64,000 nucleotides of DNA from Candidatus Latescibacterota bacterium. Its GTDB lineage: Bacteria > Latescibacterota > UBA2968 > UBA8231. A program made the translations under genes and the position numbers. Shown one piece after another: positions 1 to 64,000 of this stretch (positions within the stretch are counted from its first letter, which is position 1; each line of letters starts with the position of its first letter). Where the stretch lies: the NCBI GenBank assembly GCA_965206595.1, contig OZ242214.1, positions 3,488,001 through 3,552,000 of the forward strand, in the 5' to 3' direction. The notes below the pieces were generated by a model. That model had not been told where the DNA came from. It ran no database searches and saw nothing but the letters and a program-made list of their open reading frames with translations.

Positions 1-1653
1 CCGATCGCCGCCGGCGTCCACTACTACGCCACTCCCGAGAACCAGTGGGCGGACATCGTCCACCCGCACCTGCCACGGTGGCTGACGCCACAGAGCGAAG
101 AGGCGGTGCGCGGCTTCTACGAAGGCCTGCCGGAGGGAAAGCCGGTGCCCTGGGAGTTCTGGGTCGAGCCGTTGATCTCCTGGTCGATCCTGATCCTGGC
201 GGTCTTCTGGGTTTCCGCCTGCCTGATGACGATCCTGCGCAAGCAGTGGATGGAGCACGAGAAGCTGCTGTATCCGCTGGTTCAGGTCGCCGTAGAGATG
301 CTGCGCGACGACGAGTCCCGGTCGGCGATCAAACCGTTCTTCCGCAACCCGGTGATGTGGGCGGGATTCGCCGTTCCCTTCCTGGTCGGATCGATGCACG
401 CGCTGCACTTCTATTACCCCGCCATTCCCGACATGGGGAACTGGACGGCGCGGCTCGCCATGTTCAGGGGCACCACCGATCTCCTGGTCATGTTCAACAT
501 CGGCGTCGTCGGCATCGCCTACCTGCTCAACCGCGACGTGGCGCTGGGGCTGTGGGTCTTCTTTCTGCTGGCGCACGCCGAGCGCGGCCTGTTCAACGTC
601 CTCGGTCTCGAGAGCACGGAGAAGCTCAGCCGCTTCACCTTCGAAGGGGGTCCCTTCCTGGCGCACCAGACCATGGGGGCGATGATCGTCCTCGTGCTGT
701 CGGGACTGTGGATGGCACGCGATCACCTGAAGCGGGTGTGGCGAAAGGCGTTCGCCGGGGGGTCGGAAGAGGACGCCGGCGAGGTGATGTCGTACCGCAC
801 CGCGGTCCGCGGCCTGCTGATCGGACTGATCGTCGTCAGTACCTGGTTGTGGGCGTCGGGGCTGCCCTGGTGGGTGGTGCCGGTCTTCCTGTTCGCCGTC
901 TTCATCGTCTTCATGGCCCTGACCCGGGCCACCGTCGAAGGAGGGATGCCCCATATCCGCACTCCATTGACCCCGGGGGACTTCGTCGTGTCCGGGATCG
1001 GCACCCATGCCCTCGGCATCTCGGGTGGGATCGCGCTGGGATTCACCTACGTGTGGGCGGCGAACCTGAGGATCTTCTTCATGATCTGCTTCGCCAACAG
1101 CCTGAGGATCGCCGGCGAGATCCGGGGCAGCAAGAGACCCCTGATCTGGGCGGCCGCCCTCGCCGCGGTGGCCGCCCTGGCCGGGTCCGTGTACAGCATC
1201 ATCACCCTTTCCTACGCCCACGGGGGCATCAACCTGCAGCAGTTCTACTTCGTGTACGTGCCGCAGCAGGTGGGAAAGAACATGGCGATCGCCCTCACCA
1301 ATCCGACCGTGCCCAGCGCCAGCGGCTGGCTGTTCACCGCTCTCGGCGCCGCGGTGATGGGCCTGTTGACCTGGGTGCGGGTGCGCTTCACCTGGTGGCC
1401 CATCCACCCGCTCGGGTTCGCCGTGACCGAGTACCGGCTGATGAGCTTCGTCTGGTTCAGCGTGCTGGCCGCCTGGGGAATCAAGTCGCTGGTGCTGCAG
1501 TACGGAGGGCCGGGGCTGTACAACCGCACCAGGCCGTTCTTCCTCGGCCTGATCTGCGGCCAGATCTGCGTCACCGGCTTCTGGCTGATCGTCGACTTCT
1601 TCACCGGGGCGCAGGGAAATCTGCCGCTCCCCTGGCACGCCTCGTTCGTGTAG
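1..1653 (+). CDS. DUF6785/DUF6784-like polytopic membrane protein (OPT-like putative transporter), 5'-partial
   Basis: Frame 1 is open from base 1 (PIAAGVHYYATPENQW). Motifs FYEGLPEG, W..HEKLLYPLVQ, AHQTMGA, WWPIHPLG, YGG..LY..RPFFLGL are shared with paralogues at 1682-3640 and 43060-45009. Many hydrophobic segments. Confidence 0.75.
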   Translation, partial: PIAAGVHYYATPENQWADIVHPHLPRWLTPQSEEAVRGFYEGLPEGKPVPWEFWVEPLISWSILILAVFWVSACLMTILRKQWMEHEKLLYPLVQVAVEMLRDDESRSAIKPFFRNPVMWAGFAVPFLVGSMHALHFYYPAIPDMGNWTARLAMFRGTTDLLVMFNIGVVGIAYLLNRDVALGLWVFFLLAHAERGLFNVLGLESTEKLSRFTFEGGPFLAHQTMGAMIVLVLSGLWMARDHLKRVWRKAFAGGSEEDAGEVMSYRTAVRGLLIGLIVVSTWLWASGLPWWVVPVFLFAVFIVFMALTRATVEGGMPHIRTPLTPGDFVVSGIGTHALGISGGIALGFTYVWAANLRIFFMICFANSLRIAGEIRGSKRPLIWAAALAAVAALAGSVYSIITLSYAHGGINLQQFYFVYVPQQVGKNMAIALTNPTVPSASGWLFTALGAAVMGLLTWVRVRFTWWPIHPLGFAVTEYRLMSFVWFSVLAAWGIKSLVLQYGGPGLYNRTRPFFLGLICGQICVTGFWLIVDFFTGAQGNLPLPWHASFV

Positions 1654-1681
1654 GCTCCCTGCCGGTGGGGCGGCGGCTATT

Positions 1682-3640
1682 CTACTTGTAGTGCACGAGG
1701 TGCCCCTGCACCGGGAACCAGATCACGTCGACGAACCCCGACAGGATCACCGCCGCTACGTAACCGATGCCGATGCCGTAAAACAGGGGCTTGCCCGCCT
1801 GGTAGGCCCTGGCGCCGCCGTAGCGCAGCACGGTCAGCTTGACCAGCCAGACGATGAAGAGGCTGAACCAGTAGCTCTCCGGGCCCGTCGCCTTCTGGAA
1901 GGCGAGGCCTATCGGGTGCAGGGAAAACCAGTGAAACCGGCCGCGCAGGAAGGCCAGGGCCGCGGCCTCGAGGAAACCTGCCGACCAGATCCCCCACTTG
2001 CCGATGTCGAGCACCCGCGGGTTGTTCAGCAGATTGGCGATCTGCGGGTAGACGTTGAAGGCGTACGGCAGGTGCACGGCCCCGCCCTGGTCGTAGGCGA
2101 CCTCGATGCTCGACCAGGAGGTCACCAGGCTGCCGGCGACGAAGGCGGCGAGGATCACCGCACAGACCCGCCCCGGTTGGCGCCTGAGCGAAAAGATGCG
2201 CAGGTGGTGGGGGATCGCCGGCCATGCCGGGATGCGCATGTTGCCGAAGAAGGCGTTGCTCGTAAACAGCTTGAAGGAGACGACGTTCTGGGTCGACAGG
2301 TTGGAGGAGCCGACCAGCTCGGTGATGAAGAAGGTCCCCTTGCAGTTTGCCCAGCTCGCCATCAGGTAGGTGAACCCGGTCGCGGCGATCAGCTTGGAAA
2401 CCACGAAGAACACCACCGTCATCAGCGCCAGGGAGCCGGCGGCGACCGGCACGCTGGCTCCCAGGCTGACCCCGAAACCGATGACGTAAAGGCCGGACAG
2501 GACCATTGCGATCACCGCGGCCCGGTAGATGCGCACCTCGCGGCGGTCGCCGGCGCCGTGCAGAACGCAGGCGGCCACCTCGCGCAGGTGCCGGCGCGCC
2601 AGCCACAGGGACCAGGCGGCGACGGCGAAAATCGCCCCGTAGCTCTCGAGGTCGAGGATGTCCGCCGAGCCCATTGTCTGCCCTCCCGAGCCGACACTGA
2701 ATCCGACCTGGTCCATCAGCCCCATCTTGAGGACCGCCAGCCAGTAGAACAGCACCAGGCTGCCGAGGATGTCGAGGGGACAGAGCCAGGTCAGCGCCAG
2801 GACGATGGGAAGCACCCGGAATGTGACCGTCGGCAACGGCTGCGGCATCACGATCTGGTAGCGCTTCTGGTAAAGCTCGATCAGCGGCAGCCCGGGACTG
2901 AACCAGGTGCCGATGTTGTACAGCAGCGGCAGGAATACGATCCCGAAACCGACCCAGAACAGGCGGGAGTAGAACAGGTCGGGCATGCGCCGCGGACCGT
3001 CGAACCCCCGCGTCAGGTCGATCGGCATCTGGGCTAGCGGAAAGCTCAGCTTCTCGTGCTCGATCCACTGGCGCTGAAACAGGATCATCAGCCCGAGGCC
3101 GAACACCACCATCGCCACCGAGGCCCCGATCCAGCGCGCCATGGCACCGGTCCAGGCGTCCCACGGCAGCGGGGCCCCCTCCGGGAGACCGAGCCAGAAA
3201 GCGTCGACGACGCGGGGGGAGTTCTCCGGAAGCGCGTTCCAGGGCAGGTACGGAAGGATGAGGGTTTCCCACTGGTTCTCCGCGGTGGCGTTGAACCCGG
3301 GGGCGCCGAGAATGGCAACCCAGTAGTCGCTCCAACCCCACATCGGCAGGATGCCGGTGACCCAGGTCACCGAGAACACCGTGAGCAGATCGCCGCGGCT
3401 GAGGGCTGCCCACGGCAGCAGGCGCTTGAGGAGGACGTTGAGGAAGAGCCACAGCACGAACGGCATGATCGCCATCATCGGGTAGTTCGAAAGCACGTAG
3501 GTTCCTGCCGAACCCGCCGTGATTCCGACTACCATGCTGTGGTACCAGTACCAGGCCACGATCGTCGCTATGGCGACGACGATGCCGCGGATCGTGATCG
3601 ACGCGCGTTCCCCTTCCGGGGACGTGGAGGTGGGGCTCAT
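1682..3640 (-). CDS. DUF6785/DUF6784-like polytopic membrane protein
   Basis: 652 aa with ATAENQW, FWLGLPEG, WIEHEKLSFPLAQ, LHPIG, RYGG..AY..KPLFYG. Convergent with its paralogue. Confidence 0.75.
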   Translation of the reverse strand: MSPTSTSPEGERASITIRGIVVAIATIVAWYWYHSMVVGITAGSAGTYVLSNYPMMAIMPFVLWLFLNVLLKRLLPWAALSRGDLLTVFSVTWVTGILPMWGWSDYWVAILGAPGFNATAENQWETLILPYLPWNALPENSPRVVDAFWLGLPEGAPLPWDAWTGAMARWIGASVAMVVFGLGLMILFQRQWIEHEKLSFPLAQMPIDLTRGFDGPRRMPDLFYSRLFWVGFGIVFLPLLYNIGTWFSPGLPLIELYQKRYQIVMPQPLPTVTFRVLPIVLALTWLCPLDILGSLVLFYWLAVLKMGLMDQVGFSVGSGGQTMGSADILDLESYGAIFAVAAWSLWLARRHLREVAACVLHGAGDRREVRIYRAAVIAMVLSGLYVIGFGVSLGASVPVAAGSLALMTVVFFVVSKLIAATGFTYLMASWANCKGTFFITELVGSSNLSTQNVVSFKLFTSNAFFGNMRIPAWPAIPHHLRIFSLRRQPGRVCAVILAAFVAGSLVTSWSSIEVAYDQGGAVHLPYAFNVYPQIANLLNNPRVLDIGKWGIWSAGFLEAAALAFLRGRFHWFSLHPIGLAFQKATGPESYWFSLFIVWLVKLTVLRYGGARAYQAGKPLFYGIGIGYVAAVILSGFVDVIWFPVQGHLVHYK

Positions 3641-3680
3641 TACGGGTCAGTAGGATTGCGGCGAATACGCCCCAACGGTC

Positions 3681-4544
3681 TCACCACTCGACATCCATCA
3701 TGTCGCGTCCCCAGAAGAGCGGACCGGAGAAGACGTTTTGCACCTCGGTTATCGCCCGGGTGGTCTCCTCCGGCGGCTCGAGGGTGACCGACTGGTGGTT
3801 GATCAGCAACCGCCTGGCCCCGGCTTCCGCGGCAAGGCGCCCGGCACCTAGGGTGCCGGTCTCGGAGATCGCGCTCGGATAGGTGCGGATCTTCTCTTCC
3901 CGGTGCACCGCCTCCATCACGAACAGGTCGGCGTCGCGCGCCAGCGCCACGACCGCATCGGCAGGCGCGGTGTCGCCGCTGAAGGCGACGATCCCCTCGT
4001 CGGTTTCGAAGCGGAACCCGTAACACTCGATGTAGGGCTGGGCGTGCTCGACCTGGCGGGCGTAGCAGCTCCAGCCCTCTCCTTCCGCCACCTTGCCCTC
4101 ACCGTATTCCCCGACCTCGACCGCGGGAGCGGGCCGCTCCCCGGCGCCGCCGCGCATGTGGAAGGCGTGGACGCTCATCGGGTGGTTGGTGCGGGCGATG
4201 ACGTCGTACCAGAAGACGCCCCTCTCTTCGCTCCAGATCGCCGCGGTGATCTCCCGGATCGGCTGCGGGCCGTGCACGCGAAGGTCCGGCTCCGTGCCGA
4301 TGCACTGGTCGAAGCGGGTCATCAGGAAGCAGAGGTAGTCGGAGACGTGGTCGGAGTGCAGGTGGGTGAAGAAGAGATCGTTTACGGACGTACAGGGGAT
4401 TCCCATCCTGTACATCTTGTATGTCGAGGCGGGGCCGCAGTCGATCATCAGGCGCTGGCCGCAGATCTCGAGGACGAAGCAGGTCCCCCAGCGGTCGGGG
4501 GTCCAGGTCGGAGTTCCCGCTCCGACGATTCTCAGTTTCGGCAT
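3681..4544 (-). CDS. MBL-fold metallo-hydrolase (RNase Z/ElaC-AtsA-like)
   Basis: FTHLHSDH (HxHxDH), MIDCG, VEH, FSGDT. ATG at 4544 (MPKLRIVGAGTP) with AGGAG upstream. Confidence 0.85.
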   Translation of the reverse strand: MPKLRIVGAGTPTWTPDRWGTCFVLEICGQRLMIDCGPASTYKMYRMGIPCTSVNDLFFTHLHSDHVSDYLCFLMTRFDQCIGTEPDLRVHGPQPIREITAAIWSEERGVFWYDVIARTNHPMSVHAFHMRGGAGERPAPAVEVGEYGEGKVAEGEGWSCYARQVEHAQPYIECYGFRFETDEGIVAFSGDTAPADAVVALARDADLFVMEAVHREEKIRTYPSAISETGTLGAGRLAAEAGARRLLINHQSVTLEPPEETTRAITEVQNVFSGPLFWGRDMMDVEW

Positions 4545-4776
4545 TTCCTCGCTCCTTTTGAAAGACTCCTTGCGGCGTCCTGGTGCAGCGCGGCACGCCG
4601 TCCGGGTCCGCAAGCGGTCTGCTCCCACTCTTGCCTGAAGAGGTCGCTGCGAACGCCGGTGGCTGCCGTGACGGAAGTGGGACAGGGTTGCCGAACCGGG
4701 AGGAACGAAGGCTGTCGGCTGCGCCAAGTTCGCTGCGGACGCCGTACTACTCGATGCCGGATCCCTCCGCGCAGCG

Positions 4777-5688
4777 TTACGGTACGTACGGCTGGCCGGT
4801 GCGCCGCAGCTCCTTGGTCACCGCTATCTGGCAGGTCAGGTAGCCGCCCATGTACCCGGTGGCGAACCCCGGACGCGCGTCCCCGATGGTGCCGACGATG
4901 AGGTTGGCGTGCTCGACCGAGATCGAGTAGCGGTCGACGAGCAGGGCCACCATCTCCCGCCACGCCGCTTTCAGCGCCTCTCCCCAGCCGTCCGCCCTCG
5001 CCCCGGTCAGCCACTCCTCCGGGGCCTCGACCACCCCGGTGGTCTCGACCACCGGACTGCTGCAGGGAAAACCGGGTGAGCGGTCGACCTTCAGGGTCAC
5101 CGCGGAGTCGATTTCCACGCCTGCCCCGGTCAGCTCGCCGTCCCCCATGCGGGCGTGGACATCCCCGAGCGAAAGCAACCCCCCCGGCTTCTGGGCGCGG
5201 ATGTGGACGGTGCTTCCCGGCTGGATGGAATTGAAGTCCATGTTGCCGCCGTGGTCGATGGCGTTCGGGGCCCAGGATTCCAGCTGTATGACGCCGATCA
5301 TCGGCCGCACCGGCACGACGAGGTCCGGCGGAAAGTGAATGAGACCGTCGCGCACCGGGGCGATGCAGCGCCAGTTGCCCCAGTTGGGGCCGCCGTTGCG
5401 GTAGAAGCCGTACGGGGCACACTTGATGTCGATGATTTCGATGGCCACCCAGTCGTCGGGGCCGATCGCCTCGACGGCGAAGGGACCGCCTGGCCGCGAG
5501 TGGCGCGGGTGGGTGGCCGCCGCGGTAATCTGGCCCGCCCTGGTTTCTCCGGCAGCCTCGTAGTCGTGGTCGTTGCCCCCCACGGTTTCGATGACCACGG
5601 TCTCCCCGAGCTCGAGAGTTCCTCTCAACTGCCCGATTTCGGGATCGTCCGATCCGCTGTAACTGGGTGTTCTGGTAAAGCGACGCAT
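4777..5688 (-). CDS. acetamidase/formamidase family protein
   Basis: GPFAVE, PMIGVI, HGGNMD, LSLGDVHARMGDGELTGAGVE. Start taken at ATG 5688 (MRRFTRT). Confidence 0.85.
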   Translation of the reverse strand: MRRFTRTPSYSGSDDPEIGQLRGTLELGETVVIETVGGNDHDYEAAGETRAGQITAAATHPRHSRPGGPFAVEAIGPDDWVAIEIIDIKCAPYGFYRNGGPNWGNWRCIAPVRDGLIHFPPDLVVPVRPMIGVIQLESWAPNAIDHGGNMDFNSIQPGSTVHIRAQKPGGLLSLGDVHARMGDGELTGAGVEIDSAVTLKVDRSPGFPCSSPVVETTGVVEAPEEWLTGARADGWGEALKAAWREMVALLVDRYSISVEHANLIVGTIGDARPGFATGYMGGYLTCQIAVTKELRRTGQPYVP

Positions 5689-5796
5689 ATCGCTCTTCCG
5701 TGTCGTAGATTTGTCCGGTTTGCTGCAGACGATTGGACAGCGGGGAATTCTCCGCAAAGCTCATTCCGCGGTCAACCGAAAGAAACCGGCCAACTG

Positions 5797-6576
5797 ATGC
5801 GCGCGGACCAGATCTCCAGCGGGGTCACGGAGGCGACCATCGTTCCCGGGCGCGGCGGACTCGTAACCCGGTTCGCCGTGTCGGGACGCGAGATCCTCTT
5901 TCTCGACCGCGCCAGCTTCGAAGACCGCGGACAGCCTGTCCGCGGCGGCATTCCCGTCCTCTTCCCGTTTGCCGGCCGCCTCGCCGACAACCTGCTCCTG
6001 GCGACCGGAACCTCGCTCGGACTGCACGGGTTCGCCCGCGATTTCGAGTGGACGGTTACCGGACACGGCGCCGACCGGCACCGGATGGAGCTGGCGGCCG
6101 GCCCGGAAACACTCGAGGCCTACCCGTTCGCACACCGGTTGACGCAGACCACATCCGTTGCCGACGGCGAGCTGTCCCTCGCTCTCGAGATCGAAAACAG
6201 GTCCCCGCGGCCGATGCCGGTGGCCCCGGGATGGCACCCCTACTTCCGCTGCCCCCGTGAAAGCAAGGCCGGTGTCCGCTACGGACTGGGGGACTTCCCC
6301 TGCGAGCAGCTCGGCGACTCCTACGACTTCGGGCTGGAAGCGCCTACGGCCGGGAGAATCGATTTCGACATACCGGGGGAAGGCGGCGTCTCGCTTTCGT
6401 TTTCTCCGGAATTCCGCCACCTGCAATTCTGGACCCTGCCGGATCGCGACTTCATCTGCGTCGAGCCCTGGGACGGTCCTCCCGGCGTCATCAACAGCGG
6501 CCGCCGCCGCCTCGTCCCCCCCGGCGGGACGCTGGCCTGCCGGATGCTGATTTCTCCGATGGAGCGGGGGGCCTGA
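5797..6576 (+). CDS. aldose 1-epimerase / galactose mutarotase-like protein
   Basis: RGGIPVLFPFAGR, HGFARD, YPF, GWHPYF, FICVEPW. Start at ATG 5797. Confidence 0.85.
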   Translation: MRADQISSGVTEATIVPGRGGLVTRFAVSGREILFLDRASFEDRGQPVRGGIPVLFPFAGRLADNLLLATGTSLGLHGFARDFEWTVTGHGADRHRMELAAGPETLEAYPFAHRLTQTTSVADGELSLALEIENRSPRPMPVAPGWHPYFRCPRESKAGVRYGLGDFPCEQLGDSYDFGLEAPTAGRIDFDIPGEGGVSLSFSPEFRHLQFWTLPDRDFICVEPWDGPPGVINSGRRRLVPPGGTLACRMLISPMERGA

Positions 6577-6581
6577 CCGCC

Positions 6582-7475
6582 ATGTCGCTTCAGCGCCGGG
6601 TCAGCGAGCTGCTCGACAGGCTCGACGCCAGAACCTCCGCGTACGCCCGGCACCTGCCCTCCGGTGCCGGGATCGCGGTGCGCGGCGACGAACCCGTCGA
6701 CACCCTGAGCGTGATCAAGATACCGGTGCTGGTTCTCGCTTTCCGCGACGTGGAAGCCGGGAAGCTCGACCCCGAAGGTCGCCGCGTCGTCGGCCCGCAG
6801 GATCTCCGCAACGGCACCGGGGTCCTGAAGAACTTCGAGCCCGGCCTGCAGCCGACCTGGGGAGATCTGCTGACGCAGATGATCGTCACCAGCGACAACA
6901 CCGCCACCGACATCGTCGTCGACAGGGTCGGCTTCGAGCGCGTCAACGACCTGCTGGCCGAGCTCGGGTACGCCGGAACCCGGCTCCAGCACACCCTGGC
7001 CGGCTACTTCCGCCGCCGCTGGGAGCTCCTCGATCCGGCCAACGCCTCGCTGTCGAACGCCGAGGTGTTCGCGCGCGGTTTCCCCCGCGACCCCGGGGCC
7101 ATGGAGCGCGACTTCGCTTTCGAAGGAGAGCCGGGTGAGTGGCTCGGGCGTACGACGGCGCGCGAGATGGCGAACCTGCTGGCGCAGATCGAGAACGCCG
7201 GGCTGGTCAGCCGCCGGTCAAGCGACCGGATGATCGGGATCCTCCTGCGGCAGACCTACAGCTCGCGGCTGCCGCGGCTCGTCGGGGACCGCGTCGCCAT
7301 CGCTCACAAAACCGGGGACTGGGCCCCTCTCGCCGGCAACGACGCCGGCATCATCTACGGGGACAACGGAGCTATCGTCGTCTCGGTGTTCGTCAACCAG
7401 AACCGCGGCGACTTCGCCGAGGTCGAAGAGACCCACGGCCGCATCGCCGAGCTGCTGGTCGAGGCCTGGGGATAA
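6582..7475 (+). CDS. serine hydrolase of class A beta-lactamase fold
   Basis: SVIK (SxxK), SDN, HKTG motifs. No signal peptide. Expanded omega-loop region. Confidence 0.85.
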   Translation: MSLQRRVSELLDRLDARTSAYARHLPSGAGIAVRGDEPVDTLSVIKIPVLVLAFRDVEAGKLDPEGRRVVGPQDLRNGTGVLKNFEPGLQPTWGDLLTQMIVTSDNTATDIVVDRVGFERVNDLLAELGYAGTRLQHTLAGYFRRRWELLDPANASLSNAEVFARGFPRDPGAMERDFAFEGEPGEWLGRTTAREMANLLAQIENAGLVSRRSSDRMIGILLRQTYSSRLPRLVGDRVAIAHKTGDWAPLAGNDAGIIYGDNGAIVVSVFVNQNRGDFAEVEETHGRIAELLVEAWG

Positions 7476-7642
7476 TCCGGGGGCGGTTCGTCACGCCCAG
7501 CGGGGTTCTCTGCGTCGCCGTCGCCTGATCAGGGTGGGCAGAACTTCCCGCAGGTGCCGCCCGGGCGCTTCGGACAGGCGGGCAAGGAGGCGGTGGAAAC
7601 GACCGCATCCGGTAGGCCCCCGGCCCGGAAACCGCTCCGCTC

Positions 7643-8722
7643 TCACCCGATCGGCACCTTCTCCTCTGTCAGCGCGCTGTCGTGAAGGGCGTCGAGAATC
7701 TGCATGAAGGTGAAGGCCTCCGCGGCCGGAACGTTCGGCTCCAATTCGCCGGCGATCGCCATCGCGAAATGCTCGAGCTCCTGGTAGAAGAAGAACTCGT
7801 CCGACGGCGGCTCCGTGTACGGTTCCTCTTCCACCTCCTCGCCGATCTCCTCCCTCGCGAAGCCATCGCCCTTGCGCCGGAAGATCGCCTTGTCGTCCCC
7901 CCGGCTCGCCGCCCTCTTCGGGTCCTCCCCGGTGATGGTCCCCTCCGTTCCGTAGAGGGCGAACACCTTCGGGGAGTCGGCCTGGTCGACGTTCGAACAG
8001 GAGATCTCGATGGTGCGGTCCCCCTCGAAGCGGACAAGGCCGCTGAAATAGTTCTCCGACGGCACGGCGCCGGCACCAGGTTCGGGAGTATGCAAGGTGT
8101 GCTTGATGGCGAACGCCCACTGCGGCTGAGGGCAGCCCATGAACCACCACAGCAGGTCGAGATCGTGGGAGAAATGCTGCCCCAAGGGACCTCCCTTATT
8201 GCCGTACACGTGCTGCCAGCGCTCGAAGTCGTTCACGGGCGGGGGCGCCGCGCTGCGGTTGAAGCACCGCCCGTGGTAGACCCGGCCGATGCGGCCGCGC
8301 TCCACCGCGGCCCGTATTCGCCGGTTGTGCACCTGGTGGCGGAAGAAATAGGAGAACATCAGAACCTTCTCCGCTCTGCGTGAGGCGGCCTCCATCTCGA
8401 GGACCTGCGCCGCCCGGGTGGCGTGCGGTTTCTGCACCAGGGCGTGCTTGCCTGCCGCGAAACCTTCCAGCACCATCCGCAGGCGGATGTCTGGAGGAAC
8501 GCCGTAGTAGACCGCGTCGACGTCGCCGTCATCGAGAACTTCGCGGTAGTCGCCATACACCCGCTCCACCGGAAACTCTTCGGCAACCGAACGCCGGCGC
8601 CCCTCGTCCGGATCGGCGAGGGCCAGGGCGGTCATCCGGGACAGCGGCCCGCAGTTCTTCGCCGCCTGCTGTCCGGTGAAACCGGCCCCGATGATGCCCA
8701 GTCTGATCGGTTCGGAGTTCAT
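7643..8722 (-). CDS. Gfo/Idh/MocA family NAD(P)-dependent oxidoreductase
   Basis: LGIIGAG, DVDAVY, GKHALVQKP (EKP-like), GRIGRVY, GGPLGQHFSHDLD. Confidence 0.85.
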   Translation of the reverse strand: MNSEPIRLGIIGAGFTGQQAAKNCGPLSRMTALALADPDEGRRRSVAEEFPVERVYGDYREVLDDGDVDAVYYGVPPDIRLRMVLEGFAAGKHALVQKPHATRAAQVLEMEAASRRAEKVLMFSYFFRHQVHNRRIRAAVERGRIGRVYHGRCFNRSAAPPPVNDFERWQHVYGNKGGPLGQHFSHDLDLLWWFMGCPQPQWAFAIKHTLHTPEPGAGAVPSENYFSGLVRFEGDRTIEISCSNVDQADSPKVFALYGTEGTITGEDPKRAASRGDDKAIFRRKGDGFAREEIGEEVEEEPYTEPPSDEFFFYQELEHFAMAIAGELEPNVPAAEAFTFMQILDALHDSALTEEKVPIG

Positions 8723-8731
8723 CTCCTCTGC

Positions 8732-9562
8732 TCAGCCTCCGTCGCTCCAGGCCTCGTAGCGGGCCACCGCCAGGTCATCGAGGCTTTCCTGCCGTCCCTC
8801 CACCACCTCCAGCCTCACCGTGGTCTCCAGCAGGTCCCCAGGCCCGGCGTCGCCGCCGAAGAGGTGGAAGTACTGCGAGTTGTGGAAGCCGTTGTACCCC
8901 GAGAGCCCGATGCAGTCCCGGCGCCTGGCCATCGAGACGACGGAGGGACCGAAGCGATGCTGCTGGGTCATCAGCGGCAGCGCGTAGTCCGGTCCCAGCA
9001 TCCAGTTCTGGGACGGCTTCGTCATCCAGCGCCCGTCGAGGAAGACGCGGCGCGCTTCGCCGTCCCGGGGCCACGCCTCGTCGTTGAATTCCCCGCACCA
9101 GGCGGTCTCGTACCAGCGCATCGGAACGGCCGCATCGACGCTCGCGTCCCGCAGGGCAAAACGCGGCCTGTGGTAGGGGGTGAAGTAGCTCGACACGAAC
9201 AGCTCGTAGGCGGCGTAGGGCTGCAGGACCTCGGCCCGAATCCCCATTTCGACGGCGAGCTGATCCGCGAATACCCGGTAGCGCACGGATAGGCGGACGT
9301 TGTTTTCAGGGCACGGGGGCCAGCGCACCACCGCGTCCCCCTCTTCGACCGACACCTCGGCTTGCCGCTGGCGCACGATATCGATCTGACGGGCATCCGC
9401 GGCGGCCCGGTAGATGCTGAGCCAGGCGAACTCCGGCCCTTCGTCGAGGTGGAAATGGGTCCCCTTCGACAGGCGGATTCCGTTGCTGCCGAGAACGGCG
9501 ACCGACCAGTCTCCCATCGGGGACTGGATCGTTTCAGGTAGCGTGCAGGTGACAAACGACAT
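8732..9562 (-). CDS. hypothetical cytoplasmic protein, aromatic-rich
   Basis: 276 aa ORF with GGAG RBS, ending 9 bp upstream of the oxidoreductase start. Motifs YELFVSSYF, DGRW, YFHLFGGD. Confidence 0.7.
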   Translation of the reverse strand: MSFVTCTLPETIQSPMGDWSVAVLGSNGIRLSKGTHFHLDEGPEFAWLSIYRAAADARQIDIVRQRQAEVSVEEGDAVVRWPPCPENNVRLSVRYRVFADQLAVEMGIRAEVLQPYAAYELFVSSYFTPYHRPRFALRDASVDAAVPMRWYETAWCGEFNDEAWPRDGEARRVFLDGRWMTKPSQNWMLGPDYALPLMTQQHRFGPSVVSMARRRDCIGLSGYNGFHNSQYFHLFGGDAGPGDLLETTVRLEVVEGRQESLDDLAVARYEAWSDGG

Positions 9563-9897
9563 GGAGTTCCTCCGCTTTCAATGCAGGCCCCCCCAGGGCG
9601 GTCATGGGATGCGGTTGGAGTAAACCGGGCTCTGGCTCGCGGCGTTGCCTTCGCTTGCCGTACACCCTCGGTACGACTCGCTCAGACGCCTTGCGATCCG
9701 GGTGCCTCGACGACCGAATTATTGCCATCTATTTCCGGGACAGAACACTTGGACGAAGCGGGTATCTGCCGCGCCATGCAAGGTCATCCCCGGTTGGCAA
9801 CCTCGTCCCGTGGGGCTCCCATCGCGTTGGACCAGCGGGGGGGAGGGGGCGCCGGTGAGCCCGGGGAGCTTGGGAACGTCCGCAGGAGAAGGCCCCG

Positions 9898-10338
9898 TCA
9901 CTCGCTGCGGCGCAATCCGAAGGCGGTCAGGGCGAGTCCGGCAAGGAAGCAGAGCGCCCCGACCGGAACCAGGAGAATGCCGATGAACGGGTCTCCGCCA
10001 TGAGTCCAGATTCCCCCGAGAAAGAACCCCAGGGGAAGAAGCAGGGCCGCGGCCATCAGCAGCGGGGAGGCCTTCGCCACGCGCTCGGCCTTGGCCTCCT
10101 CCTGGCTCCCCGCCACAAGAGCGTACAGGATGTTGACGATTGCCAGGAGGCCCCCGTGGGCGTGTGCGAGCCTCCACATCAGCCGGCGCACCTCGTTTCC
10201 GACGTCGAGGTACCACCCGACCTTGAAGCCGTGCATCGACTCCAGCGCAATCCCCAGCGTCGCGAAGAGGAGCAGGGCGAGCCATCCGAAGCGCATGTTG
10301 CGGCCGGCAATCCGCCGGGAATCTGTCGTGGTATTCAT
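9898..10338 (-). CDS. small 4-TM membrane protein with ESMHG and RLAHAHG motifs
   Basis: ATG 10338 (MNTTTDSRRIAGRN) with GAGGGG RBS, 8 bp after the cytochrome stop. Four hydrophobic segments. It is the C-terminal part of the 492-aa track ORF. Confidence 0.75.
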   Translation of the reverse strand: MNTTTDSRRIAGRNMRFGWLALLLFATLGIALESMHGFKVGWYLDVGNEVRRLMWRLAHAHGGLLAIVNILYALVAGSQEEAKAERVAKASPLLMAAALLLPLGFFLGGIWTHGGDPFIGILLVPVGALCFLAGLALTAFGLRRSE

Positions 10339-10346
10339 CCGTCCCC

Positions 10347-12221
10347 TCACTCCTGAAGATAGACCACCCGGTTGTCGCGGCGGCTCAGCAACTCCTGCAG
10401 GACGCCGATGTCGACGGCTCCGGAACGTATCAGCAGCCCCGAGACCTCGCCGGCTCCGGCCGCGGTGCGGCGCCAGGTTCTCCTCAGCTCGCCCAGGGCT
10501 GCCGCCCGCTGCCGCGGCGGGGAGTCGAACTCGTACGCCAGCGTCTCGTACTCCGGAATCGTCATCAGGGTCTGATGGGCGCGGTAGCGAACCACGTCGT
10601 ACGAGTCCTGCATCAACAGCCCCAGGAACGGCGGCATCCACCAGGAGCCGGCCGCCTCCTGTGCCTCTTCCCGGCCGAAGGCCCAGGCCATGATCCCTCG
10701 CTGCCCGGCATCCCCCCTTATGGCTAGCAGGGGACCGACGGCGACGTCCCGTTCGTCCGGGGGGATCGTCGGCTGCGGTTGGCCGTACCACTCCTCGAGG
10801 TGAGCCGCCGTCCATGCGTAGGTCCTGTCGAGGTGGCACAGATTGCAGGCGTCGGGACGCCCGGTCTCCACTGCGCCGGCGACGTTGGGCGAGGTGATGG
10901 CGTGGCTGCGAATCGCCCGCTGCTGTCCCCAGGTGGTGTGCGGCATGTGGCAGTTGATGCACTGGCTGGCAGCCGACTCGGGCGGGTGGTGCGTGTGCGC
11001 CTGCAGGTTCCCGGGCCCGTCGAATCCTGAATGGCACTGCACGCAGGCCCGGGGACCCTCCATCCGCGGCTTCAGCTGGCGGTTCGCCCAGGTCTTTGCC
11101 GGGCGGACGTCGCCGTGATCCTGGTGCATCTCGTGGCACGAGAGACAGGTCATGATGCCGCGGTCCGGGTCGCCGTGAGTGAAACAGGGGGAAACCATCA
11201 GGTCGTTGTACTCCCTGCCGGTGACGCGCACCAGGCCGTCCGCCCAGAAGTACTGCTCCCCCTCGAAGCTGACCTCGCGGAGCGGCAGCTCCCCGTCCCC
11301 TGCCCGGAACGGGGAGCCGTTCATTTTCCAGGCCGTGAAATCGGCGTCGCTCTTCGGATCGAAGACCGCGTGGCACTGGCCGCAGACCAGGGACTGGGGG
11401 CCCGGCTCCAGCCGCTTCGGGTTGACGATGGTCGGATCCGCATCATCGCTCCAGTAAAAGGCGTAGCGGCTCGCGGGAGAGCGGCGCGCCCGTACGTGCG
11501 CCTCACCGGGACCGTGGCAGGACTCGCAGGCAATCCCGAATTCCACGGCCTCCGAATCGAAGCCCTCTCCCGGAACGAGCCCGGGATTGCCGCGGGTCGA
11601 ATGGCAGAGAATGCAGGAGGCGTTCCAGAGTCCGGAGACCCCCGGCATGGGCTCGGGAGGCTTGAGAAAGACAGAACCGATGTACATCCAGCGGTCGGTG
11701 CCGATGACGTAGGCGGCATCGAGGATGCGCAGGGAGCGGTCGAAATCCCCGGCTTCGTACCAGTAAACCTGGAAATGGTGCGACCCCGTGGTCATGACGA
11801 TGCGGCGCCGGATCCACGGGCGGGAACCGGCCGGCCCGCGGGCATCGGGATCGCGGAACCCGACCCAGATTTCGTTGTTTTCGACGCTGAAGCGGTACTG
11901 TCCCGACCCGGTGGTGACGCTGAGTTCGTCGAGGGGGGTGGCGACGGTCCGGGGCGAGGCGACCTGCGTCATGGTGCGGTGCCAGGAAGCCCGCCAGGAA
12001 TCGTACTGCCCGGGATGGCAGGAACGGCAGGCCCTGGAAGAGACGAAATCCCCGGTGGCTGCCTCTATGGGGCGGTGTTGCGGTTGCGGCTGCTCCGAGA
12101 GCGGGTACGGCTTCCGGTAACCGGTGGCAATCCCCAGACAGACGATTACCGAGCCGAGAAGCGCATATCCCAGTTTCCGCTTGATCCGCCCTCCCGCATC
12201 GGAACTACGGGCTTGACCCAC
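10347..12221 (-). CDS. multiheme (octaheme) c-type cytochrome, membrane-anchored
   Basis: Eight CxxCH motifs: CRSCH, CILCH, CESCH, CGQCH, CLSCH, CVQCH, CINCH, CNLCH. N-terminal hydrophobic anchor, HEAT-like C-terminus. Confidence 0.9.
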   Translation of the reverse strand: MGQARSSDAGGRIKRKLGYALLGSVIVCLGIATGYRKPYPLSEQPQPQHRPIEAATGDFVSSRACRSCHPGQYDSWRASWHRTMTQVASPRTVATPLDELSVTTGSGQYRFSVENNEIWVGFRDPDARGPAGSRPWIRRRIVMTTGSHHFQVYWYEAGDFDRSLRILDAAYVIGTDRWMYIGSVFLKPPEPMPGVSGLWNASCILCHSTRGNPGLVPGEGFDSEAVEFGIACESCHGPGEAHVRARRSPASRYAFYWSDDADPTIVNPKRLEPGPQSLVCGQCHAVFDPKSDADFTAWKMNGSPFRAGDGELPLREVSFEGEQYFWADGLVRVTGREYNDLMVSPCFTHGDPDRGIMTCLSCHEMHQDHGDVRPAKTWANRQLKPRMEGPRACVQCHSGFDGPGNLQAHTHHPPESAASQCINCHMPHTTWGQQRAIRSHAITSPNVAGAVETGRPDACNLCHLDRTYAWTAAHLEEWYGQPQPTIPPDERDVAVGPLLAIRGDAGQRGIMAWAFGREEAQEAAGSWWMPPFLGLLMQDSYDVVRYRAHQTLMTIPEYETLAYEFDSPPRQRAAALGELRRTWRRTAAGAGEVSGLLIRSGAVDIGVLQELLSRRDNRVVYLQE

Positions 12222-12233
12222 CCCTTGACGGCA

Positions 12234-14915
12234 CTAGTAGGTGAGGGCCACCGTGCGCAGCAACTCCCGGCTGCCGACGCCGGTGTCCCCGGTGTCGGAG
12301 GCGAGCTTCAGACGCACCGCATACACACCCGGAGGCACCAGCGCCTCCGCCTCGTCGCGGCCGTCCCAGGCGACGGTGTAGCCGCCCGCGCTGACCTCCC
12401 TCCGCTCCTCCAGACGACGCACGCGACGGCCCGTCAGATCGTAGACCTCCACCGCCACCGCGGTGCTGGCACCCACCATCATCACCGTGAAATCGAGCCG
12501 CAACTCGTCGTTCACCCCGTCTCCGTTGGGAGAAAAAACCCGCGGCGAAATCGCCAGATCCCTGAACAGCAGCTTGTGCTCCGGCTGCGCCACCAGCTGC
12601 AGGGAACTGCGCGGAACCTTTTCGTCGACCCGCTGCCAGAAACCTTCCCCCTGCGAGTTGCGCAGGTGCACCTGCAGGCGGCCCCCGGCAGTCAGCAGGA
12701 TTCCCCTGAAGTCGACGCGCAACACCTCCGCTTCCGAAGCAACCGCATCGAACGCGATGTGGAGACTGTCCGGGGTGTCCGACACCATGCGTACGTTCTC
12801 CAGGCGCAAGCCGCCGGGGTCGCCCCCTTCCGCGAAGGCCGACGCCGGACCGGCGAAAACCGAATCGCGAGCAGGGTCGAAATGCACCTCCATTCCGGGA
12901 GGCGGTTTAATCAGCAGCTCGTCGAAGCTCTGCTGAAGGGAGCCGAGTTCCACCAGGAGATTGAAACCGCGTTCCACCCCGAGAGAATCGACGCGGGTCG
13001 GAACCACCAGCCCCTGCAGGCTTTGCGCCACCGGGTCCGAAAAGTTCACGCGCACCGCGTCCAGAGTTGCAAATGCCTCCTGATCACCAGACAACAGCCG
13101 CGCCCGCACCTTGAGGTACTTGCGCGGCGACGGCGAGGTGATCGCACTACCCGACGCCACTCCGTACGGCTCGCTCCACGGCTCCCAGTCGCTGCTCGCC
13201 ACCTCCTCGGGAACGATGTCCCCTTTCTGCGAGCTGATGCGGATCTTGCTGTACGCCACCTCCGTAATTTCCGTTCCATCCGCCTTGAAGTAGTGCAGCA
13301 GGGTATCGAGCGAGTTCCCGGTGCGCGTCTGCACCTCGACGCGGGTGCCGGGCTGGTGGGCGGAGTCCCACTCGATGGTGGTCAGGTTGCGGCTGCCGCC
13401 CAGCTGGATGAGACTGGAGGTCAACTCGACCCGGGGCTGGTACCCTTCTCCGTACAACTGCAGCTCACTGAGAAGCGCATCGCCGAGATTGTCGCGCGGA
13501 AGGGCTTCGAACCCGACGTCCCACTCGATGCGGAAGAACCTCGCAGTCACGCGTGGGAACTCCTCGATATTCAGGATAATGCGGCTGCGGCCGCCGTTCC
13601 TCTCGGCCACTGTCTGCCACTTGAGACCACCATCCACCTCCTTGGTGCCGTCGGAAACATCGAGGCGGTAATCGTACCACGAGGTGGCGCGGGCGACCCC
13701 CCTGCCGCCGGCCAGCCTGAATCCCTCTATCCAGAAAAACGAGCCCAGGTCGATGAACAACTCGTCCGTCAGCCGGTTGGGGTCGGCGTTGCTGAGCCTC
13801 ATCTTTTCCTGCGATTCGATGTTTCCGTCGATGAGATTCAGCGGATTCACCGAAGTGGGAGCGGAATTGACGATCACGCCGCGGCGGCGAATCACGCCGC
13901 TCGCAAGGTCGTCACCGGGACCCCAGACTTCCAGCTCGGCCAACCGCGGACGTTCCCGCCTGTAATAGCGGATTCCCCCTTTCAGGGCCTCATCCAGCCG
14001 TTCGTAGTCATCCGGGTCGAGGGTGACTTCACCGCCGTTCGACAGGCGCTTTACGTAATCGATCGCCCCGGCGTCTTCCGGCGACTCCTCCAGAAGCCGG
14101 TTGTAAGCCTCTTCGCCGATCTCCTGGCCGCGGTCGAGGTCGCTGCCGTGTACGACCACCTGAACGAACCGCACAGCCCTCTTTTCCCCGTCCAGAACGG
14201 ATCCGGCCGTTCCTCCCGAAATGCAGGAATTGTCAGGGCAGGCGGTCGTACCGACCAACTCCGGTTTCGGGTCTGACTCAGCCCGCAAGTCGGCTTCGAA
14301 CACTCGCTGGCTCTTGTTGGGCCGCAGCGTCTGGATGACCTGCCGAAAGTCCAGGCTCTTGCTCGCGGGGGCCGTCCCCGGCGCCTGGCCGTTGGAGACC
14401 AGAACGTCAAAGAGGAGAAACGGATCCCCCATACCCTCTTCGACGAACTTCAACACCATCCGGTCCGCCAACACGATGCGGCCGAGATCGATGGTGAACC
14501 ACCACTGCGTCGCCAGGCCGAAATCGCCCGACGGGATCTCCGGCTCCCAGTACGTAGTCAGGTCGCCGTCGAACAGGTTGACGACATCCTCGCGGTTGGA
14601 GACACCCTGGATCGCGTCCAGCAGGGATATCTCCGCCGGGTCTTTGCGCGCCAGCTCCTGGGGCGGATTCCAGCGCAGGTGATCGACGATGTCGAGAACC
14701 GCGTTTGTCCGCCGTCGCCAACGACGGGGGCGAAGCTCCCCGGAGGAGCTGATATCGAGTGTCCCTTCGGCGAACTCCCACTGCTCCCAATGGCTTTGCG
14801 AGTCGATAACCACCTGGTTTCCGAGAATGCTGTACCCTGGCTGCGCCGCGATTCCCGCTGGGAAGAAATGCGCCCAGATGATTGCGCCTGCGAAAAACTG
14901 ACAGAACCTTTTCAT
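12234..14915 (-). CDS. secreted protein, two discoidin-like domains plus C-terminal FlgD-Ig / gliding-motility-CTD-like domain
   Basis: Signal peptide MKRFCQFF...IAA. NLFDGDLTTYWEP, WFTIDLGR, LAELEVWG. C-terminal FSPNGDGVND, YDLTGRRVR, WDGRD, PPGVY, VALTY. Confidence 0.8.
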   Translation of the reverse strand: MKRFCQFFAGAIIWAHFFPAGIAAQPGYSILGNQVVIDSQSHWEQWEFAEGTLDISSSGELRPRRWRRRTNAVLDIVDHLRWNPPQELARKDPAEISLLDAIQGVSNREDVVNLFDGDLTTYWEPEIPSGDFGLATQWWFTIDLGRIVLADRMVLKFVEEGMGDPFLLFDVLVSNGQAPGTAPASKSLDFRQVIQTLRPNKSQRVFEADLRAESDPKPELVGTTACPDNSCISGGTAGSVLDGEKRAVRFVQVVVHGSDLDRGQEIGEEAYNRLLEESPEDAGAIDYVKRLSNGGEVTLDPDDYERLDEALKGGIRYYRRERPRLAELEVWGPGDDLASGVIRRRGVIVNSAPTSVNPLNLIDGNIESQEKMRLSNADPNRLTDELFIDLGSFFWIEGFRLAGGRGVARATSWYDYRLDVSDGTKEVDGGLKWQTVAERNGGRSRIILNIEEFPRVTARFFRIEWDVGFEALPRDNLGDALLSELQLYGEGYQPRVELTSSLIQLGGSRNLTTIEWDSAHQPGTRVEVQTRTGNSLDTLLHYFKADGTEITEVAYSKIRISSQKGDIVPEEVASSDWEPWSEPYGVASGSAITSPSPRKYLKVRARLLSGDQEAFATLDAVRVNFSDPVAQSLQGLVVPTRVDSLGVERGFNLLVELGSLQQSFDELLIKPPPGMEVHFDPARDSVFAGPASAFAEGGDPGGLRLENVRMVSDTPDSLHIAFDAVASEAEVLRVDFRGILLTAGGRLQVHLRNSQGEGFWQRVDEKVPRSSLQLVAQPEHKLLFRDLAISPRVFSPNGDGVNDELRLDFTVMMVGASTAVAVEVYDLTGRRVRRLEERREVSAGGYTVAWDGRDEAEALVPPGVYAVRLKLASDTGDTGVGSRELLRTVALTY

Positions 14916-14944
14916 CCTGTGCCTATCCTCCAGATCCATCCGGT

Positions 14945-14970
14945 TACAATCTAAATCTGTTACGATTGTA
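14945..14970. promoter_or_regulatory. inverted repeat TACAATC-N12-GATTGTA in AT-rich upstream region (candidate operator)
   Basis: Perfect 7-bp arms, 30-55 bp upstream of the 14915 start, in a locally AT-rich stretch. Confidence 0.4.
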
Positions 14971-15054
14971 CATAATCCACGGTTTGGAAAAAAGCCCGGG
15001 GCATTTCTCCTAACAAACTGAATAATAAGGGGTTGAAGCCCTGGTCAGGCGGTG

Positions 15055-16011
15055 CTGGTAGGTGAGGGCCACCAGGCGCGGCAGCTCCCGGCTGCCGACG
15101 CCGGTACCCCCGGTGTCGAAGGCGGCTTCAGGCGCACCGAGCACACACCCGGAAGCACCAACTCATCCGCCTCGTCTTGGCCGTCCCAGGGGATCGCGTA
15201 GCCGCCTGCGCTGACCTCCCGCCCCTCTTCCAGACGGCGCACGCGACGGCCCGTCAGGTGGGAAATTTCGGCGGCCACCGCCGTGCTCGCCGTTGGCCTT
15301 GTAGAAGTGCAGCAGCGTATCGAGCGTGTTCCCGGTACGCGTGCACCTCGACGCGGGTGCCGGGCTGGCGATCGGAGTCCCACTCGATGCGGAAATACCT
15401 CCCGATCACTGGTTGAAACTCATCGACACTCAGCGAAATGCGTTTGCCAAAGCCTCTGCCGATGTTTCTCTCCGCCACTGTCAGCCACTTGAGCCCCCCG
15501 TCCACCTCCTTGACCTGCGATTCGATGTTGCCGTCGATGAGATTCTGCGGATGTACGGAATTGCGGGCGCTATTGACGATCGACCCCCTGCGGCGAATTA
15601 CGCCCCTCGCCAGGTCGACGTCGCCCGTCATAATTCCGGCTCCCAGAAAGTGGTCATGTCGCCGTCGAAGGCGTTGACGACCTCCTCGAGGTTGGAGACG
15701 CCCTGGACCGCGTCGAGCAGGATAATCTTCGCCGGTGCCCTGTCGGCCAGCTCCTCGGGCGGACTCCAGCGCAAGTGATCGACGATGTCGAGAACGGCGT
15801 TTATCGGCCGGTGCCAGCGACGGGGCAGAAGCTCGCCGGAAGAGGTGATCTCCAGTGTCCCTTCGGCGAACTCCCAGATCCCCCAGTGGCTCGGCGAATT
15901 GACAACCACCTGGTTCCGCGAATGCTGTACCTTGGCTGCGCGGCTGCTTCCCCTGCGGCAAAGTGGACCCAGATGATCGCGCTTCCGGGCAAACGGACAG
16001 AACCTTTTCAT
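15055..16011 (-). pseudogene. internally deleted, frameshifted paralogue of the 12234-14915 gene
   Basis: Colinear homologous blocks: MKRFC, NAVLDIVDHLRW..FDGD.TT.WEPE, DLARGVIRRRG, KEVDGGLKW, RIEWD..PGTRVEV, LTGRRVRRLEE..WDG. Frameshifts present. The parent TAG is changed to CAG at 15055-15057. Confidence 0.9.
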
Positions 16012-16190
16012 CCCGGTCACCTCGGCGGCAAGCCTTTCGACGCAGGATCCACTCTATTTTGAGCATACTGTCTTTATTTCCAGGCTCCCAAACAGTTCGG
16101 TAGCGGAACTTCCCGGCACCTGAACTTCATGGGTTTGAAGCTGCCGCGCGGTCCCGTTCGTTCACCTCTGCCTTCCTCTGAGCCTTTGCC

Positions 16191-18815
16191 GTGATCCACA
16201 CAGCCACTGTTCTCGGGGTTTTCTTCCTTTCCGGAGTCAGCGGCCTCGTCTACCAGATTCTGTGGGTTCGGTTGTTCGGCAACGTCTTCGGAAACACGGT
16301 CCATTCCGCGGCCGCGGTGACCGCGGTGTTCATGTTCGGGCTGGGGGTTGGAAGCTACCTGATCGGCCGCTGGGGGGATCGGCTCTTCCTGTCCGATTCC
16401 AGCCGTCCGCTGCGGTTCTACGCGTACGCGGAGTTCCTGATCGGTCTCTGGTGCCTGGCGATTGCATGGGTCCTGCCCGAGCTCACCGCTCTTTCTGCCT
16501 GGGGGTCGGCCTACATCCCCGGCCAAGAAGGCTGGTTCGAGCTGTCGGGGGCATCGCACCTGCTCCGGTACGGGACCGCGGCATTCCTGCTCGCCCCGGC
16601 AACGTTGCTCATGGGCGGTACCCTGACGCTGCTGATCCGCCACCTCGTGGCACACGAGACTGGCCTCGCCGGCTGGAAAGTCGGGCTGCTCTACGGATTC
16701 AACACCCTCGGGGCTGCGGTGGGAGCCTTTCTCACCGACCTCGCTCTGGTTCCCCTCATCGGGGTCTTCAACACCGAGCTTGCCGCCGTTTCCCTCAATT
16801 GGGGAGCGGGCGCAGTGGCCCTTCTGTGTGCCCACCGCTTCTCCGGACTGCAGGCGCCCTCTCCCCCGGGAGGTGACGAACCCGAAGATACCGAGTCGTT
16901 CGGCCCCGCTTGCGGAGTCGTGGGGTTGACCGCTGTGGCGTTGTTTCTGTCGGGTTTTGCGGCGCTGGGCATGGAGATCGTCTGGTTCAGGTTGCTGATC
17001 TCCATACTGGGCGGATACCGCGCCGTCTTTTCGATCGCCCTCACCGTCATCCTGCTCGGGATCTGGCTCGGGGCTCTACTCGGGGGCGCGGCCCACCGGC
17101 GCTGGGGCAGACCGGCCCTCGCCTACGCCCTCACCCAGTCGCTGTTCGCCATCGCTGCCCTGGGGCTGGCCGCGATGTACGACTCCAGCTTCATCGTGTC
17201 TTATGCGAGCGCGGTCATGGACAGGTACGAGCAAGCGTCGGAGGCGGGACGCTGGTTGATGGACGTGTGGGCCAACTTCCGCGTCGCCCTTCTGCTCGTG
17301 GGTCCACCGGCGGTCTGTCTGGGCTTCACCTTCCCGCTCGCCAACGCCCTGGTGCAGCGTTCCCACGCTTCTGTGGGGGCGCGGGCGGGCGCCCTCTACC
17401 TCTCCAACACCGCCGGGAACGTCACGGGGGCCCTGGTGGCTGGATTCCTGTTCCTGCCGCTGTTCGGTATCCAGAACTGCTTCGCGGTTTTCGCATCCCT
17501 CTCCGTGGCAGGGATCGCGCCGCTGGTGGCGGTCGCGCGAAGGGACCGCTCCTCATCGCGCTTCGAGTGGGGGTTGTTTCTTGGCGGTCCCGCTGCGGCA
17601 GCCGCGGCCGTTGCCGCCTTTCTCGCCCTTCCGGCCGACCACATGCTTCTCCGCTCCTTCGACTTCAGCCTCGCCTCGCGCGGGGAGCGCATCCTGGCCG
17701 CGCACGAGGGGGTCAACGAAACCCTGCTGGTCAGCGAACGTGGAGAGCAGGGGCGCAGGCTGCTCACAAACGGACACCCGATGTCGTCGACCTTGCTGCT
17801 CAACCAGCGCTACATGAGGGCGGCCGCCCATGTCCCGCTGCTGATGCACGAGGAACCGGCCAGCGTCCTCAATATCGCCTTCGGGGTCGGCAACACCCTG
17901 CACGCTGCCTCGCTGCACCCCAGCGTGGAAAGACTCGAGGTCGCCGATCTTTCGCGCGGCATTCTCGAGCACGCCGGCTACTTCGCGATCTCCAACCAGG
18001 ATGTACTGAAGGATCCGCGCGTCCGCGTTTTCATCAACGATGGCAGGCAACACCTGCTCATGCAGGCGGAGGAGGCCTACGACCTCATCGCGCTCGAACC
18101 GCCGCCGATCAACATGGCGGGAACCGCCTCCTTGTACACGCGGGAATTCTACCAGTTGGCGCGCAGTCGCCTGCGCCCCGGGGGGTACATGTCGCAGTGG
18201 CTGCCTGCCCACCAGCTTCCGGCAGAAGCGACCTTCTCTCTAATCCGTGCCTTCCTCGACCTCTTTCCCGAGGCTGTGCTGCTGGGATCGCACCGCAACC
18301 TGATCCTGCTGGGAATTCGCGGTCCAGCGCTCGAGTTGGATATCGGACAGGTGGCCCGGCGTCTCGAGCAGCGTCCTGCAGTCGCCGAAGACCTCGGCTC
18401 GATCCTCATGGGCACCCCGACCGAGCTGGCCGGGACGTTCGTCGCTTCGCGCAGGACGCTGGAAAAGTTGTCGTCGCCAGTGCGGGCCCTGGTCGACGAC
18501 CGCCGGGTGAACGAGTACGCGGCGCGCTCGAACCTGCTGATCAACGTGCAGCCGCGCGAACTGTTCGACATCCGCGACGCCGCCAGCTGGTGCCCTGACT
18601 GCTTTTCCCCGCAACACGCCGCCGGGGCTCTCTCCGACCTTCCCGCCTACCTGGAAATCATGCAGGAGATCTACCGGAGCGAGGCGTTTCTCGTCGATGC
18701 GGCGCGACGGTCCGCACCCGTGCTCGTCGACCTGGAGTCGGAGCCACGCCGCCGCGCCGCCTTGCGCTCACCTTTTCTCAGAATGATGCTTCCGAAGCTG
18801 GCCGGCCGTCGCTGA
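16191..18815 (+). CDS. fused MFS-like membrane domain / spermidine synthase-like SAM-binding domain
   Basis: FFLSG.SGLVYQILW.R, LMGGTL, YGFNTLGA, second repeat LGMEIVWFR. C-terminal VLNIAFGVG, NDGR, YDLIALEPP, LYTREFY, SQWLP. Confidence 0.85.
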   Translation: MIHTATVLGVFFLSGVSGLVYQILWVRLFGNVFGNTVHSAAAVTAVFMFGLGVGSYLIGRWGDRLFLSDSSRPLRFYAYAEFLIGLWCLAIAWVLPELTALSAWGSAYIPGQEGWFELSGASHLLRYGTAAFLLAPATLLMGGTLTLLIRHLVAHETGLAGWKVGLLYGFNTLGAAVGAFLTDLALVPLIGVFNTELAAVSLNWGAGAVALLCAHRFSGLQAPSPPGGDEPEDTESFGPACGVVGLTAVALFLSGFAALGMEIVWFRLLISILGGYRAVFSIALTVILLGIWLGALLGGAAHRRWGRPALAYALTQSLFAIAALGLAAMYDSSFIVSYASAVMDRYEQASEAGRWLMDVWANFRVALLLVGPPAVCLGFTFPLANALVQRSHASVGARAGALYLSNTAGNVTGALVAGFLFLPLFGIQNCFAVFASLSVAGIAPLVAVARRDRSSSRFEWGLFLGGPAAAAAAVAAFLALPADHMLLRSFDFSLASRGERILAAHEGVNETLLVSERGEQGRRLLTNGHPMSSTLLLNQRYMRAAAHVPLLMHEEPASVLNIAFGVGNTLHAASLHPSVERLEVADLSRGILEHAGYFAISNQDVLKDPRVRVFINDGRQHLLMQAEEAYDLIALEPPPINMAGTASLYTREFYQLARSRLRPGGYMSQWLPAHQLPAEATFSLIRAFLDLFPEAVLLGSHRNLILLGIRGPALELDIGQVARRLEQRPAVAEDLGSILMGTPTELAGTFVASRRTLEKLSSPVRALVDDRRVNEYAARSNLLINVQPRELFDIRDAASWCPDCFSPQHAAGALSDLPAYLEIMQEIYRSEAFLVDAARRSAPVLVDLESEPRRRAALRSPFLRMMLPKLAGRR

Positions 18816-18848
18816 AAGCAGGGCGTCGCCGCATCGGCGAGACTCCTG

Positions 18849-20783
18849 CTACTCCTCGGTGACGGTCATCAGCTGGCCCGAGGCGAACGGTCCCTCCAGG
18901 CTCTGGTCTTTCCCCGAGGGCCAGCGCACCGAGATGCGGTCGGCCGCGGCCGCTTCCCCGAGTCCGAAATACAACGGCATGTCGCTCTGCGACAGGTACC
19001 CCGACTGCCCGTCGTTGATCTTCCTGTAGGTGTTTCCCCCTGCCGCGACCTCGACCACCGCCCCGATGCCGCTCCTGTTGGACACCGTTCCCCGAAGCTG
19101 CACCGACAGGCAGTGGACCTGCTTTTTCTGGGAGAGGTCGCTGACCAGAACCATGGGCTCGGAGTTGAACTCGTTGGTTACGATGTCGAGGTCGCCGTCT
19201 CCTTCGATGTCGAAGAAAACCGACGCGCGCGAGCCGAGGGCCGCCCACACCACGAACTTCCCGGCCCGGTCGGCGCAGTGCTCGTGGCCGGCGGTGGCCT
19301 CGTCGTCGCAGTCGAGAAGGAACCACGCCTTGGCGGTGCGCCCGGACCTCCGCGGCTCGACCCCTAGGATGAACTCGGCATCGAGAAACCCCTGCCCTGC
19401 GTTGTTGACCAGCAGGGTGTTGATCCCGTAGCGGAACGGGTAATTCATGCTCGAGGCGATGAAGATGTCGTCGAAACCGTCGGCGTTCAGGTCTCCGACG
19501 CTGAATCCCCAGGGCCACAGGTTCTCGGCTCCGACGGCGTCGGATACCTCGGCGTACTCCCCGCCGCCGTCGTTGCGGTAGAAGGCGTTGCCGAACACGC
19601 TCATCCCCTGGTCGCGCAGGAAGTCCGGCGGGTACTTCATGTTGGCCTTGCGCTTCTCCCTGTCCGGGGGGACGTCGTCGCTCATGTCGGAGTGCATATC
19701 GCTGACGAACAGGTCGAAATCGCCGTCGTTGTCAAAATCGAACACCTTGGCGCACATCGCTCCCCAGGGGGTTTTGGGGAAAACCTCGCGGCTTCTCAGG
19801 GCGAACCCCTTCCCCCCCTGGTTTTCATAGAACTCGTCGTGCCCCTGCATATCCAGGGTGTAGAGGTCGATCCAGCCGTCCTCGTTGACGTCGATCGGGG
19901 TAGCCGCTCCGGACCAGCCGGTGTCGATGAGGGCCATCTGCTCCGTGACGTCGGCAAAGCGGTTGCCGCCCTCGTTGCGGTAGAGGATGCTGGGCTCCGT
20001 GCGCCCTGGTTTGAGGTGGCCGGCGAAGGCATCGCCGAAGGCTGCGAAATATTCGTACGATGCCGACGAGTCCGGATCGACGGCGTCGAGGGGGGCGGTG
20101 ATCACCTCGTCCCTCGTGTAAACGCCGACGTTGCACAGGTACAGATCCAGCAGACCGTCGCGATCGTAGTCGAAGAAGACGGCGGCAGAGGAATGGCCGC
20201 TGTAGGAAAGGCTGGAAGGTCCGGTTACGTCTGAAAACAGGCCGGAACCCTGGTTCTCGAAAAGGAAATTGCCGCCGCGGACAGTGGTCGCGAACAGGTC
20301 GGGGTCGCCATCGTTGTCGGTGTCGGCGAACGAGGCGCTGACCCCAATGGGGGCGCTGATGTCGATACCTGGAGAAGAGGCGGTGAAATCCTCGAACCGA
20401 CCTCCTCCGGCGTTGCGCCACAGCTCGTTCGCACCCGCCTGCGTCGAGAAATAGATATCGAGCTGCCCGTCTCCATCGATGTCGGCGACGGCGACACCGT
20501 TGCCGTGGTCGTAGTGGGAGGGCTTGTACTTCAGACCCGTGTCGTCGGTGCAGATGTTGGCGAAGGTGATCCCGCTGTCCTCGTAGCGATCGCTGAAAGC
20601 GAAACCCACGAAGGCACCGAAGCTGCCTGCCGTCTCCAACTGTTGTTGCCTGCGCGTCTCAATCCAGGAGGGCTCGATGATCTCGAGCGGGACCGGCAGG
20701 GAGCGCCGCATCGATGCGACCCCGCTCTCCGTGGCCAGCAGGTGGACACCCACTGCGACAGCGAGGGCGATTCTCCTTTTCAT
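18849..20783 (-). CDS. CRTAC1-family FG-GAP/VCBS repeat protein with ASPIC/UnbV domain
   Basis: Repeated DxDxDGxxD motifs. C-terminal SNRSGIGA, GYLSQS, YFGLG, VRWPSG. Signal peptide from ATG 20783. Confidence 0.9.
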   Translation of the reverse strand: MKRRIALAVAVGVHLLATESGVASMRRSLPVPLEIIEPSWIETRRQQQLETAGSFGAFVGFAFSDRYEDSGITFANICTDDTGLKYKPSHYDHGNGVAVADIDGDGQLDIYFSTQAGANELWRNAGGGRFEDFTASSPGIDISAPIGVSASFADTDNDGDPDLFATTVRGGNFLFENQGSGLFSDVTGPSSLSYSGHSSAAVFFDYDRDGLLDLYLCNVGVYTRDEVITAPLDAVDPDSSASYEYFAAFGDAFAGHLKPGRTEPSILYRNEGGNRFADVTEQMALIDTGWSGAATPIDVNEDGWIDLYTLDMQGHDEFYENQGGKGFALRSREVFPKTPWGAMCAKVFDFDNDGDFDLFVSDMHSDMSDDVPPDREKRKANMKYPPDFLRDQGMSVFGNAFYRNDGGGEYAEVSDAVGAENLWPWGFSVGDLNADGFDDIFIASSMNYPFRYGINTLLVNNAGQGFLDAEFILGVEPRRSGRTAKAWFLLDCDDEATAGHEHCADRAGKFVVWAALGSRASVFFDIEGDGDLDIVTNEFNSEPMVLVSDLSQKKQVHCLSVQLRGTVSNRSGIGAVVEVAAGGNTYRKINDGQSGYLSQSDMPLYFGLGEAAAADRISVRWPSGKDQSLEGPFASGQLMTVTEE

Positions 20784-20914
20784 GCCTGCGTCCTTCCCCA
20801 CGCGGCTATGGGTTGCGATCCCTTTTCAGCCCGGGCATGGCACATCCCGGCTACGTCCAATTGGCGAGGAGCTCGTCCCCCAGCCAATGGATCTGCTCCC
20901 CAGTGCTTCGATTT

Positions 20915-22543
20915 CTATATCTTGGCCAGTTCGTCGTAAAAGACGCGAACCGCGTGCTTCTGGCGAAGCGTTCGCACGTAGTCGATAAAGGCGCGCTTGC
21001 GTTTGCGGATCTTCACTATGGCCGCGGCGCGCCGAGCCGACTCGGAGTACGGCCGCAATACCGGCGGCTCGCGACCGATGATTTTGCACACGGAGTAGCC
21101 GCTGTGCGTCTTGACCGGACCGAACACCGCCCCGTCCTCCAGTCCCTCCGCGGTCTCGTAGAGTTTCCTGTGCCGGCTGTTCTTCGATATGGTAATGCGG
21201 CCGTCGTGGTGGGCCATTCCCTCGCGAATGGTGTATTCCCTGGCAAGCTTCTCTGCATCTTCTCCGGCATCGAGCTGTTCCCTGATCCACTCCCCTTCTT
21301 CGGGGATACCGAGGAGGATCTCGGTGACTTCGATCTCCTCCCCGGTGTGGAATACCTCGGGGTGGTTGTCGTAATAGTCACGAGCCTCCTGCTCGCTGAC
21401 AGTCACCATGCGGTCCACGTTGCGTAGCCGCAGCTCCTGCATCTGCTGATCCTGGCGGTAGAGATCCAGGGCGCGCAGGATCGTTTCATCCTGATCGATT
21501 CCCGCGGCAGTCGCCTCGGCGATGAACAGCTCCTGGGGGACGACTCCTTCCTCGAGGAATTGCACGAACGCCCCGGGATCGCTGTACTGCCCCGGATCTC
21601 GCTTTCCCTCGGGAACGAACTGCAGGAACTCGACCAGGGAAATGCTCCCACTTTTGTAGGTACAGATCGGAAGCCGCCGTATGGATTCGAAGTCGGCATC
21701 GAGCGAACCGCCTCGCAGCACGATTTCCACCGCCTCCATGTTGATCCGGGGTTCGTACACCATTTGCAGCGAATCGGCGAGCACCTCCGCCCTCTCCGCC
21801 CGCTTCCGTCCGTACACCTCCTCGGCGACGACCTCGCGGACCTCGTACAGGGGAACGTGAACCTCGTCCAGCACCTTGATGATGGTATAGCGCCACTTCT
21901 TCTCGTAGAGGAACCTCATCGGCTCGGTGATCTCGCCTACCTGGAGCCTGAAGATCTTCCGCAGAAACTTCGAGGTGTCGTCGAACCTCATGTACTGGGG
22001 GACGACTCCGCCCTGATCGCGCGTTTCCTTGTAAAGCGATCTCTGGCGCGCAAGCTCCCCGAAGTCCGCCCCGTCCAGTATCTCCTGCCGCGTGGCGAGC
22101 GCCTCTTCCTCGGTTTCGAGAAGGATGCCGGCGACGCGAAGGGATCGGTCGCGGCCTCCGAGCTTCTGCTGCGCGAGCAACTCCTCTTCGCTGACTTCGA
22201 TCTGACGGTTGATCGCCTGTCGCTTGTACTCGGTCAGCACCTTCTGTCTGTGAAAAACCTCGAGTTTTGCGAGGAATTCCGGTTCGGCGCCGATGCCCGA
22301 ATCTTCGGCCTCTTTGAGAAGCAGCTTTTTGTCGATGAGACTTTCGAGCATCAGACTGTCGGGTGCAGGACCCGACTTCCCCGACCTGCGGATATCTTCT
22401 ACCGCCTTGCTGAATTCCCTGAGCTCTTCCGCGGTCACATGCTGACCCGCGATTTCGGCAAGTACGACATCCGCGGCGGATGCAATTCCGGTTCGACACA
22501 GTACGGCGACGGCGCACGCCGTCAGGATGAGATTCATTTGCAT
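20915..22543 (-). CDS. periplasmic parvulin-type peptidyl-prolyl isomerase / SurA-PrsA-like chaperone with two PPIase-like modules
   Basis: Signal peptide. GADFGELARQRS..GG, LQVGEITEP, GEDAEKLAREYT, GPVKTHSGYSVCK. Confidence 0.85.
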   Translation of the reverse strand: MQMNLILTACAVAVLCRTGIASAADVVLAEIAGQHVTAEELREFSKAVEDIRRSGKSGPAPDSLMLESLIDKKLLLKEAEDSGIGAEPEFLAKLEVFHRQKVLTEYKRQAINRQIEVSEEELLAQQKLGGRDRSLRVAGILLETEEEALATRQEILDGADFGELARQRSLYKETRDQGGVVPQYMRFDDTSKFLRKIFRLQVGEITEPMRFLYEKKWRYTIIKVLDEVHVPLYEVREVVAEEVYGRKRAERAEVLADSLQMVYEPRINMEAVEIVLRGGSLDADFESIRRLPICTYKSGSISLVEFLQFVPEGKRDPGQYSDPGAFVQFLEEGVVPQELFIAEATAAGIDQDETILRALDLYRQDQQMQELRLRNVDRMVTVSEQEARDYYDNHPEVFHTGEEIEVTEILLGIPEEGEWIREQLDAGEDAEKLAREYTIREGMAHHDGRITISKNSRHRKLYETAEGLEDGAVFGPVKTHSGYSVCKIIGREPPVLRPYSESARRAAAIVKIRKRKRAFIDYVRTLRQKHAVRVFYDELAKI

Positions 22544-22571
22544 GGTCCTCGATCGTGCAGTAGTGGACACT

Positions 22572-25196
22572 TCAATACGTCAGGGCAACGGTGCGGAAGA
22601 TCTCCCGATCCTCGACTCCCGATCCATCGGTGTCGCTGCCGAGGCGCAAGCGCAGGGCATAGAGGCCAGGCGGTACGAGGTTCCCCGCTTCGTCGCGCCC
22701 ATCCCACGGAATCGAGTAGGTGCCGGCGCTTACATTGCGCTGCTCTCCGAGGAGCCGGACCCTGCGGCCTGCAAGATCGAATATATCCGCTTCGACCGCG
22801 GTGCTCCCACCGACCATCATGAGCGTGAAGTCCAGGGTCATTACATCGTTGACGCGATCATCGTTGGGGGAAAAGACAGGAGGATTTACCGCCAGGTTTC
22901 CAAACAGCTCCTTGCGCTCGGGCTGGGCCACTACCTGAAGCGAAGCGCGGGTCACCTTCTCGTCGACCCGTTGCCAAAGGCCGTCTCCCGAGCCTCGCAG
23001 CAACGCCTGCAGGCGTCCCCCGGTGGAGTAGAGGGTACCCCGAAAGTCGACGCGCACCACCTCGGTTCCCGACCGCACCTCCGGGAAAGCAAGGTGCAAG
23101 CTGTCGCCTCCGGCCAACACCTCGATCCCTTCCAACACCTGATCGCCGGTGTCGCCACCCTCTTCGAAAACGGAAGCCGGGCCTGCGAATACTGATTCGC
23201 GCACCGGATCGAAGCTCAATTTCATCCCCGCAGGCGCCACCAGCAGCAACTCGTTGAAGGGATTGCCCTGATCCTCGATTTCGACCAGCAGCGAGAACCC
23301 GCGCTCGACTCCCAAATGGTCCACGCGGGACGGGATCACCTGGCCCCGAAGGCTGTTGGCCACCGGATCCGAGAAGTTGATCTTGATGGAACTCAGGCTG
23401 GCGTGGACATTCGGATCGTCGGACAGCAAGGTAGCCCGGATTGTCAGGAATTCGCGCGGCGAAGGCGAGGTGATCGCGCTGCCCGAGGCCACTCCGTACG
23501 GCTCGCTCCAAGGCTCCCAGTCACTGCCCGCCACTTCCTCGGGAACGATATCCCCTTTCTGCGAGCTGATGCGGATCTTGCTGTACGCCTCCTCTGTAAT
23601 TTTCGTTCCATCCGCCTTGAAGTAGTGCAACAGAGTGTCGAGGGTGTTCCCCGTTCGCGTCTGGAGCTGCACCCGCGTTCCGGGAGGGGCATCGGCGTCC
23701 CACTCGATCGTTGTCAGGTTGCGGCTTCCCCCCAGCTGGATCAGGTCCGAAGTGAGTTCCACCTGCGGCTGATATCCCTGCCCGATCAGCTGCAGGTCGC
23801 CAACGTAGGCGACTACGTTGGCGGGGTATTGGTTCTTGCCGGCGCGCCGATACTGCAGTCGAAAGAAGCGGGCTTTGACCGGCTCGAAGTCGAAGCCGTA
23901 GAGATGGACGAGGCCGCTGGTCGCGGTACGCTGCGGCAGACCGCCGTATTCCACCATGCGTTCCCACTTCAGCGATCCATCTATTTCACGAGTGCCGTCG
24001 GAGAAATCGATCGCGAACCCTCCGAAGGTCCAGGCGTGCTCTCCGGCCCTGAAATTGAGCGACATGCGTTTTCCCTCTATCCAGAAGAAGGAACCGAGAT
24101 CGGCGATGAGATCGACGAGAAACGAGGCGTCGTGAAGTCCGGAAGCTGCGAGGTTGAAGGCGAGATAGCTTTCGATTGTCCCGTCGAGGAGGATCTGCGG
24201 ATTGAGATCAGCGGCGCCGAGCACGTGGGTGGTGGTATGCGAGAATGAGCCCCCACGGGTCAGGGTTTCCTTGAAAATGTCGTCGCCGTCGCCCCATACC
24301 TCGAGCTCTGCGAGGCGCGGCCGCTCCCTTCGGAAGTAGCGAATCGGGCCGCGGCGGCCCTCCTCGAGTTGGTCGTAGATCGCCTTGGTGACAGCGAGCT
24401 CCCCCCCAGTTGACAACAGTTTGGTGTATTCCACCAGACCTGTGTCCCCAGGAGCCTCCTGCCTCAGCAACTCGAAGTCTTCCCGCGATATCTCGCGTCC
24501 CCTTTGCAAACCGGAGCCGTTGACTACTACCTGGACCAGACGCACCAGGCGCTTCCGGTGCTGCTCTAGTGGCAGGTTGGCAAGATCGATCTCAATCACC
24601 CGCTCGTTCACGTTTGCCCGCAGAGTCTGGTACACTCGCGTGAAATCGACGGATTTGCCGGCTATCGCCTTGACCGGTTTTTGCCCGTCCGAGACCATCA
24701 CGTCGAAGAGCTGAAAGGGATCACCCAGATCCTCTTCGACGAAGCGGAGCACGATCTTGTTTGCGATCACGGTTCGTCCCATGTCGACAGTGAACCACCA
24801 TTGCAGGCCGAGATCCCTGGCCGAGCCAGACGGGGGGGAGGGCTCCCAATACGTTGTCAGGTCCCCGTCGAACAGGTTGACGACGTCTTCGCGGTTGGCA
24901 CCGGCATCGACCGCGTCGAGCAGGACAATCTCTTCGGGATCCTTCTTGATGTTGCCGGGTGGGTTTGAGCGCAGATTTTCTTCGATGTCACGCACGGCGT
25001 TCGTATTCGTGCGCCAGAATCTCGGTCGGACCCCCTCGTCGTCGATCACCAAGGTACCGAGGGGAAATATCCAGCTTTCCCAGTGGGTCTGGCCATCGAC
25101 AATTATGGAACCGGGGCGCACGGCGTGGCCGCTTTGCGATCCTGCATCGTTGGCGAGCAACGCCAAGGCCGAACATAGGACGGGGAATCTTTTCAT
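22572..25196 (-). CDS. secreted protein, two discoidin-like domains plus FlgD-Ig/CTD-like domain
   Basis: Paralogue of 12234-14915. MKRF signal, NLFDGDLTTYWEP, FSPNDDRVND, WDGRDEAG, PPGLY, VALTY. Confidence 0.8.
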   Translation of the reverse strand: MKRFPVLCSALALLANDAGSQSGHAVRPGSIIVDGQTHWESWIFPLGTLVIDDEGVRPRFWRTNTNAVRDIEENLRSNPPGNIKKDPEEIVLLDAVDAGANREDVVNLFDGDLTTYWEPSPPSGSARDLGLQWWFTVDMGRTVIANKIVLRFVEEDLGDPFQLFDVMVSDGQKPVKAIAGKSVDFTRVYQTLRANVNERVIEIDLANLPLEQHRKRLVRLVQVVVNGSGLQRGREISREDFELLRQEAPGDTGLVEYTKLLSTGGELAVTKAIYDQLEEGRRGPIRYFRRERPRLAELEVWGDGDDIFKETLTRGGSFSHTTTHVLGAADLNPQILLDGTIESYLAFNLAASGLHDASFLVDLIADLGSFFWIEGKRMSLNFRAGEHAWTFGGFAIDFSDGTREIDGSLKWERMVEYGGLPQRTATSGLVHLYGFDFEPVKARFFRLQYRRAGKNQYPANVVAYVGDLQLIGQGYQPQVELTSDLIQLGGSRNLTTIEWDADAPPGTRVQLQTRTGNTLDTLLHYFKADGTKITEEAYSKIRISSQKGDIVPEEVAGSDWEPWSEPYGVASGSAITSPSPREFLTIRATLLSDDPNVHASLSSIKINFSDPVANSLRGQVIPSRVDHLGVERGFSLLVEIEDQGNPFNELLLVAPAGMKLSFDPVRESVFAGPASVFEEGGDTGDQVLEGIEVLAGGDSLHLAFPEVRSGTEVVRVDFRGTLYSTGGRLQALLRGSGDGLWQRVDEKVTRASLQVVAQPERKELFGNLAVNPPVFSPNDDRVNDVMTLDFTLMMVGGSTAVEADIFDLAGRRVRLLGEQRNVSAGTYSIPWDGRDEAGNLVPPGLYALRLRLGSDTDGSGVEDREIFRTVALTY

Positions 25197-25237
25197 CGCT
25201 GAAATCCTCGTTCTAATTTGTCAATCCACAGGCGATC

Positions 25238-25450
25238 GGTAGCGGTCTCTTCGTCCGCTTCGACTTCCAGCCTCAGCAGATACAAGCCGGGGAAAAACAG
25301 CCTGGCCTCCTCGTCACGGCCATCCCAGGTCGCGGTAAGACGGTCGCTGATCCCCGCTTCCACCGGAATACTCGTTACACGCATTCCCGCCAGATTGAAC
25401 ACCTCCCGCCAAGTTCACCAGATCGTATTCAACTATCAGAAGATCGTTGG
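25238..25450 (-). pseudogene. remnant of a FlgD-Ig/CTD-like domain (decayed copy of the 3' end of 25648-27633)
   Basis: NDLLIVEYDLVNLAG, then a frameshifting deletion, then VFNLAGMRV..GIS..ATWDGRDE..PGLYLLRL.V.AD.E, matching the 661-aa protein. Confidence 0.8.
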
Positions 25451-25647
25451 AATGGGCATTCATGTCTGTCTTCAAATGCCTGCAGGGCCGTGGGCCCACT
25501 TCGACCTGCGGTACCGCAGTGATTCTCGGGGGATCCACCGCCAGACTGTTCGACAAACAACCTAAAGCAAAGAGGGAGCAGCTCCAATGTGGTCCGCTCC
25601 CTCTTTGCTTTGCAACCAGAATATTTCCAAGGGCTTAAATCACAACT

Positions 25648-27633
25648 TCAGTACGCAATTGGAAGTGTGGCCACCTCGATATCGATCTCTTTGTCCGCGT
25701 CGACTTTCAGCCTGAGCAGATACAAACCCGGAGACAGGAGTCTGTCCTGTTCGTCTCGGCCATCCCAGGTCGCTGAAAAACGGCCGCTGATCCCCGTTTC
25801 CACCGAGATACCCGCCACACGCACCCCCGCCAGATTGAACACCTCCAGCGCCACCGGAACGCCCCCTACCAGGTTCACCAGATCGTATTCCACCTTCAGC
25901 AGGTCGTTGATCCCGTCGGCGTTCGGAGTGAAAGCGGACACCCCGAGTGCCTGGATATTGCGCGTGCCCACCTTCGCCGGCGATACGCTGAGTGAATTCC
26001 CTTCCACCAGCGGATCGGCGTCCCCGGCAGTGACCCGCTGGCGCACTTCCATTGGGCGTGCGCTGTCGTAAACCCGGCCAATGAAAACCGTCCCCACCTT
26101 GAACACCTCGCTCTGAAACACCACCTCGATGAGCTCACCCGAGGACTGCAGGTCGACCCGGGGAATATGCACTGAAAAGCTCTCGCCGTCCCAGGGCGTA
26201 ACGGAAAACTCCCCTGGAGACAGAACCGCGGAGCCGATGCGCACCTCGTCGACGCTCGCCGGAGCTACAGGAGTTTTTATTTGGATACTGTCGAAACCGA
26301 GGTCGTCCTCCTGCATCTCTGGAAGCAGCTTGTAGACGAAAGGGGTAGTTTGGCCCAGCTCGGTTACTGTCGGCGCGATCTCCGCCAGTACCTGACTGGC
26401 AACTGGCGGCGTCGAGACCTCGAATTCCACATATTCCAGCTTGCCTCCCGCGGAGCCGATTGTCGAGGCAAAATCGGCTTTGATCTGCACGAATTGCCGA
26501 GGCTTGTCACTGACAAGGTCGCCGCGTCCGGCATTGAAATCGAGCAGTGTCGTCCAGAAGCCCCAGTTCTCTCTGTCGGGTGTTATCGGTAACCTCTCGC
26601 CACCCTCCAGCCGCTGGTAGGATGACCTGGTGAGTTCGTTTCCCCCGGCATCGAAGCGGGATTTTTCGTCGCCCCGGAATGTCAGGCGCCAGTAGAAGTT
26701 CGGGTCTTCGTCGTCTCCTGTGCGCACGCTAAGGTCGATGGCAGCCCCTTGGTCCACTGAGCCCCCCCACGCCAAGTTACCGAGGCTCGAGCGGGCCCCC
26801 AAGTCGATGATGTTGGATGTGTAAGCCGCTCGTGACACGAACCCCTCCCCGTAAATCTCGAGTTCGGCGAGTTCCCAGTTCCCCTCTCCGGCGGCCAGTA
26901 TGAGCTCCGAAATTGGCTCGTCGGGCAACTCGAGATCGAGGACGGCAGTGGTGTTTTCCCTGATGTCGATTTTGACGTCGAAATCGACGTAACGCTCTCC
27001 ACGCCAAGTCAGCCTGCCCTCTCGCGTGCCGTGCAAAGGGTCGAGACCCAGCGTTGCGGGAGTTCTGTTGACCGGTGCGTTGTTGGTGCCGACCTGCAGG
27101 TTTGGAATAAAGCGGTCGACGTGGTGATCTGGGGTAGGCTGCAAGACGAGACGGCGGATCGGGAAGATGCCCCGGAACTGGATCCATACTGTCTTGCAGT
27201 TCCGAGCAGCGGTGAAGGTGCCGCAGTTGAGGCCGAAACCCGACCCTCCCAGGCCGGTATAGGCGGTTTCGTAGTCGCCGTCGAATGCCAGGTCGAGCAG
27301 GGGTTCGTCCTGCCAGCCATAGCCATTTGAGGACTTGATTTCGGCACCGCGGGACCTGAGCAGGGGAGTGAGGTTTTCGGTTGGGTCGAGGCGCTCGGGT
27401 TGCAGGGGCCCATCCGTCTCGACGAGAAAAGCAGATCCGAACTTTTCCTCGTCGGCATCCGCCCAGCTCAACTGCCTGAAGTCCACTCCTGGTTCGGAGG
27501 CGATTTCGGGAGGCGGTAGCTCGGTCCCACCGATGCGGTAAATGGTCAGGGCGTTGCCGTGCCTCAATCCCGCCAGGGTGAGGATCAGCAAGGCCGCAAG
27601 GGCCAGCGCATGACGGGCCGAGGAAGCGGTCAT
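25648..27633 (-). CDS. secreted protein, one discoidin-like domain plus FlgD-Ig/CTD-like domain
   Basis: Signal peptide. AFDGDYETAY, WELAELEIYGEGF, FTPNADGIND, WDGRD, PGLY, LPIAY. Confidence 0.8.
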   Translation of the reverse strand: MTASSARHALALAALLILTLAGLRHGNALTIYRIGGTELPPPEIASEPGVDFRQLSWADADEEKFGSAFLVETDGPLQPERLDPTENLTPLLRSRGAEIKSSNGYGWQDEPLLDLAFDGDYETAYTGLGGSGFGLNCGTFTAARNCKTVWIQFRGIFPIRRLVLQPTPDHHVDRFIPNLQVGTNNAPVNRTPATLGLDPLHGTREGRLTWRGERYVDFDVKIDIRENTTAVLDLELPDEPISELILAAGEGNWELAELEIYGEGFVSRAAYTSNIIDLGARSSLGNLAWGGSVDQGAAIDLSVRTGDDEDPNFYWRLTFRGDEKSRFDAGGNELTRSSYQRLEGGERLPITPDRENWGFWTTLLDFNAGRGDLVSDKPRQFVQIKADFASTIGSAGGKLEYVEFEVSTPPVASQVLAEIAPTVTELGQTTPFVYKLLPEMQEDDLGFDSIQIKTPVAPASVDEVRIGSAVLSPGEFSVTPWDGESFSVHIPRVDLQSSGELIEVVFQSEVFKVGTVFIGRVYDSARPMEVRQRVTAGDADPLVEGNSLSVSPAKVGTRNIQALGVSAFTPNADGINDLLKVEYDLVNLVGGVPVALEVFNLAGVRVAGISVETGISGRFSATWDGRDEQDRLLSPGLYLLRLKVDADKEIDIEVATLPIAY

Positions 27634-27659
27634 GTCATCCCTCTTGTTTGTTTGGAGAA

Positions 27660-29600
27660 TCAGTAAACGAGGGGCACCGGCGCGACTGCAATGTCGGTCT
27701 CTTCGTCCGCTTCAACCTTCAGCCTGATGAGGTAGATACCGGGGGGCAGCAGCTGGTTGCCGTCTGTGCCGTCCCAGGTTGCCGTGAATCGGCCGCTGTC
27801 ACCGGTGCCTGTTTCGTCGATCTCAATGCCGGCCACCTGTTCGCCGGCAAGGTTATACACATCCAGTTCAACAGGAACCGCCCCAGAGAGATTTACGAGA
27901 TCGTACTTGATTTGGAGCACATCGTTGACGCCATCGCCGTTCGGGGTAATGGCGGACACGACCAGAGCCTGGATTGAGTGCGTACTGACCGTGGTTGGCG
28001 ATACGGTGAGTGAATTGCCCTCCACCAAGGGGTCGGCGTCCCCTTCTGTGACGCGCTGGCGAACCTCGAATGGCTTCTGGCTGTCAAACACCCTGCCGGC
28101 AAACACGGTGCCCACTTTGAACACCTCGCTCTGAAACTCCACCTCGATGAGCTCTCCAGAGGACTGCAGATCGACCCTTGGCACCTGGACCGAAAAGTTC
28201 TCCCCGTCGTAGGGAGTGACGTCGAACTCCCCCGGAGACAGAACCGTTGATCCGATGCGCACTTCATCGACGCTCACTGGCGCCAGAGGGGTGGTGATCT
28301 GAATGCTGTCGAAACCGAGGTCGTCTCCCTGTATCCGGGGAAGTAGTTTATAAGTAAACAACGTGGTCTGTCCGAGCGGCGCTTCGCGAGGGAAGATTTC
28401 GGCCATCACCTCGCTCGCCACAGGCGGCGTCGACACCTCGAATTGCAGAAAGTCCAGAGAACTTCCGACCGAGCCCTTTGTCGAGAAGAAATCCGCCTTG
28501 ATCTGCACGAATCTACGCGGCTTGCCACCCACCAAGTCACTGCGACCTGCGTCGAAGTCCAGCGGCGCCGTCCAGAATCCCCAATTCTCGCTGTCCGGTG
28601 CGATGCCTCCCTTCTCACCACCCTCCAAACGGTTATAACTGCGACGGTCCAAGGGTTTGCCTTCGTGGTCGAAGCTGCTTCGCTCCTCACCGCGGAAGGT
28701 GAGGCGCCAGTAAGAGTTGGGATCCTCGTCATCCCCCGTGCGCATGCTGAGCCGGATACCAGCCCCTGAATCTTCGCTGCCGGACCAAATGAGGTCGCCC
28801 AGACTGGAGCGCCCACCGAGGTCAAAGATGTTCGAAACGTAATTTGCCCGCGCAACATAACCGTCCCCGTAGATCTCGAGCTCGGCGATTTCCCAGTCTC
28901 CCGAAGGGGACTCGACCAGCATTTCGGCAATCGGAACATCGGGCAGATCCAAGTCGAGGACGGGGGTCCGATTCTCGGTGACGTTGTAGACCACGTCGAA
29001 GTCGAAGAACTTTTCACCTCTCCAACTGTGCCTGTACTCCCGGGTTCCGCGCTTGCGAATGTCGCCGTCGTTGGTGCCGATGACGTAGCTCTTGACGAAC
29101 CGCTCGTTGAGGAACTTCGGGGAAGGCTGGAAAACGACCCGGCGAATGGGAAAAAGGCCGGCGAAATCTATCCAGATCCCCTTCTGATACTGGCTCCCTG
29201 TCTGGTCTCCCGGCACGCCCTGAAAGGCGGTGTTGTAGTCCCCGTCGAACAGAAAATCGAGGTCGGGCTGATCCTGCCATCCGTAGGAATTGTTCAATTG
29301 TATGCGTCCGCCGCGCTCCCGGATCAACGGCGTCAGGTTGACGCTGGGGTCGAGACGGACAGGAACCAACGACCCGCTGGTCTCCAGCTGATGAGAACTG
29401 CCGAACAGGTCGTCGTCTACATCTGCCCAGAAAAGCTGAACGAAATCAACACCCTCCTCGGTTGCCGCTTCCGGCACCGGCAGATCCTCCCCGCCCAGCC
29501 GGTAGATGACCAGTGCTTCTCCTCGCTCAGCCATAATCAGGGCCAAACAGAAGAGGAATCTCGTCAGGATGGTAACTATCATTGCTTTCATCGCTTGCAT
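27660..29600 (-). CDS. secreted protein, one discoidin-like domain plus FlgD-Ig/CTD-like domain (tandem paralogue of 25648-27633)
   Basis: LFDGDYNTAF, WEIAELEIYGDGY, ITPNGDGVND, WDGTD, PPGIY, VPLVY. GAGGGG RBS before ATG 29600. Confidence 0.8.
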   Translation of the reverse strand: MQAMKAMIVTILTRFLFCLALIMAERGEALVIYRLGGEDLPVPEAATEEGVDFVQLFWADVDDDLFGSSHQLETSGSLVPVRLDPSVNLTPLIRERGGRIQLNNSYGWQDQPDLDFLFDGDYNTAFQGVPGDQTGSQYQKGIWIDFAGLFPIRRVVFQPSPKFLNERFVKSYVIGTNDGDIRKRGTREYRHSWRGEKFFDFDVVYNVTENRTPVLDLDLPDVPIAEMLVESPSGDWEIAELEIYGDGYVARANYVSNIFDLGGRSSLGDLIWSGSEDSGAGIRLSMRTGDDEDPNSYWRLTFRGEERSSFDHEGKPLDRRSYNRLEGGEKGGIAPDSENWGFWTAPLDFDAGRSDLVGGKPRRFVQIKADFFSTKGSVGSSLDFLQFEVSTPPVASEVMAEIFPREAPLGQTTLFTYKLLPRIQGDDLGFDSIQITTPLAPVSVDEVRIGSTVLSPGEFDVTPYDGENFSVQVPRVDLQSSGELIEVEFQSEVFKVGTVFAGRVFDSQKPFEVRQRVTEGDADPLVEGNSLTVSPTTVSTHSIQALVVSAITPNGDGVNDVLQIKYDLVNLSGAVPVELDVYNLAGEQVAGIEIDETGTGDSGRFTATWDGTDGNQLLPPGIYLIRLKVEADEETDIAVAPVPLVY

Positions 29601-29700
29601 AGAAGATCCCCTCACCTGTCCTGCTGCCGGCCCCGAACCGAATTCCGTTCAGTCTCCCGGACATTCATTCGATTTCTCATAGATCTCGTTGGCATAAGGT

Positions 29701-29736
29701 AAAAAAAAGGGATGGACCCCGACACGGATCCATCCC
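29701..29736 (-). terminator. rho-independent terminator
   Basis: Minus strand GGGATGGA-TCCGTGTCGGGG-TCCATCCC followed by T8, about 25 bp after the 29760 stop. Confidence 0.9.
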
Positions 29737-29759
29737 AGGTACTCCAAGAAAGCGAACCT

Positions 29760-30659
29760 TTACTTCGAGACCGAGGCCTTTATACGTCCCCAGCTGTCTT
29801 CTTCGACCGCGCTCGCAAAATCTACAGTCTCATCAATCGGAAGAAGGAGAAAGTCCGCGAGAAAGTCCGCGTCGCCGAAACTTTCAACGTTGGGTCCGAT
29901 CGTCCAGCGTCCCCAGCAGTTGCAGTCATCGGTGAACTCGGCATCCCCGTCGTGAACCTGAACGCTCACGCCGATGATCTGGTCAGCAGCGAAGTCGTGC
30001 AGAATGCTCTCTTCAGGGGATGTCCAGTTGTAGTCATCCCAGTAGAGCTGCCACCACTCAGCATAGGTACGAGCTTCCTGATTGGAACCTGGAGTTCCGT
30101 CGACCTGGTGCGCCTGTTGCGACCACTCGGGATCACGGTACCAGTCGCCTTGAGTCATCCAGAACCAAGTCCAGTTCTCCGAAAAACCTTCGTCAAAGGC
30201 CCAGTGGTGGGTCTGAGCGTGACGACCTTTCTGGCGCTGGGCCTCTTCGTCTGTCATGCCCTCGATGCTCCAGAAGGTGCCACCGCTGTGGTCGGCATCA
30301 ATCACACCTTCGATGGTTTCGCCACCGATGTGGATGTCGTCGAATTTCTCGAAGACATAATAGATTCGATCGCTCTCATCGTTGTAGGCCAGGGCCCAAC
30401 GGAACGAGAGAGAAGAGGGATCGAGATCGCCCACATAGTTCCAGGGACGTTCGTCGCTCTGAACGACATCGACTTCGGTGATGAAGAACTCCGGCGGGAC
30501 GATATCCCACTCACCCAGATCACCGTCGAGAACCGGCAGAGCGTTTTCGGGCCAAGCCCAAACAGCGCCTAAAAAATCCGGCGGGTCGTGTGCTGTTGCG
30601 GTGCTGCTCAACGAGAAAACGAGAGCGCCTGCAAGCAGCAATGAGGAAAGCTTCTTCAC
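29760..30659 (-). CDS. secreted acidic Trp-rich protein, CBM9/DOMON-like, with C-terminal AVEEDSWGRIKAS motif
   Basis: GTG start with AAGGAG RBS. Signal peptide ending ATA-H. PVLDGDLGEW and LAYN...RIYY motifs. Own promoter and terminator. Confidence 0.8.
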   Translation of the reverse strand: MKKLSSLLLAGALVFSLSSTATAHDPPDFLGAVWAWPENALPVLDGDLGEWDIVPPEFFITEVDVVQSDERPWNYVGDLDPSSLSFRWALAYNDESDRIYYVFEKFDDIHIGGETIEGVIDADHSGGTFWSIEGMTDEEAQRQKGRHAQTHHWAFDEGFSENWTWFWMTQGDWYRDPEWSQQAHQVDGTPGSNQEARTYAEWWQLYWDDYNWTSPEESILHDFAADQIIGVSVQVHDGDAEFTDDCNCWGRWTIGPNVESFGDADFLADFLLLPIDETVDFASAVEEDSWGRIKASVSK

Positions 30660-30784
30660 AGCTGACTCCTTCAGCTAAGGGATGGAGGGTTTGGTTCAGA
30701 CAGCAAATTGAAAAGCAGAAAATTCCGCCCAAGAGTCCTTACCGACTCACCTCCTTACGCAATTGCCACGGGGCGAATTTGGAG

Positions 30785-30830
30785 ATATATCGGCGATATC
30801 GGATATATCGGCGATATCGGGCGATATCGA
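30785..30830. repeat. about five imperfect 9-bp tandem units (G/T)ATATCGG(C/A)
   Basis: tatatcggc gatatcgga tatatcggc gatatcggg c gatatcga in intergenic DNA. Confidence 0.85.
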
Positions 30831-30837
30831 ATGTATC

Positions 30838-30866
30838 TAAATACGAAATCAAACATCGAATGTCAA
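30838..30866 (-). promoter_or_regulatory. candidate sigma70 promoter TTGACA-N17-TATTTA for the 29760-30659 gene
   Basis: Perfect -35 at 30861-30866, 17-bp spacer, imperfect -10 at 30838-30843, AT-rich context. Confidence 0.55.
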
Positions 30867-30943
30867 GAATTTATTTGGGAGTGCAACAGAACTTCGTCAA
30901 TCCGTTGGAAGAACTGCAATTGCATGTTTTTCAACAAGTTACG

Positions 30944-33904
30944 CTAATCCAATCCCGCGAATATCGACACGAAGGTCAGCCCGGCCGTCTCGATCTCCCG
31001 CGACTCGTCCACCACCTCGAGGGATCGCCGGTCGATGCGAATACCCCCTTGCAGGGTCAGGCTGTAGCCGAGATACTCGCTTCTGTTCGTAAGCTGCACG
31101 GCGAAGACGGAACCGAGAAAATCGCCCGTGAACTGGCCGGCAGCCATGTCGTCTTCGGCATCTTTCAGATTGAAGAACAACCGCTGCTCGTAGCCGAGTT
31201 GGAGTTGGGTCTGACGCAGCAGCGGAACACTACCCTGCAGAAAAATCAGTCCATCCCAAGAACGCCTCTTGACCAGATCTCTTCCAAATGGGGTCTCTTG
31301 CAGATATTCGCTCTTGACTCGGGGACCGAGCTGAAACATTCCCAGATCGAAAACATAGTCTGCCTTGTTGATGATCCCGAAAAAACCCGAATTCTCGCGT
31401 CCGTTGCGCCCCTCCGGTCCCAATGGGTCGAACAGTACGATCGGGTCGCCGGCCACGTCTAGCAGTCTGTTGCCGTTTTCATCGAGTGCGAATTCGACAT
31501 CAGCGTTGCGTTGGCGCCAGCGATCCCATTTGAACCTGTGCAGGGTGCCCCAACCTCGGGGGCTGTCATAGCCCCACTCGGCGTAGAGGGTATTGATCCA
31601 CGTGTCCCGCGCCGCCAAGCGATCATGAATCGGCGTCAGCCGCCCGGCGCTCTCGGAAGCCAGGCCGAAGTCGGCTCTGGGGATCACCCATTGTACCAGG
31701 TGATCCGGGATATCGTCCTTGGCCAGCTTCAACATGTCGAACACGCGGAGACGCCCCCAGCTGGCGTTGTCGTGATCGAGAGCGGACACCGCGTACGAGG
31801 TGACGTTCTCGCGCTCACTTTTTTGCAATTCCTGTCGAAGCTGCCCCAGGCGCAATTTGGCGTCCGGGCCGAACTGCAGGCCGCCGTAGGCGTTGTATCC
31901 GTGGTGGTCCTTCTTGTACGGGTAGTCCGGGTCGTCGTCGTTCTCGAAGCGCTCCACCCAGCCGTTGTTGTTGAGGTCGATACCGTACAGAAATTCAGGT
32001 CGGTCGCTCCGGTACCGGAGGAACGGCTCGTCGTAGTCTGGAAAGAGGTTCCGGCGATCGAATATGTTGTTCTGGTTGAAATCGGAGATGAAGTCCCCGT
32101 TTTCATCGTACCCCGGGAACACTTCCGGATCGGCTCGCCCCCTGGGTTCAATCGTAGTTTCCTGCAGTCCCTCCTGCGGTATCAGGCTTCCCTCACCGAT
32201 TCGCAGCTGGTCGGGATGTCTGTCGTTGTCGTCGTTGTCGTCGACGAAGTCGTAGAGTTCGTTAGTGGCTTCGGGTGAGTAATCGGCGTTTCCCCCCTGG
32301 CGCAGTGGCAGCACGCTGGTCGAATACTCGTCATCCATTCCGAATCCTTCGACGAACAGGGTCGCCGGCCCATTGCGCCACGAAAGATTGGCCAGCCAGC
32401 CGAGAGCGTGTCCGTCCCCCCTGATGCCGGATATTGCGCGGTGCTCCTTGCGGTTGGCTACCGGATATTTTCGGTACTGTGTGTTTATGTTGGCCTCGCC
32501 GTAGAAGTCGATGCCGTAAAAGTTCCGGATTTCGGTGGTGAACCCGACGATCTGGGTCGCCGTTGGAATGCCATAATCGAAAACCACCTCGCGCTGGTTC
32601 AGCTGGTTCTTGATGTTGCCTTCAGCGCGCGCCGCAACACGAAATTGAGGCACTCCGAAACGGTCCGTCTGCCGGTTCGAGCTCATCTCGACGCGGTAGT
32701 CGTTCGCAAGGACCAGCCGCACGCGCACGTTGCGGATATTGTCGATCGCGGCCACGGCTTCGTCGGTCGTCAGGTTGAGTTGCTGCTGCAGCTTTGCCCG
32801 CAACGTCCCCGATTCATCGTCCCCTTCATTGGGTGCCAGCACGTACCGCAACACGATGTCCTCAGGGCCGTCTGCGGTCAGGAATCCCTGCAGGACCTTG
32901 CCCCCTTCGATGGCCGGGCGGAAGCCGAGATCGTTGGCTGAGAACGTGGTGTCTGTCGCCACCATCATCTCTTCGCCTTCGATGAGGGTTTCGCGCAGAA
33001 GAGTGGTTGTAATTTCGATGTCATCGCTGAACAGGACCGCTCCACCCTCGTTGTCTTCTGGAGAATCGTCAGCCAGGCGCAGTACCAGCAGATCGAGGCG
33101 CTGACTCAGCTGCTCGCTGTTCAGTCTGCCGGTGAAGGCGTTGCCCCCGAATGCATCGGCTGCACCGGTCCCGTTGTGGCTGTTAACGAAGGTCAGTCCC
33201 AACGTCAGAAAATCGCTCACGTCCGCGGTGGAGCGGACCGCCGCGAGGTTCGTAAAATTCTGGAAAGTCGATGAACCCGATCCCAGCGCAGGGAATGAGA
33301 TGCGCGAGAACAGGCCGGTTGCGTGGAAGCGCTCCGCGGTATACTCGGTCACCACCCCGTTGAAACCGGCTTTGCGGAACGTCATCGGCGTCAGAGTCAT
33401 GCTGATCTCGTCCCCGACCATGACAGTGAAACCGCGGCCTCGACTGATGTCCGAGGCGATAACGAGCCGGTTGAACCAGTTGTGGTAGCGGGCGGCGGCA
33501 ACGATACGCGACGAGCTTGAGATTACAGGCTGCACCTGCTGCCAGCCGTACACCGACCACCCCTGGGTGACGAGGTCCCCGAAGAAATCATAGTAGTAGT
33601 TCCCCTCGAGTCCGGCGTCGACATAGCGCTTCTGCCTGCGCTTTGCCCAGTTGGTGTACGCCCACTGCTGGCGCCCGTGCTCGCTGAAGTGCACCGGGCC
33701 GAGGTACCATCTCTGTATGGCAGGATCGAGGGCTTCCATGTAATTTGAAACCCCTGGGGTGCGGTACAACAGGCGACCACCTACCCGATCCCCCAGCCGT
33801 CCCCCGAAGTCGGGGGTTTGCGCTCGCAGTGGAGTCTGTCCCAGCAGGAGTATGCAGAAAGCCCCCGCCAGAGCGGCCGTCACAAGACCGTTGCCCGGCT
33901 TCAT
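30944..33904 (-). CDS. large exported protein, putative outer-membrane beta-rich protein with Asp/Asn-rich Ca-binding-like core
   Basis: Signal peptide. DDNDDNDRHPD, FPGYDENGDFISDFNQN, GIDLNNNGW. Amphipathic strands in the C-terminal third, ending FVSIFAGLD. Confidence 0.7.
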   Translation of the reverse strand: MKPGNGLVTAALAGAFCILLLGQTPLRAQTPDFGGRLGDRVGGRLLYRTPGVSNYMEALDPAIQRWYLGPVHFSEHGRQQWAYTNWAKRRQKRYVDAGLEGNYYYDFFGDLVTQGWSVYGWQQVQPVISSSSRIVAAARYHNWFNRLVIASDISRGRGFTVMVGDEISMTLTPMTFRKAGFNGVVTEYTAERFHATGLFSRISFPALGSGSSTFQNFTNLAAVRSTADVSDFLTLGLTFVNSHNGTGAADAFGGNAFTGRLNSEQLSQRLDLLVLRLADDSPEDNEGGAVLFSDDIEITTTLLRETLIEGEEMMVATDTTFSANDLGFRPAIEGGKVLQGFLTADGPEDIVLRYVLAPNEGDDESGTLRAKLQQQLNLTTDEAVAAIDNIRNVRVRLVLANDYRVEMSSNRQTDRFGVPQFRVAARAEGNIKNQLNQREVVFDYGIPTATQIVGFTTEIRNFYGIDFYGEANINTQYRKYPVANRKEHRAISGIRGDGHALGWLANLSWRNGPATLFVEGFGMDDEYSTSVLPLRQGGNADYSPEATNELYDFVDDNDDNDRHPDQLRIGEGSLIPQEGLQETTIEPRGRADPEVFPGYDENGDFISDFNQNNIFDRRNLFPDYDEPFLRYRSDRPEFLYGIDLNNNGWVERFENDDDPDYPYKKDHHGYNAYGGLQFGPDAKLRLGQLRQELQKSERENVTSYAVSALDHDNASWGRLRVFDMLKLAKDDIPDHLVQWVIPRADFGLASESAGRLTPIHDRLAARDTWINTLYAEWGYDSPRGWGTLHRFKWDRWRQRNADVEFALDENGNRLLDVAGDPIVLFDPLGPEGRNGRENSGFFGIINKADYVFDLGMFQLGPRVKSEYLQETPFGRDLVKRRSWDGLIFLQGSVPLLRQTQLQLGYEQRLFFNLKDAEDDMAAGQFTGDFLGSVFAVQLTNRSEYLGYSLTLQGGIRIDRRSLEVVDESREIETAGLTFVSIFAGLD

Positions 33905-33906
33905 TT

Positions 33907-36684
33907 CTACTCTACTCCAGCGTAGATCGTCATGAAGCTCGTGGTTTCGGTTCTGCCTTCAGACTTCTTTCCGAACACACCCGGCGAACTCTGTTCCACC
34001 GACTCCGACAGAATGCGGCCGACCCGCAGCCCGATCTGCGTGGTTAGACGATAGCCCAGGTATTGCGAGTTGTTGGTCAGCTGCAGCGCGAAGATCGCCG
34101 AGCGTAGATCGCCGGTCGGGCCGGTGATTCCCAGATCTACCATCTCGTCTTCGTCCGTCTCCTGGTCGGAAAACTGAGCCAGCTCGACGCCTCCTGTAAC
34201 GACACTCCTGCTGAGCACCGGGAACTGGGCAAGCAGAATCGCCAAGCCCGTCCACTGCTTGCGATCCTCCCTCTCTTTCAGGAAGGCGTCCTGCCGCAGG
34301 AATTCGCTCTTCAGCTTCGGCTGCAGGTCGAGGTTCCCGATTGAGTAGTCACCCTCGACCTTGTTGATGATCCCGATGAGGCTGGTCGTGCCGTTCAGCG
34401 GGCGCCCCTCGATGTCCTGCGCCCCTTCCTCGATCTGGTTGTAAAACTCGTACTTCATCTTGTTGACAACCTTCAGCCGCGGAATCGACGTATAGTCGAG
34501 CCCCAACCAGGCCGTGTTTATCCACGTGTCAGGCGCATTCAGGAGATCCTCAACCAGCGGCTGGGCCGGGGCACTGCGAAACGGCGAAGGTGCTCTGCGG
34601 TCATCGGGAATCGTATCCGCGACACGCTTCAGCATATCGAACACCCGCACCCGACCAATACCTGCGTAGTCCTTATCGAAGGTGAACATCCCGTAAGTGG
34701 TGCGGTTGTCGCGTTTGTCGGAGAGCATGCGCTCGTCCAGGCGTCCCACGAACACGCGGGTTTCCGGGGTCAGGTGAGTTCCTACGAAGAGGTTGTAGCC
34801 ACGGCGGTCCGCTTTGTACGGATAGTCGGCCAACTCGTCGTCCTCGAAGCGATCGATCCAGCCGTTGTTGTTGAGGTCGATACCGAACAGGTACTCGGGG
34901 CGATCGACGTGGTGGCGCAGGAACGGCTCCTCATAGTCGGGGATGATGTTGGGAACCGAAGTGTTGTCGTTCTGGTTGAAGTCGGAAATGAAGTCGTTGT
35001 TCTCGTCCCACCCGGGGAAGACATTGAAGTCGGCCGCCTGACTGCCGACACGGGCCCAGTCGGGCCTGCTGTCCTGATCGTCGTTGTCCTCGACGAACTC
35101 ATAAATGGAATCCAGCGGAAAGTCGTACCTGAAGTCCCCCTCGTTGTCGGTTACGTAGGTACTTGTCGAGTAGTCGTGGTCAATTGAATACAGCTCGGCA
35201 AAGCCGAAGTGGGGGTATTCCTGTTTGGACAACGTGAAGATGCCTGCCTCCGCCTGCTCGGATGAGATTTCATGGCCCTCGTCAGCGGCAAAGCGGGCGG
35301 CGTTCGGATACTGCGAGTAGCGGATGTTGCGGTCCCACTCCCCGTAGAAATCGAACCCCGCTATATCCGTCCCCTCGATCGTGAATCCGCCAATGAGATT
35401 GGCTGTCGGCAGTCCGTAATTGAACTTCACAACCCGGACGTTCGAGATGTCCTTGATGTTGCCCGCTGCCCGCTTGACGTTGAGCAGCACAGGCTCGGAC
35501 TCGTCGATGACCGAGGCGGTCAGAGGCGCCGCCGGCACCTGGCGGCGGCCGGTCTGCCGGTTCGACCACATGTCTATACGGTAGTCGTTGGCGAGTAGGT
35601 AATCGAACTCGACGTCGACGATGCTCGTGAGGTCCGGGCCTACGTACGCCGGGTCGGTGAAGTCGTAGTTTATCACGATCCGCTCGCTGCCGTCGGCGGC
35701 GAGGAATCCTTCCCGCTCCAAACCGCCGAATATGGTTGGCCACTCCGTGCCGGAGCGGACGACCTCCTCGAGGGTGAACACGGTTTCCATGCCCGTCTCG
35801 AAGTCCCTGCTGCGGATGCGGATGTCGTGGCTGAACAGCGCAGCCCCTCCCTCGTTGTCGTCAGGGCTGTCGTCGCTGAGGACGATGGCCACTGCAGAGA
35901 TCGGAGTGCTGCTTTGTCCGGCGGTCAGGTTTCCGGCGATGAAGTTTCCCGTAAACATGTCGAGCGAGGTATTGGCGTTGCGGGCGTCGACCAGCGTACT
36001 CCCCAGGGTGATGAAATCCCCGAGCTGCAGCGTGGCGCGGCCGCCGACGAGGCTCGTGGAGTTGGTCCGCTTGAGGGGGGTGGTGGTGGTTCCTCCGGCC
36101 GGGTCGCTGATGCGCGAAGCGATGATCGTGGCGGCGTATTTGTCTGCTGCGAAATCGATCTGAAGACCGTTGAAGTCCGGCTTGGAGAAGGTCATCGGCG
36201 TAAGGGTCGTGCGGATCCGGTTGCCAAGAGTGATGGCGTAGGCGTACTGGCCCTTGGCATCGCTGCTGACACCGAGGCTGTTGAAGAAGCCCTGGAACCT
36301 GCTGCCCTTGAAGATGCCGGAGCCCTCCTGCTGCGGCTGGTCCTGGCGCCAGTCGTAGACCAGCCAGCCCCTGCTGACGTAGTCTCCAAAGAAATCGTAG
36401 AAGTAGTCCCCTTCCAGGGCCGTATTGACGTAGCGCTGATAGTGAGTACGGGCGTAGTTGGAGTATTCCCACTGGCGCCAGCGATATTCATTATACAGTT
36501 CCTGCGGCACGTACCATCTTTTGACCGTCGGATCCAGAGCTCCGAAGACTACTCCCGGCCCTCTGGGCTCGAACGACACGGCGCCCCCCCGTTGGACCCC
36601 GAGGCGACTGCCGTAATCCTGTGCCATAGTCGCCGTCGCGGTCAGCGCGAGGAACGTCAGTACCGATCCTGCACGGATTTTCAA
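33907..36684 (-). CDS. large exported protein, paralogue of 30944-33904
   Basis: TTG start at 36684 after GGGAGG RBS. Signal peptide then QDYGSRLG. Same conserved blocks (TLTPMTF.K..FNG, DDSP.DNEGGA, FPGWDENNDFISDFNQN). Ends FMTIYAGVE, 2 bp from its partner. Confidence 0.7.
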   Translation of the reverse strand: MKIRAGSVLTFLALTATATMAQDYGSRLGVQRGGAVSFEPRGPGVVFGALDPTVKRWYVPQELYNEYRWRQWEYSNYARTHYQRYVNTALEGDYFYDFFGDYVSRGWLVYDWRQDQPQQEGSGIFKGSRFQGFFNSLGVSSDAKGQYAYAITLGNRIRTTLTPMTFSKPDFNGLQIDFAADKYAATIIASRISDPAGGTTTTPLKRTNSTSLVGGRATLQLGDFITLGSTLVDARNANTSLDMFTGNFIAGNLTAGQSSTPISAVAIVLSDDSPDDNEGGAALFSHDIRIRSRDFETGMETVFTLEEVVRSGTEWPTIFGGLEREGFLAADGSERIVINYDFTDPAYVGPDLTSIVDVEFDYLLANDYRIDMWSNRQTGRRQVPAAPLTASVIDESEPVLLNVKRAAGNIKDISNVRVVKFNYGLPTANLIGGFTIEGTDIAGFDFYGEWDRNIRYSQYPNAARFAADEGHEISSEQAEAGIFTLSKQEYPHFGFAELYSIDHDYSTSTYVTDNEGDFRYDFPLDSIYEFVEDNDDQDSRPDWARVGSQAADFNVFPGWDENNDFISDFNQNDNTSVPNIIPDYEEPFLRHHVDRPEYLFGIDLNNNGWIDRFEDDELADYPYKADRRGYNLFVGTHLTPETRVFVGRLDERMLSDKRDNRTTYGMFTFDKDYAGIGRVRVFDMLKRVADTIPDDRRAPSPFRSAPAQPLVEDLLNAPDTWINTAWLGLDYTSIPRLKVVNKMKYEFYNQIEEGAQDIEGRPLNGTTSLIGIINKVEGDYSIGNLDLQPKLKSEFLRQDAFLKEREDRKQWTGLAILLAQFPVLSRSVVTGGVELAQFSDQETDEDEMVDLGITGPTGDLRSAIFALQLTNNSQYLGYRLTTQIGLRVGRILSESVEQSSPGVFGKKSEGRTETTSFMTIYAGVE

Positions 36685-36731
36685 AGCTGGTTTCCTCCCA
36701 TGTTGCAGCTGAAACTTCTGGTAGTCCCGGC

Positions 36732-38972
36732 TCAATAAGCCAGACTGACTACACCTGGAATTTTTTCCGCCCCGGTTCCGGCGTCGAGGGCGACGACGTA
36801 GATGTAATTTCCAGGCGGCATCAGGTCTCCCGCTTCGTTGCGACCGTCCCATTCCTGGGTGAAACGGCCGCTGGATTTGGTTCCGCTGTAGATCCTGATG
36901 CGCCTCCCCGACAGGTCGTAGATTGCGAAATCGAGCTGGGTCGGTCTGGCGATGTTGGTGATATCGCATGCGATCGAAACGAATTCATTGATGCCGTCCC
37001 CGTTGGGCGAAAACACCGCCGGAATCGCCTTGACGTTGACGAGCAGCTCATCGATGACCGGCACATCGACAAAGAGGTTGCGCGATACCGGTGTGCCGAT
37101 CGGATCGGTGTCCGGGTCGGTTTGACCGGATTGGCTCAGGTCGGCGGCATTGCCCGGCTCGAGAGGCTGACCGAAGGCCGGATCCTGCTCATTGAGAGCC
37201 ACCCCGCTGAAGCGGGTGCCTACCCGCAGAACGGTGCTGTGAAAATCGACTCGCAACAGGGTCCCGCTTTCATCCACGTGGGGGAAAGCCAGTGTGAAAC
37301 CGCTGCTGTCGTTTTCCACGACGGTAAAATCCCCCTTGGCCGCAGGGGTATCGGTGACGGACTGCCCGGTGAAATCAGCCTCGTGACGGACGGTGCCGGC
37401 GGCGGAAAGAATTTGCACCGAGCCCATGCTCCGGGTCTGCAGCGGTGTCGCGATGCGCAGGCTGCCAAATCCGAGGTCATCACCCTTGCTCGTGTAGAGT
37501 ACGGCGTAGGTGAAAGCGGTTTCTTCTCCAAGGACAGCCGAACGGGGAAATATCTCCGCCAGCAGAGAATCCGCGAACACCGGGCGCGAAATGTCGAAAG
37601 CCAGCCCGCCTACCCCCGTGGCCGAATCGAAGGTCTCGTTGGCGAAGCCTATCCTGAACTGGAGGTACCGCCTGGTTCCGCTGGTGACGATGGGAATCCC
37701 GGTGGTCTCGTCCTCGAGAGCCTCTTCCCCCGCGATCCCGTCCGGGGTATAAGGAGGCGACCAGGCGCTCCAGTTTGTCAGATCGTCCCTGATCGACGAC
37801 CTGGCGTCCGTGTCGAGGTTGAAGTAAGAGGCGTTGTCGAGGGTGATCGACTGTCGGTCCTCGAGGGAAAGATTGTTGAAGGTGAGCAGCGATTCGCGCC
37901 CGTCCCCTTCGGGGTTGTCGAGAACGGTTTCGATCAAGGCGACGAGATCGGCGTCCTCGACCTCGGATGCCGGTTTCCAGGGCGCGTCGATCGGGATTTC
38001 CTCAACGGTCGCCCCGAGCCGCACGACCCTGCCGGAGGGCTGCACGCCTATGCGGGTGTACTCGACGGGGTCGGGGTCGTTTCCCGAACGCGTCTGGATG
38101 CTGACCTGGGACCGATCCGGATCGCCGAGTTGTTCCTGTGTCCACCGGAGGTTGCCGAGAATGGCGCGTTCGCCGAAGTCGAAAACATTCGAAACGTAGG
38201 TGGCCTGAGGCACGAAACCATCGCTGAACACCTGCATCTCCGCAATCTCGAAGCCAACGGAGGACAGGGACTTCAGCCGGATGTGGCGAACGAACCGGGT
38301 CGGAATTCTCAGGTCGACGACCGCCTCCTCGTTCTGTCCTTCGAGGGCGATCGTTTCCCAGATCAGGGCCCCGTCTCGCACCGATTCAGGGGAGCCGTCA
38401 TTGACGAACAGTTCGTACCCCTTGATGAATTCGCGCTGGTTGGGAAACGCTGGGGCCGGGAAATCTTCAGCGGCGTTGCGAGGAAAGAAGCGGAAGCGGT
38501 TGACACCGAATACCGACCCGAGATCGAACTGCATGATCAACCCGAAGGCCCCGGCGCTCGATCCAGCTGACAACGCCTTCACTTCGAGGGCGCTGTTTCC
38601 GTCCCCGTCATACATCTTAGGAAAGTTGCCTTCGAGCGTGCGAAAAGAAGGCAGTGGCGTGAAAACCTGTCCGCCCCGGACAACGACTCCCAGCAGGATG
38701 TTGTCGGAGGTATCTGCCTGCTGCGGAAAGATCCAGCCAGACCTGTCGAGCAGGTCAAAGTCGATAACCCCACCCGGGGTGTTGGTTTCATCGACGTTTC
38801 TGTCGTCGAGGATCACCGTCGCAGGAATATCCCCTCCGCCGCCTTCCCAGGGCAGGCCGGAAACCCCGACGACTATGGATTCGGTCGTGGCACCGGAGGC
38901 TCCGGCGGAAAGGAGGACCAAGGCACTGGTTGCTGCCAGGATCGGGACTCGAGCAGCGTCACTAGTGATCAT
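36732..38972 (-). CDS. secreted protein, discoidin-like domain plus FlgD-Ig/CTD-like domain
   Basis: Signal peptide. MYDGDGNS, FDLGSVFGV, FEIAEMQVF, QTRSG, WSAWS, FSPNGDGINE, WDGRN, PPGNY, VVSLAY. Confidence 0.8.
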   Translation of the reverse strand: MITSDAARVPILAATSALVLLSAGASGATTESIVVGVSGLPWEGGGGDIPATVILDDRNVDETNTPGGVIDFDLLDRSGWIFPQQADTSDNILLGVVVRGGQVFTPLPSFRTLEGNFPKMYDGDGNSALEVKALSAGSSAGAFGLIMQFDLGSVFGVNRFRFFPRNAAEDFPAPAFPNQREFIKGYELFVNDGSPESVRDGALIWETIALEGQNEEAVVDLRIPTRFVRHIRLKSLSSVGFEIAEMQVFSDGFVPQATYVSNVFDFGERAILGNLRWTQEQLGDPDRSQVSIQTRSGNDPDPVEYTRIGVQPSGRVVRLGATVEEIPIDAPWKPASEVEDADLVALIETVLDNPEGDGRESLLTFNNLSLEDRQSITLDNASYFNLDTDARSSIRDDLTNWSAWSPPYTPDGIAGEEALEDETTGIPIVTSGTRRYLQFRIGFANETFDSATGVGGLAFDISRPVFADSLLAEIFPRSAVLGEETAFTYAVLYTSKGDDLGFGSLRIATPLQTRSMGSVQILSAAGTVRHEADFTGQSVTDTPAAKGDFTVVENDSSGFTLAFPHVDESGTLLRVDFHSTVLRVGTRFSGVALNEQDPAFGQPLEPGNAADLSQSGQTDPDTDPIGTPVSRNLFVDVPVIDELLVNVKAIPAVFSPNGDGINEFVSIACDITNIARPTQLDFAIYDLSGRRIRIYSGTKSSGRFTQEWDGRNEAGDLMPPGNYIYVVALDAGTGAEKIPGVVSLAY

Positions 38973-39006
38973 TAGTGGTCATTTTTCGATAGTGGCCATT
39001 TTTCGA
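38973..39006. repeat. 17-bp tandem direct repeat TAGTGG(T/C)CATTTTTCGA x2
   Basis: Copies at 38973-38989 and 38990-39006 differ at one base. A partial third copy TAGTGATCATT at 38963-38973 overlaps the start codon. Confidence 0.8.
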
Positions 39007-39040
39007 TGGCTTCTCCGGGCAGGTAGGGGCCGGATCGATT

Positions 39041-41068
39041 ATGATTTTTGGGCTGCTGTGGCGGGTGAGTGTAGTTTGTATGGCAATCGCGACGCACGCC
39101 CAGTTGACCGGGCGTGGTGCAAAGGAACAGCGAAAAACTCCAGTGGTCAAGCAATTTCAAGCAGTCGTACGGCGTTCTGAGCGTCCTGGCAACGGCTACC
39201 GGCCGGCATGGTCCAGCCCTTCCCGGGAAAGGCCACCGGGCCGCGTCCGCAAACAGCCTCAAGTACCTGTAAAGCCGCACCTTGCATCGATTCCCAGGGC
39301 CGTGTGTGCATTCCTGGGGCTCCTGGCCTGCTCCCCGGAGCCGGAGGATTTCGCCGAGGAGGGCCTCGACCCTGCGGCGCGCAGCGCCCTGGCGCAGTAC
39401 TCCGAGGTGGCGGTGCAGAATCCCGGCCAACCGCAGGCCCATTACAATCTCGGCGTGGCCCTTGCCCGCGCCGGCCGTCACGAGGAAGCGGAAGCGAGCT
39501 ACCGCCGGGCACTCGAACTCGAACCGGAATACGCCCTCAGTTATCAGGGGCTGGGCCAGCTCGCCTTCCGCCGCGGCGCCAACGATGTCGCCGCGAGCTA
39601 CTTTCGCCGCGCCATCGCCGTCGACAGCACTCTTGCCGTGGCCCACAACAACTTGGGCCACATCAACCACCGCAGGGGAGAGATCGAGCTTGGGGTCCAC
39701 CACTACGAGCGCGCGGTCCGCCACGAACCAGAGCAGGCTCAGTACCTGGTGAATCTCGGGCTCGCCTACCGCGCCCTAGGCCGCTACGACCGCGCCTTGG
39801 GAATGGTCGAGCGCGCCGCATTTCTCGACAGCACGTTGCAGAACCTCGATGCCATCCTCGCGTCTCTGTACCTCGCTGAACAGCTTCTGCCGGAGGCTCT
39901 CGCCGCATACCGGAAACTGGTCGACCGAGGGGCCGGCCCCGATGCCCACATGGGGCTCGGGGATGTGTATGCAATGCTGGTTGAGCTCGACAAGTCTTCC
40001 ACCCAATACCGGCGCGTGCTGGAGCTGGAGCCTGAAAACCCGGAAGCGCATCACAAGCTGGCCAGGGTGCTCGACTACCAGGGGAATCTGCCCGAGGCCA
40101 TCGAACTGCTGGAGGCAGCGGTGGGCTTGGATGAAACCTCGGTGCCGGCGCTGCAGTCTCTCGCCGTACTCTACGGGAAACAGTCGCGTCACGAAGACGC
40201 GGAACGCGTGCTCTCGAAAGCACGCGCCCTCGACGGCGAAAACGTAGACACTCTGCTGCTTCTGGGAGAGCTGTACACCCGCCGGGGGCGCTACGAGGAA
40301 GCCGAATCGGCCCTGGTCTCCGCGCGCGACCGCCAGCCCTCCCGCGGCGAGTGCTGGCGCCTGCTGGGCATGCTTTATAATGACTGGGGTCGCGGCCGGG
40401 AGGCCGAGAGGGCCTTGCGCAGGGCGGTGGAGCTCGAGCCGACGGCAGCGCCCACGCATTTCAACCTCGCCACGGCGCTTCGCAGTCTCGGAAAGGGAGC
40501 CGCGGCCGACAGCAGTATGCGGCGCTTCGAGATGCTGCGCAGGATCTCCGAGGAGATCGCCGAGAGGAAGGGGACGCTGCACCAGACTCCAGGCGACATC
40601 GAAAAGCGCCTTACCCTGGTGCGACATCACCTGATGCTCGGCCAAAGGGAGCAGGCCTTGGTGCAGTACCAGGCCGTTCTCGCTTTCGACCCGTCTCATG
40701 TTGAGGCCCGACTGGCGCTGGTTCGCATGTACGTCGAGCAGGGCCAGACCCCAACCGCACTCAGGCTCTGCGTGGAAGGGATCGAGCGCTATCCGGACCT
40801 CCCCGATCTCGAGCGCCTTTATTTCGCCGCCGGGCAGGTGTACTTCACCGCCGGCCGCACGACCGAGGCGGAGGCTGCCTGGAAGCGGGCTCTCGAGCTC
40901 GATCCCGGGTACGACGAGGTGCATTTCGTGCTCGGGGCCCTGTACGAAAGCACGGGCCGCGACGACCTCGCCAGGGATGCCTACCGTTCGTTCCTTCAGC
41001 GTTGGGATTCCGATTCGCCGAAGGCGGCCGCCGCCCGGGAAGGCCTGGAGCGCCTCGCCTCGCGCTGA
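39041..41068 (+). CDS. TPR repeat protein, probable lipoprotein (start uncertain)
   Basis: Many TPR units (AHYNLGVAL, AHNNLG, YLVNLG, AHHKLA). LGLLAC lipobox-like segment. Stop overlaps the next ATG. Confidence 0.85.
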   Translation: MIFGLLWRVSVVCMAIATHAQLTGRGAKEQRKTPVVKQFQAVVRRSERPGNGYRPAWSSPSRERPPGRVRKQPQVPVKPHLASIPRAVCAFLGLLACSPEPEDFAEEGLDPAARSALAQYSEVAVQNPGQPQAHYNLGVALARAGRHEEAEASYRRALELEPEYALSYQGLGQLAFRRGANDVAASYFRRAIAVDSTLAVAHNNLGHINHRRGEIELGVHHYERAVRHEPEQAQYLVNLGLAYRALGRYDRALGMVERAAFLDSTLQNLDAILASLYLAEQLLPEALAAYRKLVDRGAGPDAHMGLGDVYAMLVELDKSSTQYRRVLELEPENPEAHHKLARVLDYQGNLPEAIELLEAAVGLDETSVPALQSLAVLYGKQSRHEDAERVLSKARALDGENVDTLLLLGELYTRRGRYEEAESALVSARDRQPSRGECWRLLGMLYNDWGRGREAERALRRAVELEPTAAPTHFNLATALRSLGKGAAADSSMRRFEMLRRISEEIAERKGTLHQTPGDIEKRLTLVRHHLMLGQREQALVQYQAVLAFDPSHVEARLALVRMYVEQGQTPTALRLCVEGIERYPDLPDLERLYFAAGQVYFTAGRTTEAEAAWKRALELDPGYDEVHFVLGALYESTGRDDLARDAYRSFLQRWDSDSPKAAAAREGLERLASR

Positions 41069-42870
41069 TGGCCGTCGTCCGTACGGCTGCGGTTCTCGCT
41101 GTCTTCGCCGCAGCAGGCTGTCGGGAGGCCTGCCCGCCGAAAAGCGCGCAACCACCCGCTGACACGGCGGCAACGGAAGCTCCCGTCCGCTTCGTCGACA
41201 TCGCCCAGGCATCCGGCCTCGTTTTTCGACACACCAACGGAGCGACCCCACACAAATACTTCCCGGAAACCGCAGGCGGAGGGGGCATGTTCTGGGACTA
41301 CGACGACGATGGCCTCCTCGACATCTACCTGGTCAACAGCGGCTGGGTGGTGGAGGAAGACCGCGGGAAACCGGTGTACAACGCCCTCTACCACAACACC
41401 GGCGCCGGCAGGCTCGCGGAGGTGGCTGCCCGGGCGGGGGTAGACGACGAAGGCTACGGGATGGGGTGCGCGGCCGGCGACTACGACAACGACGGCGACC
41501 CGGATCTCTTCGTCACCAACTACGGACCGAACAGCTTCTACAGGAACGATCGCGGCAGTCGCCCTTCCACCGGGCCGCCTTCCTTCACCGGGGTATCCCA
41601 AGCGCTCGAGGTTGCCGACGACCGCTGGGGAACGGGCAGCGCCTTCGCCGACTACGACCGCGACGGCGATCTCGATCTCTACGTCGCAAACTACGTCGAC
41701 TACAACCCCCACCGGGACGCCGACGCTGCCACCCCCTACCTGCCGATCCAGGACATCGGCAAGTACGAGGGGGACATCCGGGCCTACCCCCATCCCGGGG
41801 CCTTCCGCGGCAGCGCCGACATCCTGTATCGAAACGAAGGAGATTCCGGGTTCCGCGAAGTGACGCGCGAGGCCGGCGTCTACGACGAAAGCGGCAAGGG
41901 GCTCGGGGTGATCTTCGGGGACTGCAACGGCGACGGCTGGCCCGATCTCTACGTCGCCAACGACCTGGTGCGCAACTTCTTCTTCGTCAACAACGGGGAC
42001 GGAACCTTTGAAGAGGTGGCGCTGCGCGCGGGGACCTCCTTCGGGCAGGACGGAAAGGTCGAGGCCGGGATGGGTGCGGATTTCGGCGACTACGACAACG
42101 ACGGCGACCTCGACATCACCGTGACCAACTTCCAGAAGGAGCCAAACAGCCTTTACCGCAACGAGGGCAACGGCTTCTTCGCCAACCAGACCTTCGCCTC
42201 GGGAATCGGGCTGATCTCGCTGCCTCCCCTGGGTTTCGGGACCGGTTTCTTCGACTACGACAACGACGGACTGCTCGACCTGTTCGTCGCCAACGGACAC
42301 GTCCTCGACAACGTCGAGCTGTTCGACAGGTCGACGACATACTCCCAGGCCAACCAGTTGCTGCGCAACCTCGGGCCCGGCAAGTACGGCAGGTTCACTT
42401 TCGCCGACGTGACGGCCGCTTCGGGGTCTGGGATGCAGCTGGTGCAGCCGAGCCGAGGCAGCGCCGCCGGGGACTTGGACAACGACGGCGATGTCGATCT
42501 GCTGATCGTCAATCTCGGGGAAACCGCGGTGCTGCTGCGCAACGACGACGGCAACCGCGGCAACTGGCTGTCGATCGAAACGGAGGGCGTTGCCAGCAAC
42601 CGCGACGGCATCGGCGCCCGCATCCGCGTCGTTTCCGGCGACCTCGCCCAAGCCAGGGAGGTGCGGGGCAGCCGCAGCTACCTTTCGCAAAGCGACCTGC
42701 GCGTGCACTTCGGGTTGGGCGAACGCACCCTCGTCGACAGCCTCATGATCTCGTGGCCCGCCGGCGGAAGCGATCTCGTGACCAGCGTCGCGGTCAATCA
42801 GTTTCTCCTGGTTCGCGAGGGCGCCGGCACCGCCGCCCACCGCGAACCGAGGCAGGCTGGCTCGATTTGA
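41068..42870 (+). CDS. CRTAC1-family FG-GAP protein with ASPIC/UnbV domain, probable lipoprotein
   Basis: TGATG overlap, AAGC lipobox, repeated DYDNDGDxD, SNRDGIGA, SYLSQS, HFGLG, SWP. Confidence 0.9.
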   Translation: MAVVRTAAVLAVFAAAGCREACPPKSAQPPADTAATEAPVRFVDIAQASGLVFRHTNGATPHKYFPETAGGGGMFWDYDDDGLLDIYLVNSGWVVEEDRGKPVYNALYHNTGAGRLAEVAARAGVDDEGYGMGCAAGDYDNDGDPDLFVTNYGPNSFYRNDRGSRPSTGPPSFTGVSQALEVADDRWGTGSAFADYDRDGDLDLYVANYVDYNPHRDADAATPYLPIQDIGKYEGDIRAYPHPGAFRGSADILYRNEGDSGFREVTREAGVYDESGKGLGVIFGDCNGDGWPDLYVANDLVRNFFFVNNGDGTFEEVALRAGTSFGQDGKVEAGMGADFGDYDNDGDLDITVTNFQKEPNSLYRNEGNGFFANQTFASGIGLISLPPLGFGTGFFDYDNDGLLDLFVANGHVLDNVELFDRSTTYSQANQLLRNLGPGKYGRFTFADVTAASGSGMQLVQPSRGSAAGDLDNDGDVDLLIVNLGETAVLLRNDDGNRGNWLSIETEGVASNRDGIGARIRVVSGDLAQAREVRGSRSYLSQSDLRVHFGLGERTLVDSLMISWPAGGSDLVTSVAVNQFLLVREGAGTAAHREPRQAGSI

Positions 42871-43059
42871 CGCGGAACCGGACGGCTTCGGCCCCGGCAG
42901 CGAGGTGTCCGCAGCGCTGAGAAACGCTACCCAGGCACGAGAACGGCGCCCCTGGTGCCCCATTCTCCTGGCTCGGATTGCCCTGAGAGAACAGGACGAG
43001 CCGGCGGTGTATCCGGTGATGCTTCCTCCCCTGCAACGGCCACCCGAACCGGAAAAAAG

Positions 43060-45009
43060 GTGACTCCTCCCGTGCAGCGATTTCCCTTCCGGGCCGTCGG
43101 CGTCGGCGCCCTGATGGCCTTTGCCATAGCCACCGTATTTCCCTACGGGGTCCTCGTCAGGGGAACCTCCATCGGCCCCACCGATTTCATCGCCTCGGAG
43201 TCGCTGTTTCTGCTGTTCCTGCTGGTCGTCGTCAACACCCCGGCGAGGTGGCTGCTTCCGCGATTTGCCTTCTCGGCTCACGAGCTGGTCGTCATCTACG
43301 CGATGATGATCGCCGCTTCCGCCGTGCCCATCATCGGCGTCACCGCTCAGCTCATCCCCTTTCTACCGGGTGTCTACTACTTCGCCACTCCCGAGAACCA
43401 CTGGGACGAACTGATCCACCCCTACGTTAAATCCTGGCTGGTACCCCAGGACGAGGACGCCATCCGCTACTTCTTCGAGGGCCTGCCGCAGGGGCTGTCG
43501 ATCCCCTGGGACGCGTGGATGGTGCCGCTGCTTATGTGGGGGTCCTTCATGCTCTCCCTCTACCTGATGATGATCGCGGTGGCGACGCTGATGCACAGGC
43601 GCTGGCAGGACGAACGCCTCGTGTACCCGCTCGTGCAGCTGCCCCTCGACATGGTGTCGGAGGATGGGAGCGGCTCACCGGTGAACCGGTTCCTCAAGAG
43701 CCCGTTGATGTGGATGGGGTTCGCCATCCCCTTCGCGCTGCTCAGCTTCTCCGGTCTCCACGCCCATTTCCCCGCCATCCCCGGCCTCGAGCTCAGCACC
43801 CGGATACCGCTGTTCTACGGCATGAAGGGATTGGGGTACGCCCAGGACGAGGTCTTCGTGTCGTTGCGCTTCCTCCTCATCGGACTGAGCTACTTCGTCC
43901 CTCTCGAAGTGTCGTTCAGCCTGTGGTTCTTCTACCTGCTGAACCACCTGCAGGTCGGCCTCTTCACGCGCATCGGTTTCGACGTGCCGGGGTTCCAGGA
44001 ACTGCATTCGGAAGGGACCATCGCCAGCGCCCATCAGGGAATGGGGGCGATGATCGCCCTGGTGGCGGTTTCCCTGTGGACGGCGAGGCGCCACCTGTCC
44101 CGCGCCTTTCGGGCTGCGTTCCCGGGAGGCGCTGCCGGCGACGGGGAGGAGATGCTTCGCTACCGCACCTGTATCTGGATGCTGCTCGCCGCGGCGGCGT
44201 ACGCGGTGGCCTGGCTGAACGCGGCCGGGGTGCCGGTCGCCGTCGCCATGGCGCTGCTCGCGGTGGCGTTTGTCGTCTTCATCGGTCTGACACGGGTGGT
44301 CGCCGAAGGTGGGATCGGTTACGGGCGGGCGACCATGACCCCGATGGGGTTCACCGTGCACCTGTTCGGGACTGCGCAGATTGGTCCCGGGGGGCTGACG
44401 CATTTCGCCCTCGCCCACGGCTGGGGCGGCGACATTCGCACCACGGTGATGACGTCGGCGGCGAACGGCCTCAAACTCGCGACGGCCACCGGTACCCGGC
44501 GGCAACCGCTGTTCTGGGCGATTCTCATCGCGGTGACCGTGGCGCTGGCCGGCTCCGCCTGGACCGTGATAACCGCAGGCTACGCCCACGGGGGGATCAA
44601 CCTGCACTACTGGTTCTACGGCCGTTTCGGGCAGTGGGCGTACGAGCAGCTTGCGATCAAGCAGCTCAACCCGATACCGGACTGGAACATCCTCGGGCCT
44701 CGGGGGCTGTTCACGGCACTCGGCGCCGGCGTGATGGCGCTGCTGATGTTTCTCCGCCACCGGTTTCTCGGCTGGCCCCTGCATTACATCGGCTTTCCGG
44801 TCGCCGGCACCTACGTCATGTTCTTCGCCTGGTTCGGCCTCTTCACCGGCTGGCTGTTCAAGCTCGTCATCCTCAGGTACGGGGGCAGCCGCCTCTACCT
44901 GCGCCTGCGGCCCTTCTTCCTTGGGATGGTGCTTGGAAACATCGTCTGCGCCGGTTTCTGGATGGCCGTGACCCTGATCACCGGGGTGCGCGCCCCCATT
45001 CCGCTTTGA
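43060..45009 (+). CDS. DUF6785/DUF6784-like polytopic membrane protein
   Basis: YFATPENHW, FFEGLPQG, ERLVYPLVQ, AHQGMGA, WPLHYIG, RYGG..LY..RPFFLG. GTG 43060 gives the same length class as the 652-aa paralogue. Confidence 0.75.
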   Translation: MTPPVQRFPFRAVGVGALMAFAIATVFPYGVLVRGTSIGPTDFIASESLFLLFLLVVVNTPARWLLPRFAFSAHELVVIYAMMIAASAVPIIGVTAQLIPFLPGVYYFATPENHWDELIHPYVKSWLVPQDEDAIRYFFEGLPQGLSIPWDAWMVPLLMWGSFMLSLYLMMIAVATLMHRRWQDERLVYPLVQLPLDMVSEDGSGSPVNRFLKSPLMWMGFAIPFALLSFSGLHAHFPAIPGLELSTRIPLFYGMKGLGYAQDEVFVSLRFLLIGLSYFVPLEVSFSLWFFYLLNHLQVGLFTRIGFDVPGFQELHSEGTIASAHQGMGAMIALVAVSLWTARRHLSRAFRAAFPGGAAGDGEEMLRYRTCIWMLLAAAAYAVAWLNAAGVPVAVAMALLAVAFVVFIGLTRVVAEGGIGYGRATMTPMGFTVHLFGTAQIGPGGLTHFALAHGWGGDIRTTVMTSAANGLKLATATGTRRQPLFWAILIAVTVALAGSAWTVITAGYAHGGINLHYWFYGRFGQWAYEQLAIKQLNPIPDWNILGPRGLFTALGAGVMALLMFLRHRFLGWPLHYIGFPVAGTYVMFFAWFGLFTGWLFKLVILRYGGSRLYLRLRPFFLGMVLGNIVCAGFWMAVTLITGVRAPIPL

Positions 45010-45132
45010 GGCGGAGGCGCAGACGGCCTCCCCATCTCCACGGCCGGGAGGATCAGCCCCGATGCCCCGGCCCCGGGGATGCGCAGGGTCGCACTTTGTT
45101 TCCCCCCGCCGGCGACGAGCCAAGTTCCCCGG

Positions 45133-47343
45133 TCATCGCTTCATGTCGCCGAACCTGAGCACGGGCGGTGAGACGACCCTGAATTCGGGATTTCCCTCTT
45201 CGATTACGAGAAAGGCATCCATCGGAACCCCGGTGAAGACCTGGACATCTCCCGAGGCCGGCCAGGAGACCTCCAGCCTGTCGACCCTGTGCGCTGCCCC
45301 CAGGCCGATTGTCTGGCGCAGCGGATTGGCTCCGAAAGAGCCGCCGCTGTCGACGTGCTTGAAGATCGTGCGCCCACCCTGTTCGCCACTGACGTCGACG
45401 CGGATGCGGGCGCCGATGGCGGAACGATTGGAACGGGTCCCTGTAAGGTGGATGGCGATCCAGTGGTTTCCGAACCCGGGATTCTCGTAGAAGCTGTCGA
45501 GGTAACCGTCTCCCTTGTACGCCCCTCCCATCTGCGCGAAGACATCCTGGTCTCCGTCGTTGTCGAAATCGGCAAAGGCGACGCCGTGGCCTTTCTGCAG
45601 ATGGCCGAACCCACCTGCCGTGGTCACGTCGGCGAAGCGTTTTCCGGCGACGTTGAGGTACATGAGGTTGGGCATCAGCTCGCCGTAGTCGGTATCCCCG
45701 GTCCCGAGGTAGAAGTCGCAGAAGCCGTCGTTGTCGAGGTCTCCGAAGTTGGCTCCCATCGGTTTCGTCGGCTTGACGAGGTTCGCCTGCCGCGCGACGT
45801 CGACGAAGCCGCCCTTGCCGTCGCCGCGATACAGGCGCGACAGCCCGGCGCGGAACGAAAGCCCGAGGTAGGATGCGGCGACGTCGGCCACCCCGGCCTC
45901 GTAGGAAGCGACGTACAGATCGAGGTGGCCGTCGTTGTCGAAGTCCCAGAACCAGCAGGGAAAACTGTGCCTCGGCCCGGCTACCCCGAGGTCGGCGGCG
46001 ACGTCGGCGAACCCCCCGGCGCCGTTGTTGCGGTACATGCGGTTGGCGCCGCCGAGGTTGGAGACGTACAAGTCGGGGAAGCCGTCGGCGTCGTAGTCCC
46101 CCCAGACCGCGGCTTTCGCATAGCGATCGTTGACCACCCCTGCCGCCGCGGCGACTTCGCAAAAGGTGCCCTCCCCCTCGTTGCGGAACAGCTGCGACGG
46201 GGATATCTGCCAGTCCGAGGATTCGTTGCCGATGTAGACGTCGACGTCGCCGTCGTTGTCGAAATCCGCCCAGGCCCCCGTCTGCGTCGGGAAATGCCCT
46301 TCTCCCATACCCGCGGCAAAGGTCGCGTCGGAAAACCTGGCGCTCCCCTCGGATGCGTCCGACACGTTGCGAAGCAGCGAGTTGGGATGCCGCCCCGCTT
46401 CGGCGAACCAGCCGCCGCGAAGCACGAGGAGGTCGAGCCGGCCATCGTTGTCGTAGTCGGCCTGCACGAGATTGAGCCCCCCGACGATACCGGTGAGCTG
46501 CGCTTTTTCCGTTTCGTCCGCAAAGCCTGCCGCGTCGTTGCGCAGGAACCGCAACTGGCCCCCGATGTCGGAGGTCGATACAACGAGGTCGAGCAGACCG
46601 TCGTTGTCGAAGTCGTCGGCCACGGCGCCCCCCGATAGACTGAAAGTTCCGACCCCCAGGGCCGGACCGATGTTGGTAAAACGCGGAAACTCCGCCTCCG
46701 AGTCGAAAGCCGAGGGAGGAACCAGGTGCTCGGGGGGAACTCCGGAGGGGTACTCGCCGACCGTCATGAAGGCGATGTTGAGCAACCATCTCGCCTCGAG
46801 GCGGAGGGCAGTGGCGCTCTCCGGAGAGGAGGCGAGGATACGCTCGAGCCGGATGATCGCCTGCCGCGACCCCTCCTGTTTCAGGTGCACGCCCCCGCCC
46901 CTGATCGGCAGCAGGCAGCTGTCCGGAGAATTCCGCAGGCAACAGTTCTCGGTCTCTCCCAGGCGCAGGTAAGCCAGCGCCAGGCGCATGCCGACAGCGT
47001 TGCGGAAATCGGAGGAGGAGCTGCGCCCGGCGAGCAGGCGCTCGGCCTCGGAAAGGCGCCCGATCGCCGCGGCTTCCTCGCCGAGAAAGAGCTCGGCCAC
47101 CCCGAGATCGAAGTTCAGCCTGGCGCGCTCCTGAACGGACGCCGCGGCCGGCAGGGAGGCGAGCTCCGTCCGCAAGCGCTCCGCTTCCGCCACTCCCTGG
47201 TAGGGATTGGCCGCCAGGGTCGCGGCGCTCACCGCCCGGAGCTCGCCGAGCATGCGTTCGTGCGCAGGCCCGGCAGCCCATGCGGTTGCGGCCGCCGCCC
47301 CGCACAAGAGGAGGGCTGTTCCGATAGTCGAAAGCGATTTCAT
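45133..47343 (-). CDS. CRTAC1-family protein with N-terminal helical (TPR-like) domain and ASPIC/UnbV domain
   Basis: Signal peptide MKSLSTIG, ETENCC..SC motif, DFDNDG repeats, GHLQKGHGVAF, SNRSAIGA, GGSFG, IGLG, SWP. Confidence 0.9.
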   Translation of the reverse strand: MKSLSTIGTALLLCGAAAATAWAAGPAHERMLGELRAVSAATLAANPYQGVAEAERLRTELASLPAAASVQERARLNFDLGVAELFLGEEAAAIGRLSEAERLLAGRSSSSDFRNAVGMRLALAYLRLGETENCCLRNSPDSCLLPIRGGGVHLKQEGSRQAIIRLERILASSPESATALRLEARWLLNIAFMTVGEYPSGVPPEHLVPPSAFDSEAEFPRFTNIGPALGVGTFSLSGGAVADDFDNDGLLDLVVSTSDIGGQLRFLRNDAAGFADETEKAQLTGIVGGLNLVQADYDNDGRLDLLVLRGGWFAEAGRHPNSLLRNVSDASEGSARFSDATFAAGMGEGHFPTQTGAWADFDNDGDVDVYIGNESSDWQISPSQLFRNEGEGTFCEVAAAAGVVNDRYAKAAVWGDYDADGFPDLYVSNLGGANRMYRNNGAGGFADVAADLGVAGPRHSFPCWFWDFDNDGHLDLYVASYEAGVADVAASYLGLSFRAGLSRLYRGDGKGGFVDVARQANLVKPTKPMGANFGDLDNDGFCDFYLGTGDTDYGELMPNLMYLNVAGKRFADVTTAGGFGHLQKGHGVAFADFDNDGDQDVFAQMGGAYKGDGYLDSFYENPGFGNHWIAIHLTGTRSNRSAIGARIRVDVSGEQGGRTIFKHVDSGGSFGANPLRQTIGLGAAHRVDRLEVSWPASGDVQVFTGVPMDAFLVIEEGNPEFRVVSPPVLRFGDMKR

Positions 47344-47517
47344 GATTTCCGGCAGCGATTGTCCCGGTTTCGAAAAATACCGTTCGCCATTTCCCCTTCC
47401 AATCGCCGCCCCCTTCCCATGCTTCCGCAAGGCGGGAACATGGCGTCCGTGCGCCTACCGATGCAGTTCCGCATCTTTTTCCCCGTCAACTCCAACGAAA
47501 TCAACGGCGAGGACGGT

Positions 47518-49053
47518 TTGTCACCCCCTGTTCCAGCAGACTCCTGCAATACGATACGCACATGGATACCGGCGGCGTTGCTCGCCGCCGCCCTGGCCTC
47601 CTGCTCGGAGGAGATCGACGAGAACACGGCGCTGGGCATACGCCACTTCACCACCGGGGATCTCACCGTCGCCCTGGAGGCCCTCCAGGCAGCCGAACGC
47701 GAGGGAGCCGACGACGAGGTCACCTACAGCTACCTGGCGCGTACCCACCTGGGTCTCGGCAAGTACGGTGAGGCGCACGAGGCGATCGAAAAGGGGATCG
47801 CCCTGGACCCGAAACAGGCCCAGCTGCACGAAATCCACGGCTCCGTGCATGCGGCCCGTTATGCCGCCCGCGCCTGGACGGAGATCCAGGATCGGGATGC
47901 CGAGGACGCCGTGAACGCCTACTCCCAGGCCATCGAGCTCGATCCCGGCCGCCCCTCTCCGCATTACAACCTCGGGGTCATGCACAGCTACCGCGACAGC
48001 GCAAGGCTGGCCGAGGCCGCCTTTCGCGCCGCCCTCAAAGCGGATCCGGACATGGCCCAGGCGCACAAGAAACTGGGCCGGATCCTGCGCCACAAAGGCC
48101 GCGCAGAAGAGGCCGCAGCGGCGTTCGAGCAGGCGGTCGAGCATGCCCCGGGCGACGCCGAAGCTCACTACCGCCTCGGGTTGTCCTACCGGGATCTGGG
48201 ACGTTTCGAGGAGGCCGCCGAGGTCATGGAGAAGGCGGTGGAGCTCAACCCCCAGGCCGCCAGGCTGCGCCTTACCCTGGGGAACCTCTACATGCGCCTC
48301 GGCAGGCGGGAGGACGGCAGGCGCGAGATGGAACTCTCCGAGGAGCTGCGCCGCAAGATGCAGGGGCTGCACGCCGAGATCACCCCCCCGGACGGCCCCG
48401 TCGTTTCCATCGGCACGCTCAAGGACCACTACCACCTCGGCTACAAGTACATGCTGGCAGGCGACCTGCCTGGCGCCCTCCTGGAATTCCGGCGCGCGAT
48501 GGAAATCGACCCGGAACACCGGGACTCCATCACCGGTCTGGCAATGGTCCTGACGCGGCTGGGGCGGCTGGACGAGGCCGCGGTCCAATTCGAGAAGAGC
48601 TCCGACCTCGACCCGGGCGACCCGCTCGGACACGCGCGTCTCGGAGGTCTCTATCTGCAACTCGGAGAGCTGGCCGCCTCCCGGCGGGCTTTCGAGCAGG
48701 CCGCGAAGCTCGACAGCACGATACCGGAGGTCTTCGGCAGCCTGGGGATGGTCGCCGCCCGCATGGACGATCCCGGCGTCGCGGTGGCCTATTTCTCGAA
48801 GGCGCTTGCCCTGCAGCCCGACTACCTCGAAGCACAGATCGGAATCGGAGTCACCCACTTCCGGCTCGGCCGCTTCGAGGAGGCCGCGGCTGCCTACCAA
48901 CGGGCGCTCGATCTCGACCCGGACAACCTCCGCGTCCTCGTGTATCTCGGGGACGCCAGCAAGAAGCTCGGCCGGCTCGATGAGAGCGGAAAACTGTACG
49001 AAAGAGCGCGCACGCTGAGGCGGGAACAGCTCGAAGGGCCCGGACCCGAATAG
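47518..49053 (+). CDS. TPR repeat lipoprotein (start uncertain, alternative ATG 47440)
   Basis: LASC lipobox. TPR units PHYNLG, AHKKLG, AHYRLG, GHARLG. Confidence 0.85.
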   Translation: MSPPVPADSCNTIRTWIPAALLAAALASCSEEIDENTALGIRHFTTGDLTVALEALQAAEREGADDEVTYSYLARTHLGLGKYGEAHEAIEKGIALDPKQAQLHEIHGSVHAARYAARAWTEIQDRDAEDAVNAYSQAIELDPGRPSPHYNLGVMHSYRDSARLAEAAFRAALKADPDMAQAHKKLGRILRHKGRAEEAAAAFEQAVEHAPGDAEAHYRLGLSYRDLGRFEEAAEVMEKAVELNPQAARLRLTLGNLYMRLGRREDGRREMELSEELRRKMQGLHAEITPPDGPVVSIGTLKDHYHLGYKYMLAGDLPGALLEFRRAMEIDPEHRDSITGLAMVLTRLGRLDEAAVQFEKSSDLDPGDPLGHARLGGLYLQLGELAASRRAFEQAAKLDSTIPEVFGSLGMVAARMDDPGVAVAYFSKALALQPDYLEAQIGIGVTHFRLGRFEEAAAAYQRALDLDPDNLRVLVYLGDASKKLGRLDESGKLYERARTLRREQLEGPGPE

Positions 49054-49099
49054 TCGGGCAAGGCCAGATCGGAAACACCCCTTCCCGCCCACCCGGTCC

Positions 49100-49116
49100 C
49101 GCCCCTTCGAGGGGCG
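49100..49116. terminator. GC-rich hairpin between convergent genes
   Basis: CGCCCCT-TCG-AGGGGCG perfect stem with no long U tract. Confidence 0.35.
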
Positions 49117-49240
49117 TTCCCCCCAGGCGAGGACAAACTCCCCGAACCATCGCATGACCGCCCTCCGGGGCTGTCCCGGCAACACCGGACGCCTTCCTTC
49201 CCCAATATTCGGTCCGCTGTCCTATCCGGTTGCCGCGGCA

Positions 49241-51772
49241 CTACATGCCCGGTTCGCGGTGCGCCAGCCGCTGCAGGATCTCCCTGGCGTTGCGTTCCCC
49301 CGGATCGACGAGCAGGGCCCGGCGCAGCTCGTTTCTGGCGGCCCCCCATTTCTCCTGCACCAGGGCGACCACCCCGAGGAGCATGTGGCGCCGCGCTGCG
49401 AAGCGCCGGTCGAGCTGCTTCGCCGTCTCCACGTCGACGCCGGCCAGGTACGGGACAATGCTCGCCGTCAGGTGCGCCGAGACGCTGCGAAGCGCCGGCA
49501 GCCCCCGGCTGGTCCCCTTGCGCTTGCGCTCGGAGAAACTGATGTAGGGACGGTCGTCGGTGTTGGTGTAACCGGTGCCCGCATAGGCGGCCAGCCCCGC
49601 CTCCCCGAGGGCAAAGGTGCTGAGCAGTGAGACAGCGTCGTCCAGGAAGACCTCGTCCAGCTGCCGGCTGATCGATGCTTCGCGCAGCCTGGCCTTCAGC
49701 TGTTCGACATCGATGTGCAATCTTTCCGGGGTGGCGAGCATCACCGCGTAGCTCCGCGTCAGCCACAGGGAGGCGTGCGGAAACACCGTCCTGAAGGTGC
49801 GCAGGATCATCTTGAAATCGGCCACCGTGAGGCCGTGCAGTGGCAGCCACTGGGCGACGATCCCCCCGGGGTTCAGCCGTTGCCGGCACAGCCGGTAGAA
49901 CTCCTCCGTGTACAGCACCCAGCTGTCCGCGGTGCCGGGATGGGTGGCGTCGCCGATGACCAGGTCGTACGTGCGCCCGCTACGCAGCACGTGGTTGCGG
50001 CCGTCCCCGGGAATCAGCTCGAGAACCCCCTGCCCGAAACGCTCGTAGATTTCGTTGTTGTGGTCGGCGAAGTGAATCCCGGCTTCCACTACCGCGGGCA
50101 CCACCTCGACGCATTCGATACGCCGGGGTCGGTATCCCTCCACCGTTGCCAGGGTGATGCCACCGCCGAAGGCGATGACGAGGACCTCCTCCGGGTGCGG
50201 GTGAACGACCATCGGCAGGGTTCCGAGAAGGCGGAAGGTTTGCAGCGAGGAGAAATCCGTAGGCACCTCCCCCCCGCCGTTGATCTTCAGTATCCGGTAG
50301 CCGCCGTCCGCCGCGTGCACGCTGACGGTACCTGCGGCGTCTTCGTCGAAATGGACCATCCGGGTGTTGCCGTGACTCCAGGCCAACATCTCCTCCATCA
50401 GGTTCCCGGGCATCGCCACCTTCCACAGCAGCAAGACCCCACCGGCCAGGACCACGGGCACGCACTTGCGTAGCCGGGCGGCGGCACTCCACCAGACGAG
50501 GAGCAGGCCGGCGGCGAGGTTGACCAGCGCCAGAAACTCGACCGACGCCTGGGTTCCGAGCAGCGGGATGAGCACGAAGCCGGCAGCGAAGGCCCCCATG
50601 ATCGCGCCGGCCGTGTTGACGGCGTAGATGTCGCCGACCTCGGTACCGACAGCCCCGAGCCTCCGCACCCGGATCCTGCCGACAAGGGGAAACAGGAACC
50701 CCATCATGAACGTCGGGACGAACATCACCGCTGCCGCGGCGATGAACAGCATGGCGATGTGAGCCTCCCACACCGGCCTTGGGAAGGCGACCATCAGCCT
50801 CGGCAGGCCGGCGACCGCCGCTACCGAAACGACGCCGAAAACCCCGAGAAGCAGTTCGACGACCCCGAAGGCGTACACCCTGTCGCGCAGGCGGTCGGCC
50901 CAGCGCGCCCCGGCCGCGGAACCCGCGGCGATTCCGGCCAGGAAGGTTACGACGATGGTGCTCAGGGTCTGCACCGTGGCGCTCGTCAGCGCCGTCTGCA
51001 GCAACCGGGTCCAGACCACCTCGTAGCCCAGTGCCGCAAACCCCGAAAGGGCGAACACCGCTGGAACAGCAATCTCCAGACGCCGCGGAAGGGGATCCGC
51101 GGAAGACACGAGGTCCGGCTGGCCGGGAGCTTGCGGTTGACTCCCCGTTCCGGCCGCCCGCTCGATCAGCAAGGCCGCAGCGGCAATGGCGAGATTGGCG
51201 GCCGCGGCGGCGAACACCGTTCCGCGTACCCCCAGGTGCTCCATGAGGAAAAAGGCCGCGGCGAAACAGCCGAGAGCCGCACCGGCGGTGTTGATGCTGT
51301 AGAGGGACCCCAGTTGCCAGCCGGCCGCGGAGAGGTGGCGCACGGCGAAACGGCAGAGGGCCGGAAGGGTACCGCCCATCAGGATCGTCGGTGGAAGCAG
51401 GACCAGAAAGCTCAGGGCGAAGCGCGCCAGCGCGAACAGCCAGGGCCTGCCCTCGAGCAGCTGGTAGAGGGCCGTGTGCACGTCGTCGAGGCCGCTCAGA
51501 ATCCACGGGAACGCCAGCGAGAAGAGACCAATTCCGAGCTCAAGCAGGGCGTAAATCCGCAGGCCGCGGCCGCGGCTGTCGGCGACGCGTCCGAACAGGG
51601 CGCTGCCCAGGGCCAGCCCGGCCATGAATGCGGTGAGAACGGTGCTGACGGCAAAGACGCTGACTCCGAAGACGATGATCAGCATGCGCACCCAGACCAC
51701 CTGGTACACGAGGGTGCAGGCCCCCGAGAGAAAGAAAAGGGCGGCGACCAGCAACGGGGTCTTCGAATTCAC
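49241..51772 (-). CDS. fused MFS-like / spermidine synthase-like protein
   Basis: FFLSG..LVYQVVW.R, LMGGTLP, YSINTAGA, LGYEVVWTR, VLVIAFGGG, GDGR, YDLVIGD, LYTEEFY, AQWLP. Start uncertain (GTG 51772 used). Confidence 0.85.
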   Translation of the reverse strand: MNSKTPLLVAALFFLSGACTLVYQVVWVRMLIIVFGVSVFAVSTVLTAFMAGLALGSALFGRVADSRGRGLRIYALLELGIGLFSLAFPWILSGLDDVHTALYQLLEGRPWLFALARFALSFLVLLPPTILMGGTLPALCRFAVRHLSAAGWQLGSLYSINTAGAALGCFAAAFFLMEHLGVRGTVFAAAAANLAIAAAALLIERAAGTGSQPQAPGQPDLVSSADPLPRRLEIAVPAVFALSGFAALGYEVVWTRLLQTALTSATVQTLSTIVVTFLAGIAAGSAAGARWADRLRDRVYAFGVVELLLGVFGVVSVAAVAGLPRLMVAFPRPVWEAHIAMLFIAAAAVMFVPTFMMGFLFPLVGRIRVRRLGAVGTEVGDIYAVNTAGAIMGAFAAGFVLIPLLGTQASVEFLALVNLAAGLLLVWWSAAARLRKCVPVVLAGGVLLLWKVAMPGNLMEEMLAWSHGNTRMVHFDEDAAGTVSVHAADGGYRILKINGGGEVPTDFSSLQTFRLLGTLPMVVHPHPEEVLVIAFGGGITLATVEGYRPRRIECVEVVPAVVEAGIHFADHNNEIYERFGQGVLELIPGDGRNHVLRSGRTYDLVIGDATHPGTADSWVLYTEEFYRLCRQRLNPGGIVAQWLPLHGLTVADFKMILRTFRTVFPHASLWLTRSYAVMLATPERLHIDVEQLKARLREASISRQLDEVFLDDAVSLLSTFALGEAGLAAYAGTGYTNTDDRPYISFSERKRKGTSRGLPALRSVSAHLTASIVPYLAGVDVETAKQLDRRFAARRHMLLGVVALVQEKWGAARNELRRALLVDPGERNAREILQRLAHREPGM

Positions 51773-51938
51773 CGGCTGTTGCCGATTGCGGACAGGTTCA
51801 GGGAGCGACAGGTGCTCCCGCGGCGGTCCCGCGCTCGGACGCGGCATAGCCCGACTCTCGCATCCTCTGCCTGGGGGTGATGGCGCAGGCAGGGGCGGCA
51901 ACCCCGACCGCTGGCTGATGGGCGTGCATTCATCCTGG

Positions 51939-53687
51939 TCAACGCCGAAACGGGGCGCTCTCCTCGATTCCCGCCCCTTCGCGAACGAGGTAGTAGGCCC
52001 CCGTCGCGAGCCCCCGAACTTCCTCTGCCTTGCCGCTGGGCCAGCGGATCGCGACCCGATCTACCGCACCGTCCCCGGGAAGCCCGATGCGCAGGCGCGG
52101 ATCCTGGCTCGCCAGGTAGGAGGATCCGGCGTGGACCTCGCGCAGCAGTCTGCGCCCCCCGGTTTCGATCAGCACCCGTGCGCCAAAGGCGTCGCGGTTC
52201 GACCCGGGTGGGGAGCCCTCCAGGCGCAGGCCGAGGGAGGGGCGCTCCTGTCCAACCATGTTCTCGAGGAGCGACGCCTGCGAGCCGTTGTTGTTGATGA
52301 CGAGATCGTCGTCTCCGTCTCCGTCGATGTCGGCGGCGGCGAGGCCGCGGCCGGCGCGCCTGGGAAGCTCGTCTCCACCCCGCGAAGCCAGGACCTCGCG
52401 AAAGCTGCCGCCGGTGTTTTCGAACAGCAGGTCGTCCTGCTCGAAGGAACTGCCTTCCTTGACGAGCGCGATATTGTCGATGACGTGGCCGTTGGCGACG
52501 AACAGGTCGAGGTCGCTGTCGAGGTCGAAGTCGAGGAAGCAGGTCCCGAAGCCGACGTAGGCGAGGGTCGCGGCCCCCAGGCCGCTGCCGTAGCTGACCT
52601 CCATGGCCGCGGCCCCGCCGTCGTTTCGATACAGGGAGTTGGTCTGGGCTTCGAGGTTGGACACCGTGATGTCGAGGTCGAGATCGCCGTCGTAGTCCCC
52701 CATGTCGGTTCCCATCCCGGCCTCGGCCACGGCGTCGTACCCGAAAGCGACGCCGTAGTAGATCGCCTCCTCCGTGAAGCGGGGGCTGCCTGCTTCCTCC
52801 AGGTGGTTGATGTAGAGGAAGTTGGCGGTGCCGTCGTTGGCGACGTAGAGATCGGGGTCGCCGTCCCCCTCGAAATCCCCGGCGACGACCCCGAGACCCT
52901 TGCCGGAGCAATCGGTGATTCCCAGTTCCCGGGATACGTCTGCGAAACTGCCGCTGCCGTCGTTGCGGAGCAGCCTGTCGCAGATACCCCCGTACGCCTG
53001 CGGCCCGCAGTAGACCTCGACACCCGACCGCTTGCACGGGGTGAAGGTCCCGGGGTCGAAATCGACGTATCCGGCGACGTAGAGATCGAGGTCGCCGTCG
53101 AGGTCGAAATCGAAGAAGGTGGCCGATGTCGACCACCCGGAAATGTCGATCCCCGCAGCCTCCGTGACCTCTTGGAAAACGCCGTCGCCGCGGTTCCTGA
53201 AGAGGAGATCCGCGCCGTAGTTCCCCACGAAGAGATCCGGGCCCCCGTCGTTCTCCACGTCCCCCACTGCCATCCCCATGCCGTACCCCTCGTCGCCGAG
53301 CGCCGCGGCCTCGGTGATGTCGGTGAACGACCCGAATCCGTCGTTGCGGAAAAACCGGTTGCGGGGAGAACCATCAGACTTCGGCGTCCCCGGGAGGGGG
53401 GCACCGTTCAGCAGATAGAGATCGAAATCACCGTCCTGGTCATGATCGAGAAAGCCGGCACCCGAACCCATGATCTCCACGATGTAGCGTTTCCCCGTGA
53501 AACCGGTGAAATGGCGAAATTCGACGCCGCGCTCCTGCGCGACATCGCGAAAAATTACCCTGGGACCGGCTGCCGGCGCTGGCGTCCGCCCGGGGTTGCC
53601 GGCAGCCGTCGTGCCGGACTCCCCGTTGCAGCCCGGGCACGACGCCGCGGCTGCGGCCACGGCGAGAACCCGCAGCCCCCGACCCAT
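51939..53687 (-). CDS. CRTAC1-family FG-GAP protein with ASPIC/UnbV domain, probable lipoprotein
   Basis: DFDLDGDLD repeats, EAGMG, SNRDAFGA, SYLASQ, IGL, RWPSG. Cys after a hydrophobic leader. Confidence 0.9.
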   Translation of the reverse strand: MGRGLRVLAVAAAAASCPGCNGESGTTAAGNPGRTPAPAAGPRVIFRDVAQERGVEFRHFTGFTGKRYIVEIMGSGAGFLDHDQDGDFDLYLLNGAPLPGTPKSDGSPRNRFFRNDGFGSFTDITEAAALGDEGYGMGMAVGDVENDGGPDLFVGNYGADLLFRNRGDGVFQEVTEAAGIDISGWSTSATFFDFDLDGDLDLYVAGYVDFDPGTFTPCKRSGVEVYCGPQAYGGICDRLLRNDGSGSFADVSRELGITDCSGKGLGVVAGDFEGDGDPDLYVANDGTANFLYINHLEEAGSPRFTEEAIYYGVAFGYDAVAEAGMGTDMGDYDGDLDLDITVSNLEAQTNSLYRNDGGAAAMEVSYGSGLGAATLAYVGFGTCFLDFDLDSDLDLFVANGHVIDNIALVKEGSSFEQDDLLFENTGGSFREVLASRGGDELPRRAGRGLAAADIDGDGDDDLVINNNGSQASLLENMVGQERPSLGLRLEGSPPGSNRDAFGARVLIETGGRRLLREVHAGSSYLASQDPRLRIGLPGDGAVDRVAIRWPSGKAEEVRGLATGAYYLVREGAGIEESAPFRR

Positions 53688-53708
53688 CCTCGAACCTGCC
53701 CACCCCAA

Positions 53709-55016
53709 TTATCGCCCCGCCCCGGTCCGCTCGCCCGGGGCCCGTTCCCCGGAAAGCTTGCGGACCAGCGGTCCCACAGCGGGATTGCGCGGGGCGCGGG
53801 TGCGCAGGGTACGCAGCTCGGCCGCGGCTTCGTAGCGGCGGCCCATTGCGAGATAGAGCTCGACAAGCTCGACGCGGGCGGCGTGGTCGCCGGGATCGAC
53901 GGCGATCCGTTCCTTGAGCTTCTGCGACTGCTGTTCCAGGGGAAGCATCTCCTTGAAGCGATCCGCGGCCTCCCGCGCCGCGTCCCGGTCGCCGAGGTGG
54001 CGGAGCGAAATTGCCAGCGCCCGCAACGCGGGAGCGTGCCCGGGGGAGATCTCCAGCGCCTTTTCGAGATGGGTCCTGGCGAGGGAGTGGTCGCCGAGCT
54101 GCTGGGCCGTGAGCCCGCGGTGTCGATGCGCCTCGGCGAGGTGGCGGGGTTCGGCTTCCTCACCCTTGGCGAGCAGGCGCTCGTGGGCTTCGGCGGCGCC
54201 CTCGAACTGGCCGAGCCGGTAGAGCAGCACCCCCAGCTCGAGCAGCAGGAAATCCTCCTCCCTCAGCGCCAGCGCCATCTCGAGAGCCTGGCGCGCTTCC
54301 TCGAGTGCATTGGCCGCCAATGCGTACTCGAAGGTCTTGTAGAGAACATGGGAGTGCCGGGCATCCGCAGGGAAGGCTTCGAGCCGGCGGTAATATCCCC
54401 ACAGCCCCTGCCGGGCGGCCTCGATCCTGCCGCCGAGATAGAACGCCTCGGCGAGCCAGACCCGGCTCGAGTGGTTCCCCGGCTCCAGGTCCACGGCGGT
54501 CTGCAAATCGCGCTGCGCCGCTTCGTAGTCTCCCAGCTGCAGAAAGGTGTGTCCCCGCAGGCGGTAAAAGGTCCCGTTCTCCGGGGCCTTGGCGATCGCC
54601 CGGGAAAACCTCTCGATGGCCGCATCCGGTCTCTGCTCGCGAAGGAGTATGCTTCCGAGGGCGTGATCCAGGCCGGAATCGAGCGGCCGCGGGCTGGCCG
54701 TTTCCGCGGCGAGCAGCAGGAGTTTGGCGCGCTGGAACATCCCCGGCGTTTCGCGGTTGTTCCGCTGCCTTTTTTCGAGCTGCTGCGCCTGTGTGAAGAG
54801 GATCTGACCGAACAGGTAGGTGAGACGGAAATCCCCGGCGTCCTGTCGCATCCCGGCTTCGCAGATTGCGGCCGCCTCTGCGAGCCGCCCCTTCTCGAAC
54901 AGTTCCAGGGCCCGAGCATAACGGCCGCCACTCTCCTCCCCGGAATGGCCCGGGTCGACGTATCCGGCGTCGAGGAGGAAGGCGAGAACGGCGATTGCGA
55001 GCCGGCTATGTCCCAT
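53709..55016 (-). CDS. TPR repeat protein
   Basis: Repeated TPR helices (LDHALG, FYRLRG, LLELGVLLY, AHRHRG). N-terminal hydrophobic leader. Confidence 0.85.
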   Translation of the reverse strand: MGHSRLAIAVLAFLLDAGYVDPGHSGEESGGRYARALELFEKGRLAEAAAICEAGMRQDAGDFRLTYLFGQILFTQAQQLEKRQRNNRETPGMFQRAKLLLLAAETASPRPLDSGLDHALGSILLREQRPDAAIERFSRAIAKAPENGTFYRLRGHTFLQLGDYEAAQRDLQTAVDLEPGNHSSRVWLAEAFYLGGRIEAARQGLWGYYRRLEAFPADARHSHVLYKTFEYALAANALEEARQALEMALALREEDFLLLELGVLLYRLGQFEGAAEAHERLLAKGEEAEPRHLAEAHRHRGLTAQQLGDHSLARTHLEKALEISPGHAPALRALAISLRHLGDRDAAREAADRFKEMLPLEQQSQKLKERIAVDPGDHAARVELVELYLAMGRRYEAAAELRTLRTRAPRNPAVGPLVRKLSGERAPGERTGAGR

Positions 55017-55438
55017 GTGCAGTGTCGATCGGCGTCAACTCCCGCGTGCTTCCTGTTGTCCCTCTGGTTTCGTCCTGACAGTCCCCCGAAAGTAACCTTG
55101 CGATGAAGGTGGGCGAAAGCCGTTCGAAGCCGGAGAGTCTTGCCCGAAGCCTCCCCAACCCCTTTCGTACGGCCGAACCCGAAGCTCGCCGCCGTCGATC
55201 CGGGAAACGAACATCGAGGGGCCGCGTCCGCGACTCCCCCGTACAGCATCCGGTTCTTCACGCCGCGGACCCGAACGCCCGCCCGAGTGCCTGCGCGCAG
55301 CAATTCCGCGTGAATTCGGCCGCCGCTGCACCTGGAGGGGAAAACCCGGTTCAATCCAAACCAGTTCACCGGTGCGGTTTTCCCCTCGATCCCGGCATCG
55401 GTGCCCTCGTTCGTACGCTTACTTACGCGCTCAGGCAC

Positions 55439-56610
55439 TAGTGTCACGTCCCATGAATTAGCTTAAAAAGTCTGGTGATCTTTGCGAGAATCGATTCGGC
55501 CGTCGCCGTCCACACAAACGGGTGTGATTGGGCGTTATAGCGGTCGGTGAATTCCTGAATGTTGGCGACCAGGTCCTTCACCTTCTTGAAGGTCCCACGG
55601 CGGATGGCTTTCTGCGTGAGGATGCCGAACCAGATCTCCACCTGGTTGAGCCAAGAGGCGTAGGTCGGTGTATAGTGAACGTGGTATCGCGGACGCGCTG
55701 CGATCCACCGTTTGACCTTTTCGTGCGTGTGCGTGGCGTAGTTATCTACGACGAGATGGATGTCAAGGTCTTTGGGGACGTTTTGATCTATGTATTTGAG
55801 GAACTGCAGGAATTCCTGGTGCCGATGCCGGGGTTTGCATTGGGTCAGGACTTTGCCCGATGCAATCTCGAGCGCCGCGAACAAGGTCGTGGTGCCGTGC
55901 CGGATATAGCTGTGCGTAACGCCTTCCACATAGCCCAGGCCCAAAGGCAGAATCGGCTGCGTCCGTTCCAGGGCCTGGATCTGGCTCTTCTCGTCGACGC
56001 ATAACACCATGGCCTTGTCCGGAGGGTTCAGGTAGAGGCCTACGATGTCTCTGACTTTGTCCACAAAAAACGGGTCGTTGGACAGCTTGAAGTGCTTCTG
56101 TCGATGCGGCTGCAGACCAAACGCTTTCCATACCCGTTGAACGGTGGACTTGGAGAGGTTGGCCTCGGCGGCGAGGGAACGGCACGTCCAGTGCGTGGCC
56201 CCCTTCGGTGGGTGCTCGAGAGTCGTATGAATCAAAGCGGCGACCTTCTCATCGCTTATCGACCGCGGACCCCCGGGGCGCAGTTCATCGTAGAGCCCCA
56301 TCAGGCCTTGCTCGCAGAAACGACGGCGCCACTTGCCAACCGAAGCGCCCGACAGCCCAAGATGCTGTCCGATCTGTTGATTGGTGAGCCCCTCATCGCT
56401 CATCAAGACGATCTTGGCTCGCCGCACATGCGCATGAGGCAGGCTACGGGAACGGGCCATGGATTCGAGTTGGGCACGAACTTCGTCACTGAGGGTGAGC
56501 GGCTTCAGGGGACGTCCCATTGCCATTAGGTTCCTCCTTGCGGTATCCCTATAGGGGAAACCTAATGAGAAGATCACATTTTTACAAGATATTCCTGGGA
56601 CGGGACACTA
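55439..56610 (-). mobile_element. IS630-family insertion sequence (copy A)
   Basis: Terminal IRs TAGTGTCACGTCCCATGAAT and TAGTGTCCCGTCCCAGGAAT (18/20), TA in CTAG context at both ends. Confidence 0.92.
55444..56526 (-). CDS. IS630 family transposase
   Basis: HTH region, then [24 protein letters not shown] (intact DDE). ATG after AAGGAGG. Confidence 0.95.
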   Translation of the reverse strand: MAMGRPLKPLTLSDEVRAQLESMARSRSLPHAHVRRAKIVLMSDEGLTNQQIGQHLGLSGASVGKWRRRFCEQGLMGLYDELRPGGPRSISDEKVAALIHTTLEHPPKGATHWTCRSLAAEANLSKSTVQRVWKAFGLQPHRQKHFKLSNDPFFVDKVRDIVGLYLNPPDKAMVLCVDEKSQIQALERTQPILPLGLGYVEGVTHSYIRHGTTTLFAALEIASGKVLTQCKPRHRHQEFLQFLKYIDQNVPKDLDIHLVVDNYATHTHEKVKRWIAARPRYHVHYTPTYASWLNQVEIWFGILTQKAIRRGTFKKVKDLVANIQEFTDRYNAQSHPFVWTATAESILAKITRLFKLIHGT

Positions 56611-57779
56611 GTGTTCTGTCGTGTAATTAACTGTACAAACAATTGAAGGTGCCGTAGGTTTCTCTTATCCCCCTTCTGAAAGGAGAGACCTATGGTGACG
56701 GGGCGTCCATTACCGCCGTTAGAGCTGAGTCCGTCGGACCGGGAACGATTGGAATCGATGGCCAAATCCCGGAGCCTTTCCCACGGGTTGGTGCGGCGAG
56801 CCGAGATTATTCTGCTGGCCGCAGAAGGCTGGCCCAATGAAGCCGTCGCCGCCGCCGTGGGTGTGACGCGTGCTACGGTCGGCAAGTGGCGCCGGCGCTT
56901 TCTCGAAAACGGGCTCCAGGGCTTGCATGATGAGCTGCGCTCAGGGGCGCCACGATCGAGTACGGATGAACAGGTAGCCGAGGTGGTATACAAGACCCTG
57001 AAGACCAAGCCCAAAGACGAAACACAGTGGTCGGTGCGCTCCATGGGCGAAGAAACCGGCTTGACCAAGGACGCGGTTCATCGCATTTGGCGCACGTATG
57101 GTTTGCAGCCCCATCGACACAAGCACTTCACGCTTTCCACCGATCCTTTCTTTGTCGACAAAGTACGGGATATCGTCGGCTTGTACCTGAATCCACCCGA
57201 GCACGCCCTGGTGCTGTGCGTCGACGAGAAGAGCCGGATCCAGGCGTTGGAACGAAGTCAGCCCATGCTGCCCCTGGGACTGGGATACGTGGAAGGGATT
57301 ACGCACGATTACAAGCGCCATGGCACCACCACCCTGTTTGCCGCCTTGGACGTAGCCACCGGGGAAGTGATGACCCAGTGCAAGCCCCGTCATCGTCACC
57401 AGGAGTTCCTTCAGTTCCTGCGCCACATCGAGGCCCACGTCCCCGCTGACCTCGATATTCATCTCGTCGTCGACAACTACGCCACGCATAAGCATGCCAA
57501 GGTCAAGCGATGGTTGGCACGGCGTCCCCGATTTCACGTTCACTACACCCCCACCTATGCTTCGTGGCTCAATCAGGTGGAGATCTGGTTCAATATCCTT
57601 ACCCGCCAGGCGGTTCGCCGGGACTCGTTCCGCAAGGTGTCGGAGCTCATCGAGCGCATCGAACGCTACACGGCCAAATGGAACGCCAACGCACACCCTT
57701 TCGTGTGGACGGCTACGGCCGATTCCATCCTCGCGAAAATCAAGAGACTTTGCGAACGAATCTCTGCGACACAACACTA
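56609..57779 (+). mobile_element. IS630-family insertion sequence (copy B, distinct element)
   Basis: IRs TAGTGTTCTGTCG and TAGTGTTGTGTCG. Shares the TA at 56609-56610 with copy A. Confidence 0.92.
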
Positions 57780-57780
57780 G
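56692..57780 (+). CDS. IS630 family transposase
   Basis: [24 protein letters not shown]. Stop TAG is formed by the target TA plus the flanking G. Confidence 0.95.
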
Positions 57781-60771
57781 GTGAATCTTCTCCGCCTCAC
57801 CCTCTTTCTCTCATTCGCCGCATCCGGGTTCGCCGGGCTCATATACGAGTCGATCTGGAGCCGCTACCTCAAGCTGATCCTCGGGCACTCCGCCTATGCC
57901 CAGAGTCTCGTCATCGCCCTCTTCATGGGCGGCCTCTCCCTGGGCTCCTGGCTCGCGAGCCGGTACTCGGTCCGCTGGCGCAACCTGCTGCGCTGGTACG
58001 CCGCCGCCGAGGCGGTGATCGGCGTTCTGGGCCTGCTGTTCCAGCCCCTGTTCGAGGGGGTCTCCGGGCTGGCTTTCGGCACCCTCATGCCCGCCCTCGG
58101 CTCTCCCGGGGCGGTCGGGGCCCTGAAGCTGCTGCTGTCTGCCCTGCTCATCCTGCCCCCCTCGGTGCTCCTCGGAATGACCTTCCCGTTGATGAGCGCC
58201 GGCATCGTGCGCCTGCACCCGCGCCTCGCCGGCTCGTCGATCGCCACCCTCTACTTCGCCAACAGCATCGGCGCCGCCGGCGGCGTTCTCGCCAGCGGCT
58301 TCCTCCTGGTCGGGCGCTTCGGGCTTCCCGGCACCATCCTCGCCGCGGCGGTGCTCAACCTCCTGGTCGCCGCGGTCGTCTACGTCGCCGCGCGCGCGGC
58401 GCCGGGGCCGGGGTTCGCAAGCGGATCCCCCGCGGAGGGTGCGGGAAGGAATGGGGGGCCGGCGGTTCGCTACGACCTCATGCTCCTGGTGGCGGCGCTT
58501 ACCGGGCTGGCCTCCTTCATCTACGAGATCGGCTGGATTCGGATGCTCAGCCTCGTCCTCGGCAGCTCGACGCACTCGTTCGAGCTCATGCTGAGCGCCT
58601 TCATCGCCGGCCTCGCCTTCGGAGGCCTGTGGATCCGGCATCGCATCGACTCCATCTCCGACCCGGTGCACTTCCTGGCCGCGGTGCAGCTGGCGATGGG
58701 TCTTCTGGCGCTTGGCACTGTTCCCGTCTACGCCAACTGCTTCGAGCTGATGGGATGGATCATGAAGAGCCTGCCGCGAACGGAGCAGGGATACACCCTT
58801 TTCAACCTCGCCGGTCACGGGGTCGCCCTGCTCGTGATGTTCCCGGCCACCTTCTGCGCCGGCATGACACTGCCCCTGATAACACAGGCTCTGTTGAAAG
58901 GCGGTTCGGGCGAGAAAAGCATCGGGGCCGTGTACGCGGCCAACACCCTGGGCGCCATCGCCGGGGTCCTCCTGGCGACCCACCTCGGGATGCCCCTGCT
59001 GGGCCTGAAGGGCCTCGTTTCCGCGGGGGCGGCGGTCGACCTCGGTCTCGGAGTGGCGTTGTTGCACCTGTCGGCCGGAGCGGCCCGCAGGCTGCCGGCG
59101 GCGGCCGCGGTCGTCGGCCTCCTGGCCCTGGCCGCGGTCCTGGCAGGGGTCCGCCTCGATCCGCTGAAGATGGCTTCCGGGGTGTACCGCTACGGAGACC
59201 TCATCTCGGAGGAAAAGGCGCAGAACACCTTCCACAAGGACGGCAGGACCTCGAGTGTCGACCTGGTCCGCTACGCCTCGGGTGGCCTGGTCCTGTTCAC
59301 CAACGGCAAGGGGGAGGCGGCCATCAACCTCGGCGGCGTCGAACCCGAAAGGGACGAGATCACGATGGTCCTGTCCGCGGTGCTGCCGCTGGCTGCCCAC
59401 CCCGGGGCCAGGACCGCGGCCGTAATCGGCATGGGTTCGGGCCAGACGAGCCACGTGCTGCTCGGCAGCGAAAGTCTCGAACGCGTCGACACCATCGAGA
59501 TCGAGGCCGCGGTGATCGAGGCGGCGCGGCGCTTCGGGCCCCACGTCGAGCGCGTCTTCAGCGATCCTCGCAGCGCCATCTTCATCGACGACGCCAGGAG
59601 CTTCCTTTCCACCCACAACGCCCGCTACGACATCATCGTCGCCGAACCCTCGAACCCCTGGGTCAGCGGGGTATCGAGCCTGTTCTCGGCCGAGTTCTAC
59701 GAGCTCGCCGACCGCCATCTCGCCCCGGGCGGGATGCTGGCGCAATGGCTGCAGCTCTACGAAATCGATACCCGGCTCGTCGCCTCGGTGATGGGGGCGC
59801 TGGCCAGGACCTTCCCCGGATACGCGATCTACGCCACCGACGACGCCAACATGCTCATCCTGGCGCACCGGGGAAGCGGCTCCGAAACCCTGGATGAGCA
59901 GCTGTTCGGCCATCCCGGGATCGCCGCTGAGCTGAGACGCCACCGCATTCATTCCGTCGCGGACCTCGAGGTGCGCAGGATCGGCGGCCGCGGCGTTCTG
60001 CAGCCGCTCTTCGACTCGTACGGCTCGCCGCCGAACAGCGACTTCCACCCCTTTCTCGACCTGAACGCCGTGAGGTCGCGCTTCCTCGATCACAGCGCCA
60101 ACGCCCTTCTCGCCATCAGGACCGCGCCCGTGCCGGTGCTCGACATGCTGTCCTCGCCCGGCGGCGGCCGGGGATACCGTTCCTCTTCCCCGGAAGGAAC
60201 CTTTGCGGCCGGGACCGGACTGGCGATGCTGCAGGTGGTTCGCAACGCCCGTGCCATCCGCGACTACTTCGAGCAGCCGAACGCGGAGACCCTGCAGCTG
60301 CTCCCGCCTGAACTGCGCCGCGCCGCGCGGCTGTCGAGAGGGTTCCTCGAGGGATGCTCCCGGCCCGCGGATGCGCAGCAGTGGCTGCAGTCGCTGATCG
60401 GGATCGCCGCGGCGGTGAACCCGGCGCTCGACGATGGCCAGCGCCGGCGGTTCTGGAACCTCGTTGCCTCCTCGGAGTGCTGCCGATCCCTGCCGCAAGC
60501 GGGCAGGTCCTGGGTGTCGCTGTTCGCCGCGGTGGGCAGCCGCGACGCGCGCCGGATGGCCGATATCGGAGCCGAGGTGCTGCGGCGGTCCGGTGGGGCC
60601 CCGGCGAGCTGGCGCAGCTACGCCGTCGCCGCGGCCATGGCGGGCCATCTCGCCCTCCGGGAGAAGGGGAAGGCGGCGCAGCTGTGGGCTCGGTTCCATG
60701 GCGACCTGGGGGACCGGCCGGAGGCAGAGGCCCTGCTGCTACGCCTCCTGAGAGCGCACAGCGAAGGGTAG
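57781..60771 (+). CDS. fused MFS-like / spermidine synthase-like protein with C-terminal helical extension
   Basis: ASGFAGLIYESIWSR, LLGMTFP, YFANSIGA, IYEIGWIR, AVIGMGSG, DDAR, YDIIVAEPSNPW, LFSAEFY, AQWLQ. Confidence 0.88.
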   Translation: MNLLRLTLFLSFAASGFAGLIYESIWSRYLKLILGHSAYAQSLVIALFMGGLSLGSWLASRYSVRWRNLLRWYAAAEAVIGVLGLLFQPLFEGVSGLAFGTLMPALGSPGAVGALKLLLSALLILPPSVLLGMTFPLMSAGIVRLHPRLAGSSIATLYFANSIGAAGGVLASGFLLVGRFGLPGTILAAAVLNLLVAAVVYVAARAAPGPGFASGSPAEGAGRNGGPAVRYDLMLLVAALTGLASFIYEIGWIRMLSLVLGSSTHSFELMLSAFIAGLAFGGLWIRHRIDSISDPVHFLAAVQLAMGLLALGTVPVYANCFELMGWIMKSLPRTEQGYTLFNLAGHGVALLVMFPATFCAGMTLPLITQALLKGGSGEKSIGAVYAANTLGAIAGVLLATHLGMPLLGLKGLVSAGAAVDLGLGVALLHLSAGAARRLPAAAAVVGLLALAAVLAGVRLDPLKMASGVYRYGDLISEEKAQNTFHKDGRTSSVDLVRYASGGLVLFTNGKGEAAINLGGVEPERDEITMVLSAVLPLAAHPGARTAAVIGMGSGQTSHVLLGSESLERVDTIEIEAAVIEAARRFGPHVERVFSDPRSAIFIDDARSFLSTHNARYDIIVAEPSNPWVSGVSSLFSAEFYELADRHLAPGGMLAQWLQLYEIDTRLVASVMGALARTFPGYAIYATDDANMLILAHRGSGSETLDEQLFGHPGIAAELRRHRIHSVADLEVRRIGGRGVLQPLFDSYGSPPNSDFHPFLDLNAVRSRFLDHSANALLAIRTAPVPVLDMLSSPGGGRGYRSSSPEGTFAAGTGLAMLQVVRNARAIRDYFEQPNAETLQLLPPELRRAARLSRGFLEGCSRPADAQQWLQSLIGIAAAVNPALDDGQRRRFWNLVASSECCRSLPQAGRSWVSLFAAVGSRDARRMADIGAEVLRRSGGAPASWRSYAVAAAMAGHLALREKGKAAQLWARFHGDLGDRPEAEALLLRLLRAHSEG

Positions 60772-60882
60772 GAGGTAATTCCCCACTTGTACGGAGCCGG
60801 CCCCGGTCGCGCCAGCGGTTTTCCCGGACCATTGCAGCTTCCGCCTGTCTCTACAACTGCTTGGGACGGAAAAAACTCTCGA

Positions 60883-62562
60883 TCATGGCAACGGTTCTAC
60901 TGCGGAGAGACCGAGTTCATCGGCTTGCTTCTGTTCCAGAAATACCGCAGCGGTGTCGTCGGCATAGACGCACGTCCAGCCGGGTGTATTGTGTAACCCC
61001 TTGATTTCCGGACCCAGAAAATTCTTGTCCAGAATCACCACGGGCAGATTTCCCTCTTGGTCACGTAGCGGTTCCAGCCACCTTTTGATGCCTGATTGAA
61101 TCGCCATTTTTGTTCGGATGTATTGGCGATAGGTGTTAGTAGTGGCGACCTCCAGCCGGCCGTCCATGAATACCCTGCGCTCGGGAGAATTGTGAAAAAT
61201 GTAGACTGCAGCCTGACCCAGATGCGCTACGAATGCGCGCTTGGGAAAGCCCTCCTGTCCGGCGAACCGGGCGGCAGCATGAGCGTACCAATCGGGCATT
61301 TCTCCCAACCCGAATCGGGTTCCACCACTCAAACGTTGCCAGTGACCGCTGAAATTGGTGAAGATCAACGCGGCGAGAACCAGGGGAATCGATGCAGTGA
61401 GCCATCGGCGCCATGGTGAGGTCCCGACCTCCAACCCCGATGCAAGACCCGCGGCCGGACCGGTTGCAACCGGTGAAATTTGGTTTTTCCGCGTGGACCT
61501 GACGCGGAGAACGTCTCCCCAGTTCTGGCACTGGATGCATGCGGCCACAAGAGCAAAGACCGTAAGGTTGCGGGAGGCTTGCCACGCAAGCACCGAAAAA
61601 GCGGTGAAAAGGAGCATCCGCATTACGCTGAGACGCCCTTCCATGGCCAGCCAGATGAAACTTGCAACGACGACAACCCACAGCACCGCCGCCGATGCGA
61701 AATACAGGCTCCAACCATGATGGTGAATGGTATCGAGAGGACGCTGAAATTCGCCGATGTTCATGTAAAGCACCTGATCGACGGAGAATTTCTTGTACAG
61801 CTCCAGCGGAAATAGAGCTCCGTCGTTCAAGTACGGGTTGATCAGACACGCGACACCCACAAGCACCCCGACACAAGCCACCGTGATCCCCGATGGGGCC
61901 TCGGGGGCAGGCTCGACACCCCACCTCCCGCCGGCCAGACAGCGCACCAGTCGATCGACGCCGTATGCGGCCCCCAGGAGCAGCCCGAGCACGAACAGTC
62001 CTTGACAATTGGTCCAGACAACCTGCAGCGGTGGCAGCCACCACATCAGCCGGGGGGTGTGCTCGCCGCGGGACAGGATCCACAGCCACGTGGCCAGAAA
62101 CAGGAGGGACAGCATTTCGGGTCGTACCACTGCCCTGCCCGACAAGCAGATAATCGGCAAAATCCAGCCCGGTGCCGTTCCCCATGGCGATAGATGTCTG
62201 CGTGAGGCTGACCAACCGACAGCAACCGTTGCCAGCAGACAAAACGCCTTGGCCAGAACCAGAAGATTGACACCCCATCCGGGGGAAAGCCGTTCTCCAA
62301 GCGCGTAGATGCCTGCAGCCAGCAATTGAAATCCCCAATGCAGGTCGATCCAGGGTTGCCCCATGTCGGTGAACAAGAACCAATCGCTGAAAGGAACCTG
62401 GCCTCGTTCCCAGATCAGCTGACCTGTGCGCAGGTGCCACCATATGTCGGTGTTTTGCATCGGCCGCCAGCCGAGCAGAAACGCCCAGGTGAAGAGCAAC
62501 GGAACGCAAAGGCGTCCGTCCGAGTCGACGCGGAACACGGCAGCTGTCAGCTTTCCTGACAA
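60883..62562 (-). CDS. polytopic membrane protein, GT-C glycosyltransferase-like
   Basis: DIWWHLRTG, WIDLHWGFQ, RPEMLS, WTNCQG.F, LINPY, IGEF, VFMDGRLE. Codon usage less GC-biased than neighbours. 5' end uncertain next to IS remnant. Confidence 0.65.
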   Translation of the reverse strand: MSGKLTAAVFRVDSDGRLCVPLLFTWAFLLGWRPMQNTDIWWHLRTGQLIWERGQVPFSDWFLFTDMGQPWIDLHWGFQLLAAGIYALGERLSPGWGVNLLVLAKAFCLLATVAVGWSASRRHLSPWGTAPGWILPIICLSGRAVVRPEMLSLLFLATWLWILSRGEHTPRLMWWLPPLQVVWTNCQGLFVLGLLLGAAYGVDRLVRCLAGGRWGVEPAPEAPSGITVACVGVLVGVACLINPYLNDGALFPLELYKKFSVDQVLYMNIGEFQRPLDTIHHHGWSLYFASAAVLWVVVVASFIWLAMEGRLSVMRMLLFTAFSVLAWQASRNLTVFALVAACIQCQNWGDVLRVRSTRKNQISPVATGPAAGLASGLEVGTSPWRRWLTASIPLVLAALIFTNFSGHWQRLSGGTRFGLGEMPDWYAHAAARFAGQEGFPKRAFVAHLGQAAVYIFHNSPERRVFMDGRLEVATTNTYRQYIRTKMAIQSGIKRWLEPLRDQEGNLPVVILDKNFLGPEIKGLHNTPGWTCVYADDTAAVFLEQKQADELGLSAVEPLP

Positions 62563-62654
62563 TGTTTCATTCCGGTTTCGCTGGGGAGGAGATTGCTGCA
62601 CAGCTGCAGCAGGATTTGAGCCTCGGGTACATCATACAGTATAGTCCGGCAACA

Positions 62655-63350
62655 TGGTTTACAGTTTCCGGCGAACGGCTTCCAAGCGGGCTTCGACCTG
62701 GGTAACAAACCGATGGCGATCCAACAGCTCCCTTTCGAGCGTAGCGAAAAAAGCTCTCGCACAGGGCATTGCCGTAACAATCCCCGACCGGTCCCATCGA
62801 TGGGCGCACCCCGGCCTGGCGGCAGCGCATCGCGAAGGCCAGGGCCGTATACTGACTGCCGTGATCGGAGTGGTGAATCACCTTTTTGGAACGACGCTGG
62901 TGCCGGGCCATGTTGAGAGCGTCCAGCACTAGCTGCGTACGCAAATGAGTGGCCATGGCCCAGCCCACCACCCGGCGGCTCCAGGCGTCGACTATCACGC
63001 CCAGATACAAAACCCCCGACCCGGTGGGAATGTAGGCGACGGCGGCGACCCACAGCTCATTCGGGCCGGAGGCCGAAAACACCCGGTTGACCATGTCGGA
63101 AGCTACCCGGCCCTGCTGGCTACGGCAGGTCGTGGAGATCCTGCGCCGGCCGCAGACGCCGCGCACCCCGAGCTCAAGCATCGATCGAGCCACGCGCTTG
63201 CGGCCGACTGCTTGTCCTTCTTCGGCCAGTTCGGCCTGGATCCTCGGCGCCCCATAGATGCCCCGGGAGCGTTGGTGGATCTGCTCGACGCGCGCCTTGA
63301 GCACGGCATCCCCCCAGGCGCGAACCGACGGGGGGCGCTGCCAGCCAAGC
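62655..63350 (-). pseudogene. IS3-family transposase OrfB remnant (inactive)
   Basis: SRGIYGAPRI, GRKRVAR.M, DAWSRRVVGW, HHSDHGSQY, NALCESFF. First catalytic Asp replaced (LWVAAVAYI). Frameshifts, no OrfA, C-terminus missing. IR-like TGGTTTACAGTTTCCGGCGAACGG at 62655. Confidence 0.88.
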
Positions 63351-63669
63351 GAGATCTGTTACCCTCCACAGGACATCGTCCCCTCCTCTTGACACGGCTT
63401 CCTAACAATCGAAGTAATGTGCTGGATTCCCGCCGGCTTCCTCAGACACGGAATCCACCGTCTCTCGGACGGATCGCTTGTGACCGCCGGGATCTAACGC
63501 TACTTCGACAGGATCCGTTGGTCCCCATCCTTGCCGAGTTCAGGGTGGCGCCGGCCTCGGTTTTCAAAGCTGGAAAGGTGGCCGAGTGGGATATTCGATG
63601 AAATCACCACCGGGTCCAGAAGAAGACCATGGTGGAGATGCGCTTCATCCATACCGCCTAAAGGTGTAC

Positions 63670-64000
63670 GTGGCCCGCCTCCCGATCGCACTGTTCGCCT
63701 TCCTCGGTCTCGCCGGCGCCCTGGCGGCGCCGGCCGCCGTGGAAGGACGGCCGCGGATGCTGCGAGCCGGCGCCGTCGCCGACGCCCTGACCGCGGCGGC
63801 CGCAGGAGATTCAGTGCGCTTCGACAGCGCCCTGGTGCGAGGCCGCGTCTTCGCCGCCGCCGACACGATCAGGGGTAGAATCCTGTTTCGCGGGGTGCGG
63901 TTCCTCGGCGGCTTCGCGCTCGACGGGGTGGCGTTCTCGGGCCCGGTCCTGTTCGAGGACTGCGAGTTCCGACAGGGAGTTTCCTTTCTCGAGTCCAGGT
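63670..64000 (+). CDS. exported pentapeptide-repeat-like protein, 3'-partial
   Basis: GTG after AAAGGTG. Signal-like ARLPIALFAFLGLAGALAA, then periodic FRGVR FLGGF ALDGV AFSGP VLFED CEFRQ. Frame open to the window end, so absent from the ORF track. Confidence 0.6.
   Translation, partial: MARLPIALFAFLGLAGALAAPAAVEGRPRMLRAGAVADALTAAAAGDSVRFDSALVRGRVFAAADTIRGRILFRGVRFLGGFALDGVAFSGPVLFEDCEFRQGVSFLESR

Follow-up and report, generated by a model that had tools for sequence, protein, structure and literature searches.

In this study, we sought to determine what kind of system is encoded by a run of tailed, secreted proteins and two very large exported proteins in an uncultured member of the Latescibacterota. 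The window, a stretch of 64,000 nucleotides from contig OZ242214.1, had previously been given a sequence-only reading in which five discoidin proteins, tailed like type B cargo of a type IX secretion system (T9SS), were partnered by an outer-membrane protein pair and a dedicated chaperone. The T9SS is called exclusive to Bacteroidota in one paper (PMC12618676) and is said to be found in no other clade in another (bioRxiv 031039); in a review, its range takes in the FCB superphylum (PMC11205867). Our literature search, which covered titles and the starts of abstracts, found no paper on type IX secretion in Latescibacterota and no description of the cassette reported here. We find that the locus is one copy of an oft-repeated cassette of these bacteria. 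We tentatively propose, with confidence somewhat short of even, that it is a surface-display module, in which Tyr-tailed, lectin-like cargo would be exported via SprA and held outside the cell by giant barrels encoded by neighbouring genes.

Organization of the locus

All five predicted tail-protein ORFs are present on the minus strand, and their products end in Tyr as claimed; the same-strand companions listed for them (two large proteins, a double-parvulin PPIase, a CRTAC1-like protein and an octaheme cytochrome) were likewise all found. The first gene of the core unit, 36732-38972, encodes a 746-aa Tyr-tail protein of subfamily E (ending VSLAY; model pLDDT 89). It is accompanied on the same strand by the gene for LP2 (33907-36684; 925 aa, TTG start), a predicted outer-membrane beta-barrel of about 24 strands (pLDDT 87, pTM 0.82), by that for its paralogue LP1 (30944-33904; 986 aa), a putative barrel by homology, and by a gene for an exported CBM9/DOMON-like protein with a W-G-x-I-K tail (29760-30659, minus strand), a regular cassette member whose Atlas lead, PF06452, holds for 13-100% of cluster members. 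An intrinsic-terminator-like hairpin with an 11-bp stem and T8 (29709-29736, minus strand) closes this E-LP2-LP1-CBM9 unit; it comes from a consensus scan whose total site count was no higher than in shuffles.

Beyond the hairpin, still on the minus strand, lie two Tyr-tail genes of subfamily C/D, one at 27660-29615 (651 aa, ending VPLVY) and the other encoding a protein 62% identical to it (25648-27633; 661 aa, LPIAY), the degraded remains of a C/D-type tail region (25236-25550; tblastn/blastn, 75% DNA identity to 25676-25909), and a subfamily A/B gene with a Pfam F5/8 match (22572-25196; 874 aa, VALTY). These are followed by genes for an exported, PrsA/SurA-like two-parvulin PPIase that is specific to this cassette type (20915-22570) and for an FG-GAP plus ASPIC/UnbV (CRTAC1-like) protein that is often, not always, a neighbour (18849-20801). 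A plus-strand MFS/spermidine-synthase fusion gene (16191-18815) splits the last Tyr-tail gene (12234-14939, minus strand; subfamily A/B, 901 aa, VALTY, Pfam F5/8 match, 55% identity to 22572-25196) off from the remaining cassette genes. Beside it are what is left, after internal deletion and frameshifting, of an A-type Tyr-tail gene (15055-16013, minus strand; five pieces, 74-90% DNA identity to 12234-14917) and a gene for an octaheme c-type cytochrome with 8 CxxCH motifs (10347-12221, minus strand). The fusion gene, the CBM9-like gene with its strong terminator and the two decayed paralogue remnants had been missed by the sequence-only reading. A consensus scan of 20000-39500 gave no sigma-70 promoter match, and there was no plasmid match.

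The composition of related loci defines which of these genes belong together. Of the 11 genomic copies of the two-parvulin PPIase gene, ten are located at the 11 cassettes of this type, against 6% expected randomly, and 55 of the 78 related loci from other genomes have the gene, confirming in both settings the linkage expected of a dedicated partner; the CBM9-like family occurs in 61-62 of the 78. Both genes belong to the cassette. The CRTAC1-like gene is found at 6 of 11 cassettes (13% at random) and 23 of 78 related loci. The octaheme cytochrome, which had been listed as a same-strand companion, is probably outside the cassette: it is single-copy in the genome and missing from all 78 related loci within 8-kb flanks, and by the same survey of related loci it was rejected as a cassette member together with the small gene at 9898-10338. 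Catabolic genes (sulfatase, PhyH, sugar isomerase, hybrid sensor) were found at 0 of 11 cassettes of this type and at 0-2 of the 78 loci elsewhere.

The Tyr tail and the cargo heads

The five C-terminal tails align across about 105 aa. The proposed motif, (F/I)(S/T)PNxDG(V/I)N(D/E), stands in four of them, 93-100 aa before the end, but not in 22572-25196, which reads FSPNDDRVND. Pfam CHU_C (PF13585) is above its cut-off in four of the five tails; CHU_C counts in five genomes fail to separate the tail classes. The suggested assignment to the type B CTD did not hold in an HMM scan, in which all five tails fall below the TIGR04131 cut-off of 35 (best, 25.9 bits). In the one protein of the five that was folded, 36732-38972, the tail model (residues 641-746) resembles the PorU CTD 6za2 (Z 13.1, rmsd 2.3, 99 residues aligned) and the PorZ CTD 5m11 (Z 10.9). 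Against the docking model, the unrelated Ig domains 3wnk and 5axg match this tail nearly as well (Z 11.4). A cargo profile run against PDB sequences matched only FlgD-like Ig domains. The tails thus appear, from this modelling, to fold like a T9SS CTD, yet they remain under the type B cut-off.

As judged by eye, the cargo proteins have hydrophobic N-termini with AxA-like sites. The modelled protein 36732-38972 comprises a signal-peptide-like N-terminus, a CBM32/discoidin-fold domain at residues 87-255 (Z 15.1, rmsd 2.1, 123 aligned), a beta-sandwich middle and the tail; Foldseek with the whole model was uninformative (TM ≤ 0.16). That all five cargo proteins are discoidin proteins, as had been claimed, is borne out by Pfam F5/8 matches in the two A/B proteins and by fold in the E protein, but for the C/D pair it is an extrapolation: because 27660-29615 aligns to 36732-38972 over nearly its full length (27% identity), and the pair are so alike, both probably carry the domain. 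Against a lectin reading, the discoidin fold is also present in non-lectins such as IFT25 and DOC domains.

The giant barrels

LP1 and LP2 share 37% identity, and neither matches a Pfam or NCBIfam family at E 0.01 / 0.1. The model of LP2 is a large barrel whose best Foldseek and VIA matches are outer-membrane barrels, in keeping with the claim of an outer-membrane protein pair; strand count and sidedness come from a reading of the DSSP list. The closest fold match is Deinococcus SlpA (Z 13.4, rmsd 4.7, 339 of 925 residues aligned), followed by Veillonella OmpM (Z 12.0). Two inserts, a beta-rich one at 240-424 and an Asp/Asn-rich, likely Ca-binding one at 502-626, would face outside the cell in this model, and model quality is poor over the first ~110 residues, which are conserved. 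A barrel profile gave no match below E 0.05 among PDB sequences. Homology to SprA (hhalign probability 2.9%) and to PorV was rejected. An Atlas lead pointed to DUF6029 (score 0.89). The family comprises 723 clusters at 50% identity, and the clusters of ten distant barrels that were looked up returned a single taxon name, Latescibacterota. Complex prediction of LP2 23-917 (last strand shortened) with the tail of 36732-38972 (643-746) scored 0.00 twice; covering a single cargo-barrel pair out of ten possible ones, and the cargo tail only, it weighs neither way.

Linkage of cargo and barrels

The genome contains 57 Tyr-tail genes, 70 genes with Arg/Lys tails and 33 barrel ORFs. Within 5 kb of a barrel lie 33 of the 57 Tyr-tail genes versus 5 of the 70 Arg/Lys-tail genes, and a Tyr-tail gene is found no farther than 15 kb from 14 of the 15 barrel clusters (17.7% at random). 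At the related loci of other genomes (8 kb), a Tyr-tail gene is present in 78 of 78 and an Arg/Lys-tail gene in none; every complete tail there ends in Tyr (195/195), and a Tyr-tail gene sits directly upstream of the barrel in 74. For the E subfamily, 106 homologue matches cover nearly the full length, and at least 93 of them are directly upstream of a barrel gene. Among 121 genomes of the phylum, all 69 with barrels have strong Tyr-tail matches (best E-value ≤ 1.5e-28) whereas none of the 52 without barrels does (≥ 3.5e-16 or no match), a pattern that reflects few independent gains and losses, with the negatives making up four families and four of the positives having seeded the tail profile. 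The proposed co-occurrence of barrels and tail proteins in other genomes is therefore confirmed. Across 60 pairs of adjacent E and barrel proteins, distances also correlate (barrel body and inserts, Spearman 0.75-0.85), as is expected from cassette duplication by itself. From gene linkage alone, we infer that cargo and barrel bind one another.

A divergent barrel clade departs from this arrangement. In 15 of 19 fetched stretches, which were picked from four genomes with no E-family match, there is no Tyr-tail gene, and in one genome barrel matches outnumber tail matches 63 to 15, so the barrels must have some role without Tyr-tail cargo. The frequent absence of tail genes beside divergent barrels and the linkage of these barrels to ExbB/ExbD weaken a pure anchor role, as does a PorV-like small barrel interposed in some relatives.

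T9SS components

The genome encodes SprA (488 bits, cut-off 200) and PorU (618, cut-off 420), with PorV adjoining PorU, and SprA is present in 119 of 121 phylum genomes, including 67 of the 69 with barrels. As had been suspected from the window, PorP/SprF is not recognised: no PF11751 or TIGR03519 match exceeds its cut-off genome-wide, the sole weak match being the PorV gene, and none of 45 genomes from the family has a PF11751 match. Against the docking model, GldM was matched in 0 of 121 genomes and GldN in 0 of 1, in scans lacking a control genome with a match above cut-off. About ten PorV-like genes occur in the genome; none of them comes closer than 17 kb to any Tyr-tail gene of the 57, and none is found in the 78 related loci. 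One PorV-like subfamily, confined to barrel-positive genomes (32/69 versus 0/52), places a small barrel 3' of the Tyr-tail gene and before the giant barrel in 15 of 30 loci. Since this small barrel takes the position of SprF there, shuttling need not fall to the giant barrel, and the small one could be the real anchor.

The large pair had been put forward as translocation or anchoring partner of the cargo. Its predicted barrel fold and its linkage to cargo are in keeping with a partnership, and neither of the two main outcomes that would have refuted that reading, lack of a barrel and lack of co-occurrence, was borne out, but a separate translocation role is unneeded given SprA, the PorU-PorV pair and the PorV-like barrels. 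With SprA, PorU and PorV present and PorP/SprF not found, the barrels are more likely docks than a secretion pore.

Discussion

In the surface-display module that we propose, Sec would export cargo, barrels, PPIase and CBM9-like protein, all with signal peptides judged by eye, and the cassette-specific PPIase, to go by its linkage, may aid periplasmic folding of barrels or cargo. The cargo would cross the outer membrane through the single SprA pore, as CTD fold and SprA presence suggest, and either a common PorV-like shuttle, with its gene elsewhere, or the giant barrel might collect it. In type B systems, cargo stays attached by binding a barrel encoded next door (PMC9143113; PMC12618676); by analogy, the tail is likely retained, uncleaved, and the cargo could dock non-covalently on the large outer inserts of the barrel. 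The discoidin/CBM32-fold heads, if the model holds, would bind glycans for adhesion or capture. Arg/Lys-tailed cargo would follow the ordinary PorV/PorU route, and the displayed set may have diversified through repeated whole-cassette duplication and decay.

The closest parallels are the type B pairs SprB-SprF, PG1035-PorP and Fjoh_3952-Fjoh_3951. As at this locus, an Ig-like tail of ~100 aa carries a PNxDGxND-type motif close to its beginning, the gene directly downstream of the cargo encodes an outer-membrane barrel, SprA, PorU and PorV are present, and the same genome also has tails of another, type A-like class. Here, however, the tail is below the TIGR04131 cut-off and ends in Tyr, there is a private PPIase, GldM and GldN were not found in the genomes scanned, the host is outside Bacteroidota, and the barrel (~930 aa, ~24 strands, large inserts) is unrelated to PorP or PorV. 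PorP is described as a 14-strand barrel (PMC9143113). As to chaperone-usher systems, the window genes gave no usher or PapD-type chaperone Pfam match, and ushers were weak fold matches (TM ~0.18).

Of the other readings, import is one that we judge rather unlikely. In it the barrels would be SusC-like uptake channels and the lectins SusD-like lids, energised by a remote ExbB/ExbD via a giant TPR protein. As with SusC/SusD, a large barrel is paired with a predicted surface-binding partner and the arrangement recurs in numerous paralogous cassettes, and the divergent barrel clade shares the ExbB/ExbD linkage. In three distant genomes an operon comprises, in this order, cargo, a PorV-like barrel, one to three giant barrels, a giant TPR, ExbB and ExbD; this genome has three barrel-TPR-DUF5683 clusters, two of them with homologues of the ExbB/ExbD pair 5-17 kb away. 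Cargo-less barrels reach dozens in one genome, some adjoining sulfatases, a rhamnosidase, hybrid sensors or DUF6785 membrane proteins, although this catabolic context has no fair null, the queries having been drawn from those very stretches. The poorly modelled N-terminus of LP2 is a possible plug, yet LP1 and LP2 have no TonB-plug or TBDT Pfam match in a genome with 20 ordinary TBDT matches (PF00593). Moreover, the partner is a T9SS-tailed beta-sandwich rather than a SusD lipoprotein (no SusD-family match among window genes), and cassettes of the window's type lack a motor gene in cis, glycosidases, sulfatases and sensors and are not enriched for the catabolic genes examined. Powered movement is a far more remote prospect, and one we consider very improbable: the window would be the outer module of an envelope-spanning force machine of Agl-Glt-like ancestry, serving surface movement or powered adhesion. 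Several paralogous barrels, a surface adhesin and, in divergent operons, a motor and TPR recall the Myxococcus Glt platform (GltA/B/H plus CglB), as do barrel triplets with giant TPR and ExbB/ExbD/ExbD, two of whose neighbours carry an AgmX/PglI C-terminal domain over cut-off (61 bits versus 40). Two ExbD genes per operon are, however, normal for TonB systems of this superphylum, and a two-ExbD operon also occurs at G000 5091519-5093698. The full GltG and GltJ models fall far under cut-off (GltG 42 bits versus 650), there is no barrel sequence match, the adhesin is no VWA lipoprotein, and the window's cassette type contains none of the motor, TPR or AgmX genes; no Glt model matched the window genes scanned, the AgmX/PglI domain passing only in other genomic clusters. 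In Myxococcus, GltA/B/H retain the adhesin CglB (PMC9946355).

It is improbable that the barrel pair is a dedicated, SprA-independent and usher-like secretion pore for Tyr-tail cargo with the PPIase as chaperone. Ushers and LptD, both of which are among the LP2 fold matches, belong to this same class of size (about 24 strands); strict gene pairing, the private PPIase and a 96%-complete genome with barrels and cargo where SprA is unmatched would fit such a pore. SprA in nearly all barrel-positive genomes, the T9SS CTD fold of the tail, the lack of detectable relationship to SprA or of an usher Pfam match, and the cargo-less barrels common in the divergent clade all argue otherwise. We give a similarly low probability to an ordinary T9SS that anchors the cargo through PorV-like shuttles, the barrels being co-inherited for a separate job, for instance as SlpA/OmpM-like porins, without binding. 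The number of PorV-like genes and the distribution of the interposed subfamily favour such shuttles, and SlpA and OmpM are the best structural matches to LP2, but PorV-like genes are far from Tyr-tail genes here, direct cargo-barrel adjacency has been preserved through many duplications, and SlpA and OmpM align at TM-score ≤ 0.27 with 12-13% identity, with no SLH domain found in window genes. The resemblance is probably generic barrel likeness.

A broader synthesis, which we regard as doubtful, would have a motor-less T9SS (no GldKLMN) sort Arg/Lys, Tyr and W-G-x-I-K tails, with the Tyr class and the ~24-strand barrels forming a glycan-capture machine whose ancestral ExbB/ExbD form imported glycans or exerted force, as a third design next to SusC/SusD and SprB/SprF. 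Whatever the mechanism, SprA is widespread in a phylum outside Bacteroidota, one genome carries more than 120 tailed cargo genes in two tail classes, and one of these, the Tyr class, is tied to an unnamed giant-barrel family. If docking is true, it would represent a new tail-to-partner code and a new fold class of large outer-membrane barrel, and would provide a handle on glycan attachment or feeding by abundant uncultured Latescibacterota.

One metatranscriptome library contains short contigs, 89-98% alike, over the D, CBM9-like and E genes, which we take as a hint of expression only, the source being a related strain and DNA possibly included. The gene order from about 20280 to 39500 is also found on near-identical contigs from two other public runs, belonging to separate studies.

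A conserved gene pairing of Tyr-tail cargo with predicted giant barrels

The module described here is real, widespread and apparently undescribed. On present sequence and model data it would be a type IX secretion (T9SS) cargo-barrel pairing on a new barrel family, with a putative function. The sequence-only reading had singled out five genes with a common tail and a terminal Tyr, and all five are real in sequence. They form three subfamilies, A/B (12234-14939 and 22572-25196; 55% identity), C/D (25648-27633 and 27660-29615; 62%) and E (36732-38972), with ~25% identity between subfamilies and a tail alignable across ~105 residues. Near-identical contigs in independent runs span the gene order from ~20280 to 39500. 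The affiliation of the C-terminal domains (CTDs) stood in part, in that four of the five pass the Pfam model CHU_C and none passes TIGR04131, the T9SS type B model. The label "discoidin" likewise fits only two of the five by Pfam domain, and is matched by the predicted fold of 36732-38972 (pLDDT 89), a CBM32/discoidin fold at residues 87-255; the modelled tail of this protein superposes on the CTDs of PorU and PorZ. Decayed partial copies of adjoining cargo genes lie at 15055-16013 and 25236-25550, which suggests ongoing duplication and loss inside the cassette.

The large pair, LP1 (30944-33904) and LP2 (33907-36684), has no sequence match in Pfam, NCBIfam or PDB, and at the 50% cluster level its relatives number 723. 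Modelled from 150 sequences (pLDDT 87, pTM 0.82), LP2 has 23 long strands across residues 137-923, joined by alternating short and long turns, and probably one further strand ahead of them. Judged from the secondary-structure list, the two large inserts, 240-424 and 502-626 (the latter rich in Asp/Asn), would face outside if the C-terminus is periplasmic. Residues 15-46, 61-67 and 82-90 are well conserved yet modelled with low confidence. Fold searches returned outer-membrane barrels with a weak global fit, the best being SlpA (TM 0.27; Z 13.4). No relation of the family to SprA or PorV was detectable.

Genome-wide, a profile built on the five tails matched 142 ORFs: 57 high-scoring and nearly always Tyr-ending, 70 lower-scoring and Arg/Lys-ending, and 15 others. 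Of the Arg/Lys type, three proteins of this genome and one of a relative were scanned, and all four pass TIGR04183, the type A model. The barrel family has 33 ORFs in 15 clusters, and a barrel lies within 5 kb of 33/57 Tyr tails versus 5/70 Arg/Lys tails. The type seen in the window accounts for eleven of these clusters and combines subfamily A, C and E cargo with between one and three barrels, the two-parvulin PPIase (20915-22570 in the window) and often a CBM9-like gene. In three further clusters a triplet of divergent barrels is joined by a giant TPR protein and DUF5683; the remaining cluster is a lone barrel. In one case sprA lies 4 kb from a cassette.

Neighbourhood conservation, a check suggested by the sequence-only reading, holds in 78 fetched close-barrel loci of other genomes: a Tyr-tail gene lies within 8 kb in all 78 and directly upstream of a barrel in 74, an Arg/Lys-tail gene in none, the PPIase in 55 and a CBM9-like gene in 62. 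Conversely, of 106 E-type matches close to full length, at least 93 (in 35 of 38 genomes) have a barrel as the next gene downstream, a lower bound drawn on 101 of 150 listed barrel rows. Best E-values for a tail profile of 16 sequences lie twelve orders of magnitude apart between the 69 barrel-positive and 52 barrel-negative genomes, which include kin and so are not independent samples. CRTAC1-like and DUF6785 genes accompany the cassette loosely; the octaheme cytochrome, which the sequence-only reading noted on the same strand, was not found conserved with the cassette in the 78 related loci.

An Arg/Lys-tail family of ~600-660 aa, with four members in the window's genome (G000:C1:3757803-3759776, 3832294-3834255, 4970754-4972610 and 6505366-6507159), adjoins all four divergent-barrel clusters, often with DUF6785. 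Another barrel cassette of this genome is immediately followed by a second C25 peptidase (G000:C1:5014598-5020123; 1841 aa, carrying CARDB and FlgD-like domains) together with a peptidyl-arginine deiminase whose tail is type A-like. Of 4888 called genes, 71 carry W[GA]x[IL]K no more than 8 residues before the stop, against 0.3 expected from shuffled tails; the motif is a candidate third sorting signal. Many of these genes are CBM9-like, the window's 29760-30659 being an example, and in 8 of 30 loci such a gene lies upstream of a PorV-like barrel.

Secretion machinery and candidate shuttles

SprA and PorU, with an adjacent PorV, are above cut-off in this genome. PorP/SprF, the remaining component proposed for a genome search and one that the sequence-only reading did not recognise in the window, was found neither in this genome nor in 44 others of its family. 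GldM and GldN gave no match, GldM in none of 121 sampled phylum genomes, in a search run without a positive control. With SprA in 119/121 and GldM in 0/121 on that same search, the Latescibacterota T9SS is possibly a core without the known motor. One 96% complete genome has barrels, cargo and a PorV-like shuttle and no SprA match at E 1e-10, which may be an assembly gap.

Three distant genomes share an operon of cargo, a PorV-like small barrel, giant barrel(s), a giant TPR, ExbB and ExbD. This PorV-like subfamily occurs in 32/121 genomes, every one barrel-positive, and its 30 fetched loci include 15 of cargo-shuttle-barrel and 13 of shuttle-TPR arrangement, with a CBM9-like gene upstream in 8 of the full 30. 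Its single match in the window's genome lies 92 kb from the nearest Tyr-tail gene, in an operon (L128; G000:C1 ~219600-228900) of a CBM9-like gene, a putative lipoprotein, the PorV-like barrel, a 1081-aa TPR, ExbB and ExbD, which is paralogous to the motor-linked barrel operons yet has no giant barrel. Given these loci, a common shuttle may exist, and one form of the barrel family is linked to a motor. The shuttle may serve the cargo in common, much as orphan type B cargo of F. johnsoniae use one common shuttle, according to passages of PMC12618676.

Proposed export and docking, and alternative roles

We tentatively favor, at somewhat below an even chance, a reading in which cargo is exported via SprA and then docks on the giant barrels, so that the cell surface carries a diversified coat of lectins. 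The cargo would keep its tail and bind sugars, and the PPIase would act as chaperone. A translocation role for the large pair had been proposed, and the barrels could form a private pore for the cargo; SprA in 119/121 genomes versus barrels in 69/121 indicates that the barrels are accessory rather than the general pore. We regard a private pore as improbable. Import through the giant barrel, which shares the docking step with SprA export and docking, is the less likely of the two, at perhaps one chance in four; it is weakened for the window's cassette because the catabolic markers tested (sulfatase, PhyH, sugar isomerase, hybrid sensor) are not enriched at this cassette type.

Against a plain anchor role, 15 of 19 barrel-bearing stretches in four genomes without E-type cargo have no Tyr-tail gene, and one of these genomes has 63 barrel-family matches, mostly solo and several split. 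That the barrels are merely co-inherited with cargo, without interaction, is about as improbable as the private pore. In the genome with 63 matches, some barrels lie beside sulfatases, a rhamnosidase, sigma-54 regulators and hybrid sensors. A Glt-like force machine is very unlikely, and the features tested do not support membership in Glt, TBDT/SusC, usher or SlpA/OmpM systems. The working arrangement resembles that of type B cargo with PorP/SprF, but the module falls outside that system because the tests of tail model and partner family both failed. These comparisons draw on passages of PMC12618676, PMC9143113, PMC11205867, bioRxiv 10.1101/031039 and PMC9946355; the passages of PMC4454575 mention no such system, and literature searches, supplements lying outside their scope, found no published description of the cassette.

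Other features of the region

The 64 kb window is crowded, with three MFS/spermidine-synthase-like fusions (16191-18815, 49241-51901, 57781-60771), four FG-GAP/ASPIC-UnbV proteins (18849-20801, 41287-42870, 45133-47430, 51939-53708), TPR proteins and two DUF6785 genes. A class A beta-lactamase-family gene lies at 6582-7475 (PF13354, 183 bits). Two IS630-like transposase frames, inverted and overlapping, occupy 55444-57780 (DDE_3 and HTH in 55444-56577), and the stretch 55467-57751 aligns at 69% with its reverse complement.
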